Made by a program: the position numbers and the translations under genes. From positions 305,253 through 369,252 of the forward strand of contig NW_019218005.1 in NCBI RefSeq assembly GCF_002571385.2: a DNA stretch of 64,000 bases. The letters are read 5' to 3'. This document shows, piece by piece, positions 1 to 64,000 of the stretch (positions within the stretch are counted from its first letter, which is position 1; each line of letters begins with the position of its first letter). The notes under the pieces were generated by a model. The model ran no database searches and was not told the DNA's origin. It worked only from the letters and a program-made list of their open reading frames with translations. The stretch is from Stylophora pistillata. Taxonomy: Eukaryota.

Positions 1-1061
1 TCGAGAAGGGAATGGTTGTGTAATCTTCCTGCTACCTGTCAGCCGAACCTTTCAATCCGGGGAAATTTATCTCATCTATGCAGTTGTCTCGTAGGTCTGT
101 ATCTCCTTTCATTCTTTCTGCTCAACCGAGAAGATTAACTCTATACCCGACGTGAATTTTGATATGACAAACTGTTACTCTCTGGTCGTGGACACCCCCC
201 TCCACTCCTTTTCAAAAATCTTTTCGATTACATCCCACGATTACATCCTGCGATTACACATTCTATTTCGAAGTTGTGCATGCTAGAGGTCATGTCGGTT
301 GGTGCTATGATCGAATAATCAACTATTGCGGAACCAAACGCTGTGTCAGTCTTTGACGTTCGTACAAGCTCGCTTGAAGTAGATCTCCGTGTACCAGGAA
401 ATCTGACGAGTTTCCGTCCACATTACTAAGTTGTCTCTACCGAGCGAGTTCTCCCCCGTTGCTGTTGCCCGTCCTGTGAGAGCTCAGTTGTAGCCGAAAA
501 CCTATCGTCACAATATAAAGCAAACAGATTCTACGTCACGGTGGGTAAGTTCAATAAAACATCACAGAGGGCGTCAAAGAATGGTAAGAGAGCAGTGATT
601 TTAGTGTGCCGCATTTTTTCTTCTTACCATATAATGACTTTATCTGTGATCAATTACTGAACAGACTCACGGATAAATGGATTTTGCGTGACACCTAGAA
701 ACACGATGCTGTGGTGTATTGCGTTACATATGGTAATATAGCGTTACCACTTTAAGTAACTTCCAATCATGCCGTAAATCTACTATCCTAAGTAAAAATA
801 AAATAACTGATGACTAGTGTTGTACTGGAAATATATTGTCTTGATCATTGAATAAAGTACAGTTGAATTAGAGGAATGAGAGCGTTCACTTGACCTATGA
901 ATACTCTACAGGAACAAAAACCGAACAACAAGCAGAAAATTTTATTCTTTTACATAACGTGCAGAATTAGAGCTCTGCAAGCTCTTTAAACTTTCAATCT
1001 TTTGACCTCTTCAGGATCAGATGTGACTTGTCAATTGAGGTCTTTCGCCTTAGAGCGCATC

Positions 1062-1824
1062 TCAGTTACTTTTTACCATTGAATCAAATTTGTCAAAACC
1101 ATCAACTTTTCCATCTTTCAACAGCAAAATCTTGTGGCAGTCTCTTATCGTGTTCAAACGATGAGCTATAGTGATGACAGTTGACTCCTTCAGTTTATCT
1201 CGCACTACATTCCATATCGTCTGCTCTGTGTTTGGGTCTACATGCGCAGTTGGCTCGTCCAAGACGACTATTTTACTTCGTTGTAGCAGCACACGAGCCA
1301 AGCAAATTAACTGCCGCTCTCCGACACTGATATTAGCGCCATGTTCCAGTAGTTCGTGATCGAGCTTGGCCTCAAGTCTCTCAACAAAATCTTTCAGTTG
1401 CACATCCTCCAAAGCCTGCCATAATTCAGCTTCGTGAAACTTGTTCAAGATGTCGAGATTTTTTCTCAACGATCCACTAAAAAGAACGGGGCTTTGGCCA
1501 AGAACCGAGATACCTCGTCGGGCTTGTTGAAGGCTTATCTCGTTAACTGGAACATCGTCAATGATTATATCTCCATCAGCATCAGGCATGCGCATAAGAG
1601 CTGCCACAAAAGATGACTTCCCAGCTCCCGTGCGGCCAGCAACTCCGATCTTTTCTCCCCCTTTAATGCTAAGATTGATTTGCTTCAGCACTTGAGGTCC
1701 CCCCGGATAGTAAGTCAGAGATACATCTCTGAATATAATACTTCCTCTCTGAGGCCAGTCTTTTGGGGGTTGTCGTTCTTCCCCGTATCCAGGCTCCCCG
1801 TCGAGTTTGGTGTAGGTCATAACT
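1062..1824 (-). CDS. ABCC4: ABCC4/MRP4-like transporter, terminal exon encoding NBD2 (5' end cut at the N at 1825)
   Basis: Translation [12 protein letters not shown]...WPQRGSIIF...GRTGAGKS (Walker A)...ISVGERQ (signature)...[10 protein letters not shown] (Walker B/D-loop)...IAHRL, then a stop. AATAAA on the minus strand at 941-946. Confidence 0.85.
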
Positions 1825-1825
1825 N

Positions 1826-2829
1826 CATCGGCATTTTCCATGTGCTGTTGCTGATGAGAGGTTAACAGAACAGTTTTATCAGCCAGTAGATTTTTGATGC
1901 ACTTGTTGAAGATGTGTTGCCCAACTTTAAAATCGACAGCACTTAGTGGGTCATCCAACAGATAAAAATCTCCCTCAGCATAAACTGCACGAGCTAAACT
2001 TACTCTTGCCTGTTGTCCTCCACTCAGAACCTCGCCGCGTTCTCCAACAACTGTTTGGTCACCATCTGGTAACCGCTGAAAGTCGTCTTTCAGAGCACAG
2101 ACGTCGATTATTCTTTCGTACTTGGACTCCGCGTAGGGCTGGCCAAATAGAATGTTTTCTTTTATTGTTCCCGAGAACACCCAAGCAGTCTGAGGCATGT
2201 AAATGACATTGCCTCGATACAAAATCGTGCCACTAGTGTTGGAAATTTCACCAGAGATCGCTGAGAGTAGAGTAGACTTACCACTTCCGACCGGCCCGGT
2301 AATTACTGTTAAACTCTTTGAACGTGCAACAAAGTTGATATCTTGAAGAATAAATTCATTTTCACGATGGCTTTTTGGGCAGGTTAACTTTGACACACAT
2401 AGATCAGTTGGCCCTAGTTCTGTTACTTCACAAGAGGGTGAATTGTTCTTCATATTTTCGGCTTCTTTTTTTGAGTATCCGCTACTTTGTTTAGTGGAGG
2501 TACTCTCGGCCTTTTGTTGGTGTTCCTTATTTTCACCACTCTCCGAGGCTCCCGATAAATTTTCTAAAAGAAGGAATTCTTCGATTCTTTCAAGTGAAAC
2601 GTATGCATCATATGTTCTCATAAAACCATTTGTCAAATTCAACAGGCCAGTAAGTTTTAGAACACCCATAAACGACAGCAGCATAAAAATATTAGCGGGT
2701 GTGAGGGTCTGGCCTGTGAGCACCATAGTAATCACTGACACCAGAGTAGCTAATGGGGTTGCAATGTACAGCAAGGCATCGATACTTGACTGAATGGCTG
2801 TCCTCTTCGAAATGACGCTGATTTCATTA
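1826..2829 (-). CDS. Second, diverged copy of the ABCC4-like NBD1 exon (partial, ends at N1825)
   Basis: Acceptor cttcag| at 2830. Near-identical to 6902..7906 (GPVGSGKS, LSGGQ, YLLDDPLSAVD). The upstream intron 2830-3577 is homologous to 7907-8670. Confidence 0.8.
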
Positions 2830-3577
2830 CTGAAGATATAAGTTAATCACAAATTATGTGGGCGTTCTCTCAAACCTACTCGTCCTCAGTGTTTCCTCCA
2901 CTATGAAATATTAATGAGGTGAACGCGTGAGAAGTGTACCCTTCCTTTGAAAAATTTCCCATCGTCCTTTTCGTCATGGAGGTGCTAGTCTCCTGCGACC
3001 CCACCACCATTTATGAAAAGTAAGGCACCACTGAAGACGAGTCAGGCTCAATGAAACGTTCTACCAATTATGATTTCGCCGAAGGCGAAGTGAATAAATT
3101 TGGAAATCCCGAAGACCGAGTCGAGGGAATTACTCAAAAAGATCTAATGAGCCACAGGTAAATGATTGTTTTAATATAATTTCTCAGGTGCTTTCGAATT
3201 CTGTCGCAAAAAAAATTTGGAAAACTTTCCGTGTTTTTGGATACAATTGTTTTGATTACTTACATCAAGATAAGCAGCCAGTTTCCACTTGAATACAACA
3301 GCAAAACATTCCTTCTTCGTTAGCAATGAAAAAACGCGAAACAGTACTTTTGAAATTCAGCGCCCGTTGATTAGCCCAGAGTGGGTCGGGAATTTGAACG
3401 AACCGATGCTCAAAAGGACACTTGCCTGTTGGGTTGCGAGGGAAGAAATGTTGAAGTTTTGAGTTGATCGGTGCTTAAATCGACCAATCAGATCACGCAT
3501 TCAAACTGAGAGATATGATAAGTAATTAAGTTTAAAGGAGTTCATACATATATTTAATGCAGCTTAGACCCCTTACA

Positions 3578-4618
3578 NNNNNNNNNNNNNNNNNNNNNNN
3601 NNNNNNNNNNNNNNNNNNNNNNNNNNNNNNNNNNNNNNNNNNNNNNNNNNNNNNNNNNNNNNNNNNNNNNNNNNNNNNNNNNNNNNNNNNNNNNNNNNNN
3701 NNNNNNNNNNNNNNNNNNNNNNNNNNNNNNNNNNNNNNNNNNNNNNNNNNNNNNNNNNNNNNNNNNNNNNNNNNNNNNNNNNNNNNNNNNNNNNNNNNNN
3801 NNNNNNNNNNNNNNNNNNNNNNNNNNNNNNNNNNNNNNNNNNNNNNNNNNNNNNNNNNNNNNNNNNNNNNNNNNNNNNNNNNNNNNNNNNNNNNNNNNNN
3901 NNNNNNNNNNNNNNNNNNNNNNNNNNNNNNNNNNNNNNNNNNNNNNNNNNNNNNNNNNNNNNNNNNNNNNNNNNNNNNNNNNNNNNNNNNNNNNNNNNNN
4001 NNNNNNNNNNNNNNNNNNNNNNNNNNNNNNNNNNNNNNNNNNNNNNNNNNNNNNNNNNNNNNNNNNNNNNNNNNNNNNNNNNNNNNNNNNNNNNNNNNNN
4101 NNNNNNNNNNNNNNNNNNNNNNNNNNNNNNNNNNNNNNNNNNNNNNNNNNNNNNNNNNNNNNNNNNNNNNNNNNNNNNNNNNNNNNNNNNNNNNNNNNNN
4201 NNNNNNNNNNNNNNNNNNNNNNNNNNNNNNNNNNNNNNNNNNNNNNNNNNNNNNNNNNNNNNNNNNNNNNNNNNNNNNNNNNNNNNNNNNNNNNNNNNNN
4301 NNNNNNNNNNNNNNNNNNNNNNNNNNNNNNNNNNNNNNNNNNNNNNNNNNNNNNNNNNNNNNNNNNNNNNNNNNNNNNNNNNNNNNNNNNNNNNNNNNNN
4401 NNNNNNNNNNNNNNNNNNNNAGATCACAGAGGGTCGTGGGTTCAAATCCCATCTGGAAACTCGATTTTTCTCTTATATTAGGAATNNNNNNNNNNNNNNN
4501 NNNNNNNNNNNNNNNNNNNNNNNNNNNNNNNNNNNNNNNNNNNNNNNNNNNNNNNNNNNNNNNNNNNNNNNNNNNNNNNNNNNNNNNNNNNNNNNNNNNN
4601 NNNNNNNNNNNNNNNNNN
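3578..4618. other. Assembly gaps (3578-4420, 4486-4618) around a 65-bp island with a tRNA-like B box
   Basis: Runs of N. The island reads gggtcgtgggttcaaatcccatctgg, like the T-arm of a tRNA-derived repeat. Confidence 0.8.
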
Positions 4619-5053
4619 AGCTCTTTGTTTTAAGGTTGACAACCTAAATTTACTGGTGAATCATAAAAGACACGTGAAAGTTTAATGAGCTCCTAAGCCA
4701 CACGACTTTCTGTCATGTTTGAAAACCACCCGTGGATAGGTTATGACTGCCACATGGGTTTGCATAACTTCCAGATTCACTACTCTTCCAATCACTTTCA
4801 GGTTTAGATGACGCTATTTAGACACGGAAAAAGTCCTCCATCAATTTACTTTCATAAAATATTTCCCAAGCACTATTGCGAATCTAAAAATGTCCCAACT
4901 CTGACCCGTACACACCTATCAACCAATGACAGTGGGCGCATAGTCTTACCTGTGTTATCGTTATTCAATAGTGCATGCTGTGTTAATACACGACCATACA
5001 GATTCGTGATAAATAATAAGACTCAAAAACGTTACTAAGAATCTTGAGCTTAC

Positions 5054-5190
5054 CGGCATCTTGAGATACCAAGACTGCAGCCAGAGCAACTGCACCAACA
5101 AACAGGGAACTGAGACAATCCAAACGTGTACCGAGCCATCTACCGCTGGCCATCACCATAATGTATGCCTGATTATGAACATCTTGATAT
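5054..5190 (-). CDS. ABCC4: ABCC4-like coding exon 5 (TMD2)
   Basis: ctccag|...|gtaagc. Phase matches exon 4. Encodes RYQDVHNQAYIMVMASGRWLGTRLD. Confidence 0.85.
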
Positions 5191-5505
5191 CTGGAGGGAG
5201 GCGTATTTATCACAGTTAGCTCTCATAGAAGAGAAATACGCCTGATAATAGAATGGAGCCTTCCTACAAATTCCTCTCCCTTCCTTTCAAAAAAAGCGCA
5301 ACTCTCCGAAAAACTCCCGCAAGGAAAGGTTCACTCGATGTCTCGGAAGTGTCACCCAGTGTCTCGGCAAAAGTCAGTAAGAATCTCAAAAGACACGACA
5401 AAATTCTGGCGATGTAAGTTGGAAATAGTGTCAATAAGAACTCATCCGTGCTCTTTACATTAATCAGCTCTTGCAGCACATCCTGAGTCTATGTTTCTAA
5501 CGTAC

Positions 5506-6076
5506 CTGTATAGTGTGTCCACAAAATCTGTCTGTCTTCCTCTTGTACGAATCGTGTCCAGTCCAACCAGAGTCTCCGAAAAGTGAGCGAACACCGGGCT
5601 ACGAGATATCGACTCCAGCCTCTTTAGTTCTCTGGCCGTTTTCAAGTAATAATTGGAAAGAAGAACGACCAGCGCGGAAATTGGAACAACGAGAAACACG
5701 AGCCAAACAATTGTGGCAACTGTTACCAGAATTTGGGCAAATGTCATCAAAAGCATCTGCATTGCCGCCAGGAATGTTTTGGGTAATAACTCATCCACGC
5801 AGCCAATATCATTCGAGAAGCGATTTAGGATTCTTCCCACTGGATTACAATCAAAGAACAGGACAGGTGCTTGTAAAAGGGCCACAACCATTTTATCGTG
5901 AAGACGCTCGGCGCACTTTAGAGAAAGTAGGAGGAATCCATAAGCCCGAATAATAGTAAATATAAAACACGCGCCAACCAGACAGGCGAAGACAGATAAA
6001 TAAGTCTTGTTCTTCTGATCTTCTGGGATTAGCCTTGCAAGAAACGAGAGCCACACGTCCGGAGCAACAATGATGG
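5506..6076 (-). CDS. ABCC4: ABCC4-like coding exon 4 (TMD2)
   Basis: tttcag|...|gtacg. Contains the ABCC TMD2 motifs FFDCNPVGRILNRFSNDIG and RELKRLESISRSPVFAHFSETLVGLDTIR. Confidence 0.9.
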
Positions 6077-6557
6077 CTGAAAGAAACACCATTAGGATGT
6101 AATAATTGAATATGTGTGGATAGATGAATAGGTTAACCATGGTTTACATTAAAAGAAATCTGCCCTCGAAAGTTTAATGCTAGTAAGGTAGCCAACAAAA
6201 CAGCCGGCTCTTTCTTGTTTTTGAGGTGAGTGGAGGTAAGCGCAAGCCGAGCATGAGGCAAACGAGAACGGCTAAACACGTGCTTCTCCAATCGCACGTC
6301 TCTCATCCTTCGCATTGTCCTCGTGCGTGTCTCACGCTCGTTCCTGCACTGCAGAAAACCGCGAAAAAAGACGCTTATTTTGCAGACTTTAAGGAAGGTT
6401 TTAATGCAAGTTAATTTCCATTTTTTATTATTAACGCATACTGTTGTTTAAATTGATAGTTGCAATCGAATGCTTTGCACATAATAAGAAAAATACGGCT
6501 GTATTCCCTTTTAGGGCCTGACCCAAGGCTAGTAACTCAGTGTAACAATAAGTTTAC

Positions 6558-7906
6558 CTTGAGTAATGAGAATTAAAACAACCATTCCAGTTATCATCAA
6601 AGGATGTGCTCCACTTCTGAAGTAGTTCCAATACAGCTTGGATGTGACAACTCCAATTGTACGATCTTCCTTTGCTATCTCCAAACTCTTCGCTTCATTA
6701 GGCAGAGAATGTGTTTTCTGGCATTTTTCAGCATCGACGTGTTTCTCAGTATTTTCCCAGGTAAACGTCGCCGATGATTCTGTTTTGTCCTTCAGAGCTG
6801 CTTTATAGAGCGGGTCAACAGTTGAACTAAGTACACCTTTTTCGTACAGCTCAATAAAGCGTCCCTTATCCAGTACCCGCCCTCTGTACAACACAATCAC
6901 TTCATCGGCATTTTCCATGTGCTGTTGCTGATGAGAGGTTAACAGAACAGTTTTATCAGCCAGTAGATCTTTGATGCACTTGTTAAAGATGTGTTGCCCA
7001 ACTTTAAAATCGACAGCACTCAGTGGGTCATCCAACAGATAAACATCTCCCTCAGCATAAACTGTACGAGCTAAACTTACTCTTGCCTGTTGTCCTCCAC
7101 TCAGAACCTCGCCGCGTTCTCCAACAACTGTTTGGTCACCATCAGGTAATCGCTGAAAGTCTTCTTTAAGAGCACAGACGTCGATTATTCTTTCGTACTT
7201 GAACTCTGCGTAGGGCTGGCCAAACAGAATGTTTTCTTTTATTGTTCCCGAGAACACCCAAGCAGTCTGAGGCAAGTAAATGACATTGCCTCGATACAAA
7301 ATCGTCCCACTACTGTTGGAAATTTCACCAGCGATCGCTGAGAGTAGAGTGGACTTACCACTTCCAACCGGCCCGGTGATTACTGTTAAACTCTTTAAAG
7401 GTGCAACAAAGTTGATATCCTGAAGAATAAATTCATGTTCACGATGGCTTTTTGCGCAGGTTAACTTTGACACACATAGATCAGTTGGCCCTAGTTCTGT
7501 TACTTCAAAAGAGGATGAAATGTTCTTCATATTTTCGGCTTCTTTTTTTGAGTATCCGCTACTTTGTTTAATGGAGGTACTCTCGACCTTTTGTTGGTGT
7601 TCCTTATTTTCATCACCCTTCGAGGCCTCCGATAAATTTTCTAAAAGAAGGAATTCTTCGATTCTTTCAAGTGAAACGTATGCGTCATATGTTCTCATGA
7701 AACCATTTGTCAAATTAAACATGCCAGCAAGTTTTAGAACACCCATAAACGACAGCAGCATAAAAACATTAGCAGGTGTGAGGGTCTGGCCTGTGAGCAC
7801 CATAGTAATTACCGACACCAGAGTAGCTAATGGCGTCGCACTGTACAACAAGGCGTCAAGACTTGACTGAATGGTTGTCCTCTTCGAAATGACGCTGATT
7901 TCATTC
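6558..7906 (-). CDS. ABCC4: ABCC4-like coding exon 3 (end of TMD1, NBD1, linker)
   Basis: cttcag|...|gtaaac. Walker A GPVGSGKS, LSGGQQARVSLAR, degenerate Walker B YLLDD typical of ABCC NBD1, then EDRTIGVVTSKLYWNYF. Confidence 0.9.
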
Positions 7907-8721
7907 CTGAAGCGGAAGAAAGATAATTGCAAGTTATGTGGGCATTCTCTCGAACCTACTTGTCCCCAATCTTCTCTACTATCAAATATTGATGAGGTGA
8001 AAGCGCAAGAAGTGTACCCTTCCTTTGAAAAATTTCTCATCGTCCATTTCGTCATGCAAGTGCCATTCTCCCATGACCCCAGCACCATGTATGAAAAATA
8101 AGGCAGCACGGAAGACGAGTTTGGCTCAATGAAATGTTCTATCAGTTATGATTTAACAAATATTACGAAAGTGAAGTGAATACATTTGAAAATCCCTCGG
8201 ACAAAGTCAAGGGAATTATTAAAAACATTCAGTGAGCCTGAGGCGAATGATTGTTTTAGTATAACTGCTCAAGTGCTTTCGAAATCTGTTGCAGATTCAC
8301 TCTGTTGTTGACGCCATTCTGTAAATAGAGAAAACTTTGCGTGTTTTTTGACACTTAGTTCTTGATAACTTATGTCAAGATAAACAGCCAGTTCCCATTA
8401 GAATATGACAGCAAAAATTCCTTCCTCGGTAACAATGAAAAACAGCCATTTTGAAATTCAGCCCCCGTTCATTAGCCTGGTGGGGGAGGGGGAGGAGTTT
8501 AAACGAACCGATGTTGAAAAGGTCAAATACCCGGGGGGTTGCCTGAGGGGAATGTTGAAGCTTCAAGTTGATCGACGCTTAAATCGACCAATCATAGCGC
8601 GCGTTCTAACTGAGAGATATGACAAGTAAGTTTAAATGAGTTCAGGCATATATATTTAATGCGGCTCACACCGCATGGTTGTTGGAGTCCACCTCCGACC
8701 GAACATGGTCATTTACCTTAC

Positions 8722-9104
8722 CTTCGTATATCTTCTATTTTTCGCTGATATTCTTCCTCCCACGCATGCGTTTTCACTGCGCGGACTCCGGAAACTACTT
8801 GATTCATAAGGGAGATTCGCTGATCGGACACTGTAGCTGTGCGCAAGCGCAGCTTAGCATTACCATAGGACAAGACGGCAAAGTATGGCATGAGAATACA
8901 CAGGAGAAACACTCCCGCTGTAGCCTGCCAACCAATCAGATTGTATATAAGGAATGTTGTTCCTGCATACGACAGGACTGCAAAAGGTGTCAAGAAAAAA
9001 AACTTGACTGTCTCTTCTTCCATTCTCTTAACATCATTAGATATCAGGTCAAATAAGCGTCCTGCAGTGAATTCCAGTAACACCTGTTTGCTGAGAAGAA
9101 GTGT
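8722..9104 (-). CDS. ABCC4: ABCC4-like coding exon 2 (TMD1)
   Basis: tttcag|...|gtaagg. Encodes TAGRLFDLISNDV and SDQRISLMNQVVSGVRAVKTHAWE. Phases 0/2 fit the neighbouring exons. Confidence 0.9.
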
Positions 9105-9824
9105 CTGAAAGAGAGTGAAGATTTGACATTGAAGAGCCAAAACCTATAAGATTTTAATCTCCGCCATTTAATATAGCCATAACCGTGTTTCGAGACGAGA
9201 ATAATCGAAATTTTACTAAAGTATCTTCAAATGTGTCCATAATGCGACAACTCAGTCGCCAGTTTGAATCTCGCTTAGCAGGGTGGCCGTTCACAAGTGA
9301 CATATGAAAATAACATTCTCCTTTTTTCATCACAAGGGAATCTACCCGAACAAGAAGGAGCTACACATAAAGCTATTCTTGACTTAAATAATTATTCTGT
9401 GCGATAGCTATAGAAGAAAAGTTTTGTGTCAGGCGCGTTGTATCTGACCATGGAGATTTATCAACACACTTTTGAAGAAAATTTTCCAATGATAAGGTTA
9501 CATTTTGGAAGCTCGAAAGCCGTAAGAGTTTACAATTCTGAATATACCATCAACCATTTGAAAATGCCATCAACTGTAGACTGAGTTAGTGTTTGTTAAT
9601 TTGCTTGTTTGTTGGTGGGAAGGATCGCTCGAGTTCTACAGTTGTCTCGTAGAAGCAGCAACCAGTAATCATGTTCAATGATCCTCTCCTTCTAGGTCTC
9701 ACTATAGCACAAGTTGATTGCAAATGGTTAAGTTTCCTGGAAAATTATAATTTCAGATTGGATAGATAAATTAATAACCCCACCACAAAGGAATAGAATA
9801 CTCTTTAGGGATCAGCCTGCTTAC

Positions 9825-10355
9825 CTTGTGGTACACCAGTCCCCTCAGGGCGCTGCCTATTTTGATCCCCAACACTTCACATCTGTAGTCTTGCTGGTGT
9901 AGACCAAGACCACCGATCAAACCATTGAGACACAAAGCTAATGCGCAGGCGTAGATCAGGTAAGTATTGTTTGCTTCAGCTGAAATAAGCATAGAAACGA
10001 AATACCCGAGAAACAATGGAAAGAGAAAACGTGAAGTTGTACACAACATATTGCTTGTCAAAATAATGATGACATCTTTGACAGAAAGCATATCAAACAC
10101 GCTTTTCCAAAGTTTAGGCCTTTTTCCTTTTATCTTGCAATGATGTTTTTTGCCTTCCCAGCTTGTTCGAAGCTTGTCGGTAACAAAGCGGCCAGAGTTC
10201 TCGTCTGACAATGGTAAAAAGTCATTTTGATCCAAAGGTCTTTGACTGCCTTGCTTAAGAACTCCGTTCATCCAACGAAAAAAGAGAGCAGATGCAAAAC
10301 TGACTTTGTTGTCGTCACCACCGGATATTTTCCTGTAACCGCCTTTTGATGTCAT
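9825..10355 (-). CDS. ABCC4: ABCC4-like coding exon 1 (lasso motif, start of TMD1, no TMD0)
   Basis: ATG at 10355. Lasso-like SFASALFFRWMNGVLKQGSQRPLDQNDF and RPKLWKSV. Donor cacaag|gtaagc. A candidate acceptor ttatag| lies 9 nt upstream of the ATG. Confidence 0.85.
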
Positions 10356-10557
10356 CACTTAAACCTATAAAATATTTAGAAAATATTCTCATTCCTAACT
10401 AGTTTTTTCAACGCAATAGTAAAACGTCTACGCATGCATTCCCAGGGTTTCACAACTCACAAGACAGTACGTCGCGGTTTCTTTGCGCGGGAAATTTGCA
10501 CGCGGCCGCCAAAAACTGATTCTTTGCGCATGCTCAATGTTTCACCACTTTGTAAGC

Positions 10558-13500
10558 CTTATTTAAAGTCACCAAAAGTATTTACCAAACGTAGATAAAA
10601 ACCCTAAAAATCGAAAAACACTTTAAAATGTCCATCTGAGAAAAACACACCTCGTCTACGTTTACTTCTCGAGCTTTTCGATAATAATAAAGATGATAAA
10701 AATGATGATAATAAAAATGATTATAGTGATAACAATTAATGATAGTAATTTTAAGTCTCTTGACAAAGGAAATGTAAAGTCTGCAAAAGTTCAACGCAAA
10801 AAAATAAGAAAAACTTACTATAAAAACAATAAAAATAATTTATAACTGATGAGTTTAAGGAAGTCTTGCTCGACCCTTCTCTACTTCCAGATCCCTGTCT
10901 TTAATGTCTAAGTTCCTCCTTCTCAGGGTTCTAGATCCCCTTAGACATAGGAGCGCGCTCCGCAAAATTGCAAAGGACACTTTCGCTCTGGCCCATGAAA
11001 TTGTTGTGGCGTAGCTCTCTTGCTTTTTTGGCAGATAATAGCTCGGCTAATCTTGAGTGGTACCTCAGGCATTCGTCTGCCATCCCCCCCGTCATTGTAA
11101 ATACCAGTGGGGTGAAAGTGCCTTGCTCTACTTCTGTTACACGGGAGTTGTATTTTCGCTTCTTTTCATTTTCATGAATCCTGTAAATCTGCTTGGGGCT
11201 AAGATCTCTGAATGAGTCTGCGTTTGGATGACACACCCTTATATCGAAAAAAGCAGCCCTCTGTCGCTCCCAGAAAGCCCTACAGTAGACGTCGAGGCGT
11301 GCGTCAGGGGCTTGATTAGTCCCTCTGGGAAATTCTTCGCCTGTAATAGGTTGTAAGGCCGGTTCCACCTGCACATCGTAACAAACCATGTCGAGTAGCT
11401 CGGCCTGTACATCGCGTATTTCATTGTGACGCTGAATGACTAAGCCTCCACGCTGGCAGATCATCGCGTAATCCATTGTGAACAAGCTCCCACAAACACA
11501 TACTGATGGATTGTCGAGTATTGGCCAATCATATCGAAGCCTCACAGCGTCCCGAAATTCACGCTTGTTGAGATCAAAATCCATGTCTTTGAGAGGAATA
11601 ACTGTAAGCCAGTTGGATGCGCCTTTTTCACAGGCCAGGTATACGGCTCTCTGTGTCTTGCCTGGTAATAAGGCCTTCACCTCCTCGAGCTTTTCTTTTA
11701 GTGTACCATCCTTTTATTTCCGGGTGACGTATACCAGTCGTTGTATCTCGGCCTCTTCTGGGGTCTCATGGGATGGCGCCTCTATTTTGCTTACAAGTGG
11801 AGCGCTTACCCTAACAGACACTGAATACTCCGCATCCGCAGTATCAGATGGATTAATGAGCCCAAGGCCTCCCATACGCACTGGTAATGCTACCAGACTA
11901 CGCTCTTCTTCAGAACAGTTACGTTCTATGAGCGACGGTATAAGTACATCCGAGATTGCATGCTCTGAGGGCTGCAGTAGGTTCTCAATATCCGGCAGTG
12001 TTCTCATAAAGTACGTCCACCAGTGTCGAATTCCAAATGTGAATGCAGCGTAACTAGCTTGTGGCTGAGATCTTGCAAACTCCGTCAACCTCGTCATTTC
12101 TTTCACCCACTCATCTACCTTGCTATCCACATATTGCTCAAGATAGGACCGAGAGCCCAGAGCAGCACCAAGGTGTTTGCGTCCCTCGGTGGTGATGTTG
12201 ATACCAGTCCCTGCAAACATTTCCTTCGCGTGGCCTTCCTTTTCCGGCTTAACAACAAGCCAGCATTTCTTGGAGTTAGAATAGTATCCAAGGGTCGGAC
12301 CAGCCTCTCTCAACTCATCCCACCATTGCTTAACCTCTTCCAGGGATCCTGCTCCAGTAACGTAATCTGCGAACCAGCATTGTTTTGCAGTGCTTCGATT
12401 TTGAAGTAACGACATTAACGGTTGTAGACTAATTGCATACATTGACATAGCTAAGGGGTCTCCCTGTGTGGTTCCTTCTGCAGATTTAAGCTCACTACCA
12501 CCAACCACAAAAAGGCGCGTAGGAACTCGATGAGTGTTAGTTACATAGATGGCGATCAATGGGCATAGCACTCCGATGTTATTAAGCGCGGCCGCTCTGT
12601 TTAGTGAATTGAAGGCGTTAGAGGCGTCAACTAGTAAGGCGGCATCAGTTTCATCGCCTTCAAAGATATTGCGCATGGCATGTATTGCGGCTTCCTCGCC
12701 GCTCCTCTGACCTGCGCAGATCTGCATGGCCCCACTAGCGTTGATCACATCTTGTTTTGTGACTCTTGTGACGCATTTGCCAATTATTCTTCTAATCACC
12801 GCGCCCACACCAATCGGGCGCACCTCACCGTTACCCTTGTCACCTCACCGTTACCCTTGTCAAGCAGAATAAGGCGAGTGGCCACGATAGGTTCAATGGT
12901 CAGCGGATCAACAAATTCCGTGCCCAGTCTTCTTGTGAGTGTAGCTATAGACTCACATAGGTTGATACTTGATCTCTTAAAAGACTTGCATGCCAAGATC
13001 CTCTTGAAGCCATTGGCGTCCACACTCGAGGGGCCGCCAGACCCCTTAGTTCTTAATGCAGCTTCTCTCACAAACTCTCCATTAATTCCTTGAAACACCA
13101 AGTCAGGTATATCTTCCACAAGCCCAAACAACATCGACCCTAGCTTGGCCCTCTGCGCATCAGGGTGTTTTTCTCTCAGTTCTCTCACAACATCGCTCGT
13201 CAGCGGTAATACTCCTCCGCTATAATCCTGACTGACATATCGCAGGGCCGAATTAATCTGGCCCTCCATGACCAACTTTGCAAAAATGCGCGCTTTATTT
13301 GATGGATCATTCTTGTTCGACTTTGATAAGCGCCGTTGGATTATTCCCCCCTCGCGTAATAGGGACTCAATCTCGCCATTTCTCCACAGTATTACTCGTT
13401 TCTCAAGACATTCTTGATGTTCCTTTGCTTTCGATCTCTGACCAGGCTTTTGTAGCGCAACAGCGAGAAGAACAATAGCGGCTTTTAGTGCAAGGTGTTG

Positions 13501-13840
13501 CATAGAGGATCCATTGTTCCAGTCGTCGATGTGCTTCGTTAACTAGTCGATAAAGTCGCGACCATTTTTACCGTATGGAACTAAGAAAGTGTTTTTTCTC
13601 CAAGTTGTTACTTCATTGTGTGCATCATCAATCGTAGCAGTGGTGATTGTTGTAATTTCCCCGTTGGAATTTCCGCCCCAAATAACCGATACAGGTAACT
13701 TGACAGTTGTAAGCCTGTTCCATCTCGATAGAGAAATCGAGACCATCCCTTTCGATGAAGACAAAATAGCGGGTGAACAACATTTTGCCAAAATCCTTTT
13801 CAAGTTCCGCCAAGGCTCAGCTTTGGAATTGAACACTATT
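10558..13840 (-). mobile_element. Decayed, probably 5'-truncated CRE-like non-LTR retrotransposon (RT + zinc knuckle + restriction-like endonuclease)
   Basis: Four ORF pieces join into one protein: [37 protein letters not shown] (degenerate [Y/F]ADD), [41 protein letters not shown]. In-frame stops at 13543 and 11714, frameshifts at ~12840 and ~11025, T-rich 3'UTR. Both ends are approximate. Confidence 0.85.
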
Positions 13841-13889
13841 CATTTCTTAAAAAAACATTTAAGACTGTACGCGCGCTCTCATTGGTCGA

Positions 13890-14603
13890 TACAGTTGTAT
13901 TATTGATCGAGCGGGAGGCCAGGATGGCTAGATAGTAGCCGAGTTCTCTGTTGCGTTTTTACGAACCGAGACGAAGTCGAGCATAAAAACGAGGGCGTGA
14001 AAAAAAGAATGAGGCTTAAGTCTAGCCATCTTGACCGAACAAGCTTGGTCAATAAAGGATTCGTTAAAGAGCAAAAATATTTCGCTTTGATGAAATTAAG
14101 AATAACTTATTTCTAGAGCCTCCCGGTTAGCTCAATCGGTTAGAGCGCCGGATTGTGTTGTGCGGGAGGTCGAGGGTTCGAGCCCCGGCCGGAGCGATAC
14201 CCATGGTCTTAAAATAACTGAGGAAAATTTGCTACCTTTCTATAATCAAGAAATGGATAGATATTCTAGTCTTCTCGGATAAGGACGAATAAACCGTAGG
14301 CCCCGTCTCCTGCAGGGTTAGGGGTAGGAGACGTTAATTTCCCACGCACGAGATTACTGTGTTGTGGATGTTCTCCCCTGGGGTGGGATGGGTGGGAATT
14401 GGCCCTGAAAAGCCCCCATAGGGAGTGGTCAACTAACGTATGTATGTATGTATGTATGTATGGGAAAGAAAGCCAATTGTTGTAGAACGATAAACCAACA
14501 AGGACCGTTCATGTTTCCTTTGTTTTGATTGTCACTGTCGCTTTTGACGACTCCAGCGCCGACATTGTTCAAAAATTACGAAGTTACACGTTTATTTCAC
14601 GTC

Positions 14604-14638
<35 letters not shown>

Positions 14639-14725
14639 CATTGAGCAGGATTAAAGCAGGCAACATGAGCCCATCTTGCCCGCTCGAGTAGCCAATCAAA
14701 ACGTAGGATTCTCTTCCTATTGATA
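13890..14725. repeat. Palindromic interspersed repeat interrupted by a SINE
   Basis: Inverted arms (tattattgatc..gatggctaga / tctagccatc..ggtcaataa) at ~13890-14055, with the same layout as 21484-21623. Repeat-like sequence resumes after 14462. Boundaries are approximate. Confidence 0.5.
14118..14462 (+). mobile_element. tRNA-derived SINE with a Deu/Nin-like central domain and (TATG)n tail
   Basis: A box tagctcaatcggttagagc and B box ggttcgagccc. The core tcggataaggacgaataaaccgtaggccccgtctc resembles the Deu/Nin SINE domain (from recall). The 3' end is (gtat)6. Confidence 0.8.
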
Positions 14726-15115
14726 ATGGGTGTTGCCATTAGATAAAAGAGTGTTTACTGGTGAGAGTACGTAAACACGGTTGTGACGTCAAGCCTTCTG
14801 TGTTTTCTGTGAAATATTTCATAAATTAAATAGAAGACTTAAAACTCAAGAAGGCTAGAAAATTCTCGAACGTTACTGCAAATCCTCGACGATTTTTCGT
14901 CTTTGAACACTAACTACTTGTTCATAACAATTTCGAAATTTAGTCACTTGTAATCTCGAGCTCCCAGGGTCACTTGGGCTCCATGTTTGCGATATGGTTG
15001 TCGAGCAATTTCGCCGACAACGAACCTAAATGATCCTAAGCTCGAGATTAAGTTACTTTTAGAATATATTACAAATCGTAATATTGGTATTATTATTGTT
15101 GAATGATGATCTTAC

Positions 15116-15153
15116 CTAGGGCCCTGTCTTCTCAAGGCTGCATGAAGGCAGAC
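15116..15153 (-). other. Candidate 38-nt 5'UTR exon of the ABCC4-like gene
   Basis: Acceptor ttttcaaaattctcag| and donor ctag|gtaag. Another donor, ttg|gtaagt, lies at 16008. No transcript evidence. Confidence 0.35.
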
Positions 15154-16889
15154 CTGAGAATTTTGAAAACACAGTTCAAAATAAATTAATTTGAAAACGC
15201 TTGCTCCACTTTTAAAATGAGGGCGAACACCGAGTTCGTAACAACACTCGAGCTTTTCGAGACCGATGACATGAAAAATGTTTAAATATTTTTGGCGGGA
15301 CAATTAAGCTCATAGTATGAGTCCATAAAAGTGTCCTCGCCGCCGTTGACCGTTGTACTGTCAGCGCAAAATATTCGTTGCGTTCTTTTCTATTTTCCAG
15401 TAAGTAAGAAAACGTTAGTTGCTTAGTTAGAAATAATTTGGAAATGCTGTTTGCAAATCTGTTCGATGGAGAGTGTACCGGAGCACGAATTTCATTAGTA
15501 AACAAGTTTTGTTATCCGAATTTTCCCGCTCCACAGGCTCTTTTCGTTTCTAGATAACTGAGTCCGGCAAATCATTCATTTATAGTCTAAAATCCTGTCC
15601 ACATTTTTCCCAGAATATAGTAGACTGAACCTTAAATAGCCGTCAAACTAATTTTATGTGTGAATAGCAGGAATAATAAATAAAATGAAAGAAAAATTCG
15701 CTCTAAGTTTGCCTTGTAAGAACTCGCAAAAACTCTTAACCTCCAGAGCGTTGCAATAATTTGAAACAAAAAAATGCGATGATAATTACATTTAGCCTTT
15801 CCTGAGGTTTCTTTGACATACCATAGATATCCCTGTCCTGCTAGTGTTGGGATGCACTTTGTCAGTGAAGTGTCTTCAGTTTGCAAAAACCGCACAAACC
15901 AAGGACGCTAAGCTTTCGGGGCGCTAATCAACCTTTGATTGTTGTATACGACTGTAATCTTCATTGGTGAGCGCTCCTAAATGATATGGTGATGCTGATA
16001 AACTTACCAAGAGCAAGAAAACTTTTCAGACTCCGCATCAATCTTGTAGAGACCGCTCTCTAAATACCGCATATCATTAGATAAACGATAGGGCTTCTTT
16101 GTACTGTATGTTTGCGGTTGAATGATAAGTTTCGGATGAATTTATTTCGCGCCAATTTTGAATCTGTTCTCTGCCCGATCGCAGCTTGGAATCGAGGATC
16201 TAAGCGAGCGTCGCGGTGTCTTTTTGTTTTGATGCAGAAGATATGAAGTCAGTTCGATGGTTTTAAGAACTTTCAAACTATTTTATTAGCTTAAGAATTC
16301 ATCTTCATTGGCAACGCTCGAAATGAAATCAATCTTTCTTAAAAAAGAAAAGCCAAAATACAAAACTGCTACTTACAATTACACGCTGAAAAGCAACTTA
16401 CGAGCAGTTTATCATTTGCGTTACTCAGTTCAACTACATGTAACCAACCACCGATTGCAAAGTAAAGCCGGTCCATTTATTTACTGAACGCGCGTTTTTT
16501 GAGAGCTTTATTTATTTGGGGGAAACGGAGCAGAAACTGTGGTTATATGTGTATTGCATAAGTAATGTTTACGCTTGACCAAGCGTGAAAAAAGTACACA
16601 CTACTGACCCCGAGTGACCACGAGTGCGTGCTCGTGATAGAAGAGCATCAGTATATTTGGCTGACGTCATAATTACATCGCCATTATTTTATCGTCGCTT
16701 TGTTAACTTAAACTGAATTTCTAGCGGCTGAAATTTCCCAAAAGGGCGGGCCCCTGATAGGACGGGAGAAGAGAATGGTTGTGTAATCTTTCTGCCATCC
16801 GAACCTTATAGTCATCCGAACCTTATAGTCCCGGGGGCAGGGGAGAAAAGGGGACAAATATCGGAGGACAAATATCGACGTAAACAGGT

Positions 16890-17090
16890 GTTGTTTAGTA
16901 AATAAACCCCTCCGGGCGGCTGGTATGTCGGCTGATAATGTCCGCGGCTGAGAGATTGTCCGAAAAATGAATATTTGGCCGACAAGCGAAGCTTCGAGGG
17001 CATAAATGAAATTTTGATGACAATCTCTCAGCCAAGGACATTATCAGCCGACATACCAGCAAGCCAGAATGGGATTTATATATTTTATAA
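16890..17090. repeat. Palindromic (hairpin) element
   Basis: 41-bp inverted arms 16920-16960 / 17019-17059 match at 39/41 positions, with a short central palindrome cgaagcttcg. Confidence 0.8.
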
Positions 17091-17691
17091 CCCTCCCATT
17101 AATTTTCACATCGCAATTAAACTGCGCGTTAACACAGTAAAAAAGCCAGTGGTGATCTGATGGCGAATGCGCGTGATTGACGCAAGCAAGCAAGCAAAAA
17201 AAAAAGAGTTTGGTTTCCTTCCATGTAAATAGGAGAACGGAAAAGTTGAAACTCTTGTGTTGACTATGTTTGTTTTTCACGGAAAAAATCGGAGGACAAA
17301 TGTCGACGTGGATTATTGCGTGATAACTGTCCTATGATTTTGCACCACGTGACGTAAAGTGACCAATAAAATCGCGCCAAAATTAATGGTGGGTTAAAAT
17401 GCGTGATAACTGCCCGGTGATTTTGCACCACGCTACATAGTGTAGTCAATAAGATCACGCATAAATTAATGGGTGGGTTATGGCTAGGTAAAATACAAAA
17501 GTAAAAACTTTAATGTGTTCTTTTTCCAAACCTTTTAACGCTTAAATAACAACTCGAGTAGTATCCTGATACATTACATTTTTCGGTAGATGTATCACAT
17601 TTGAGGATGCGGGCCGTTTATGATGCTTGTTTTTCTTTAAAAAAAAACTCCTCATAAAGGGTGAAAATATCTCAAATTCTGGTAAGTCTTG

Positions 17692-18180
17692 TTAACCCTT
17701 TACACCGTAACATCGGTATCCATACTCTCCCAACTGTTCTCTAAACATTTCCTCGGGTACTGTGTGACGAAGTTTCCAGAAATCAAGGGAACAATTTAGA
17801 ACATTGATTTACCACATCGCTATCTTTATAAGCTGTGCTAGAAACTTCTCCATATTCCGGAACATTCTATTGACTTATTTTAAGGATATATCATTAGCGT
17901 CTACAATGTTCGTACTGCTAAAAATAGTATTTTAGAAATGGTATGACGTAATCGGCTACTATGAGTAAGGTTCGAGATCGTAAGATTTTGTGAGGTTTTC
18001 AGAAGTTTAAGATGAGTAATAAAGTGTTTTAAGTGGAGAACAGGAATCTTCTCTTAGCTTCGTGACAGCTGACAAGGAGAATTTCGTTCACAAACAAAGC
18101 TTCTTGGGTTGATGATAATTTACTTCATTGTCGTGATCTCAAGGCAGAAATAAGATGCTGATTACTCCAAGAGTTATAGG
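17692..18180. mobile_element. TTAA-CCCTT-type MITE split by a solo LTR
   Basis: Starts ttaacccttt. Its two halves align with the intact copy at 18421-18629. Confidence 0.7.
17763..18067 (+). mobile_element. Solo LTR (305 bp), probably Gypsy-type
   Basis: TG...CA ends with a 10-bp terminal inverted repeat (tgtgacgaag/cttcgtgaca, 1 mismatch), an internal AATAAA at ~18018, and 4-bp flanks actg/gctg. Confidence 0.65.
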
Positions 18181-18420
18181 AATAATTTTTGATATCCAGT
18201 CATGTGAATCATATAAAATTGCCACTTTTCTACCCAACATTAATCAAAGTCACAGAATGATCTCACACACCACAGATCATACCTTTCCATATAAGTTTAA
18301 AATGTATTATAGTAATTTGCATCAGTTAAATATCTTGCTTCTCAGTTAATAACATTGATAAAATATTTTACTAAAAATTCCTCGTCCATTGTAATCATAA
18401 TCTAACAATGTTCTGTTTAC

Positions 18421-18629
18421 TTGACCCTTCACTCCCTAACATCAGTGTGCAAATTCTCCATAGTCTCCATACATTTCCTAAGGTACTAACAAGGAGAATT
18501 TGTTTAACAATCTACAGCTTCTTTAGTTAATGATCATGTTCTTTATTCTCAGGACCTTAAAGTGTGTTTCAGGGGTGATATTGTAAGGAGAAATTAGATG
18601 CTGGTCACTGTCAGGGGCCAAAGGGCTAA
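18421..18629. mobile_element. ~210-bp TTAA-CCCTT-type MITE (related copies at ~22120, ~23704, ~24950-25143, 27432-27642, ~54215-54424)
   Basis: Ends ttgacccttc...aagggctaa. Copies share internal motifs (acatttcct, gagaattt, ggagaaattagatg). Confidence 0.7.
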
Positions 18630-19415
18630 TTTACTGTAAACAGTTTTTAATTACAAAAAAATTATTAACAGATATTTCTTTACACATGGCTTAACTTTAC
18701 ATATGGTTAACTTGCATTAACAACAATACATGGTAATTAATGTTTAACATTATTCTATATGATTTGCTGTCATGAAGGTGATTCCCTCTTAATGCACCTT
18801 CAATAAGTTGCATTTCAATGAATGCACTAATTAATCCACAATATTTTTCTATTATAAGCACTGCTACACACAAAGTTTGGTGATTGTTACAAGCTTTTAA
18901 ACAACATGCAAATAATGAAAGTGGAGATGGATCTATGAGAATTCATTGTTTGAAGTTGTCTTGAAATCATGTTGCAGATCTCTTGCAAAACAGTTGTGAT
19001 GTCTAAAAGGGACTAATAAGTCATATTCCCTGGTCAAAAATGGATTACCACAATTTTGTTCACTTCAACTTACAGCAAAAAAACTTTGAGTCTGTCCAAC
19101 TGTATTTCAAGGGAGCATCTCTAATAAATTAATAAATAAGTTCTTAAAAACATTTTTCTCAGCCTCGATGAACCTCTTCCTACAGATGACTGAGCATTTC
19201 ATTTTTCTTTTACATTCATTAACACATAAAGTGACTTAAAGCACTGGCATAGTTGATAGAAATTGGCCACCACTGTTTTATGGTGAAAACTTTTTTTTTT
19301 GTAGGAATTGTAGTCATATCTTCAAAAATTTGATGTTATAAAAATTTCTCTTTAAAAAATATTTTATAAAAGAGAATGAAAGGCGACTGATGTGGTTTGT
19401 AGAGCTGATTTAATA

Positions 19416-19882
19416 TCATGTCATTGGAGAATTCTCTTCTTTTATTGGACCTCCATCCTCAGCAGATTTAGATGATGGTTCACAGGATTTCTTGAGTGAT
19501 TTTGGTGAGAGTTTACAAGGTAGTGCTGATGATTTTTCACCCAAGTCTCCACAATTAGTTTCTTGGTTGGTGCCATTTTCAGAAGAATTACTACCATTCT
19601 TGGTAAAAGGCACGTGTTGATCTGCACTGCTTGATGATAACCTGGAAACACTGTCACAAACTTCTTGTTCACAGACATCTTTCTTGTGAGAGTCTAAGAA
19701 GACAACAACTACCGAAATGTTGTCATTAGAGCCTGCATCTTTAGCACCATCCACAAGACACTTTGCTACAGATGCTCTATCTCCCCCTTCAGCAAGATAC
19801 TGACACACAGCATTCACAGCCTCAGATGGTTTAATTACATCCCACAATCCATCACAGGCTAAGATTAGGAAATCTTCATCAC
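19416..19882 (-). CDS. PPM1E/PPM1F-like PP2C phosphatase, exon 7 (last)
   Basis: gcacag|. Encodes GDEDFLILACDGLWDV...AGSNDNISVVVVFL (metal-binding Asp motifs), then a Ser-rich tail and stop. Confidence 0.9.
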
Positions 19883-20232
19883 CTGTGCAGAAAGTTAAAA
19901 GAGTAAAGATTTCAAGATACAATGGAGTGCTAGTAATATGAACATGTTATTTAACACTAACAATACCTTGCACCAAGTTTTTCTTTTAAGACACTTGTCC
20001 TATTAACATTCTCCCTTTTCAGCATCTCAAGGGTCTGTTTTGTTACAAACAATTTTTAGGGGGGGTGGGGAGAGGGCTTACTAGAGGAATGACCTACTTG
20101 ACTACTGTAGGACTGCTTCACTAGGAGAAAGGGTATTTGATAGGATCTTAAATAGCAGGGAAACAAGGAAAAGCAGTTTTTATTGCCAATTTAATTTGAA
20201 CTGTTTAAGCTTAAAATACAGCTGAATCAATA

Positions 20233-20382
20233 CAGTGGAAGCTCAATTTAATGAAGTGCCAAGTGACTGGGGAAACTGGTTTGTTATGTCAAGGGTTTGT
20301 TATACCAAAAACCTCAATTTAATGAATTTACAGAAAAAAAAAGCAAAATGCTTGTTATTCGAGGTATGGTAAATAATTGTCT

Positions 20383-20434
<52 letters not shown>

Positions 20435-21187
20435 TGTGATGTTGTGCTTTAGTCTCTTTGAAGCTACAGTACACTGTACAGATCTGTACATAGCTACAGC
20501 ACCAGAAACTAAACAATTCAACAAAATTTTAACAATTGCAACTGGCTTGTCAAATGTCTAAATGAAAAGGTTAATGAATAGCACAACCGAACAGAAAACT
20601 AACTTAAACAAGAGAAAACCACCTTACTTTACTCCCAAAATTGCTCATCGAGATACCCAATCAAAAATTCTTCCAATGAAATTGCCTCATTTTTTGTCAA
20701 TCTTTACTCTACAATTAAAATTGCTAATCAAGATGCTTAACCAAAACAACTTTTCTAACTGTCTCACATTTTGTCTTGCATTAAAGTGCATCTTTCATTG
20801 AAGAGAAGGAGCACAGAAATTTCCATTCTTTTGTGCCTGACTCGTCAAATTTCATAATGAACATGAACAGTGTGTCCAGCATTAAAACAACAGACCACTA
20901 CTGTATAGTACTGCACTGTTCTGCCTACTGTACTAGAGTTGTTAATCCAATGAGGATTTTGATTGTTGGTCTGTCACATGTTGACATTTGTTAGTCATAG
21001 CAGGGTATCTGTATATGCTTGGGCTCCTGTATTGTGTTCATTATGATGAGAATTTCGTTATATGGAGATTCATTATATCAAGGTTCTGTCGCATACATTT
21101 TACCGTAACTTTAGCCGGGCTGAAAAGTATCATTTGTTAAACCGGGGACTTCATTATATAGAGGTTCGTTAAATCAAGATTCTACTG
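20233..21187. mobile_element. Non-autonomous Tc1/mariner/pogo-like element containing a (GT)n microsatellite (20387-20438)
   Basis: TA|cagtggaagctcaatttaatgaa ... ttcgttaaatcaagattctactg|TA, i.e. imperfect TIRs with a TA duplication. A fragment of the same family lies at ~26495-26630. Confidence 0.7.
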
Positions 21188-21483
21188 TACAGGAGAACAA
21201 TTATGTGGCACCCCTCTCAATCAATCAATCAATCAATCCTTTATTTAAACACGTGACACCTAGGAGTACAGAAGTTCTCGTTAAAACGTGTACATGTATG
21301 TACAATTAGAAATAAAACATAATTTCTGTAAGAATACAAATAATAAGTAGATCTATTAAATAACTAAAAACAGGATCGAAGATCATGGACAAGAATAAAG
21401 CACCTCCCTCTGATTAGCCCCCCTCTTTGGCTGAAATTTTAAATAAGCCCCCAAGGCACTTATTTGAGGAAATACATATAGCG

Positions 21484-21800
21484 TATTAACCAAGCGTGAG
21501 GGCCGTACTGGGAGAATATCAGCCAGAGGTCTTGACAGTACAGACTGAGTGCAGCTCGGTTCGTACAAAAAAGACTGAGGGCCGATATTCTTCCAGTACG
21601 GTCCCGAGCAAGCTTGGTTAATAAGAGAATTATTATACGACTGAAGTTCAAAGGGACACAAGTGCAGTATCATTCGGGACCATTCGGGACCATTCGGGAT
21701 GGTGCCCAGTCCAATACTGAGAGAATATTGACCGGCAATAGAGCATTTTGATTGGTTGATTTTAGTTATTGGCCCTCTGACTGCCCGAGTCGTGTAATAA
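21484..21800. repeat. Palindromic interspersed repeat next to the exon 6 donor
   Basis: Arms tattaaccaagc (21484-95) / gcttggttaata (21612-23) and ccgtactgggagaatatcagcc / ggccgatattcttccagtacgg. Confidence 0.65.
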
Positions 21801-21810
21801 TGTATGTTAC

Positions 21811-21967
21811 CTTCAAGATCCAATTCCTCTGTGTCTGGCTCTCCACTGATGTAAGGCTTGTGCTCAGCATCACCAATAGCTCTTGAGACTGAAAGACTTC
21901 CATTTACTCGCCAAGCACCAAAGAACACAACACAACCTCCAAGAGCTTCAATACGCTGTCTTTCATC
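21811..21967 (-). CDS. PPM1E/F-like exon 6
   Basis: ttctag|...|gtaac. Encodes [33 protein letters not shown]. Confidence 0.92.
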
Positions 21968-22361
21968 CTAGAAGAAATTTATCTTTTTTGTAAACATTTG
22001 TATCCAAAAAAGTAAAAAATAACAATTTCAAAAACTTAAACATGTTGCTGAATATAGTCCACACTAGTTGCTGTGCTAGAAAACACAGAGGAGAACTTCC
22101 ACCAAACCACTCTTGCTTATTAACCCTTTCACTCACAAGATCACAGTTGTACATGTAATTCTTCTTACTGTCTGCCATTTAGTTCTTAGAACATTACTTC
22201 AGAAAATTTGGTACTGGATCAACAAGTCGAACCTGATTGAATTAGGTTTCACACATGAGGGGAGCAGCATCTGAACCAGGCCTTAGAAAGCAGTTTATAT
22301 TTTTGCAACAAATGAGCCCACTGTCTATCTACTCAACCAAGTTACTAGTGTTACACCATAC

Positions 22362-22505
22362 CTCTCTATTTGGTTTATGGGGATCCATGAGGAGATGGTG
22401 CTGTCCAGCTTTACACAGTACGACCTGTGAATCTCCTAACCATGCAACATAAAGTGATTCACCCTTTATAAATACAGCTACGCCAGTAGAACCACTTCGA
22501 AGACC
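22362..22505 (-). CDS. PPM1E/F-like exon 5 (not in the ORF track)
   Basis: ttttag|...|gtatgg. Encodes [48 protein letters not shown]. Confidence 0.92.
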
Positions 22506-23285
22506 CTAAAAGTTTTGGAGTTAAAAGAGACAAACTTAAAATTTGTTAAGAAAGCACCACGTTATCCTTGGTTAAGGTCTACAAATTTAATGAATATTGG
22601 CAACACAATACAATGCAGCTGGTGTCATTCTCTTAAACTGCTTGCTTGGCCATATTATTTTACATTATGAAGAGAAGTTTTTATTTATATGGATATACTG
22701 CAAAGAACACTTTTAAAATTTAGGAGGTGATCACCCTTTGCTTAGCCAAGTTACCCATGAGTTTTCATAAAATACCGGTAGTCCTACATACTCCTAAAAC
22801 CTGAAATCCTGCACCAGAGCACCAATTTCATGTTTGTGTGTGTGGTGGGGGGCAGGGGGGAATTTTCTGGAAACTGGAGAAATCCTGATTTGGACGATGC
22901 ACTTACAAACACAAACCATACTTTTAAGCTCCAATACTAAATAATCTTTTTCACCACACAGCATCCCTTAAGTTCTAATTTCAGAACAAGCAAACAAGTA
23001 AAACATTGGCAATTAAATAGAGAATAACACAAAGGTGTGCATAGCTAATTAATTCTCTTCTTGTGTTCAACTTGGTATCTAACAAATGAGCGTAGCAAAC
23101 AGTAAAAATACGGAGTTGAAAATGAGGAGAAAAATTTCATATTGACCAGCAATAAAGTGAAGTCACAGCCAGACTAGAAATGTATATGAGTGCTTTACTG
23201 CGAAGAATCGTTCTCATATACGTCTCATAACCGCAGTTCACACATATGTTTCATATGTTTGTTGTTGTCAGACTAGAAATGTTAC

Positions 23286-23474
23286 CTCTCTTTTTGCCTT
23301 TGCTACAAAGCACTCATCTGTCTCTTCAAATGCTTCTTTCAAAGCCAGTCTGGGATCAGTAGCAAGGTTTTTGTTCCTTGCAAGATGACAGTGAAGGTGA
23401 GTAGCAGAGAAATTGGAAGCATCAACTCCACTGTGACCATCATATACAGCGAAAAATGCTTGATTGCTGCAGTC
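23286..23474 (-). CDS. PPM1E/F-like exon 4
   Basis: aataag|...|gtaac. Contains the PP2C motif FFAVYDGHSG. Confidence 0.92.
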
Positions 23475-23964
23475 CTTATTAAAAGACAAAAAAAGAAATC
23501 TCAAATCACGATATTAACATTCAGGGAGGCAAGTTCAGTGAAAGATATCATTTCAATTTCCTTTAGGTTGTGTACTTCCTTCTTCTCATCTCCTTTCTGC
23601 TGGAAAATGCATTGATAATGTAGGGAGAAAGTTTTATTTCATCTCTACTGAGAATGACAGGTTTAACAACCATTCAAATCAGGTCATGGATCAGAAATAT
23701 TATTTACCCTTTTGCCATCAAAAGAGATAAGTTCCTGTGTTTCTACAACAGTATTACTCATGTCTTGAGAATAAAGGAAAGGATCGTAAACTTAAAAATT
23801 ATGTTGACGGTTAGACAAATTATCTTCTTAACAATAGGAAATAACAGAAAACAGTGTAGAGAACTTGCATACTCTGAAGTGTAAAGGATTCATAAAAGCT
23901 TAGGGGAACCAGAGGAACAAATTTCAATGACATCCTCAGCACAATCTTAAGAGTACAAAATTAC

Positions 23965-24167
23965 CTGTGGAAATCCAAAGAGACTGTTAAATTCAGGCAA
24001 GATAACATGCCTGTCCTCCATTTTTCTTCTGGTGTTCTTAATGGCATGTGCACATGATTCATACTTCATCTTTGACTTTTGAAAGGAGGGTGGCTCACTG
24101 TTCCATTGCCTACAAACTTCTATAACTTTATTTATAGCATCTCGGGCAATTCTGGAGGAGTCCAGTA
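23965..24167 (-). CDS. PPM1E/F-like exon 3
   Basis: tggtag|...|gtaat. HAIKNTRRKMEDRHV is characteristic of PPM1E/PPM1F. Confidence 0.92.
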
Positions 24168-24243
24168 CTACCAAAAAAAGACAAAACATTGAAAGGTTAC
24201 ATATCTGCACCATCCATTAGATAACAACTGTTCCTCATTATTA

Positions 24244-24559
24244 CCCTGGTCCCAGAGATTCTCTTCTCTCTAAAAAAAAAAAATAGGATAAAGCTCTTCT
24301 CCCTAAAAAAATCAGCGCTAAATGCCGACAACATTTGATACTGACATTTCCTATTGGCTGTTGAAAAGTGATAGATTTGATCAGCTGTCAAAAACAGCTG
24401 AATGCACCAAAGTGAGGTTCTCAACAGTCTCCACCAGAGGTTCTCTCGACTGCTCACTGCTTCGCAGCTCATTGTCACCGCTTGGTGCCAAGTTTCTTAG
24501 CGAGAAGAGATTTATCCTATTTTTTTTTTTTAGAGAGAAGAGAACCTCTCGGACCAGGG
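24244..24559. mobile_element. MITE with long TIRs and a TA target duplication
   Basis: TA|ccctggtcccagagattctcttctctctaaaa..ataggataaa ... tttatcctattt..tagagagaagagaacctctcggaccaggg|TA. Confidence 0.8.
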
Positions 24560-25192
24560 TACGTACCTCATTATATTCACTTCAGGCAGAATTATGTAAT
24601 CATGCTTCTGGTTGAAGTTGAAGCAGCAGAAATTCAGATAATTAAGCTTGGACTTTTTTCATATTTTTCTTTCTTCTCCTCTTGTGCCTACCTGACAGTG
24701 TGTTGATACTGAAAGCAAAACTGGATCAATGTCACTACCTACCCCTCCCTAACCCAACCAAAACCCTCACTTGTTATCAGGTGACTGTTGTTGGACTAGG
24801 GGAGGGGAGGGGGGTTCACAGTTGCACAGATAGTGACATATTGATCCAGAGAAATTGTGTCTTGGTTGCTGGGACTGTTAGGGTTAACTGATATATGGAG
24901 AAAAATCACCTGTTACTTTTCTCCTGTTACTATTAATAATTCCTTGATGCTTTTACTAACATGGGTGACCAAAAATTAAAATCTCTTATAATATTTATAC
25001 ATTTTCGAAGAGAAGAAAGGAAAATAAAAATTTGGGATTATATTGTTTAATTTGACCCCAAATTCTCAAAGCCAAAATTGTAAGAATGGTACGGAGCACA
25101 GTGAAGAGAAGTGATACTCTGATCTTGTGAGTGAAAGGGTTAACACACCTGCATAAATTTGCTATACAGTCAAACCTGAATTAAGCAGTCAC

Positions 25193-25368
25193 CAGGGTTC
25201 AACACTAACAGTAGCCAACTAGCCACAGACTAGAAGAAATTCAGTTTTGGCCAGTGGTTTTTGGTTTCCACTAGCTAATTTGGCAAATAAACAAACAAAA
25301 ATGGTTGTAACATCTAAGTTGTTCCCAACCGCTTGGCTAGTAAGTTGATAAGTTAGTGTCAAGCCCTG
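25193..25368. mobile_element. 176-bp hAT-like MITE with a 5-bp target duplication
   Basis: TIRs cagggttcaacactaac / gttagtgtcaagccctg, flanked by gtcac on both sides (25188-92, 25369-73). Confidence 0.75.
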
Positions 25369-25601
25369 GTCACCCTCAGGAAATGGAGGGGTGATCACTT
25401 AATACAGGTTGACCACTAAATACAGATTCCACAGAATAGGGGTCAAACACTTGAAAAGAGATACCATTTTATCCTAAAAGTCCTGAGAAGAAAGATAATC
25501 TGACAATTGAACTCAAGTGAAGTGCCTTGAGAGAATATTTTTGGTTTAATTTGGTGGCTCCACTTAAGTGACCATTCAGTACAGGTGAAAACAAAACAAA
25601 T

Positions 25602-27365
25602 GTGACCTTCTTTGGGAAAACGTACACTAACAATATTCCATTAAACGTTAGAAAACTAACGGATAGCTAACGGCTTTTCAGACGTTCTAACGGTTTGTCC
25701 TAATGCTGAAACGGTTTATCCTAACGCTCAAACGATTTGTCCTAACACTCTAACGGTTTGTCCTAACGCTCAAATGATTTGTCCTAACACTCTAACGGTT
25801 TGTCCTTACGCTCAAACGATTTGTCCTAACACTCTAACGGTTTGTCCTAATGCTCAAACGATTTGTCTTAACTCTTTAACAGTTTGTCGTAACGCTCAAA
25901 CGATTTGTCCTAACGCTCTACCGGTTTGTCCTAAAGCTCTAATGGTTAATCCAAACATTCTAACGCTTTGTCCCTACGTCTTAACGGTTTGTCCTGCTGC
26001 ACTAATGGTTGGTCCGCCTGTTTCACTTTCCTCCTTATGGTTCACCAAAATGGTACAAGCGGTCGATCGAAAAAAGTACGGAGCAAGGAAGTGTAAAATG
26101 GTGTTGCAAAGTCTTTTTGAAAACAGGTAACTGGCTGAAGGATTTTAACGCAGAAAGAGTCCGCTTTGACGATTGTGAAAATCACCAATGATCAGGCGAA
26201 TCAAGTCTTCTTCAGACGGGCAAATCAACGTTCTGCAAAACAACTGCTATGGACATCCGATGGACATCTGCACCGGTCTTCTTTTTGCAGTCCTTCTTCC
26301 TTTTCCTTAGAGCACCGTATAATTCTAGAGACCGTACTTTTTGCAACAATGATGATTTCTGTGCTGAGAATTCTGAAAATTTCCGTACGTGACCTGCCAG
26401 CATTTGCCAAACAGAGTATCCGGAAATTGCGAATGCATTCACCATACACGTTTCTACTTTATTAAACCGGGGTATAATTTTTTGTTATATTACGTTTGGG
26501 ATCCTCAATTGCGTTCGTTATAACGAGAATTTCATTATATCGAGTTTCTTTTAATCGAAGTTCTATTCCATACAATTTACTGTAACTTTTGCCTGGCTGA
26601 AGAATATCGTTCGGTATACTGAGAACTTCGAGTTTTAAATCAAGAATTTTGAAAGCTTGGTGTTTTTTAAGTTGGAATTTATCCGTTACCAGGGTAACAA
26701 CCTTAAGGAAGCCTGGAGCCAAGAACGAAAACATTGCGAACAGAGCGTGGATAATTTTTTAATCTCTTCCACCAAAATAAAATAATAGTGTTTAACTTCG
26801 ATAGATCTGAAGGCCATGAGCACACCAAATATCAAGAATTTTCATCAACACAGCTCGGCAAGGTATTAATGTTCCCTAGCTGAATCCTACATTGAACTTT
26901 TTAGTCAGTTCATGCAACAGTCCATATAACAAGAGGGTAAGAGAGAAAAAAATCAATTATACATCGGCTTATGCTTTATACATACGACTCACGCTCCAAC
27001 AAGTAAAGATCAGGATACTAACAGATTTACTAACGTCACTAACGGATACGAGTAACGGACTGCAAAACCCCTCTAATGGATAGAGCTAAAGTTCTAGCAG
27101 ATACAACTAACGTTCTAACGAATTCAACTAATGCTCTAACGAATTCAACTAACGCTCTAACGGATTCAACTGACACTCTAACGAATTCAACTTACGCTCT
27201 AACAAATTCAACTAATGCTCTAACGGTTAGGGATAAGATGCTAACGAATTGACTAATGCCTCTAACGGTTTTCGTTTATTTATCTAATGGATGACTAACG
27301 GATAGCTAACGGTCTAGACCATCTAACGGAATATCGTTGGTGTACATTTTCCCAAAGAAGGTCAC
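25602..27365. mobile_element. Non-autonomous TIR transposon (1764 bp) with subterminal 21-bp minisatellites and an AAAT target duplication
   Basis: ~45-bp imperfect TIR gtgaccttctttgggaaaa.gtacac.aac.atattcc.tta. AAAT at 25598-601 and 27366-69. 21-bp arrays at ~25680-26010 and ~27090-27270. Confidence 0.8.
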
Positions 27366-27739
27366 AAATAGGCTGTTGGGACTCAGTCAAAGGTGACCAT
27401 GACCACTTAGTAAAAGTAGAAATTACAGTATCCAACCCTCTAACTCCCAAGATTTGATAGTTAATTCTCCCCTCTAGCTGCTACACATTTCCTTGTAAAT
27501 TAATCATGAGAATTTGGTGTTCAATCAAGGTAACAACTTCTACCTGATAAGTTTAAGTATTCTCATTACCTGTTTGTAGGATCATGTATGGATATTATAG
27601 GGAGAAGTTACGGGCTAATCACTTCTGGGATTTAAAGGGTTAAGGGGAAACCATTTTAGGACTTTAACAACTGATCACTTACAAGTAATACAGGTTGACT
27701 ATAATAAAGTAGGAGCACATGCATCCTGTATCTACTCAC

Positions 27740-27843
27740 AAGCATCTTCTCCCTCATCTTGCTTGTAAATGGAAAGATCTTTTGCGCTGATTTTATTAAT
27801 GGCTGCACGAGTTATAAGTGCAGCAACAGCTTCAGGAGCTCCA
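27740..27843 (-). CDS. PPM1E/F-like exon 2 (not in the ORF track)
   Basis: tttaag|...|gtgagt. Encodes GAPEAVAALITRAAINKISAKDLSIYKQ. Phases 2/1 fit exons 1 and 3. Confidence 0.8.
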
Positions 27844-29813
27844 CTTAAAAGAAAACATCATAGTCAGAGAACTGAGTTAGAATTCATATGGATGAATAGA
27901 CTCTTAAATAGCTCACAAGGTACTGGCCTAAACCTTAGCCTGGTCACCATGCTATGTTTTTAAGCAAGATACCATATTGTTGCTAAGCCTCTCCACCCTG
28001 GAGTACATGTATGGATGTGTACCAAGAAACTACTTGGGAAACCTGTCTGGGAGGAGGAAAGAAGCAAAGGGAGGGAGGGAGGGACAGAGGCACCCCACAA
28101 GTCACAATACTCTTGGTCACTTCATGCTGACTTGCTAGCATCACTGAAGCCGCTTGAACCAAAGTTTGTCAACTTTAAAAGTTGCACATATACCGTATAT
28201 ATCCCGTAGATGCAACATGTGATTAAAATACTTCAAGCATAGAACTCTCTTTAATTATGGCAGGTGCAAACTTGGAATCTGCATAATTTAAGTTTAAATA
28301 CAGTGTAGTTTCATGTACATCTTTTGTGTCTAATGGCTAATATAGCTTATTTATTCATTTTTGTATATCACTTTTGTACTTGTATATGTACGAATCCTGT
28401 TATTAAAACCTTCAGTCTTCAATGGTACGACGTTGTCTCTACTTTACAGCACACAATGAAAAGAAATGTTAACAGTTACCTGATACCTGTTTTTCAGTTT
28501 TTTGTTTCTGAATTTAATTCAGTTAAACCAGGTTTAACTAAATATGTTTTGCTAGTATGAAAGGGTTAGAGACTTAAAGGCTGTGCTCTTAGAAAAATTG
28601 AAGGGAGCCCAGTGCTCCCAAACTGTGAAATCCAGGGTGCCCAGCATATGCTTTTTATGAAAAAAACTAAGATTCCTGAGTCACCCAAGAGCAAAAGTAA
28701 GGCACCAGGGACCACTGGGTGTTGTTAGACCACAGCCCTGGACTTTTTACCAATTTACCTTTAAGCATATTTACATGCAAGTCTTATTACGAATAAGCAA
28801 ATAAAATTTCTTTTATTGACCCTTGGACTATAGAACAGCTCTTAATACAGTCACCTCATTCTTATCAAAGTCTAGGCATTGGTTTTTAAGCTCAAGCTTT
28901 TGTTTTAAAAAAAATAAAAAGTTGTCTTTCTTCTGTCAGAAAAATATGATCAAATACAGGTTTTCTCTCAGCAGGGTAGTGATGGCAACCAAAATAAGAA
29001 TGACTTGAATTTACGTTTATTCAGTATGCAACAAATATGTGCTGATATTTTAGTCAAGTAGAAATTATTTTTCCTTCGAAACGATGTACGTGTAATCATA
29101 AACTTTTAACTGTACCGTACGCTTTGAAAATTCTCGTACAAGAATAAATCGCCCTGACCCTGCAATATTCTTTTAATAATTTTTTTTTCGTTTGACCTAG
29201 CTTTTATCGAAAAGATAATATCAACACCCACCCATGATAAATATAGACTGTCCGATCTGTAACTCATATACTGTCTATATCTGAAAGATATCGGCGACTT
29301 ACGTTGACAACCAAAATATTGGCGATAGAATGACACGTTTTGAACTTTGAGGCGATGGTAAACTTATTACACGTACACGCACTCAAACCTGTTACTTTAA
29401 ACATAATGAAGCAATTTTGCTCAAAACACGCTCAAAATAAAACAATATTGATGCAATTAACTTTGCTGAACGAGCTTATCCCACCTCGGGCAGAAAATCG
29501 CTTTAAAAAATAAATTCTATTACCGTCCAAGCTTGTTAAATCAAATTCTTTGGTTTCTTTTCGTCCGAGACCACAATCACACAAAACAATCTCAAGCGTG
29601 AAAAGTGTTTCTTTCTTTACAAAACGACAGGGGTCATAAATCATTTTAATTTTTCAAACAGAAGGTTTTTGAATTCCAATCCCCGTTGCAGTATTCAAAC
29701 CTATATGTAAACACACACAACACGAAGGACAGTTTCCACTCGAAAGTAAACACAGCTATCTCACGCCAAAATGGCTCAATTATCAATCTACTAGGATCTT
29801 AGACAGCCCTTAC

Positions 29814-30001
29814 CTTTTATCGAGGTACTGCGTGCACCATTCAATGCTCTCTCCTTCCAATTCATTGATAGAAATTGATAGAGGGGTAACTCGAAATGGT
29901 AGCGGTTCGTCCTCTCCGAAAGCGTCGGGTCGAAGCGCCACAAATCGACGCAAGAATTCGATTGTCTGCTGTACTTCCTCCTCCGTAAATAGCACACTCA
30001 T
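29814..30001 (-). CDS. PPM1E/F-like exon 1
   Basis: ATG at 30001, donor aaag|gtaag. FLRRFVALRPDAFGEDEPLPFRVTPLSISINELEGE resembles the PPM1E/F N-terminal domain. Confidence 0.8.
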
Positions 30002-30809
30002 GGCCAGGAGAGATTTGTAATGGTGGAAGCCTTACACATGTGGAGGAATGTCAAACAACTCATCGCATGCTTTACAAGACATTCTAAGCACGTACGTTAT
30101 ACTGTGACCGTCGAACCCGCGTTCGAAGAGAATTGTGGGTCACGATTGATCGATTTTTCGTCACGGTCGACGCCAGGTCACGTAAATCGCAGCTTGCGGT
30201 CATCGGACGTAAAGCCATCGAAACGGTAAGTACTTTGGTGTAATCCTTAATGTATACGTATAATACAAGATTCTCGCAGTAGAGAGCGCTATTTATGCAA
30301 TAGCGAAAATCAGACCAGAAAAAAAAATAATGTATGTTAATGAATGCAAATGACCATGTATTCCCATATGTTCTTCTGTATTGATGCATGTATGAAGGAT
30401 TTCACCATGTACCCACTATCAAAACTGGTGGAGATCCCAGTGACTCAAGGAAGAGTTCTTTCAAAAGCACTCTCAAAAAATGTCAACAACTACACTGTCT
30501 AGGGAGGCGATGAAGGAGTACCTAAATATTTTATGAATATATATTTTCAAAATATACAGAGCATTACATGTACACGTTCATTCGAACGATTTATCTTTTC
30601 AAGGACAAAGTGTATATCCACGCGTGGCCATGCAATATTCTTTGCAAAACGAGGATGAGATGTAGATATGCAGGTCCTCTTCCATTGTCTTTGTTGTTGA
30701 TGTTCCTGTTGTTGATTATTTTGGTAGTCAGGCATCTAAAATTTTGAATTCAGTTTGTTATTCACCCAGGGTTCCTTAAAGTTAAGAGGACGATGCAATA
30801 ATGAATTAT

Positions 30810-31175
30810 GAACAGTGGAACAGTAAAAGAGAGGAACAGTGAAACAATGGAACAGTGGAACAGTGGAACAGTAGAACAGTGGAACAGTGAAAGAATAGAA
30901 CAGTGGAACGGTAGAACAGTACAACAGTAGAACGGTGGAACAGTGGAAGAGAAGAACAGTGAGACAGCAGAACAGTGGAACAGTAAAGAGTGGAACAGTA
31001 GAACAGTAAAGAGTGGAACAGTAGAACAGTGGAACAGTAGAACAGTGGAACAGTAGAACAGTGGAACATTGGAACAGTGGAACATTGGAACAGTGGAGCA
31101 ATGGAGCAGTGGAGCAGTGAGTGGAACAGTGTAGCAATGGAGAAGTGGAGCAGTGAAACAGAGAAACAATGGAAC
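30810..31175. repeat. 8-bp minisatellite (GAACAGTR)n
   Basis: Degenerate tandem gaacagtg/gaacagta units. They explain the three overlapping repetitive ORFs. Confidence 0.9.
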
Positions 31176-32587
31176 ATATAAGATTAATAAAGGAAAATGC
31201 ATCCCTCGAAAGCTACAACTGGACCAAGCATATGATGAAAGAACAGATTTCCTGACTGTGATATAGTTTCTTGATGTGGACGTAAAACCTTGAAAGATTT
31301 CTCCCGTTTTCACTGACGGAGCTTTCAATTAAAGAAAACAAATCAGAAGTTATGGTCATACCGTGACCGAAGCGCTATCAAAATTTACATTACGCTACTG
31401 AAAAAGCCCAATTAAGAAAGAAAGTTTTCAAAGAACACGTGGCATCTGGAGAAATCTAATTAAGCAATAAGAAACGCACTCTCTACTAGTTCACCGGCGT
31501 AACAACCCACGCGGAATATTGGAAAAACACGAAAAAAGTGAGTCACGAGGTCGGTTTAACAAAGGAACAGTAAGTTCTTAACCAGTCAGGGTGCTCGAAG
31601 GATCTAAGGTCTACGTTGATGTATGATTGCTAGAAATCTCTTGACAAACCATGCTTTAAATGCAAAGCATTTTATTTCTTAAAACGACATTTATCTTTTT
31701 TCTTTATACATGGACACAGATTTATATCCAGAAATAAATACATTTTACAAAAACTCTACACTTCTAATCCAACATAATTTAAGATTTACATACATAAATA
31801 GATGTCTGACATAAATTAAATTAAAGATTTGAAATTCGTTTTAAATTTTAGTTTACACCAATATTCAAGACGCCAGAGGAGCGGTCCTTACTAGCAATTC
31901 CTGTCTCCTACGCAGCCAATCCTTGGTTTCTCACGCAAAGTTCCTCTAAGTTGCGTGACACGTTGCGTGATACAGCAATAGACGTCTGCGAACGAGATTG
32001 TGGGGACATTTCCAAGGATACTACTACGTACTACGTTTGTATGACTAATAAAACTCCGCGAAAGACGTGATGAAGGTGAAGCTACCGATTACATTTCTTT
32101 GAACAAATCGTATTTCCTTCTTCGTTTTCAACGTAGAGTTACTTTTTACTAATTTTTAGATGAATAAAATCTAAGGAAATCTCACTCGCCGTGAATTTCG
32201 CGTGAACAAATTTATGAAGTTTTCCCCCAAGTTAACATCTTCAGCGCTAACTTGTGGCCGCCATCTTATGGGTTAAATAGAAACCCAAATTCGTTTCTTT
32301 TTTTTCGGTAAAAAAAGCTATATACAACACATGGGCTTGGAAGAAAGAATGAATGAAAAAAACATTGTCTTCATAAACGGAAACCGCCTGTAAGGTTAGA
32401 AATCTGTGTCTAGAGAACGGTTTATACGTCATTCTTTCAACGCAATTCAGAAACAGCCATAAGCCATGACTACCCAAGATAGTAGGTTTGCACTAAGCCT
32501 AAACTGTTAATTAAATCCTTTTTATATTCATGTCATCTTCTTTTGTGCCGTCGCTGAAACTCGGTTTAAAATTCTTTAGCTTACGGC

Positions 32588-32790
32588 CAGGCCCTCATTA
32601 TCAGCGCTGGAGGTCGCGCGTTTCTGCGCCTGCTGGAAGACTTGAGACGAGTCAGGGGTAGGCTTACTGGAAGTCTAGCACTAGTGCCTGAGCCCTTGCT
32701 GTCATCTCGCCAGCTGGCGTGGCTCCAGATCTCATACATTCCCGCGGGAGAAGATAACACTCGTGCTAAAGCGCTCATAATGACGGCCTG
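32588..32790. other. GC-rich self-complementary element in the predicted 3'UTR
   Basis: 21-bp inverted arms match at 19/21 and enclose further nested stems (see findings). Confidence 0.55.
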
Positions 32791-33049
32791 CTCACAGGCC
32801 TCGACTTGTCACTGATATGAGGCTTATATCAACACTTCAACTCACTGCATTTCTTCGTGTATGTTAACCAACCATTATTTCAGCCAGTTTTCGTCAACAC
32901 ATTCTTTTTAAGACTAACAAGGTGCTGTAAATATATATATATATTTAACAATCGTTTAAGCTGAACTGTCCGGCGCAATAATGTTCAAAACACCATGTGT
33001 TGAGTCGTGCAAAGGAGGTACGATGAAAAGATATGGAGCTTGAAGTGAA

Positions 33050-33103
33050 CTACGGACGTTTATTTTGGTTACATTCCCTGTTGTGTGTTCCCCACGCGGA
33101 GAG
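33050..33103 (-). CDS. Tudor-PHD-MYND protein, exon 6 (completes the MYND finger, not in the ORF track)
   Basis: ttgcag|CTC TCC GCG TGG... = LSAWGTHNRECNQNKRP*, which supplies the W..H...C end of the MYND motif in phase 0. Confidence 0.88.
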   Translation of the reverse strand, partial: LSAWGTHNRECNQNKRP

Positions 33104-33159
33104 CTGCAAGTTTAAAAATATTATTTTTCATAAGCTAACTGCATGCCACTATTCTATTT

Positions 33160-33420
33160 TATAAGATAAGCTGAATTATACGCGCTTCTTGATTGGTTCT
33201 TCCTTCTTACTCTGGAGGACAGAGGCATAAAGGACGACATAATTCAGAGCATTTTGCTCCTTCATCATAAAGCTATAATAGGTCGTTTGTCTATACAGTA
33301 ACAGATTACAGTAAACGTCAAAACGAGGTAAGATTACAGTAAACGTCAAAACGAGGTAAGAACATCAGTCTTATGGGATCTATTACTGCGCAGACGCGCG
33401 GCAATATGGAATTTATTTGT
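33160..33420. repeat. Interspersed repeat related to ~520-685, with an internal 28-bp tandem duplication (33303-33358)
   Basis: Shares gtcaaa..ggtaaga and gatc.attactg..cagac motifs with 520-685. agattacagtaaacgtcaaaacgaggta occurs twice. Confidence 0.55.
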
Positions 33421-33638
33421 TAATTAGATCAATAATGCAAACACTAAAATTTTGGGTTGAATAACATTACTCAGTAAGAAAGGAAGATGTTCCTTACAAC
33501 AGGCGAACCTCAGACCTTCCGGAATCTGGAACGATTCTAATGAATTGCTTTTTGGAAAATGTATTACTAATTATATTGCGAAGAGAACCAACACGCTAAT
33601 TTTGATACTAAAATCAAAGGCGTGATTAGCTTTCTTAC

Positions 33639-34493
33639 CTGACACTCTGAGCTGCAGTACCAAGCCGCCTGACAGCCAGAACACAGGAACGACGCTTCAC
33701 GCTTGCACACTGAGCAGCGGTTAACTCCATCATGTTCCGCCTTCCCGGTGCCTTTATTTTCCTCCCGTTGAGATGTCAGGGGACCTGCCTTGGAGGCCAT
33801 GAGCCCCTGTAAAGGAGCATTCATGTGCGCTTCAGCTCTTTTACGATCAATAACTGCTTGACTAGGTCTCACTGCTTGGTCACGATTGCGATGCCACAGA
33901 GAATCCCGTTCAAACATCGCACTGTTTGCCGCTTTTCTCAAATGTTCATTTTCCAGAGGACGACTGACTCTGACGTCACCAGCTTCACTCAGTTTGTCTC
34001 TTACTTGAGAAGAGTTCCCTATAAGGTTTTTGGGACTCGCGATCTCAGGTCGGTCTTTCCTTTCAAGATTAAGCACATTTGCACTGGAGCTCAAGTGCTT
34101 GGAATGTTGAGCGGACGGAGAAATTGAACGTTCCATGAGTTTCAGTCTTTTCACTCTCTCGTACTCCTCGCGATCCGATACGTGACTGAACTGTGGGGGA
34201 GAAGGATGCCGCATAATAATTCCACCTTGACAGTCGATTTCACTGAATCTTCGTTTTCTCTCCTCTGCGATTCTTTCCATGAAGAGAAGGCGTTCGTGAT
34301 CTGTGATTCGTTTCTCACGCGCTCTCATTGCGTCCAAGTGATCTCGCTTTTGTTCCATTCTCAGTTGATGTTCTTTGCTGAACACAAGAGGGTTAACTTT
34401 GTCTTTGAGCTCTGCATGAAGAAGTCTTCTGTTGGCCTCGATTTGCTCCAGACTCAGTCGTTGTCTTTCCCGCTCTCTCTCGCGTTCAATGTC
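33639..34493 (-). CDS. Tudor-PHD-MYND protein, exon 5 (R/E-rich coiled coil and MYND first part)
   Basis: tgatag|GAC ATT GAA...|gtaaga, 855 nt, phase 0/0. Ends CSVCKREASFLCSGCQAAWYCSSECQ. Confidence 0.88.
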
Positions 34494-34831
34494 CTATCAA
34501 GGTAGTGGCAAATAATAGATCTAATTAATACACCGTCCAACAGTTCAAACGTTTCTATTGCCTGTAAAGGTACTGTGGCTATGGACTGTTCCAAGGACTT
34601 TTGATAGGTGGAAACTATCGCGGTTACCTTAAAAGTACATTTTCACTTGACTAATTCAAATCTGAAATCAGGAAAATTTTTGAAACGATGATCTACATTA
34701 TACTCATAATAATCAGCTTTTGTTTATTTGTTGTTGTTGTTTTTTTTTGTTTTTTTTTTTTTTCAACTATATAATGTATACATGACATTTAGATTTGCAA
34801 GGTAGATTTGCTCTCTTATTATTGCACTCAC

Positions 34832-37800
34832 CTGTCTGATGTGAGGTGGCACATTCTTACCAACCTCTGCTAAGAGACCCGCAGGCTTCCCAGCTGCAGC
34901 AGCCAGACGTTCCATGGCTTGACGTGAGTTCATCACGAGACCATATTCCCGAGAAACAAGGGAACTGGGTGGGGAATACATGTGAATATCGGAGGGCAAT
35001 CGAATGGATTCGGGCCCCCGTCGCTCCAACGAACCATCTGGTCGGACAAAAACGGACTTTGCACTCTGGGATCCGCCCTTACTCATAGGCAAGGATGAAG
35101 CCATCCGACTGAGAAGCTCGCGATGAGACGTTTCCGACCCTCTGACTGCTTCACCACGCCTATGCATCTCTAACTCATGTAGAGCTGCCATCCGGGGATC
35201 CACTCTAGGGTCCATCCTTCCTTGGACAGAAGAAGACATCGGAAATGGTCTGTCTGGATAAGCTTTCTGACGGAGAGGAGGCGAGATATTAAATGGCATT
35301 CTCGACCTCTTCCCACTATCTCCAGCACGGAGTAGTAAGAGGTCTTCAGGGCGCTCTCGTTCGGAGACAGGTATCCTGGTGCCTTCTTTGTCTCTCAAAT
35401 CCATTCTTGGGTCTTTTTCTTTGAGTTGAAACAGCTCTAAATTTGTGCCTCTTGCCTTGAGCTCTCCTGATTGCTCTAAGCGGAGCCTGTGTTCCATTTC
35501 GGGACTGAGGCCTTCTCTTGCACGTTCTTCTTTATTACTAGTTTGTCTCACTTTTTCATCCAACAGTCGAAGGCCTGGGTTTGTGATGCTAGAATTGCCG
35601 TGCGAAGAATCGGCGTTTCGCTCTCTCTCCAGTCGACCAGCATGTTCTAAGATTTCTACATCTCGAGGGCTTGCTTCTTTGGCTGAATGCATCCTTAGCA
35701 ATGGTGACGAATATCCTCTACTCAACTCCTCACGCCTCTGCCTATCAGAGGACACTCTTACATCTGCTTCATCCAATGGTCGAAGACGTGGAGGTCCAGG
35801 CTTGATAAATTCACCCGTGATAGAGCCAGGCTTCCTTTCGTCTACTAGACGTCTCAATGAAACGGCCTGATCCCTCTTGTCTACTGGCGAAATGGAAGTC
35901 GAGCTCGGTCCCCGCCCGGGAGAGATTAAGGTAGAATCCTTTGAATGCGGAGGGGTTGTAAACTTGGCTGGTCCGCGGGAAGGAGAAGTGAGGCCAGAGA
36001 CAACAAGTTCCCCTGGATGCACCTTGACGCCTTCGTCAATCTTTATCCGTAACATTTCTTCTTCTCTTCTGCGATTTAGATCAGACAAAGTGAGAGGCTG
36101 ATGGAGGGGTCTCCGCTCGTACAGTGAGGTCATGTGAGGTACCACGCGTTCCCTGGGAGATCTTTCAGGTGACTTCTGGAGTTGATGGGGAGAAAGCAAG
36201 TGATCGCTTCCGAAGCGGCGGACTTTATCGTCATGTAAAGTTTCAAGTTCTCTCAGACTTGCAGGGGAATGCTTCCCAATTTGCTGAAGATGGGACAGCA
36301 TCAGTGGAGGGCGCTTTCCTGGGACATGCGCAATGGGCTTTACCACTTTGGGTGTCTGGAGGTTTGCTTTGTCCCCTAGAGTGTCTCTATCGGGTGGGGA
36401 CTGCTTATCCGGCTGGTACGCCTGAAATTCTGGTTGTCGGCATTGGCTTTTGTCGCACTCACGACGATCACGTGACATAACTGCAGACAAATGGTCGTGG
36501 CTGTGAGGGCCAAAGGCGCGCACTGGGCCATGATGACCAGGAATGTCCAAGTGCATACCTCTAGGGCTGTTGCCATGGAAAGGGCAGTTCACGTCCCGCT
36601 TACAAGGTATTCCTGACTTCATGTTTCCGTGCATGTGGTGTCCACAGTTGGTTGCGGGGTATCGACCTGCCTGTGACAAAGGACCACCAAACATTCCAGG
36701 CCCAGGTATGGCTCCACTGTGGGTTAGAAGATGCGGTGTGAACGTTCTGGGTGAGTAACTCTTTAAATGGGGCGAGGTTGGACCGAGACCTGGTGAAATA
36801 GGCATGCCATTCCCATCATGCATCGGGACAACAGGAATCAAAATGGCGGCGCGATGGGGTGGCACGTGCATAGGGCGGCTGAATTTCTCCTTCATACTTC
36901 CAGGAATGGTAGGAGTCACAGCACCAAAAGGCTTCTTTAGCGAAGAGTAAGGCACTGCTTTATCAGGGGGAGAATTGCTTATTGATTTTGGAGGTGATTT
37001 GTGTCCTTCCTTTTGGCTTGAATCGTTATGTTTGGTGCTGGACTGCTCATAGCTTGATTTTGAGCTATGACTAACCTCTCGTGTTTCTTCCAGTCCACGT
37101 TTCTTTTTCTCATCATCATCGTCGAGAATCTCGATGGGGCTGATAACCTTACGCTGTTGCTCTGTTTCAGTCGAAGCTGGTTCGCTATTTCTTGGGGTCC
37201 CTGACGTCAATCCCTCTTTATCCTGGAGCGGTTCGTGGAAAACTTCTTTTTCAGGTACAATCTTTCGGAGCTTTGGTAAAGGCTCCAAACCAGAAGCTTC
37301 CTTAGACGGTAAGGTGTGTTTCAATGGAGGTGGGGGGGGCTTGTTATCCGTTGGTTTAAAACCACTTTCGTTTCCGCCGGTGGATTCAGGTGAGGATGGT
37401 TTAAGTCGAGGCAACGTTTTAGGTACATTTGGTGGAAATTTTCTTCGCAAGAAACTCTGACGAAGTTCATTTTGAAAGTCGTCCTTCGGTGAAGTTGTGG
37501 GATCTTCATGATCGCTGAGTTGTTTTGGAGAAAATGCGCTACGGTTTTCTGGTTTTTCGGGTTTTTCGGGCGATAACTGAACCGGCGACGTTCTCACGAT
37601 GTCTTTATCTACAGCGTTCTCGTTTTCTCCAGAAGGAGAGAGCTCGTTCTCTCTGATGATTTGGTTACCTTCGTTGCCTTGCTCCTCCTTTGCATCTTTT
37701 GCAGACTGCACAGTATCCTCAGCGCACAGTTTGTTCTGTTGCAGCAGCCGTTCCACAAGCCAGTTATGCCTCGGCAGATCACGTGCGTATCGGTTTTGAC

Positions 37801-40390
37801 TGATAAGATGAGGTGGAGTTGATCTTTCTCTATCTTTGTCTTTCTCGTCACTTTTTCTTTTGGTCTTTCCGATTCTTTTTTCCTTCCTTCCTATGTCTTT
37901 CCTTCCACTTGCCTCCACTGAACTTCTTTGTGAGTCTGAAAGGGCGCTCGCTTCATGAGCGCTATCGCAATTATCTGAACCAGCAGTCCCCACGCCAAAG
38001 ATTTCTTCTGAAGCGTCTGCGCTAAAGCGTTCTTCGTTCGGCGACAGCGATCGCCCATCGCTGCACCGTTTGTTATCATCATTTTCTTCAACCTGACAAC
38101 TTTCTTTGAAGCTGGCCGACTCGGTTTCGTTGTCCAGAGAGGGGTGGGTCGGGGAGCCTCCTGAGGTCATAAAGTCATCATCCATGTTTGGAGTCTCTCT
38201 CACAAGCCCTTTATCTTCCTCCGCTTGCACTGTTATTTGGCATGCATCTCTGTTTTTATTCTGTGATGCATCATCGTCGCTTTCTGAATCAACTTGTTTA
38301 ACGCTCTTACTCGTTGAAGCGTCTTTAACAGCAGAGCGAGCTTTCCCTCCTTTGGCTTTCCGCCGTGGTTTATGGGAAACTAGCTTATGCACGTTCTTGT
38401 TAGTTTTCGACTTCTTCCTTTTCTTCTTCTTTATTTTCCCGCGGGCCGGTGGGGTTAGATTTTCTGGTTCACTGAGCTCACCCGCATCCGACATACCCTC
38501 CACGTTTGAAAGTTCAGATTCGTTGGTAACATTCTCAGAGTTTTGTTCGGTACTGAACGAACCGTTCTGCTCCGTTTCTTTTTCTTGTTTCACAGAGCCT
38601 TCCATTTCCATGACTTCAGCGTTTTCATCTATGATTTGCTGATCAGAGGTTTCTGCCTTCTGAGCTAATTCTTCGCTGTTAAACTCGTTTTCATGCCATT
38701 CTTTTTCACTCGATTCATTCGACTTTGTAACATTTATTTCCGATGATCTCACGCGACCGATCCATGCATCAGTGTCGCCATTTTTTATGTCATTTTCATC
38801 GTCATTTTCATCGTCATTTTCATCGTCATTTTCATCGTCATTTTCGTTGAAAGCGCCACAGGAGGAAACTTCAAGAGTTTCGTTTTCCTCACAATCGTGA
38901 ACATTCTTAGTGGAATGCTCGCACTGCATATCGGGCTCCTCCATAAGGCGCGCAATTTTTGAACTTTTGATACTGCTGTGATCTGGGTCGTCAGGCGGTA
39001 GACATTCTATGTTGTCATATGCAAAGCTGCCATCAATAGCTTTGTCATCACAGTTCGAAGTTCCTCCTTCGCTTGAGCATTCCCAAGGCGCGTAGCCAAG
39101 ATTGTTGATTAAGTCAGTTTTCAATGGCGAATCTACCGAGTCGCGTTTTTCCTCTAAGCCGTTACATTTTATTTCAGACGTTGAATTTAATCCATTTTCG
39201 ACCGGGCTCGTGTTCTCCGCAAACGTTGGACTTCCGCCATTTGAGTTGAGTCCATTGGTAGAAACCTTTCTGTTTTCCAAAAGAGTTTCTTCCTTATCAG
39301 CATCACTGAAAGGTAGCTCGTCGTCATCAGAGACGTTTTCAAGCTGGAGTTCAAGCGTATTTCTAACTTCAGAGTTGGTGATGGTATCTGCCTCACACTG
39401 CCTCCCACCAGACGAAGAGTTTTCCAACAAGTTATTCTTGTAACGCAATCCTTTTACCTCAACTTTACTCTCATTCACAAACTCGATATTTTTCATTTCC
39501 TGCACAGGTCCTCTACGCAAGAATCTATCAAACAAAGACTCTCGCTCGCCTGAAAGTTTACAAACATCGTCGCTATCATGTTCACTATTGTACTCGGGGG
39601 AGTGGTCTCCGTAACACCGTTCATACATTCCATGATTGCAATCATTCTCTCCTTCGTTACAAATCTGATCGTGAATGTTTTCTGTCGAAGCTTTCTCGCC
39701 ATCCGTTTCAACGGCTGCTAATTCCGTTCCAACACTTTCTTTCCTGTTGTCAAATATATCTACAAATTTTTTGGTAAGTTGTTCACGTTGCAACAGTTCT
39801 GCCCGAGCAATATCTTCGCTTAATAATCTCTTCTGTCGTGCCAAATCCTGGGTTAGTCTTTGTTTTTCCCGCGGCGCATCGCGCCTGTGAGAAGATATCA
39901 CTTTGGCTGCTTTATTCTCCTCGGTTTGTTGGTATCGTTTGCTTCCCTGTTCTCTAGCCGGTGACAGTTTCCTTCCCTCAGAATCCTCCAGAAGCCTTAC
40001 ATTCCGTACAGGGGAACCATAACGTCCTGAATGCCGGGCGGGCAAGTCGTTACCATGTCTCTGGTAATGATGCGAGCTTTTCCGTTGCTGATTTGAGTCA
40101 AATTCAGAGTTTCTATCGGAATACTGGTCACGTTCCCGCACACCCGAGCGCGCGGCGGGTTTGCTGTTCCCTCGCGCGCGTTTATCCCCACCGGATGATT
40201 TGGACTTGTGACCGAACGTTGGCCTCCCTCGTACCTTCGCTCCTTCGCGTGGATGCATGTGCGAGGAAAAGTAATAGCTCGACATCCCGCGCGAGACCAC
40301 CTCGCTTGCCTTAATACTCTCCCTTGCGGGCAAATCTTTCTCGTCTTCTGTTGAATTTCCTGAGCTCACGCACGATTCTCCGGACTTAAG
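34832..40390 (-). CDS. Tudor-PHD-MYND protein, exon 4 (5559 nt, low complexity)
   Basis: Open frame of 1853 codons between ttacag| and |gtgagt. Contains an acidic region with (DDEN)n, a basic KIKKKKRKKSK NLS-like tract, and Pro/His-rich and R/E-rich regions. Confidence 0.9.
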
Positions 40391-43300
40391 CTGTAAAAAA
40401 ATTAAAGAAAACCACTCAGACTGTATTTCCATTTAGTACGAAATATTTATCTGTTGCGCCTAGTTACTGCTGAGTCACTTCCCGACGACTCACAGTTAGT
40501 CAGTCTTAAACACAAAGTTTTTACCTGACTTAGCGTGCTGTGATGAAAGAAATTTCGGGCAAACAACATGTTACTGCTGCCTAACCGGTCAAAATCTTGT
40601 TAAAAACAGCCACAAAATCTCGCCCTTACAAGATTTAAAGACTAATCTTCCCACAGCCATAAGATACCGAAAAGCTCTGCCGAGTGACACGACACAATGT
40701 TGTTTTTTAGATTAAGTATTATAATAGAAAACACAACTATTTAATTCACGACTGCCTCTATCAGTAATGGCAGCCTTCAATACCCAGTTTGTGCCCTCGA
40801 TCAATATCACTATCAAGTGCCACTTGAGATGCCGTATTATCAATATCACGTTTCTTGTTTCAGGAATATACCGATATCAAGCTACTGGCGCCGTTAAATA
40901 AAACGAAGAAACTCCAAACACCACAAACTGGTTCACAACTGTATTACCTTAAACGCGGTCAATTTACCACAACAGCAGCAAATCCTGCACAACGATATCC
41001 TGTTCTTGAATGGGTTCCATTTTATCAAACGCGCTTCGCTCAAGTCGACCATCAGGAAATGGCTATTTTTCGACCCACTATAGATTACTTACATTGCGTA
41101 AAAACACGCACTATCAGTGGGGCTTAATAGCGCAATACTTGCGTGTAGAACAAATACAGTAAGCGGATACCATCCACTTCAATTATTTATCAACAATACC
41201 GCAATATTCGGCAGCGTTTTCGCCTCAAGATCGGCCCGTGTTCATGTACTGATATACATTCAGTGGTAAATAACATATCCGGCTGGTATGCCGAGTCATA
41301 TTTGTTCAAATATAAGATGATTATCCTTCAGCTATTAGGACTACTTTTTCGTTTTGAGAGATGACGTGGAACAACAAGAGCGTCTTCCAGCGCGCTCTAG
41401 CGGAACATTAAACCATGGGTCAAACCTTTCAACAAACAATTACTGACAGTTTCTAACTAATCTATTTTTAAAACCTCTGTCATGGCATAACACAGGAGAG
41501 CAACAGCTAAAACCCGGCAACGACCAGCTTATGCAGAAAATAAACAAGAATCAGACAGATCAGACAAAAGCAAGCGATTGTGTTCTTGTCTAATCTTACG
41601 TAACATATTTCTATCCTTTGTTCCATCTATTGTTCTCGTAGCCAAGTGAACGTGACTCGCCCAGAACACGCTTAAGGGCTATTCAGCGAAAGCTACTAAA
41701 CTGAATCCATGAAAGTTGAAAGCACTCCAACACACAACACATCACGTACGGGGTCAAATGACCCTTCAACTTGTGTGTATAGTTGCCTTAAATAGACCTC
41801 CGCAGAGCAGAATCGTGGCGCCGCACATAACATATCATATATTGACCTTCTTCCGGGATGTATTGGCCTACTGAGCCGATCCTCTGGTTATAAATTATTC
41901 GCAAAGTAAAGTTGAATGCTAAGTGATTTAGCGACCGTCCTCCAAACACAAAGAGTTTAATTTGGTACCCCGCACGAACACGTTCAGCGAATCTACAGAG
42001 ATCCGTAAAAAGCATTCAAGGAACTTGGTATTAGCCACAATCAATACGATGTAATTCATCGGAGACTAAGTCTTAGGGAAGAAGCTCAAGTTTCCAGACT
42101 AAAGCAACCTTCGATATCTAGTTTTCCACCAGAAATCTAATCGCTTCAGTGTGTTATTTCGAATAATTTCGATTTCCTGTATACGGAATGTCCTCTGCGC
42201 TGATGCTTGCATTAGAATAATTCTTTCTTCCGTTTAAACAAAACAAGAACTCAACAGGCAGTCGCTTACAAAAAAAAAGCGATTCTTTCAAGGCAAGGAA
42301 ATTTCTGATCGAAATACTTATCTCCACAACTATGGGTAGAATGAAGAAATAATACCTTACTTTTTGTAGTTGTTTCAGGAAACTTTCAGACGAGTATCAG
42401 CCAGTCTGTGATTCACTCTCTTTTCTTCACTTTCTGTTCAACTCACTTTCTAATTCAGTCGCGACGTTTCGTGATTAGATGGGCGGCGATTTTAACTTCA
42501 CTAAGTGGCGGACCGATTGATCCAACATACTTTGGCAAAATTCGTCTAAGGATTAATTTTCACGACCGTCTAATGTCCACATCAAATATAATCCCTTTGA
42601 ACTAAAATTAACCTTCTTCAGAGCCCTCAGGCTAAAGGATTGTCAGCCCTCCAAAGCTACTTCAACTTTTCTTCTCAGAAAGTAATGCTATTGACGTAAT
42701 TCCTGCAGCATGCGTGATCCCGCGTTGACCACGCGTGGGCACGCACAATCACGTTTCTTTGGGAACACCTTTCTGTTTCACGAAGTCAATAACGAGAACT
42801 AACACAGTCGACAAACAAATAAATCAATACAAAAAGCGAATAAATAATGGATGGCCGACTGAATAAAAAAAGTAAATAAATAAACTTGTAAAATATTTAT
42901 GAAATGAATGAAACTGAGCCTTTGCAACACGACCAAGTATGCATCGACGCAACGAAAGACCATTGAAAAAATTAGAGCGATTTCAGCCAAAATTTAACTA
43001 AAAATTTTTCTAAAAAATTACAATATTTGACCAAAATACAAGCAATAAACCGAAAAAAAGTGTGGCCGGCATTTTCACATTGACAGCTCTAGGACAAAAA
43101 ATACAGTAATGGCCTACAGAGGCTCAACATACGATAAAAGTATACAGAGGCTCAACATCATTTCGTTACATTTGCTGGTAACTAACAACAAAGACATCAA
43201 GCTTATATCAGGCTGACTGTATTAATATTGGACCTCTGCTAAAGATTGTATAAGGATTTATTTATTTTTCTGGCCACAGTGGTTCTTATTTTCGCGATTC

Positions 43301-44636
43301 CGTCAAAACGGAACTGAGTTTTGATAAAATGTTTCTATTCGATGTATTGTACCAACAGAAGAAATTACGGATTATTGCGAAATGCTTTTGGTATAGTTCA
43401 CTTCGGCACGTTGGAACAGACTTATACCGAAGTGATATTACGGTGATATAATTCAGACCGCAAATTAAAAGGCCATTCAAAATATAAGAGGATTCACTAA
43501 TGAGGCCAAGTCGTTGAAATAAAAGTCAAGGATACCTGAAGAGTGATTTAAAATGGAACACACAACACAAGGCCGTGCTTATCAAACTCTGATGGTCGAA
43601 TGTACGTATTGATTGAATATCTTCACGGAAATATCGTTACTTAGCCCACGATTCGTCTCAAAATGTAAACATTGACTATCACAGAGATTAATAACTCAAC
43701 ATTTTATCAATGATAAAATCAAAAGAAAAAAGGCAAATACACAGATAACAAAATAAACTTCGCTGATCGACAGTCAAATTCGTATAAGAACTGTTGATAC
43801 AAATCCACGAGGACTGTAGAGAGAAAATCTGTGTTTACATTGGAGTCAGGTATGGTTGTCACATTTCTTGGCGTTGTGAAAACTTTTGTGCGCTTTTAGA
43901 AGCAACTTAACTGTGTTCCCATGGCACCGGTGGTAACATCTGCCTTACTGTTGATACAAAAACCGGAAACTAATTCCAAACAGTTTTCTTCCCTGAACGA
44001 AGCGTGAAGTGTTATGGCGTGTTCAGTTTGCCCTCTTATATCAGCGCGATGTTGAGTCGTTATGGAAGGCATTCCACCAAATTTGCTACAAAAGAGTAGA
44101 CGTAGCAACTGGGTGCTGGCTGTAAAGCAATTACTTTTAACTGTAATTTAGCATCTATCAAACGACCGCTATTTTGTTTTACATGTATTAGGGAGAGAAA
44201 GCAATGAAAAGCGAGAATTTCTTCATTGCTATCTGTTTTCCTTTTTTTTTTTTCTGACGATGTCGTCAAGAAACACTGAGGAGGAAATCTTACTTGCAGC
44301 CCGTAACAATTTACGTGTCGGTTACCATGGTGCCAATTCGCCACTGAGAAATTGACAGGATTTCAAACATGTTAGAAAAAAAACACGATAAATAAACAAC
44401 ATTAAAAAATAATCATAATCATAATAATAATAATAATAAATACAAAAATAAAAAAAAAATAAAAAAAAATTATCTTAGTATTGGGCCAATTGACACTTTT
44501 ATCGATTTATATTGATCATTTATATTTAAGTAGTATTAGATATTATTATAGTTAACAGTCCTGTCATGCAGATAGGTTACGAATTTTCGCCCTATCTTGC
44601 TTAGCTCACTAGCATCCAAACGTGTATACTGCATAA

Positions 44637-44680
44637 TAATAATGATAATAATAATAATAATAATAATAATGATAATAATA
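44637..44680. repeat. (AAT)n microsatellite
   Basis: Visible directly. A second tract lies at ~44410-44440. Confidence 0.85.
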
Positions 44681-44964
44681 AAGTTTATTAGGCATCCTTG
44701 CAACCTTAGGTGAAAATTTAACCTGCGCCAAGAAAGATAGGTATCTTTTGTGGGCTAGAAAGGCACTGTTTGTTTTTCTTCTATATAATATGATTCGCTA
44801 ACACATTTAATATCCGGCTGCGGGAACGAGTCTTTCGAAATCAATCAACTATACTAATCTTGCGACTGCGGAAAGTAAAACGAAATTATTGAAAACGAAC
44901 ATTGCAGCTAGTTACGTTAGGTAAATTAGCTGATTATTGCCACTATAAAGCATGATCGTTTTAC

Positions 44965-45131
44965 CGTGTGGATTCTGGTCTTTCTGACTCCTTTCCTAGC
45001 AGGTTTGGATTCAAATGGATTCTCCAGGTATGGACAAAATGCGCCGATTGAACAATACACGCACATCCAGGGCGCATCAAACTCTAAAGCTTCTGCTGGT
45101 ATAGCGGGGTGGTGGCACTCTTGATGGTAGC
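44965..45131 (-). CDS. Tudor-PHD-MYND protein, exon 3 (second half of the PHD finger, not in the ORF track)
   Basis: tttcag|GC TAC CAT... = GYHQECHHPAIPAEALEFDAPWMCVYCSIG...RIHT|gtaaaa. Phases 1/0 match exons 2 and 4. Confidence 0.88.
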
Positions 45132-48100
45132 CTGAAAGTAATACAAAAATTAAAAATATAAAACCTGGAATTCACTTAAATTGAATTTGACCTTCAAGTA
45201 TCCAAGGTGTAATTCTGTTTAGGAACCTTTCATTTAATCACTTCTTGTTGGCAACAATTTAACGTTTACTCTCTAAAATTTAGTTTCAAAAGTGAGAATC
45301 AATTCTAACTTTCGTGCGATCAATCAACTTTTGTAAACCTACTTTGAATGCATCTGCGGTCGGTGAAAAGTCATATCGATCAAAACACGGAAAAAAAATT
45401 CAACCGTGATAGACTAAGAGAAAAGTTATTGTTTTTGCGGCCAGACTACGTCAAAACAAGACACGAAAAACTAAAATTTCGTAGTTGCCCCACAATGTAC
45501 ATTCAACAACCTAACAGAGAACTTGTTGAACGTTGAAGCGAACGAAGCTGATCCACAAAGGCTAAGATGTTAGCTGAAACCAGTTGTTTCGCTTCAACAC
45601 CACCTGCATTCAACAGACACATACTGCCCGCCATCTTGGCTGAACAATTTTTTCAAATATAGGTGCGTATTCACGCTATCGTGGAGTGACCCTTCCGCTT
45701 CGTTATGTTTGCTCGTCGCCGAGAAACTCTAGGCGAGAGGTACTTACACTCGTGCTTCGCATTTCATCTTTCCGCACCTTGTTCGAACGACAAAACAAAA
45801 TCTAGCCAAAAGCGGCGAAATATACGAAACCACGTGGGAGAAAAAGTGCAGTATTATCAATGTTCTGAAAAATATACAAACGACACAAATTAACAGCGCA
45901 ACTCCTCGCTATAAGGTATCGAACCTTGAATCCGAAACTTAGTTTCCGGGTCGAAATAGCGGCGAACATCGCGCTTTGGGCAAAGCTGATGAGCTAGAGG
46001 CAAAAGTAAAGAGAAGAATAAATTATAGCTAACTTTTTTTTCGCGTATACACGAAAAAAATACTAGACAGACAAGAGCGGCAAAAATTGATCTAAAAAAC
46101 CCTGCTTTTGCAGCGAGTTCCGTATGTTTTCAGTTTCAAACTCACTTGGAAATTTCTGTCCAATGTTCCGCGATCATAAAAGCGATTGAATATTGTTTGG
46201 TCCTTACGTGTCGAAGTCTGGGAAAGAAGAAGCGTCGTCTGCGATGCGAACAACACAGCACTGGAGAGGCAGCTGAAGAAACAGCAAACCAACTTTCGCT
46301 TGAAGATAATTTCGTTCAATTAATGGCCATTTGCAGAACAATGGCGGGGCTAGAACTGAGTAAACAGCGGCAATTATTCCAAAAGTGAAGTGTTTGCAGG
46401 AGAAACAGATAAAATGAAGGGAAAGAGAGTAGACTTCTTATGAGCTGTCAAGGAAGCGAGGAATTCTCAGTAATACATGGTAATAACAACACAACACAAC
46501 ACACACAACTGAACCAATCAGTTTCACCTGTGTTTGTGCCCCTTTGTCAGGTGCTCGCTTACAGATCAACGAACAACTAAAACACAGGAAATTGGCTGCG
46601 AAACTCGTTTCCGTTGAATGTCAGCCGTGACTACAAAAGTGCAAAATTTAATTCAAACTCATGAAATGTCTACAGCGCCCGACTGCCCGCCCGCCGGCCT
46701 GGCCTCGCGATCATTTCACACAGTTACGTGATCATCAAGCATCTCTCAGTTTAACCAACATGGGCCATGAGTCTTTCAAAAGCAGAAGAACTTGTCCATC
46801 AACGGCATATAAAGCAAATTTGTAGAATTCTCCCTGAACCAACAACAAGGAATTCCCTCCCACCAGGATAAATTAGCCACCAAGGTGAAAAATTGCTAAA
46901 AACTAACAGCCATTTTAGACTTCCGCTCACTCGAGGTGATTGAATCTTTTTCAAGTTATGATAGATAACCTTTTTATAGCCTTGAAATATAATATTCAAA
47001 AATGACGCTTGTATGGTTAAAGATAAGAAAGATTACTGCTTCACTAACGGTAAACAGATTTAGGAATCAATTTGATCCTATTCTATAATAACCTTCCCAG
47101 AAAATGCTCAAAAAGACAAAATTTCGAGTGAGTAACGGGCTAAATTGTGGACCACAGAAAACAGTAGTTACGCACTCTCAAACCGGAATAAAAAGTCTCG
47201 CGAGGAATCGATAAGCAAGAAATTTCAACAAAGAATGTTAATTCAGAAGAGAATCCCCAGTGTGCCTTTGTTTTTTAAGGTCTGTGTGTCTCTTCTTGAA
47301 GAAAAGAAGTTTATAAGTAAAGTAATAACAACACACTCCCACTGCGAGCTCGCTAACTGCGACTTTCTCTGCTGCCATCTGGCACCACATCTCCACAACT
47401 TCTCAGCTTTTGTTTGTTTTTCACAAAGGAAGAAAAAATTGAAAAAACTGTTCTCCATGATTAGGCGTAAACATTACAAGAAAAGAGTCTGTTCATACAA
47501 AACTTCAGCCGCCATTTCACCTGCCTCCAAACTGTCATTTATTTCCGACAAAGAACGTGCGTGCTGTCACTTTCTCTTTGACAGAAATATTAAATATTTC
47601 CCCGCTTGGCGAGCTATGTAAACTTTAGCTTGACTTCAAGCACACACAAGATAAATTAAGAGTTTTACAGCCCCACTTTAGCCACACAACGCTTCTTTAA
47701 TTTACACCGAGAAGCAAAGTTTGCACAAAACAAGGTGTGTCCTTGTTTGGTTAAACACCCTCACAGAAAGAAGAATTAAAAGAGGAAAATGAACGCAACA
47801 GCACAACTTAAAAATCTGAGAGCCTGATGCAAAACACCCTAAAATCAATTAGTAAACATAGCATTGAAAACGGAAAAAAAAAGTTAAATTGACACCTTAA
47901 GTGAGACGATATTTGATAGGATAATAGCTAAATTTCATATTCACTTCGGAGGAACTGCCAATGAAACCGGAAAATTCAGACTAAGATCATCCGTTTGGAA
48001 AAAACAAGACCGGACGAATTTGACATGAAATTTATCACCAGGTCTGTCGAACTTACATGAAAAAAAATGAACACACTTGACAAAGAAATCTTTATCTTTG

Positions 48101-51100
48101 ACACCGAAAGTGATCACTAAAGAACTTTAGGCCATTTAATGACCTGTGGGCTATAACAGGAATGAATGTTACATTACGAAATTTGTCATTTGTCATTAAT
48201 ATTATTAGAGTTAATATTATCGTTATTAATGACGATCACAAAAAAAATAACGAAAATGATTACCATCACTCTTATCTTATTTTTATCATTATTACTACTA
48301 TTGGCATTAAACGCTACCATCCTCAACGTTTCTTCTCTCCAAGACAAGAAAAAAAAAACCAAATTGTATTGTAGATTACGAAGAACCATGATTTTGGATT
48401 TCACGTTCGTTATCGTTCATTGTTTATTATTCAAAGCTCCGTGTGGGATGTATCTTTAGAGTCCCTTTTTGAAAGCTTTTATTGTGAAATCCTTCGCCAT
48501 TACATGCATGTATGCATTGGGTACACAACGCCAATAAACTGTCGGTCGCCGTAAATGTTTGGATAAATTTTGATTCGCAAAACTCGAGCTGCAACAGATC
48601 AAAGGTGACGTAAGGCAGGGCACTTTGGGCGACTAAACTGAAGAGAATTTCCCACAAAAAGAAACCCTAAGATTTTTCTGAAAACATAATGGAATGGAAC
48701 AAGCATGTTCCTTTCACATAGAGTTGAATTTATCCCGTAAGCGCCTCGGTCCTTTAGTTTGCGGCAACACAGCTGACTAAAACAAAACGTTTTATTCGAC
48801 CTAGCTTACGAAATGAAGCATATTGTGCAGTGACCTTCTTTAGTTACGAAAAAAAAGTCTGAGGGATTTCCTACTATTCTGAAAAATCTTCGGTGAAAAA
48901 GGAGTTTTTATTTTATTCCGGCCACCAAGAAAATTTGCCTGTTCTTACACTGGAAAGCGATCAAGATTTCCAAGAGGGAGATTTATTTATTCACAGAATT
49001 TATTTCATAAAAAATACAATTTCGGTGACATGCGGAGAAATGCAGGAGAGACAGCAAAACCCCAAGAGGGCAGAAAGAGGGGTTAAGGATAAAAAAGATG
49101 AAGACAGATTACAAACGAACCTAGAAAATTTAGCCTGGCTCCTTCAACTTTCTTTTTAAACAGACTAGTTGATTTGAAACCACCCGAAGAATAAAAACAA
49201 AATTAATTGCATTGAATTAACTCAACAGTGTCAGGCAATGCTTCTTGTTTCCAAACGGTTTGTGAGTTACGGCGAGTCCTTTAACGGTTCGGCCTACTGG
49301 AAAACATAGTTGGCTAGTTTCCCTACTTTGACGTCATGGTTAAACCAGCTCAACAAGCTTGACCCAATTGGTGTAGCAAGGTGAAGCACGTTTAACAAGT
49401 TTGACGTAATATTTCGGTCAAAAAAAAAAATTAAAACCTCTGACTAATCTGGTTAATATTCCCAGCTGGAAAGATATCTATTTAAGTCAGACGACGAGAG
49501 CTTTCTTTGTAAAGAATGGACTTTCTCCCTTCAGATCACAGAGATAATTTAGAAAGTACACGTGACCAAAACATTTTAATCAGCCTTTCCCCCCCCCTCT
49601 CATAACACAAAAGAAACGTACTCGAAGCGTTCGAGATCGAAAAGAAAAAAATGGTAAGTATATTTTTAAACACGCAAACTCTAATATCATTTGATTTCAA
49701 CAACCTTTTCACTGCTAAATCATTGTTTTTTTTTTTCTATTAGTACGTGATTGTATCTTAGTAACGCGCTAAGTTCCGTCGCTAGGTCCGTTGGGTAGCA
49801 ACACAATCCTCTCTCGTGGAATGTTGCTCACCTTGGTTGTTTTCTGATCACAAAGGGGTGCAAACAGATGACAAAAATATGCATTTCTTTGCCAATTTTG
49901 AACCTCATGCCCTACTGCGTTAATGCAGTGAAAATGGTTACTTAAAAAAAAAAAAAAAAAAAAAAAAAGGGGAGAGCTCCGTCTCCGAAACCAAAGAAAA
50001 AAAAATGAATATCAAAGCGATGTTCGCAGTAACAAACACTATGAGCGGTAGTGAAAATAAAGCCTGAAATTAATTCAGGCCTGTAAAATGTTCGCATTGG
50101 TTCCAAAAGTTAAGAGTCACAGCAAACATGTACCAGATAACAGCCATAATTGTATCAATTCGGAACCTCTTTCAAGGAGCGTGTGTCCACAAAGTTGATT
50201 AAGTTATCCACTGGCATGATTGTATAAGCCCAAGGAAATATCATCAGAACATGGTCTCTTGACACGCTACCCTGTTAAATCAAGTACAGCTATCGTGTAC
50301 AGAGCGGAAAGAGAGAGGAAAAAAACACAAACAAGATTGTTTGGGCTACAAATCGCGATCGTTATCGGAAAAAAAGCGTAAATGAGCTATCTTACTTAAG
50401 TTTATGCTTGGCCTGTAAAATGGCTGCTTGGCAAACACGTTCCCATGTTTAGTTTCTTGTTTACGACATGAATCGGTTTGGTAAGTATGTTTTCACTTGT
50501 CATTCCGGTTAATTTTTTTTGGCTAACCATCACCATTACCAAGTAGCTTGAAACATGAGGAAAGATTGCATTTAATTATACCATGTGCATTTACAACCTG
50601 CTTTTTACTGTCTGTCTGTTACTAGACATATTCGGCTGAAACTGTAACAAGGAGGGCAGGTATATTTTTAAAAACATCATCTACAGCAGCTAAAATATTT
50701 CCCACTTAAATGTAAATAAATAGAAGGAAGACCGTAAACGCATAACGCGAAAGTCGCAATCGTGAAGGCCTTTAGTTCAAAATCAAAACTAAAATTTTCA
50801 CATTTAAGCACTGTGTAAGAGTAATGGGTAGCTATGGACCAGTTAAAGGCACAAACCCTTGTCCATAAGATATTATTCTAACTGTCAAAAAAATGACCTG
50901 TTATAGCGATCGATAAGTCATTGTCAACATTCGCGTCACATGTTTGGCAACAAAACGGCATGGCGCTTATGCAAACATATCTGAGAAATTTGAGGAAGAT
51001 ATTGCTAATACACTTTGCTACCAAAAACGAAAAAGAAAATATCTGTGTGAAAACGCGCTTTCCTGCATTCTTAACCAAATGTATACGGTATACCTGATTT

Positions 51101-52614
51101 AGCGTTATTCTGGTCGAATCTATATGAAAATTTCCGATTCCTCTGCGACTTCGACAAGAAAACAGCCGAATTCAGTGCCGCTTTCTTTGCAAACAGCTAA
51201 CAACCTTGGAGTAAAGTATAAGCGTACAAAGCTAATAACTGCAAACATCTGAAAGCACTGCTTCAGATCCAGGAAGACCAACAAAACACGAATATTGTTG
51301 AACGAGAGCAACGCCGCCGATTAGAGAGATTTTCTAACGACACTCAATTTAAACAAAAACAAAACGACGAAAATAGGAAGGAAACTTTAGCCAACCTTTT
51401 GATTCAATGATTCGGCCAGAGTATGTGGGTCTTTGGTTAAATTGAACTGTAGTCGTTGTTTATCTGTGCAGCTGAGCCCCTCAAAGAAAACCACGACACT
51501 ATAGCAAACGTCTGTGTGAAAATAGTCTTCTTCTGGGTGAATAACCATGCCAACGGTACTGCTCCAAAAGAACTTTAATTCCCTTGAATGCGTGAGCACA
51601 AAGACAGTATCACGGTTATCGTGGTCTGTCTTTCACAAGGGGTGACTTTTGTTGAACAACGCGCGCGCTGGTCAGTTGACAACAAAATGAATAGCCAACG
51701 CGCTTAGTAGCAATAAGTTTCTTTGTGTTCCTCCTAGCACCACAAAAGGACAGGTTCACCGCGCGTCGTGCTTGTGTTTTGTCAAACAAAAGAACACAAC
51801 AGCTTTTCACCTGGCGAAAATCCTCAACACCGAGCCTTGAGACGTCATCCAGTGTACAAAGATGAAATCATTCAGTTACCGAAACTGTTTCATTCAACAG
51901 AGCAGTCGAAGGCAAATTAACCAGTGCAAAGAATCATTCTTAGTGTATGCAACCAAGTTTTTTTTCTTTTATAAAGCGTTCCTGTGAAAAGGGATCTGTA
52001 AACTTCCAGGTGCGATTAAGCGGGCTCCAAACTTTAGTCCTGTACAGTAAGAGAAAAAGCTTCTATATGGCGTCTTTTTCTCTGAGTGTCAAACCATCGT
52101 CCACTCAAAACCTTTCAAAATGCACTGCTCCTTTTACCCCCATTAAGAAGATTCTAGCCATAAAAACAAAATTGCCTTTGAACGTATTTCCATTACAGTC
52201 AATTAACAAGGGACATTTCCTCGTAATTCAATAATTCATGAACGCGATAAAAAGAAGGTCAAGTCTATGGTCAACGACCCTAACGCAACTAGCTTAAAAC
52301 TAAGTTTGCGTTGAGCCGTAATTTAAGCCTGTTCTCAGACGACGGACTTCATCCGAGACGGAAGGTTTACTGTTGAGTCAAACTAATTTTGCGACAGTGA
52401 GATTATAAAATAACCGACAGCGAGTTGACCCTTTGACGCATTTTCTGTTAAATTTCCGCCAGAATTTGGACCGCCAGTCGCACGACCCTCCCCTGTAAAC
52501 TATTCACAAGACTGGCTTGACTTACAACCATTTAAGGATGATAGACATAAGCGCTGAGTACCCTTCGTAGTAGTAGCTTCAAGTTAAAAAAGTAAGCGAT
52601 AGTGGCTTTGTTGC

Positions 52615-52920
52615 GTAGAAGGGAGGGGTGGTGGGGGGGATGGAGAGTACGCCAATCTTCCCCTTATCTCTCTTGAACACTTTCGCGCTACGGAACTTAA
52701 AGACTATCGCGTAGGTTTGCGAGAGATCTTTTCGGATACCAGATTCACCGTTTGTGGCGTGTTGAAATTTCGGTAGAAGGGAGGGGTGAGGGGGATGGAG
52801 AGTGCGCCAATCTTCCCCTCATCTCTCTTGAACACTTTCGCGCTACGGAACTTAAAGACTATCGCGTAGGTTTGCGAGAGATCTTTCCGGATACCAAATT
52901 CACCGTTTGTGGCGTGTTGA
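52615..52920. repeat. Tandem duplication, two units with a ~158-bp period
   Basis: gtagaagggagggg...tttgtggcgtgttga at 52615-52765 and 52773-52920, nearly identical. Confidence 0.9.
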
Positions 52921-54522
52921 GATTCGTCAGGTTTACACGAAAACATTTTTCCGATTCCTTCACATTAGATATCGATAAATCTTGTGGCACTTAAATTCCA
53001 CAAAAAAAAAAACTTAGAGAAATGATGCAAAGCACTTCATATATATTTCATGTGCAGCATCATATTTTGCGTTTTAAAAGTACTCGAAAACAACATTCAT
53101 ACTTTAAATTTCGAATTAAAAAAAACCGCCCAGGACGCGGATGAGCGAGGGTGCTGTTCGTTTAATGCGACACCAAAAACCTTTCCCGTAATGCAAAAGA
53201 AATGCAAAAGAAATCGCTGACAGAAGCATCACACGACCATTCGAGTGAGGGTGACTCTGAAGTCACTCAGTCACCACGCTAGTTCTCATAGCCTCGTCCT
53301 ACAAGCCACGATAAAGGTAATTTGAGGATAATTAGGGAAAAATACAAACACCTTGGCAGTATCTTCAGTATTTTCTTCCACGTGATGACTTTGTCAAGTT
53401 TAGGAAAATATGCATATGACGTCATATGGACTGATACATTTCTCGATATTAACTCAAACGCCGTAGTATTAAGGCGAGTATCAAAGTACTTTGATCCTGA
53501 ACATTTCAGTGTAAGATCTGTGGACATATGTTTGATACACGTCAAGTTTCAAATCTGGCAGAAACCTAAGATTTCTCCTTCTGACGTCATCAAAATTCTC
53601 TTACAGCAGAAATCAGACGCCGATAATTTAGCAGTAAAGACAGGTATCGTCGTCAATCTTCAGATTTTTGCCCTGTTCCCTTGATTTGCACATTTTATAC
53701 ATGGCAACATATGAAAGGTTACTTCAAACAACTTGACTACACATTCGCTAACACCGGGAAAAATCCTCTTCTTGCTTTTCTCAACAATACATGAAAAGAA
53801 ATGTTACGTTTAATTATGAATAACACGTGGTCACTGCAGGTGTCTATAAATTCTTAAAGACATTTAGTTTACTGTTTTTGTTAACCTTTCACACCTTGCT
53901 ATTGAACAGAAAGATTTGCATCCAAAATCTGCTCTTGGTCTAAAAATATAACATGGTCACCTAACAGGTATCACCTATGCTGCTCAACAGAACCAGTTTG
54001 AGAAACTTTGAATTATTTACGGCAATCTATTCATTTAAATGCTTATCAGCAACTTAAAAATCTTTGTTCCAAACCTGCAGTATGCTAAGAACAACTTGAA
54101 AACTTGCAAGAGTTTCAAATATATTGAGTAGTTATATCAATCAGACTAGAAAAACTGCATGTGTGTACAAAAGTGCGTCATGTATATATGACTTACTCTT
54201 TCACAGCTGGTTAGCTTAACTTTTAAACCATAATAGTGACCAACATCTAATTTCTCCTTACAGTAATAAGGCTGAATCATTCATCAAGATCGAGAGACTA
54301 AAGGAAATGATCGGCAACCCAAGAAGCTTTGATTGTTAAATAAACTCTCCTTGTCAGCACCACAGGAAATGTATAGAGAACAGTAAGGAGAAAATGGATA
54401 CTGATTTTAGGGTATGAAGGATTAATATCGTGGAGTAAATATGATCGTAATAAGGTTAAGGACCCTGAATGAGAAAGTAACAAATATACATGCCCACCCC
54501 TGTCTCTCTCCCCTCCCCTTCC

Positions 54523-55518
54523 NNNNNNNNNNNNNNNNNNNNNNNNNNNNNNNNNNNNNNNNNNNNNNNNNNNNNNNNNNNNNNNNNNNNNNNNNNNNNN
54601 NNNNNNNNNNNNNNNNNNNNNNNNNNNNNNNNNNNNNNNNNNNNNNNNNNNNNNNNNNNNNNNNNNNNNNNNNNNNNNNNNNNNNNNNNNNNNNNNNNNN
54701 NNNNNNNNNNNNNNNNNNNNNNNNNNNNNNNNNNNNNNNNNNNNNNNNNNNNNNNNNNNNNNNNNNNNNNNNNNNNNNNNNNNNNNNNNNNNNNNNNNNN
54801 NNNNNNNNNNNNNNNNNNNNNNNNNNNNNNNNNNNNNNNNNNNNNNNNNNNNNNNNNNNNNNNNNNNNNNNNNNNNNNNNNNNNNNNNNNNNNNNNNNNN
54901 NNNNNNNNNNNNNNNNNNNNNNNNNNNNNNNNNNNNNNNNNNNNNNNNNNNNNNNNNNNNNNNNNNNNNNNNNNNNNNNNNNNNNNNNNNNNNNNNNNNN
55001 NNNNNNNNNNNNNNNNNNNNNNNNNNNNNNNNNNNNNNNNNNNNNNNNNNNNNNNNNNNNNNNNNNNNNNNNNNNNNNNNNNNNNNNNNNNNNNNNNNNN
55101 NNNNNNNNNNNNNNNNNNNNNNNNNNNNNNNNNNNNNNNNNNNNNNNNNNNNNNNNNNNNNNNNNNNNNNNNNNNNNNNNNNNNNNNNNNNNNNNNNNNN
55201 NNNNNNNNNNNNNNNNNNNNNNNNNNNNNNNNNNNNNNNNNNNNNNNNNNNNNNNNNNNNNNNNNNNNNNNNNNNNNNNNNNNNNNNNNNNNNNNNNNNN
55301 NNNNNNNNNNNNNNNNNNNNNNNNNNNNNNNNNNNNNNNNNNNNNNNNNNNNNNNNNNNNNNNNNNNNNNNNNNNNNNNNNNNNNNNNNNNNNNNNNNNN
55401 NNNNNNNNNNNNNNNNNNNNNNNNNNNNNNNNNNNNNNNNNNNNNNNNNNNNNNNNNNNNNNNNNNNNNNNNNNNNNNNNNNNNNNNNNNNNNNNNNNNN
55501 NNNNNNNNNNNNNNNNNN
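54523..55518. other. Assembly gap flanked by C/T-rich low-complexity sequence
   Basis: N run with ccctccc-type flanks on both sides. Confidence 0.9.
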
Positions 55519-58500
55519 CCCCTCTCCCCCCTCCCCCCAGCTCTTTTGCATATTCATCCAGATGGACAAAAAATTTTGGTTATCATTTTTATGACTGTGA
55601 AGGACATCGGCCAGTAACTTGAGCATGCCAGTACGGTACAACACTAGCTGAAACCAGCACATGAACTTTCTCATAACACTGTCAGATGAAATATTACATG
55701 AATCCTTTCCTAACATCAGGTTTTTAGTTGACTCTAAAAAAGTACATCTTTTTTAATTAGAAGCTAACCTGAACTTACGGCTTCCAACTTTGAGGTGAAA
55801 ATACATTGAGAGTAACCAATCACAAGTTATCAAGGCTTGACATAAACATTTCCACCCAAGAAGTAGAATGTCATTCATAATCTCTTGAATTGTGCCTTAA
55901 ATATTAATCCATCGAATAAAAATCTCAATCAAATATTTAATGAAAGAAGACCACAAGATTTTATTCACAGACAAAAAAACAGCATAGCCAAACATAGTTC
56001 TAATATTTGTAATACAACTACATGTATATGCCCTTCAGCCTTAGTTGAGCTTTGACTAAAAATGGAGTAAGAGCACTTTATAAAAACCCATGCCATTTGG
56101 AGACAATTCTACTTCAATAACTTGTACTAAGATTGAATATTCGGACTTGTTTTCCTTGACCATCAGACAAAGCAAATATGTAAATATATTTTGATGTTTA
56201 TCAACTTCGACATGTGAACCCTGGACATAAGATATTTTGGAAAAATTAAACATCAAGAAAGACTTACATGACAGAGAAACTGAAACAGATGAAACCAATA
56301 ATCCTGTGATGAAAGTGTGATGTAGAAATGACATTGAAGAGATACATTGCAGAACTTTTCCATGTGCTGTTAAAATCAGACACTCACAAGACACACCTAG
56401 CACATGAGAGCCACAAACATCAACATGGTAGGGCACAAAATACAAAAGAGCCAACATAAGAAACTTCAGACTCCACCTTATGATGTGTGATGAAACATTG
56501 TAACAAAATCAAGTTTTATCCTGTTTGTTGCTTAAACACCCATGTGCTACAGAGATCTGCTCAGAGGGTCACAGTTCCTTGTAAAAACCAAAACAGACTA
56601 TTTAAGCCAGAGTCAGCTACTATCAAAAAACCCCAGAGGATGAAAATACAGCCAGTGTTTGGGCTCTTACTGTTTTGGTTCACTATAAATATTCAAGACT
56701 TTTACAGCACTTAAATTTTCAAGTGACCTTCTCAAATGACCAACAAAGCCCAAACATGACAATTAAAGGATGGAGAAAAAACAAATTGAGACAATAAATA
56801 TTCATCTAGGGGACAAGATGTCAATGAAATATGTAATCCTTAACACCCAACAGAAAGTGAATTTAGGATGCGTCCTTTACTCGGGAGAATTAATCAGAAA
56901 TTAGGTTCCTTATTGCTTGCGTAAAAAGGACATGTTAATCCATGCTGACACCTGCTGTCTGATTGATGAATCTTGTAAAAGCATTATGTTCCATAACAGT
57001 GGGAGAAACTACCAATCATATGTTACCATGATACTGTTCAGGTACTTAAATGTTAGTGCCTGCCTAGTTCACAAGCATGCAACACTTTTAAGAAAAGAAA
57101 TTATGGTAATTACACTAAAAACCTGGCACTACTGAAGTCAAAACACTTGGATGGCTTATAAACAGTGCACGCTTCAAGCAATTTTTTGCTCTGGCTCCAG
57201 AAGGTCTATGAGAATAAAGCTATTTTCAAATAACCTTTTCTAATATAGATACTCAGAAAAAAAATTAATTAAAGTTCAACTTAGCTTTCGTTCAAACTGA
57301 GAGTTCTTGGTGTGCTGAAGTTTTTTAATCCCTTGAAAAAGGAGTCAGAGCAATAGAAAAATGGCTTCAAGGTAGGTGAAGTAAATATTACAGAAGAGCT
57401 TGTTTAAGGGTGGTTTGCAACATCACTTGCAAAATAATAGCATTTTCTTTAATGACCTAGAAGAAACATGATACTTTGAGAAGTCATACTTAAGGAGAAA
57501 CTTCACGAAAGCAGTCAAAGTGACACAAGTGTTTGAAAACTGGTATCAAGTTAAGTACATCTGCTGGCTACATACAGTCCCTTTGAGTTTTTGAGCCTTT
57601 GAAGTATGCAGATAAAGAATACAGCACTTTAAAGGCCATATTTTTGTAACAAATTGATTTTTTTTCACAGCTGGTACATTAAAGTTCTTCACAGAACAGA
57701 AGAGGACTTAAAATAAAAAAAAATCCCACCCAAATAAAAGTAGCATTTGATGACAACTACTGGAAAAATTCTAAATTTACAACAATCCATACTAACATTA
57801 TCAGTCAAAATGTATGTGTTATGAAAACCTTTTTTCTACCTGTGGATATTTTTCATTTTGATTTATTTTCAGAACAGATATCTAAGTGCTAGGAACTATT
57901 GCCATAGTGGCTGGTTGCACTAACAAGAAAATTAACCAAAAATAGCTTATCAACATCATCACCTTTGGAGTGATAACAATTGAAAGTGAGAGCAATGGCT
58001 CTCCAGTTCAGAGAAGACCACCTCCCAATACTACAGAGTGAGAAAATGAACCTTTCTGTTGATAAAAATCTTGTTGAAAAACAGGCCAGTTGATCTGAAC
58101 TTTTTGCATAAATATCTCAACCCATCCCTGGATCCTATTAAAATATGTACAACAAAGTTAAAAAATAGAAAAACAGATGTTAAAATTGGCAAAAAGCTTG
58201 TTGAGTATTTAGTATGTAACAACCAAGAAGCTGCGATAAAATACGCTATACAAGACATGAGGCCTAGAGGTTCCAAACAAGTCGATGCATTTAGTTGGCA
58301 CTCAAAAATTAGATGTCTAAATAGTGCCCAAGGCTCTTTTCAGCGATTGTTAGAGACTTTGTACAGTTCCAAGAAAACAGAAGAACAACGATGAATCCAC
58401 AGAACAAGAGAAACTGTGCGCGATAAGTGCATAGCTAAAATATTGCTGAATACGGTATAATTACATCAAAAAGTTCAGATCCGCAAAGATTTTACAAAGA

Positions 58501-59665
58501 TCAATAAGAGTTAAACAAACACAAAGTTTGGTAAGTTTTTCTTAATACCGTTAAGAAAATACAAGGTTAAAATTCATTTTACTTTTCCTGAATCATATTT
58601 GCACTAACGATAAATAATTTCAAGATTCTGATCGAATAGTCGATCACTTCCGACGAAACTAAAACATTTGTTTATCATTCCAAGCTTTAATCTCTTTGCG
58701 CGCCAAGACTTTCAGATGACATTTGAGACAACCACAACATCCATTAGCGAAAACGAAATATAAATACTCTAAAACTAGTGTTTTAATCATCTGAGTAGGT
58801 GATGGACTACATCTGCCTAATAATGAATTCCACGGCTAGTGACAAGTTCAGTATTTCGAAGAAGCTTTCGCCCTAAAAACTGCTCCCGATGTTCAATTCA
58901 AAATGAAAGACATTCAAGTTTGTACATCGTGTCAGCTAGAATAACTCAGACATTTGGTTTCGAAGCAACAGTCGTTCACTTGAATTCTGTATGGAACGCT
59001 GACACTTTCCCTTGGTAACCATAATGAATAATCTGTTCTTTTGAACAACTTTGACTAAAACCACTTGCGAATCGACGTCAATATTCTTATTTTGGAAATC
59101 AATACAATCACATAAATAAAAGAAGACCTGTATCAATTTTTATCTCATCTGCTATTTTAATTTTATCAGAACATCAGTTCACCATTTTATTTCATTTATT
59201 TTTTCCTTTGCGAGGGAAAGGGAATAAATGTAGCTTTTATTTCTAACTGAACATCCCCTGTACTTGTGGCTACAATAATGCAGAAAAAAAGAATTGGCGA
59301 GTCATTATCAAGAAATGAAAACATTCACTTCTGTTTAGTCTGAATAATTTGTACCCTCAGATGACTTAGTTCGCTGAAAAGCGCTTCAACCAAGTAAAGA
59401 CTGGAAGATCAAGTTGTACTCTTTTGTGTTCTCATTGTTGAAACGAATCCACGTTGCACGGCGACCTGTCCTCTTCCTTCACAACAACAGAGCTTCCAGC
59501 AGCAGGTGGAATTTACGTGAAGTTTAATGGCCGTCCTTTCTTCACCACATAACACACATGTACGGACAAGAGAGCGATTAAAATACTGCGAAAGCTGACT
59601 TCCCTTCCGTTTCAGAGATGCGCTAACACAAAATAGAAAGTAGAATACACGGAAGAAGTACTTAC

Positions 59666-59761
59666 CGATTCCACACTTGTCACATAACACGATCTCGTTT
59701 GGTCTCAGCGAAGTTCCGTCTTTGCAAATAATACATACAATTTCTGCCGTCGTTTCTGTCA
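59666..59761 (-). CDS. Tudor-PHD-MYND protein, exon 2 (first half of a PCL-type PHD1)
   Basis: tcgcag|...|gtaagt. EIVCIICKDGTSLRPNEIVLCDKCGI(G) resembles PHD1 of MTF2/PHF1/PHF19. Confidence 0.88.
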
Positions 59762-60016
59762 CTGCGAGGAATCAGAGAGAAGTGTTAGCGAGGACAAAGA
59801 AATCCAATTACGCTTTTCCTACAACATTACGCGAAGGAAGTTTTATCAGGACAGAAAATAAAAACTCGCTAATTGCTTCCCACATGAAGACACCGAGAAC
59901 AAATCCGAGAACTCTGTGTGTCATACATGAAGAAACCTTGGCCGGATTCTATCGATATAAATGCTACATTCTCCTTGATTGAATAGAGAAATAAGAGTGC
60001 AAGAATTAAGACGAAC

Positions 60017-60179
60017 CACTGTGAATCTTGGAAAACGGACATTCCTCAACAGAATCATCGTCGAAGATTAGACTACACTTTCCAGAAACTCGGTCAATTT
60101 TCTGAATTTTCGCGTAAAACAGTTTGTCTTCCCATTCGGCCAACACGACATCTCCGTTTGAGAAGTTGAATTCATCCAT
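60017..60179 (-). CDS. Tudor-PHD-MYND protein, coding exon 1 (Polycomb-like-type Tudor domain, not in the ORF track)
   Basis: Encodes MDEFNFSNGDVVLAEWEDKLFYAKIQKIDRVSGKCSLIFDDDSVEECPFSKIHS, which matches the PCL Tudor pattern F..G.DVLA.W.D.LFY...I..I......C...F.D.S. Donor G|gttcgt is phase 1. Confidence 0.85.
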
Positions 60180-60600
60180 TACGCGAGCCCTTTCAGAGCA
60201 AATTTATCCCTGATGCTTCCATCCCACATTCACCCATGTCCCATATAAGATGGGGAATTTCTGCGGCGCGATCACACAAAGTAAAACATGGGACATTCGA
60301 CGACAACACAGTCGCTCCGTACACCAGCTATCGCATTTGTGATTAAGCCTCGACCTCGTGTTACGTCAATGACGCGCGTTCAAACGAGATTCCAGACTTG
60401 CGAAAGATGCGGAGTTTTCCCTGGCGCCTATTTTCGCTTCGAAACTTGTTCGGCACTCCAAAAGTTTAGCTACAGGGATTCAAATCGATCTTTGAGAACC
60501 TACCTGCGTTCAGAGAGCAGCAGCATCTCTGAATGACTAATTTCGCTGCCGAGCCTTGGCTTCCGCTGCCATACTTCAATTAATTATGAAAAATTTCCCG
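60180..60600 (-). promoter_or_regulatory. Predicted spliced 5' leader (intron 60261-60503) with multiple uORFs
   Basis: Donor gcag|gtaggt at 60504, acceptor ccgcag| at 60261, CpG-rich sequence, six upstream ATGs. Confidence 0.5.
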
Positions 60601-63600
60601 CTATCAATTTTTGTTTTACATTTATATCGGCTCTATTGTTATGATAAATACAGGCTGCACCTGTACAGACAAGCACTAAATTTGTATAAAAGCTTTGCCT
60701 TTTGGCTAACTTATCGCATCTCTGCTAGATTTGCACAAGCCTGTTTCCAGTGCAACGTCAAACACAGCTGAGTTCACAATTCGCTAAATATTTCTGTCAA
60801 AATTAAGCTGTACTGTTTGCTTTGAATATTGGTTTGACAAAATTGAAAAAACATCGCCGCCGATATTGCAAAAGGACAGATTTTATTTTCCCTCTTGCAA
60901 CATCTCTCTTCCGAAGTCTCTCGTAAATCATTTACAATTTCCTCTATTCACTGAATGGCTCACTTTTAAATTTGGACAGGCATTAGCGACCATCAATTTC
61001 ACTTCGCGCTCGAGTCCAGCGGACATCTGCTCAATTGTTTACGAGTTGTTTGGGAAAATGTCTTCTTTCCTTACACGTGCCGCCGAATGGATAAGAAAGC
61101 CTTCCGGAAAAGACAATTTTGATATCTGTTCAGTTCTTTCGCGTTTGATAACACCGTTGATGTGAACTCGACAAGAACGTCATTAGTGTATGGGCGGTGA
61201 AAGCTGCTTCGAACTGAAACTAATAGAAAAAAAAAAGAAAGAAACTTAAAAGCGGTGTACGATCTGTCTGCAAAGCGCGCGCGCGCGGATCAGACAAAAA
61301 AAAGAAGCTGCTAGGACAGCCCACCTCTAAAGCGTGCTTTTTAACATTTACGCAATAAATTGCAAAGACGAATCTTGTTTGTTTTAAGTTGGACATATCC
61401 GCCCTAAAGCACTTTATTCGGGTCGCCCGTGATGTCTTTCATAAAGTTATTGATGAAGTATTTATTTTCCAAACTAGCAGGTGCAGATTCCCATAAGACT
61501 TTCAAAATTTGTGCAGCTGCTCCCCAACGAATTGTCACATGACACAGTGTCAGCACGGACAATTCATTTCACCGGCGCAGGGGAAATAAAACGTTTACCC
61601 CTTCGTTCAAACTGTTATAGCCCTTTGCGCCACCGTGGTGCAATTCTGCAATTTCAAAGAAGCCACGCGAGCGTAAAAGCTTTTTTCCAATTAAAGTCTG
61701 CGAGCGAAGATAAAAAAACAGCGTTATTAACGTTGCGAAGAATAGATAAATTAAATATTACATATAATTACTTGAGGCTTTTCAAAACAAAAATAAGTCC
61801 ATCGTGTATTAAGGCCAGCTGTTTCAATTCTGCAAAAAAAACAGGATATCCGGAGCAATTTTAGTTTTCGTATATAAGTAGAAAACACAATAAAAAGCGG
61901 TAAATGATTGTCGACTCAACAACACCAATCTTTTGATCTCTTTAAAGGCTCCTTTACTTTCGTCGGCAGAATTGAAAATTAATTTCTCTTTTTCTACGCC
62001 GAATTTTATTATTATTTTTTTTTTTTTTACTTCTGAGTTCTGCTTGGTTACGAAACACCCGGTGGCTAGTTTGAATTTGATACCGAGCCAAAGTATGGGA
62101 TTAGGGCGATAAAAACAAAAATTAAAGGGGAACCACTTAGTTTTTTTTGCCGTGAGGACCACATAATTAGACATGGAACACAATTTTTTAGAACAAAACT
62201 ACATTACTGCTTACATCCTGTGTTTTAATAATAACTTTTCCTCTTTAAGAATCAAACGGAAATTGACCCAGCGTTAGTGATATGTCTCTACTTTCCTATT
62301 CATTCTAACGAGAAAAAATGGACCAAACACGGTTCCGTTTACGTCAACATCAAAGGAAAGAGGAAATTGTTGACAAAATGCTCTCCTGTTATCGCAGTTT
62401 TCTCTTCCGACGGCCGGGTAAATTAGCTCAGAAAAAAAAATCCACAATTGGCTTCAGTTTTAGATTAGGCAAGAAACCCACTAGTTTGGCTTTTTTTTTC
62501 ATAAAGTCCGTTTAAAGGTTGTATTTATGAGATTAAAATTCATTTAAACGCGAGGTGCAATATCGAAAAAATATACAAGTGGAAGGTATAAAGAAAAGGT
62601 GAAGAGTTTTCGTTACAGTAATCAAAAATTGGATTGAAAAACAAAAGAGGGCACACTCTAACGTGTGCAATGATTCTTTGATCAAGCAGAATTCCACAAA
62701 GTGACGACTACAGCAAACAGCGCTGGGTTATTTTGTTTGGAAAATCTGAAAAAATAGAATTTATCGCGGTTTAGGTTCACAAAGAGGAAAAAGCTAAGAG
62801 CAGCATTCTGTTCAAATAAATTAACCCCTAAGCTGCAAACAGCTTGCGAGTTCTGTCTGCAAAGTCAAGACTGGATCTGAAATTTGAAGCGCTCTTTATT
62901 CTGTCCGCGCGCGTTTGTGTCAAAATGTTTCCCTGTCTTGATGAAACAGCTTTCGATCTTTTGAGGGGGTTTCCTATTCAGTCGCAGATTGCTTTGGCGA
63001 AAGAACACAATACCCTACTAACTGACGATTTAACAGTTAAAATGTTCTTGTCGATCATAGTCTTTGTGCAGCTGTTTGCACCAATAAAAAGCGTTTGTTC
63101 AGGCAGTGAAGAAAATATAATTTACCAGATAACGCAAAACCATTGTATTCCACACGGGCTTTTCTCCGAATTGGTAATTCGCCATTCAAAAACTTATACC
63201 TCTGAAATTATTGATAACTCGTTGGTTATAAACAACGAACAATACAAGATTATCCTGGACCTCATTTTAACGCCAGTGTACTGTGCAAAAACAAAAATCT
63301 GCGCTGAAAAAACAAACAAGACAATGACGGTGAATCTGTAGGAGCCCGAATTGTATATGCATATAGCTGCAAGAGTGCGTGGGCATAAAAAAAGTATATT
63401 TTTTATCGCTAGCAAAATAGGAAAAAATCAAAACTCGAAAGCTGACAAAGATCGCGCCTTTGGCACTAATCTTTTTACAATCTTATCGTTTAAAATAGTT
63501 TTTATTTTAATCTTTTGTATTTATGTTGCTGATTTTTTGGCGGAAATCAAAAGAAATACGTAGAGAACCGCCACACTCGAAACCCCCAATCATAAAAAGT

Positions 63601-64000
63601 AATTAGCGCCGCAATATTTATACCTCATATTTTACTCCCAAAGGTAATATCCGGCAGCTATTTATCTTCCTAGTTTGGCCCTGAGAGAACCATTTGTATG
63701 ATTTTCTCAAGACATACTCTTTTTGAGGTCGACTTTTGACAGTTTTTAATTTTTGTGCTCTGCTGTGTCCGTGTTGTCATATAAACTAGAGAAGCTGAAA
63801 AAAGTTTGTTTTGCCAGGTTCAATAGCGAGGTTCGCCAACAAAACATATAAACCCAGGCTTGGGATATTGTGGAATATCGCGCTTGAAACAAAACTGACA
63901 AGTGCATATTTGGAATGGTCATTTAGCTGGTCAAATTGCAAAATTTATGCCGATTTCGAGCCTAATTGCAAACTTATCAAACTCAGTCAAGGCGACAACA

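What the first reader, a model, noticed from the sequence alone, without database searches (positions are those of the whole stretch)
33050..60179. Unfamiliar chromatin-reader architecture: Polycomb-like Tudor+PHD joined through ~2100 aa of low-complexity sequence to a C-terminal MYND finger
Seen: six exons (163, 96, 167, 5559, 855, 54 nt) splice with canonical GT-AG sites and matching phases into 2297 aa. Three are missing from the ORF track, and both zinc fingers are only completed by splicing. Known: PCL proteins (Pcl, PHF1, MTF2, PHF19) are Tudor-PHD1-PHD2-winged helix-C-terminal PRC2-binding domain. MYND fingers of the ETO/MTG, DEAF1 and ZMYND8/11 type bind proline-rich motifs in corepressors. 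I see no PHD2, winged helix, SAND, NHR1, bromo or PWWP domain here. The Tudor keeps three aromatic-cage positions (W, Y, F) and has E at the fourth. Inference: a lineage-specific, exon-shuffled reader that may link methyl-lysine (e.g. H3K36me3) recognition to corepressor recruitment without PRC2. I cannot rule out that it is already annotated as an uncharacterised protein.
Basis: partly seen in the sequence, partly recalled or inferred. Interest (0 to 1): 0.8.

Follow-up and report, generated by a model that had tools for sequence, protein, structure and literature searches.

The report
Ancient Polycomb-like paralogue ending in MYND
This is a real, transcribed coral gene whose protein joins a Polycomb-like histone-reading head to a corepressor-docking MYND tail. 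It is not a coral invention: the family, unnamed and not found in the papers I could search, is shared by sponges, placozoans and cnidarians and was not found in bilaterian animals.

Summary
Six minus-strand exons (163, 96, 167, 5559, 855, 54 nt) have GT-AG sites and matching phases and encode 2297 aa. The parts are a Tudor, a PHD finger split across exons 2/3, about 2100 disordered residues, and a MYND finger split across exons 5/6. The N gap lies inside intron 2 and touches no exon.

RNA-seq reads join exon 3 to exon 4 (10 and 3 reads in two runs). Two alternative 5' exons also feed exon 4 and give isoforms without the Tudor-PHD head.

The gene is neither lineage-specific nor recently shuffled. 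The same architecture, with the same intron positions and phases, occurs in Nematostella, Hydractinia and the sponges Corticium and Sycon. Placozoan and scyphozoan relatives share the N-terminal cassette. All are annotated "uncharacterized", "MTF2" or "mucin-2-like".

The Tudor-PHD1 cassette is homologous to MTF2/PHF1 and shares two phase-1 introns with canonical PCL genes, but it forms its own clade. Sycon has both types. No canonical PCL was found in this coral, and no MYND-type member in bilaterians.

The likely role is inferred, not shown: a chromatin-reader scaffold that recruits partners through the MYND finger without the known PRC2-binding domain.

The parts
60017..60179 (-). Exon 1: start codon and a PCL-type Tudor domain. 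The cage reads W, Y, F, with E at the fourth position. The exon ends in phase 1.
   Evidence: The orthologue's Tudor-PHD1 matches MTF2 5xfr at E=1e-24. The modelled Tudor superposes on PHF1 Tudor at about 0.9 A. It is the only copy of this exon in the genome.
59666..59761 (-). Exon 2 (96 nt, phase 1 to 1): the Tudor-PHD linker and the N-terminal half of PHD1.
   Evidence: Pfam PHD positions 1-20. An exon of the same size and phases exists in Nematostella, Hydractinia and Corticium. Canonical PCL of Lingula and Sycon has a 93-nt counterpart.
45132..59665 (-). Intron 2 (14.5 kb). It contains the assembly gap 54523-55518.
   Evidence: ORFs inside the intron match no Pfam family. The orthologous Nematostella intron is 16.3 kb.
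44965..45131 (-). Exon 3 (167 nt): the C-terminal half of PHD1 plus a conserved post-PHD extension ending in an NPF motif. The exon ends in phase 0.
   Evidence: Pfam PHD positions 23-47. RNA depth is about 4 on the exon and 0 just upstream of 45131. The junction 44965 to 40390 is seen in 10 and 3 reads.
42361..42765 (-). Alternative 5' exon A, non-coding, spliced to exon 4. Its transcript would start translation at the conserved Met at 40283-40285 and lack Tudor-PHD.
   Evidence: The joint 40390|42361 is seen in a 7933-nt poly(A) RNA contig (depth 140) and in 5 raw reads. In-frame stops and no ATG in the exon. Met position.
40525..40569 (-). Coding part of alternative first exon B (15 codons), spliced to exon 4. 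It gives an isoform without Tudor-PHD.
   Evidence: The joint 40390|40525 is seen in 4 reads. Translation. Acropora isoform X3 (P0019) begins with a similar short peptide joined at the same point.
34832..40390 (-). Exon 4 (5559 nt, 1853 aa): a serine-, glutamate-, arginine- and proline-rich disordered region with conserved short blocks.
- Blocks lie at 39785-39883, 37733-37825, 36812-36859, 36560-36646 (a Cys/His cluster), 36281-36352 and 36065-36097.
- A lysine-rich, nuclear-localisation-like run lies at 38402-38440.
   Evidence: No Pfam family. Thirty hexacoral homologues. Conservation blocks. The AlphaFold model of residues 1160-1460 has mean pLDDT 52 and only one helix.
33639..34493 (-). 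Exon 5 (855 nt): a conserved charged helical stretch, a variable linker, and the first 26 residues of the MYND finger (from 33716 downward).
   Evidence: Pfam zf-MYND 25.2 bits against a cut-off of 22.7. Coordinates.
33050..33103 (-). Exon 6 (54 nt): the last part of MYND (the W, H and final C) and the stop codon. A phase-0 intron sits directly after the conserved CQ.
   Evidence: The same intron position and phase occur in Nematostella, Hydractinia, Corticium and Sycon genes.

Best explanation
Identity (shown): the locus is one real, expressed gene of a scleractinian coral. It belongs to an old, unnamed animal gene family that is a sister lineage of Polycomb-like (PCL) proteins. Its protein has four parts:
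- a PCL-type Tudor-PHD1 head;
- a short conserved post-PHD extension;
- about 2100 disordered residues studded with conserved linear motifs and a basic nuclear-localisation-like run;
- an ETO-like MYND zinc finger at the very C-terminus.
The family arose by duplication of an ancestral PCL-like gene before sponges split from other animals. It was not found in bilaterians.

Mechanism (inferred): the head docks the protein on histone H3 tails, through methyl-lysine reading of the H3K36me type by the Tudor and H3 tail contact by PHD1. The MYND finger binds proline-leucine motifs in partner proteins such as NCoR/SMRT-HDAC3 or NuRD-type corepressors. The disordered middle offers further docking motifs. 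Because the protein lacks PHD2, the winged helix and the PRC2-binding C-terminal domain, this coupling would not use the known PCL-PRC2 interface. Internal promoters produce isoforms without the head. These would keep the partner-binding parts but lose chromatin reading, which gives a way to tune or oppose the long form.
For: Gene model and expression:
- Canonical splice sites and phases.
- The exon 3 to exon 4 junction is seen in 13 reads from two RNA runs, and alternative junctions from 42361 and 40525 are also seen.
- A 7.6-kb transcript contig from another coral encodes the whole architecture without interruption.

Homology of the head to PCL:
- HMMER match to MTF2 at E=1e-24 and to PHF1 at 2e-12 over Tudor plus PHD1.
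- The model has pLDDT 83. Its best structural matches are MTF2 and PHF1 cassettes, and its Tudor lies about 0.9 A from PHF1 Tudor bound to H3K36me3.
- Two phase-1 introns are shared with canonical PCL genes of Lingula and Sycon.

A separate family:
- The family forms its own clade, with support 92/93 and in 94% of bootstrap trees.
- Pfam finds PHD plus MYND in Corticium, Hydractinia and Sycon proteins, and Tudor also passes the cut-off in Corticium.
- The MYND-splitting intron is conserved from sponges to coral.
- Sycon carries both a canonical PCL and a MYND-type gene.

Missing PCL parts: no PHD2, winged helix or Mtf2_C domain.

MYND: all zinc ligands, and the Q and W of the ETO peptide groove, align with ETO and ETO2 NHR4. 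That these two residues form the peptide groove is from my own knowledge of the ETO and BS69 structures.
Against: - No binding was measured.
- The fourth cage position is E, not aromatic. The cage W is replaced by C in Hydractinia and Trichoplax, and the cage is degenerate in Sycon. Methyl-lysine reading may therefore be weak, altered or not conserved.
- The MYND partner is unknown. A test of MYND against an internal PPL-type block gave no verdict.
- PRC2 contact through an unrecognised motif in the disordered region cannot be excluded.
Confidence: 0.55

Rival explanations
1. It is the working Polycomb-like subunit of cnidarians. After canonical PCL was lost, this protein targets PRC2 through a different, unrecognised contact in its disordered region.
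For: - A profile of 16 canonical PCLs found this gene's own exons 1-3 in the coral genome but no PHD2, winged-helix or Mtf2_C exon elsewhere.
- Mtf2_C was not found in the genome.
- None of about 30 named canonical PCL hits is cnidarian.
- A Hydra preprint lists 'Pcl' among stem-cell factors with lineage-specific splice variants. Which type that gene is remains unknown.
Against: - The domain that binds SUZ12 in PCLs (Mtf2_C) and the CpG-binding winged helix are absent.
- The family is a separate clade that coexists with a canonical PCL in Sycon.
- The genome search works exon by exon and could miss the small PHD2 and winged-helix exons.
Confidence: 0.15
2. The main product is the head-less isoform, a MYND-bearing disordered scaffold that does not read histones. 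The Tudor-PHD exons are then a minor, possibly stage-specific addition.
For: - The poly(A) contig at depth 140 uses alternative exon A.
- Depth on exon 3 is about 40% of that on exon 4.
- The internal Met and alternative exon B are conserved in other corals.
- NCBI lists N-terminally shorter isoforms in Acropora, Oculina and Corticium.
Against: - In raw reads the exon 3 junction is the most frequent of the three (10 against 5 and 4).
- The head is the best conserved part of the protein, 76% identical between an acroporid and Nematostella against about 40% for exon 4. That argues for strong selection on it.
Confidence: 0.15
3. A recent, coral-specific exon-shuffling product.
For: The domain combination is absent from well-studied bilaterian proteomes. 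The exons carrying the zinc-finger halves have symmetric phases.
Against: - Nematostella has identical exon sizes (163, 96, 167).
- The same intron positions and phases occur in hydrozoan and sponge orthologues.
- Family members exist in three phyla.
Confidence: 0.03
4. Two neighbouring genes wrongly merged: a small Tudor-PHD gene and a large MYND gene.
For: The 4.6-kb intron 3 holds two alternative start exons, so transcripts beginning there exist.
Against: - Thirteen reads splice 44965 to 40390.
- An orthologous transcript contig and several annotated orthologues carry both ends in one reading frame.
Confidence: 0.02

Closest known systems
Polycomb-like proteins (Drosophila Pcl; vertebrate PHF1, MTF2, PHF19)
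   Same: The Tudor-PHD1 cassette is homologous in sequence (E=1e-24 to MTF2) and in predicted fold. It keeps the acidic-serine loop after the cage F. It shares two phase-1 intron positions with canonical PCL genes.
   Different: - It has no PHD2, no winged-helix (EH) domain and no C-terminal Mtf2_C PRC2-binding domain.
- The fourth cage residue is E.
- It forms a separate clade in the tree.
- It carries about 2100 disordered residues and a MYND finger instead.
ZMYND11 (BS69)
   Same: The overall logic is alike: a PHD finger plus a Royal-family reader at the front and a MYND finger at the C-terminal end. ZMYND11 reads H3.3K36me3 and represses (established knowledge). This is the closest functional analogy.
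   Different: ZMYND11 uses a bromo-PWWP module, not a Tudor, and is compact. The MYND here aligns better with ETO and ZMYND10 than with ZMYND8. No homology is implied outside PHD and MYND.
ETO/MTG family NHR4 and the DEAF1 MYND
   Same: The MYND finger has all Cys/His ligands and the Q and W of the peptide groove aligned. These fingers bind PPPL-type motifs of NCoR/SMRT and GATAD2A.
   Different: It has no NHR1-3 and no SAND domain. Partner and motif specificity are untested.
Database orthologues: Nematostella LOC5516107, Hydractinia LOC130621137, Corticium LOC134183524, Sycon LOC135819577, and Trichoplax sp. H2 'MTF2'
   Same: They have the same architecture and, where I mapped it, the same gene structure. 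These are members of the same family.
   Different: The proteins are 912-2250 aa long. Only cnidarians share the internal block at 37733-37825, and sponges lack most hexacoral motifs. All are unnamed or misnamed, and I found no paper on them.

Membership tests
Polycomb-like (PCL) proteins | N-terminal Tudor of the PCL type | tested here: met
   The match to MTF2/PHF1 covers the Tudor. The modelled Tudor lies about 0.9 A from PHF1 Tudor.
Polycomb-like (PCL) proteins | PHD1 directly after the Tudor | tested here: met
   The intron inside PHD1 is shared with Lingula and Sycon PCL.
Polycomb-like (PCL) proteins | PHD2 and extended-homology winged helix | tested here: not met
   Exon 4 matches no Pfam family. 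Full-length orthologues show only Tudor_2, PHD and MYND. The canonical-PCL profile matched this gene only at its Tudor and PHD1 positions 43-157.
Polycomb-like (PCL) proteins | C-terminal Mtf2_C (PRC2/SUZ12-binding) domain | tested here: not met
   Absent. PF14061 was not found in the genome.
Polycomb-like (PCL) proteins | Groups within the PCL clade in a tree of Tudor-PHD1 | tested here: not met
   It forms a separate clade with support 92/93, or 97/86 when one unnamed relative is included. Sponge canonical PCL falls on the other side.
MYND corepressor adaptors (ETO/MTG, DEAF1, ZMYND8/11) | C4-C2HC MYND finger with the groove Q and W | tested here: met
   zf-MYND scores 35.9 bits in the orthologue and 25.2 bits for exon 5 alone. 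Residue alignment to ETO and ETO2.
MYND corepressor adaptors (ETO/MTG, DEAF1, ZMYND8/11) | Family-specific companion domains (NHR1-3, SAND, bromo-PWWP) | tested here: not met
   None was detected by Pfam.
MYND corepressor adaptors (ETO/MTG, DEAF1, ZMYND8/11) | Binding of PxLxP or PPPL motifs of corepressors | not testable with these tools
   The single complex prediction, against an internal motif, gave no verdict.
Unnamed Tudor-PHD1-disordered-MYND family (LOC5516107-like) | Head, conserved linker and post-PHD NPF extension | tested here: met
Unnamed Tudor-PHD1-disordered-MYND family (LOC5516107-like) | Gene structure: phase 1, 1 and 0 introns around the head, one giant exon, and a phase-0 intron after the CQ of MYND | tested here: met

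The most novel reading that the evidence does not exclude
Early animals had two Polycomb-like lineages that were later lost reciprocally. Bilaterians kept the PRC2-binding type. Cnidarians, and perhaps placozoans, kept only the MYND type.
Probability: 0.3. Interest if true: 0.75.

Novelty: new variant of a known kind. Interest (0 to 1): 0.55.

Why it matters
PCL proteins are the textbook link between H3K36 methylation, CpG DNA and PRC2.

That lineage is conserved from sponges to corals and was not found in bilaterians.

If corals and sea anemones truly lack canonical PCL, Polycomb targeting in cnidarians would need rethinking.

Nematostella and Hydractinia are genetically tractable, so the question is directly testable.

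On the practical side, several orthologues are mis-annotated as MTF2 or mucin-2-like.

Tried and rejected
- Joined protein. I searched the exons separately by reference and used full-length orthologues (P0016 on transcript contig L002, and P0029) as contiguous stand-ins.
- Complex prediction. MYND against the conserved internal PPL-type block (orthologue residues 1405-1450) gave no answer, score 0.02. This is no evidence either way.
- Other candidate self-ligands. A PPPL stretch and a PxLxP-like stretch turned out to be poorly conserved or restricted to hexacorals. I dropped the self-binding idea to a side note.
- ESM Atlas look-alikes scored 0.76 at best and were uninformative.
- A single Owenia PCL protein searched against the coral genome found nothing, not even this gene's own exons, so that search had no power. 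The profile search replaced it.
- A word search with the sponge canonical PCL returned only chordate MTF2/PHF1 proteins (fish, tunicate, hagfish). It is not informative about cnidarians.
- The model of the best conserved 301 residues of exon 4 showed no folded domain, mean pLDDT 52.
- The bacterial promoter and terminator scan is irrelevant for a eukaryote.
- Six literature searches found no paper on a Tudor-PHD-MYND protein or on PCL in cnidarians.
- Earlier scan notes held nothing on this locus.
I redid it with coordinates only.
Full report
**The locus and the gene model**

The window is animal DNA. The nearest proteins are from stony corals and sea anemones, and the RNA runs that hold the sequence are labelled as coral.

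- exon 1: 60017-60179
- exon 2: 59666-59761
- exon 3: 44965-45131
- exon 4: 34832-40390
- exon 5: 33639-34493
- exon 6: 33050-33103

All internal boundaries are AG...GT. The phases are 1, 1, 0, 0, 0, and the two split codons read V and G. The sum is 6894 nt, which is 2297 codons plus the stop. An in-frame stop lies nine codons upstream of the ATG.

**The assembly gap**

The gap at 54523-55518 sits inside the 14.5-kb intron 2. The PHD halves in exons 2 and 3 abut with no residue missing compared with orthologues. Nematostella has a 16.3-kb intron at the same point. So the gap does not affect frame or continuity of the coding sequence. I did not try to fill it.

**How the searches were done**

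Two full-length orthologues served as contiguous stand-ins: P0016, encoded without interruption on the 7.6-kb transcript contig L002, and P0029 from Nematostella.

**Domains**

- Pfam splits the PHD finger between exon 2 (model positions 1-20) and exon 3 (23-47).
- Pfam splits the MYND finger between exon 5 (1-28) and exon 6.
- Exon 1 gives a weak Tudor_2 match.
- The 1853-aa exon 4 matches no family.
- In the uninterrupted orthologues, PHD and zf-MYND pass their cut-offs and nothing else appears.

**Transcription**

Reads from four RNA runs were laid on 40000-45300.
- The predicted exon 3 to exon 4 junction (44965|40390, GT..AG on the gene strand) is seen in 10 reads from 7 starts in one run and 3 reads in another.
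- Exon 4 also receives two other 5' exons.
  - Exon A ends at 42361. It is non-coding, because it has in-frame stops. It is carried by a 7933-nt poly(A) contig at depth 140 and by 5 raw reads.
  - Exon B ends at 40525 (4 reads). Its 15-codon open frame starts a protein directly at exon 4.
- Acropora isoform X3 begins with a similar short peptide joined at the same residue. The first Met inside exon 4 (40283-40285) is conserved across the family.

So there are at least two kinds of product: one with the Tudor-PHD head and one without. Only the junctions into exon 4 were tested with reads in this species.

**Relation to Polycomb-like proteins**

- The orthologue's first 114 residues match the MTF2 cassette at E=1e-24 and PHF1 at 2e-12.
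- An AlphaFold model of the head has pLDDT 83. Its best PDB matches are the MTF2 and PHF1 N-terminal cassettes.
- The modelled Tudor lies about 0.9 A from PHF1 Tudor structures, including those bound to H3K36me3. The relative orientation of the Tudor and PHD domains in the model is uncertain.
- Aligned to PHF1, the cage is W, Y, F with E at the fourth position. The acidic-serine loop after the F is kept.

**How wide the family is**

The exhaustive search with the 141-aa head gave 892 hits. Only four were below 1e-30, and all of those carry the match at the N-terminus of a long protein. Names and Pfam scans show the following members:
- Full Tudor/PHD...MYND architecture: Hydractinia (Hydrozoa), Corticium (homoscleromorph sponge) and Sycon (calcareous sponge).
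- The same head in models with a truncated or garbled tail: Oscarella, Sanderia (Scyphozoa) and Trichoplax. The Trichoplax model ends in what looks like the last third of a MYND finger.

In trees of the cassette these sequences form one group, with support 92/93 and in 94% of bootstrap trees. All Mtf2_C-bearing PCLs fall on the other side.

Every named member of the PCL side is bilaterian, with one exception. Sycon has a canonical PCL, matching chordate MTF2 proteins (fish, tunicate, hagfish) over 63-94% of Tudor-PHD1-PHD2-winged helix, in addition to its MYND-type gene. The duplication therefore predates the split of sponges from other animals.

**Gene structure**

I mapped proteins back to their own genomic loci.
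- Nematostella has exons of 163, 96 and 167 nt, exactly as here.
- Two introns occur in coral, Nematostella, Hydractinia, Corticium and Sycon MYND-type genes, and also in the canonical PCL genes of Lingula and Sycon. One is the phase-1 intron after the Tudor. The other is the phase-1 intron inside PHD1, just before the GYHQ motif.
- The phase-0 intron that cuts MYND right after its CQ occurs in all five MYND-type genes.

Shared intron positions and phases argue for descent from one ancestral gene. They argue against recent shuffling.

**Canonical PCL in this coral**

PF14061 (Mtf2_C) gave no hit in the 398-Mb assembly. A profile of 16 canonical PCLs recovered this gene's own exons 2, 3 and 1 (E from 1e-8 to 9e-4), which serves as a positive control. 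Otherwise it found only unrelated PHD fingers and nothing for PHD2, the winged helix or Mtf2_C. Those parts are split into very small exons in other animals, so the correct reading is 'not found with this query', not proof of absence.

**The middle of the protein**

The composition is typical of disorder: S 12%, E 10%, R 8%, P 8%. The best conserved 301 residues model at pLDDT 52 with a single helix. Even so, about a dozen blocks are 80-95% identical across hexacorals. One of them, at 37733-37825, is also recognisable in Hydractinia. An invariant Cys/His cluster lies at 36560-36646. 'Disordered with conserved docking motifs' describes this region better than 'low-complexity'.

**The MYND finger**

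All zinc ligands align with ETO and ETO2 NHR4, ZMYND10 and DEAF1. So do the Q and W that line the peptide groove in ETO and BS69; that role for these two residues is from my own knowledge of those structures. Two conserved internal blocks look like PPxL-type MYND ligands, but they are confined to hexacorals. The one complex prediction I ran gave no verdict. I make no binding claim.

**Interpretation**

Shown:
- It is one expressed gene.
- It belongs to an ancient family that is a paralogue of PCL.
- It lacks the known DNA-binding and PRC2-binding parts of PCL.
- Alternative starts remove the head.

Inferred: the long form reads H3 tails and brings MYND-bound partners to chromatin, much as ZMYND11 does with a different reader set.

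The main rival is that the protein serves PRC2 in animals that lack canonical PCL.

I found no paper on this architecture. A Hydra preprint mentions 'Pcl' with lineage-specific splice variants. That may be this family, but I could not check it.

**Verdict**

The finding is not a lineage-specific oddity. It is an overlooked, deeply conserved branch of the PCL family with a different output domain.

Noticed in passing
window 1062-2774 and 6529-8109 (minus), with further pieces to about 10358: Two very similar sets of ABC-transporter exons (ABC_tran, ABCC-like membrane parts) look like a tandem duplicate or an assembly duplicate. They are separated by N gaps at 3578-4420 and 4486-4618.
   Followed up: partly
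window 10931-13503 (minus): A retroelement remnant with a reverse-transcriptase ORF (RVT_1, E=9e-6) and flanking ORFs.
   Followed up: partly
window 19416-19922 and 21383-21928 (minus): Exons of a PP2C-type protein phosphatase gene (PF00481, E=2.5e-11 for the distal one).
   Followed up: partly
window 44425-44778 (inside intron 3): A repeat covered by RNA reads on both strands with many variant letters. It is probably a dispersed element transcribed elsewhere, not part of the gene.
   Followed up: no
window 36560-36646 (minus, exon 4): An invariant Cys/His cluster of the form C..HH...C-5-C-2-H is conserved in all hexacoral orthologues. It could be a small zinc knuckle, although AlphaFold gives it only pLDDT of about 55.
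   Followed up: partly
window 30736-31328 (minus): A low-complexity ORF built of repeated short Cys-Ser-Thr-Val-Pro-Leu-Phe units. I did not examine it.
   Followed up: no
L005:901-2421 (G000 contig C631): A 506-aa open frame elsewhere in the genome contains a PHD finger that matches PCL PHD1 positions (E=5e-5). No Tudor was seen in the hit.
   Followed up: no
P0031 (Trichoplax sp. H2), P0042 (Corticium), P0038 (Strigamia): Database annotation problems:
- The Trichoplax orthologue is named MTF2 and its model garbles the MYND exon.
- A Corticium isoform is named mucin-2-like.
- The Strigamia PCL model is fused to a TYW3 methyltransferase.
   Followed up: partly
P0151 (177 aa, unnamed ENA contig): A short Tudor-PHD protein of unknown origin is the nearest outgroup of the MYND-type clade. 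It might mark a further lineage carrying this cassette.
   Followed up: no
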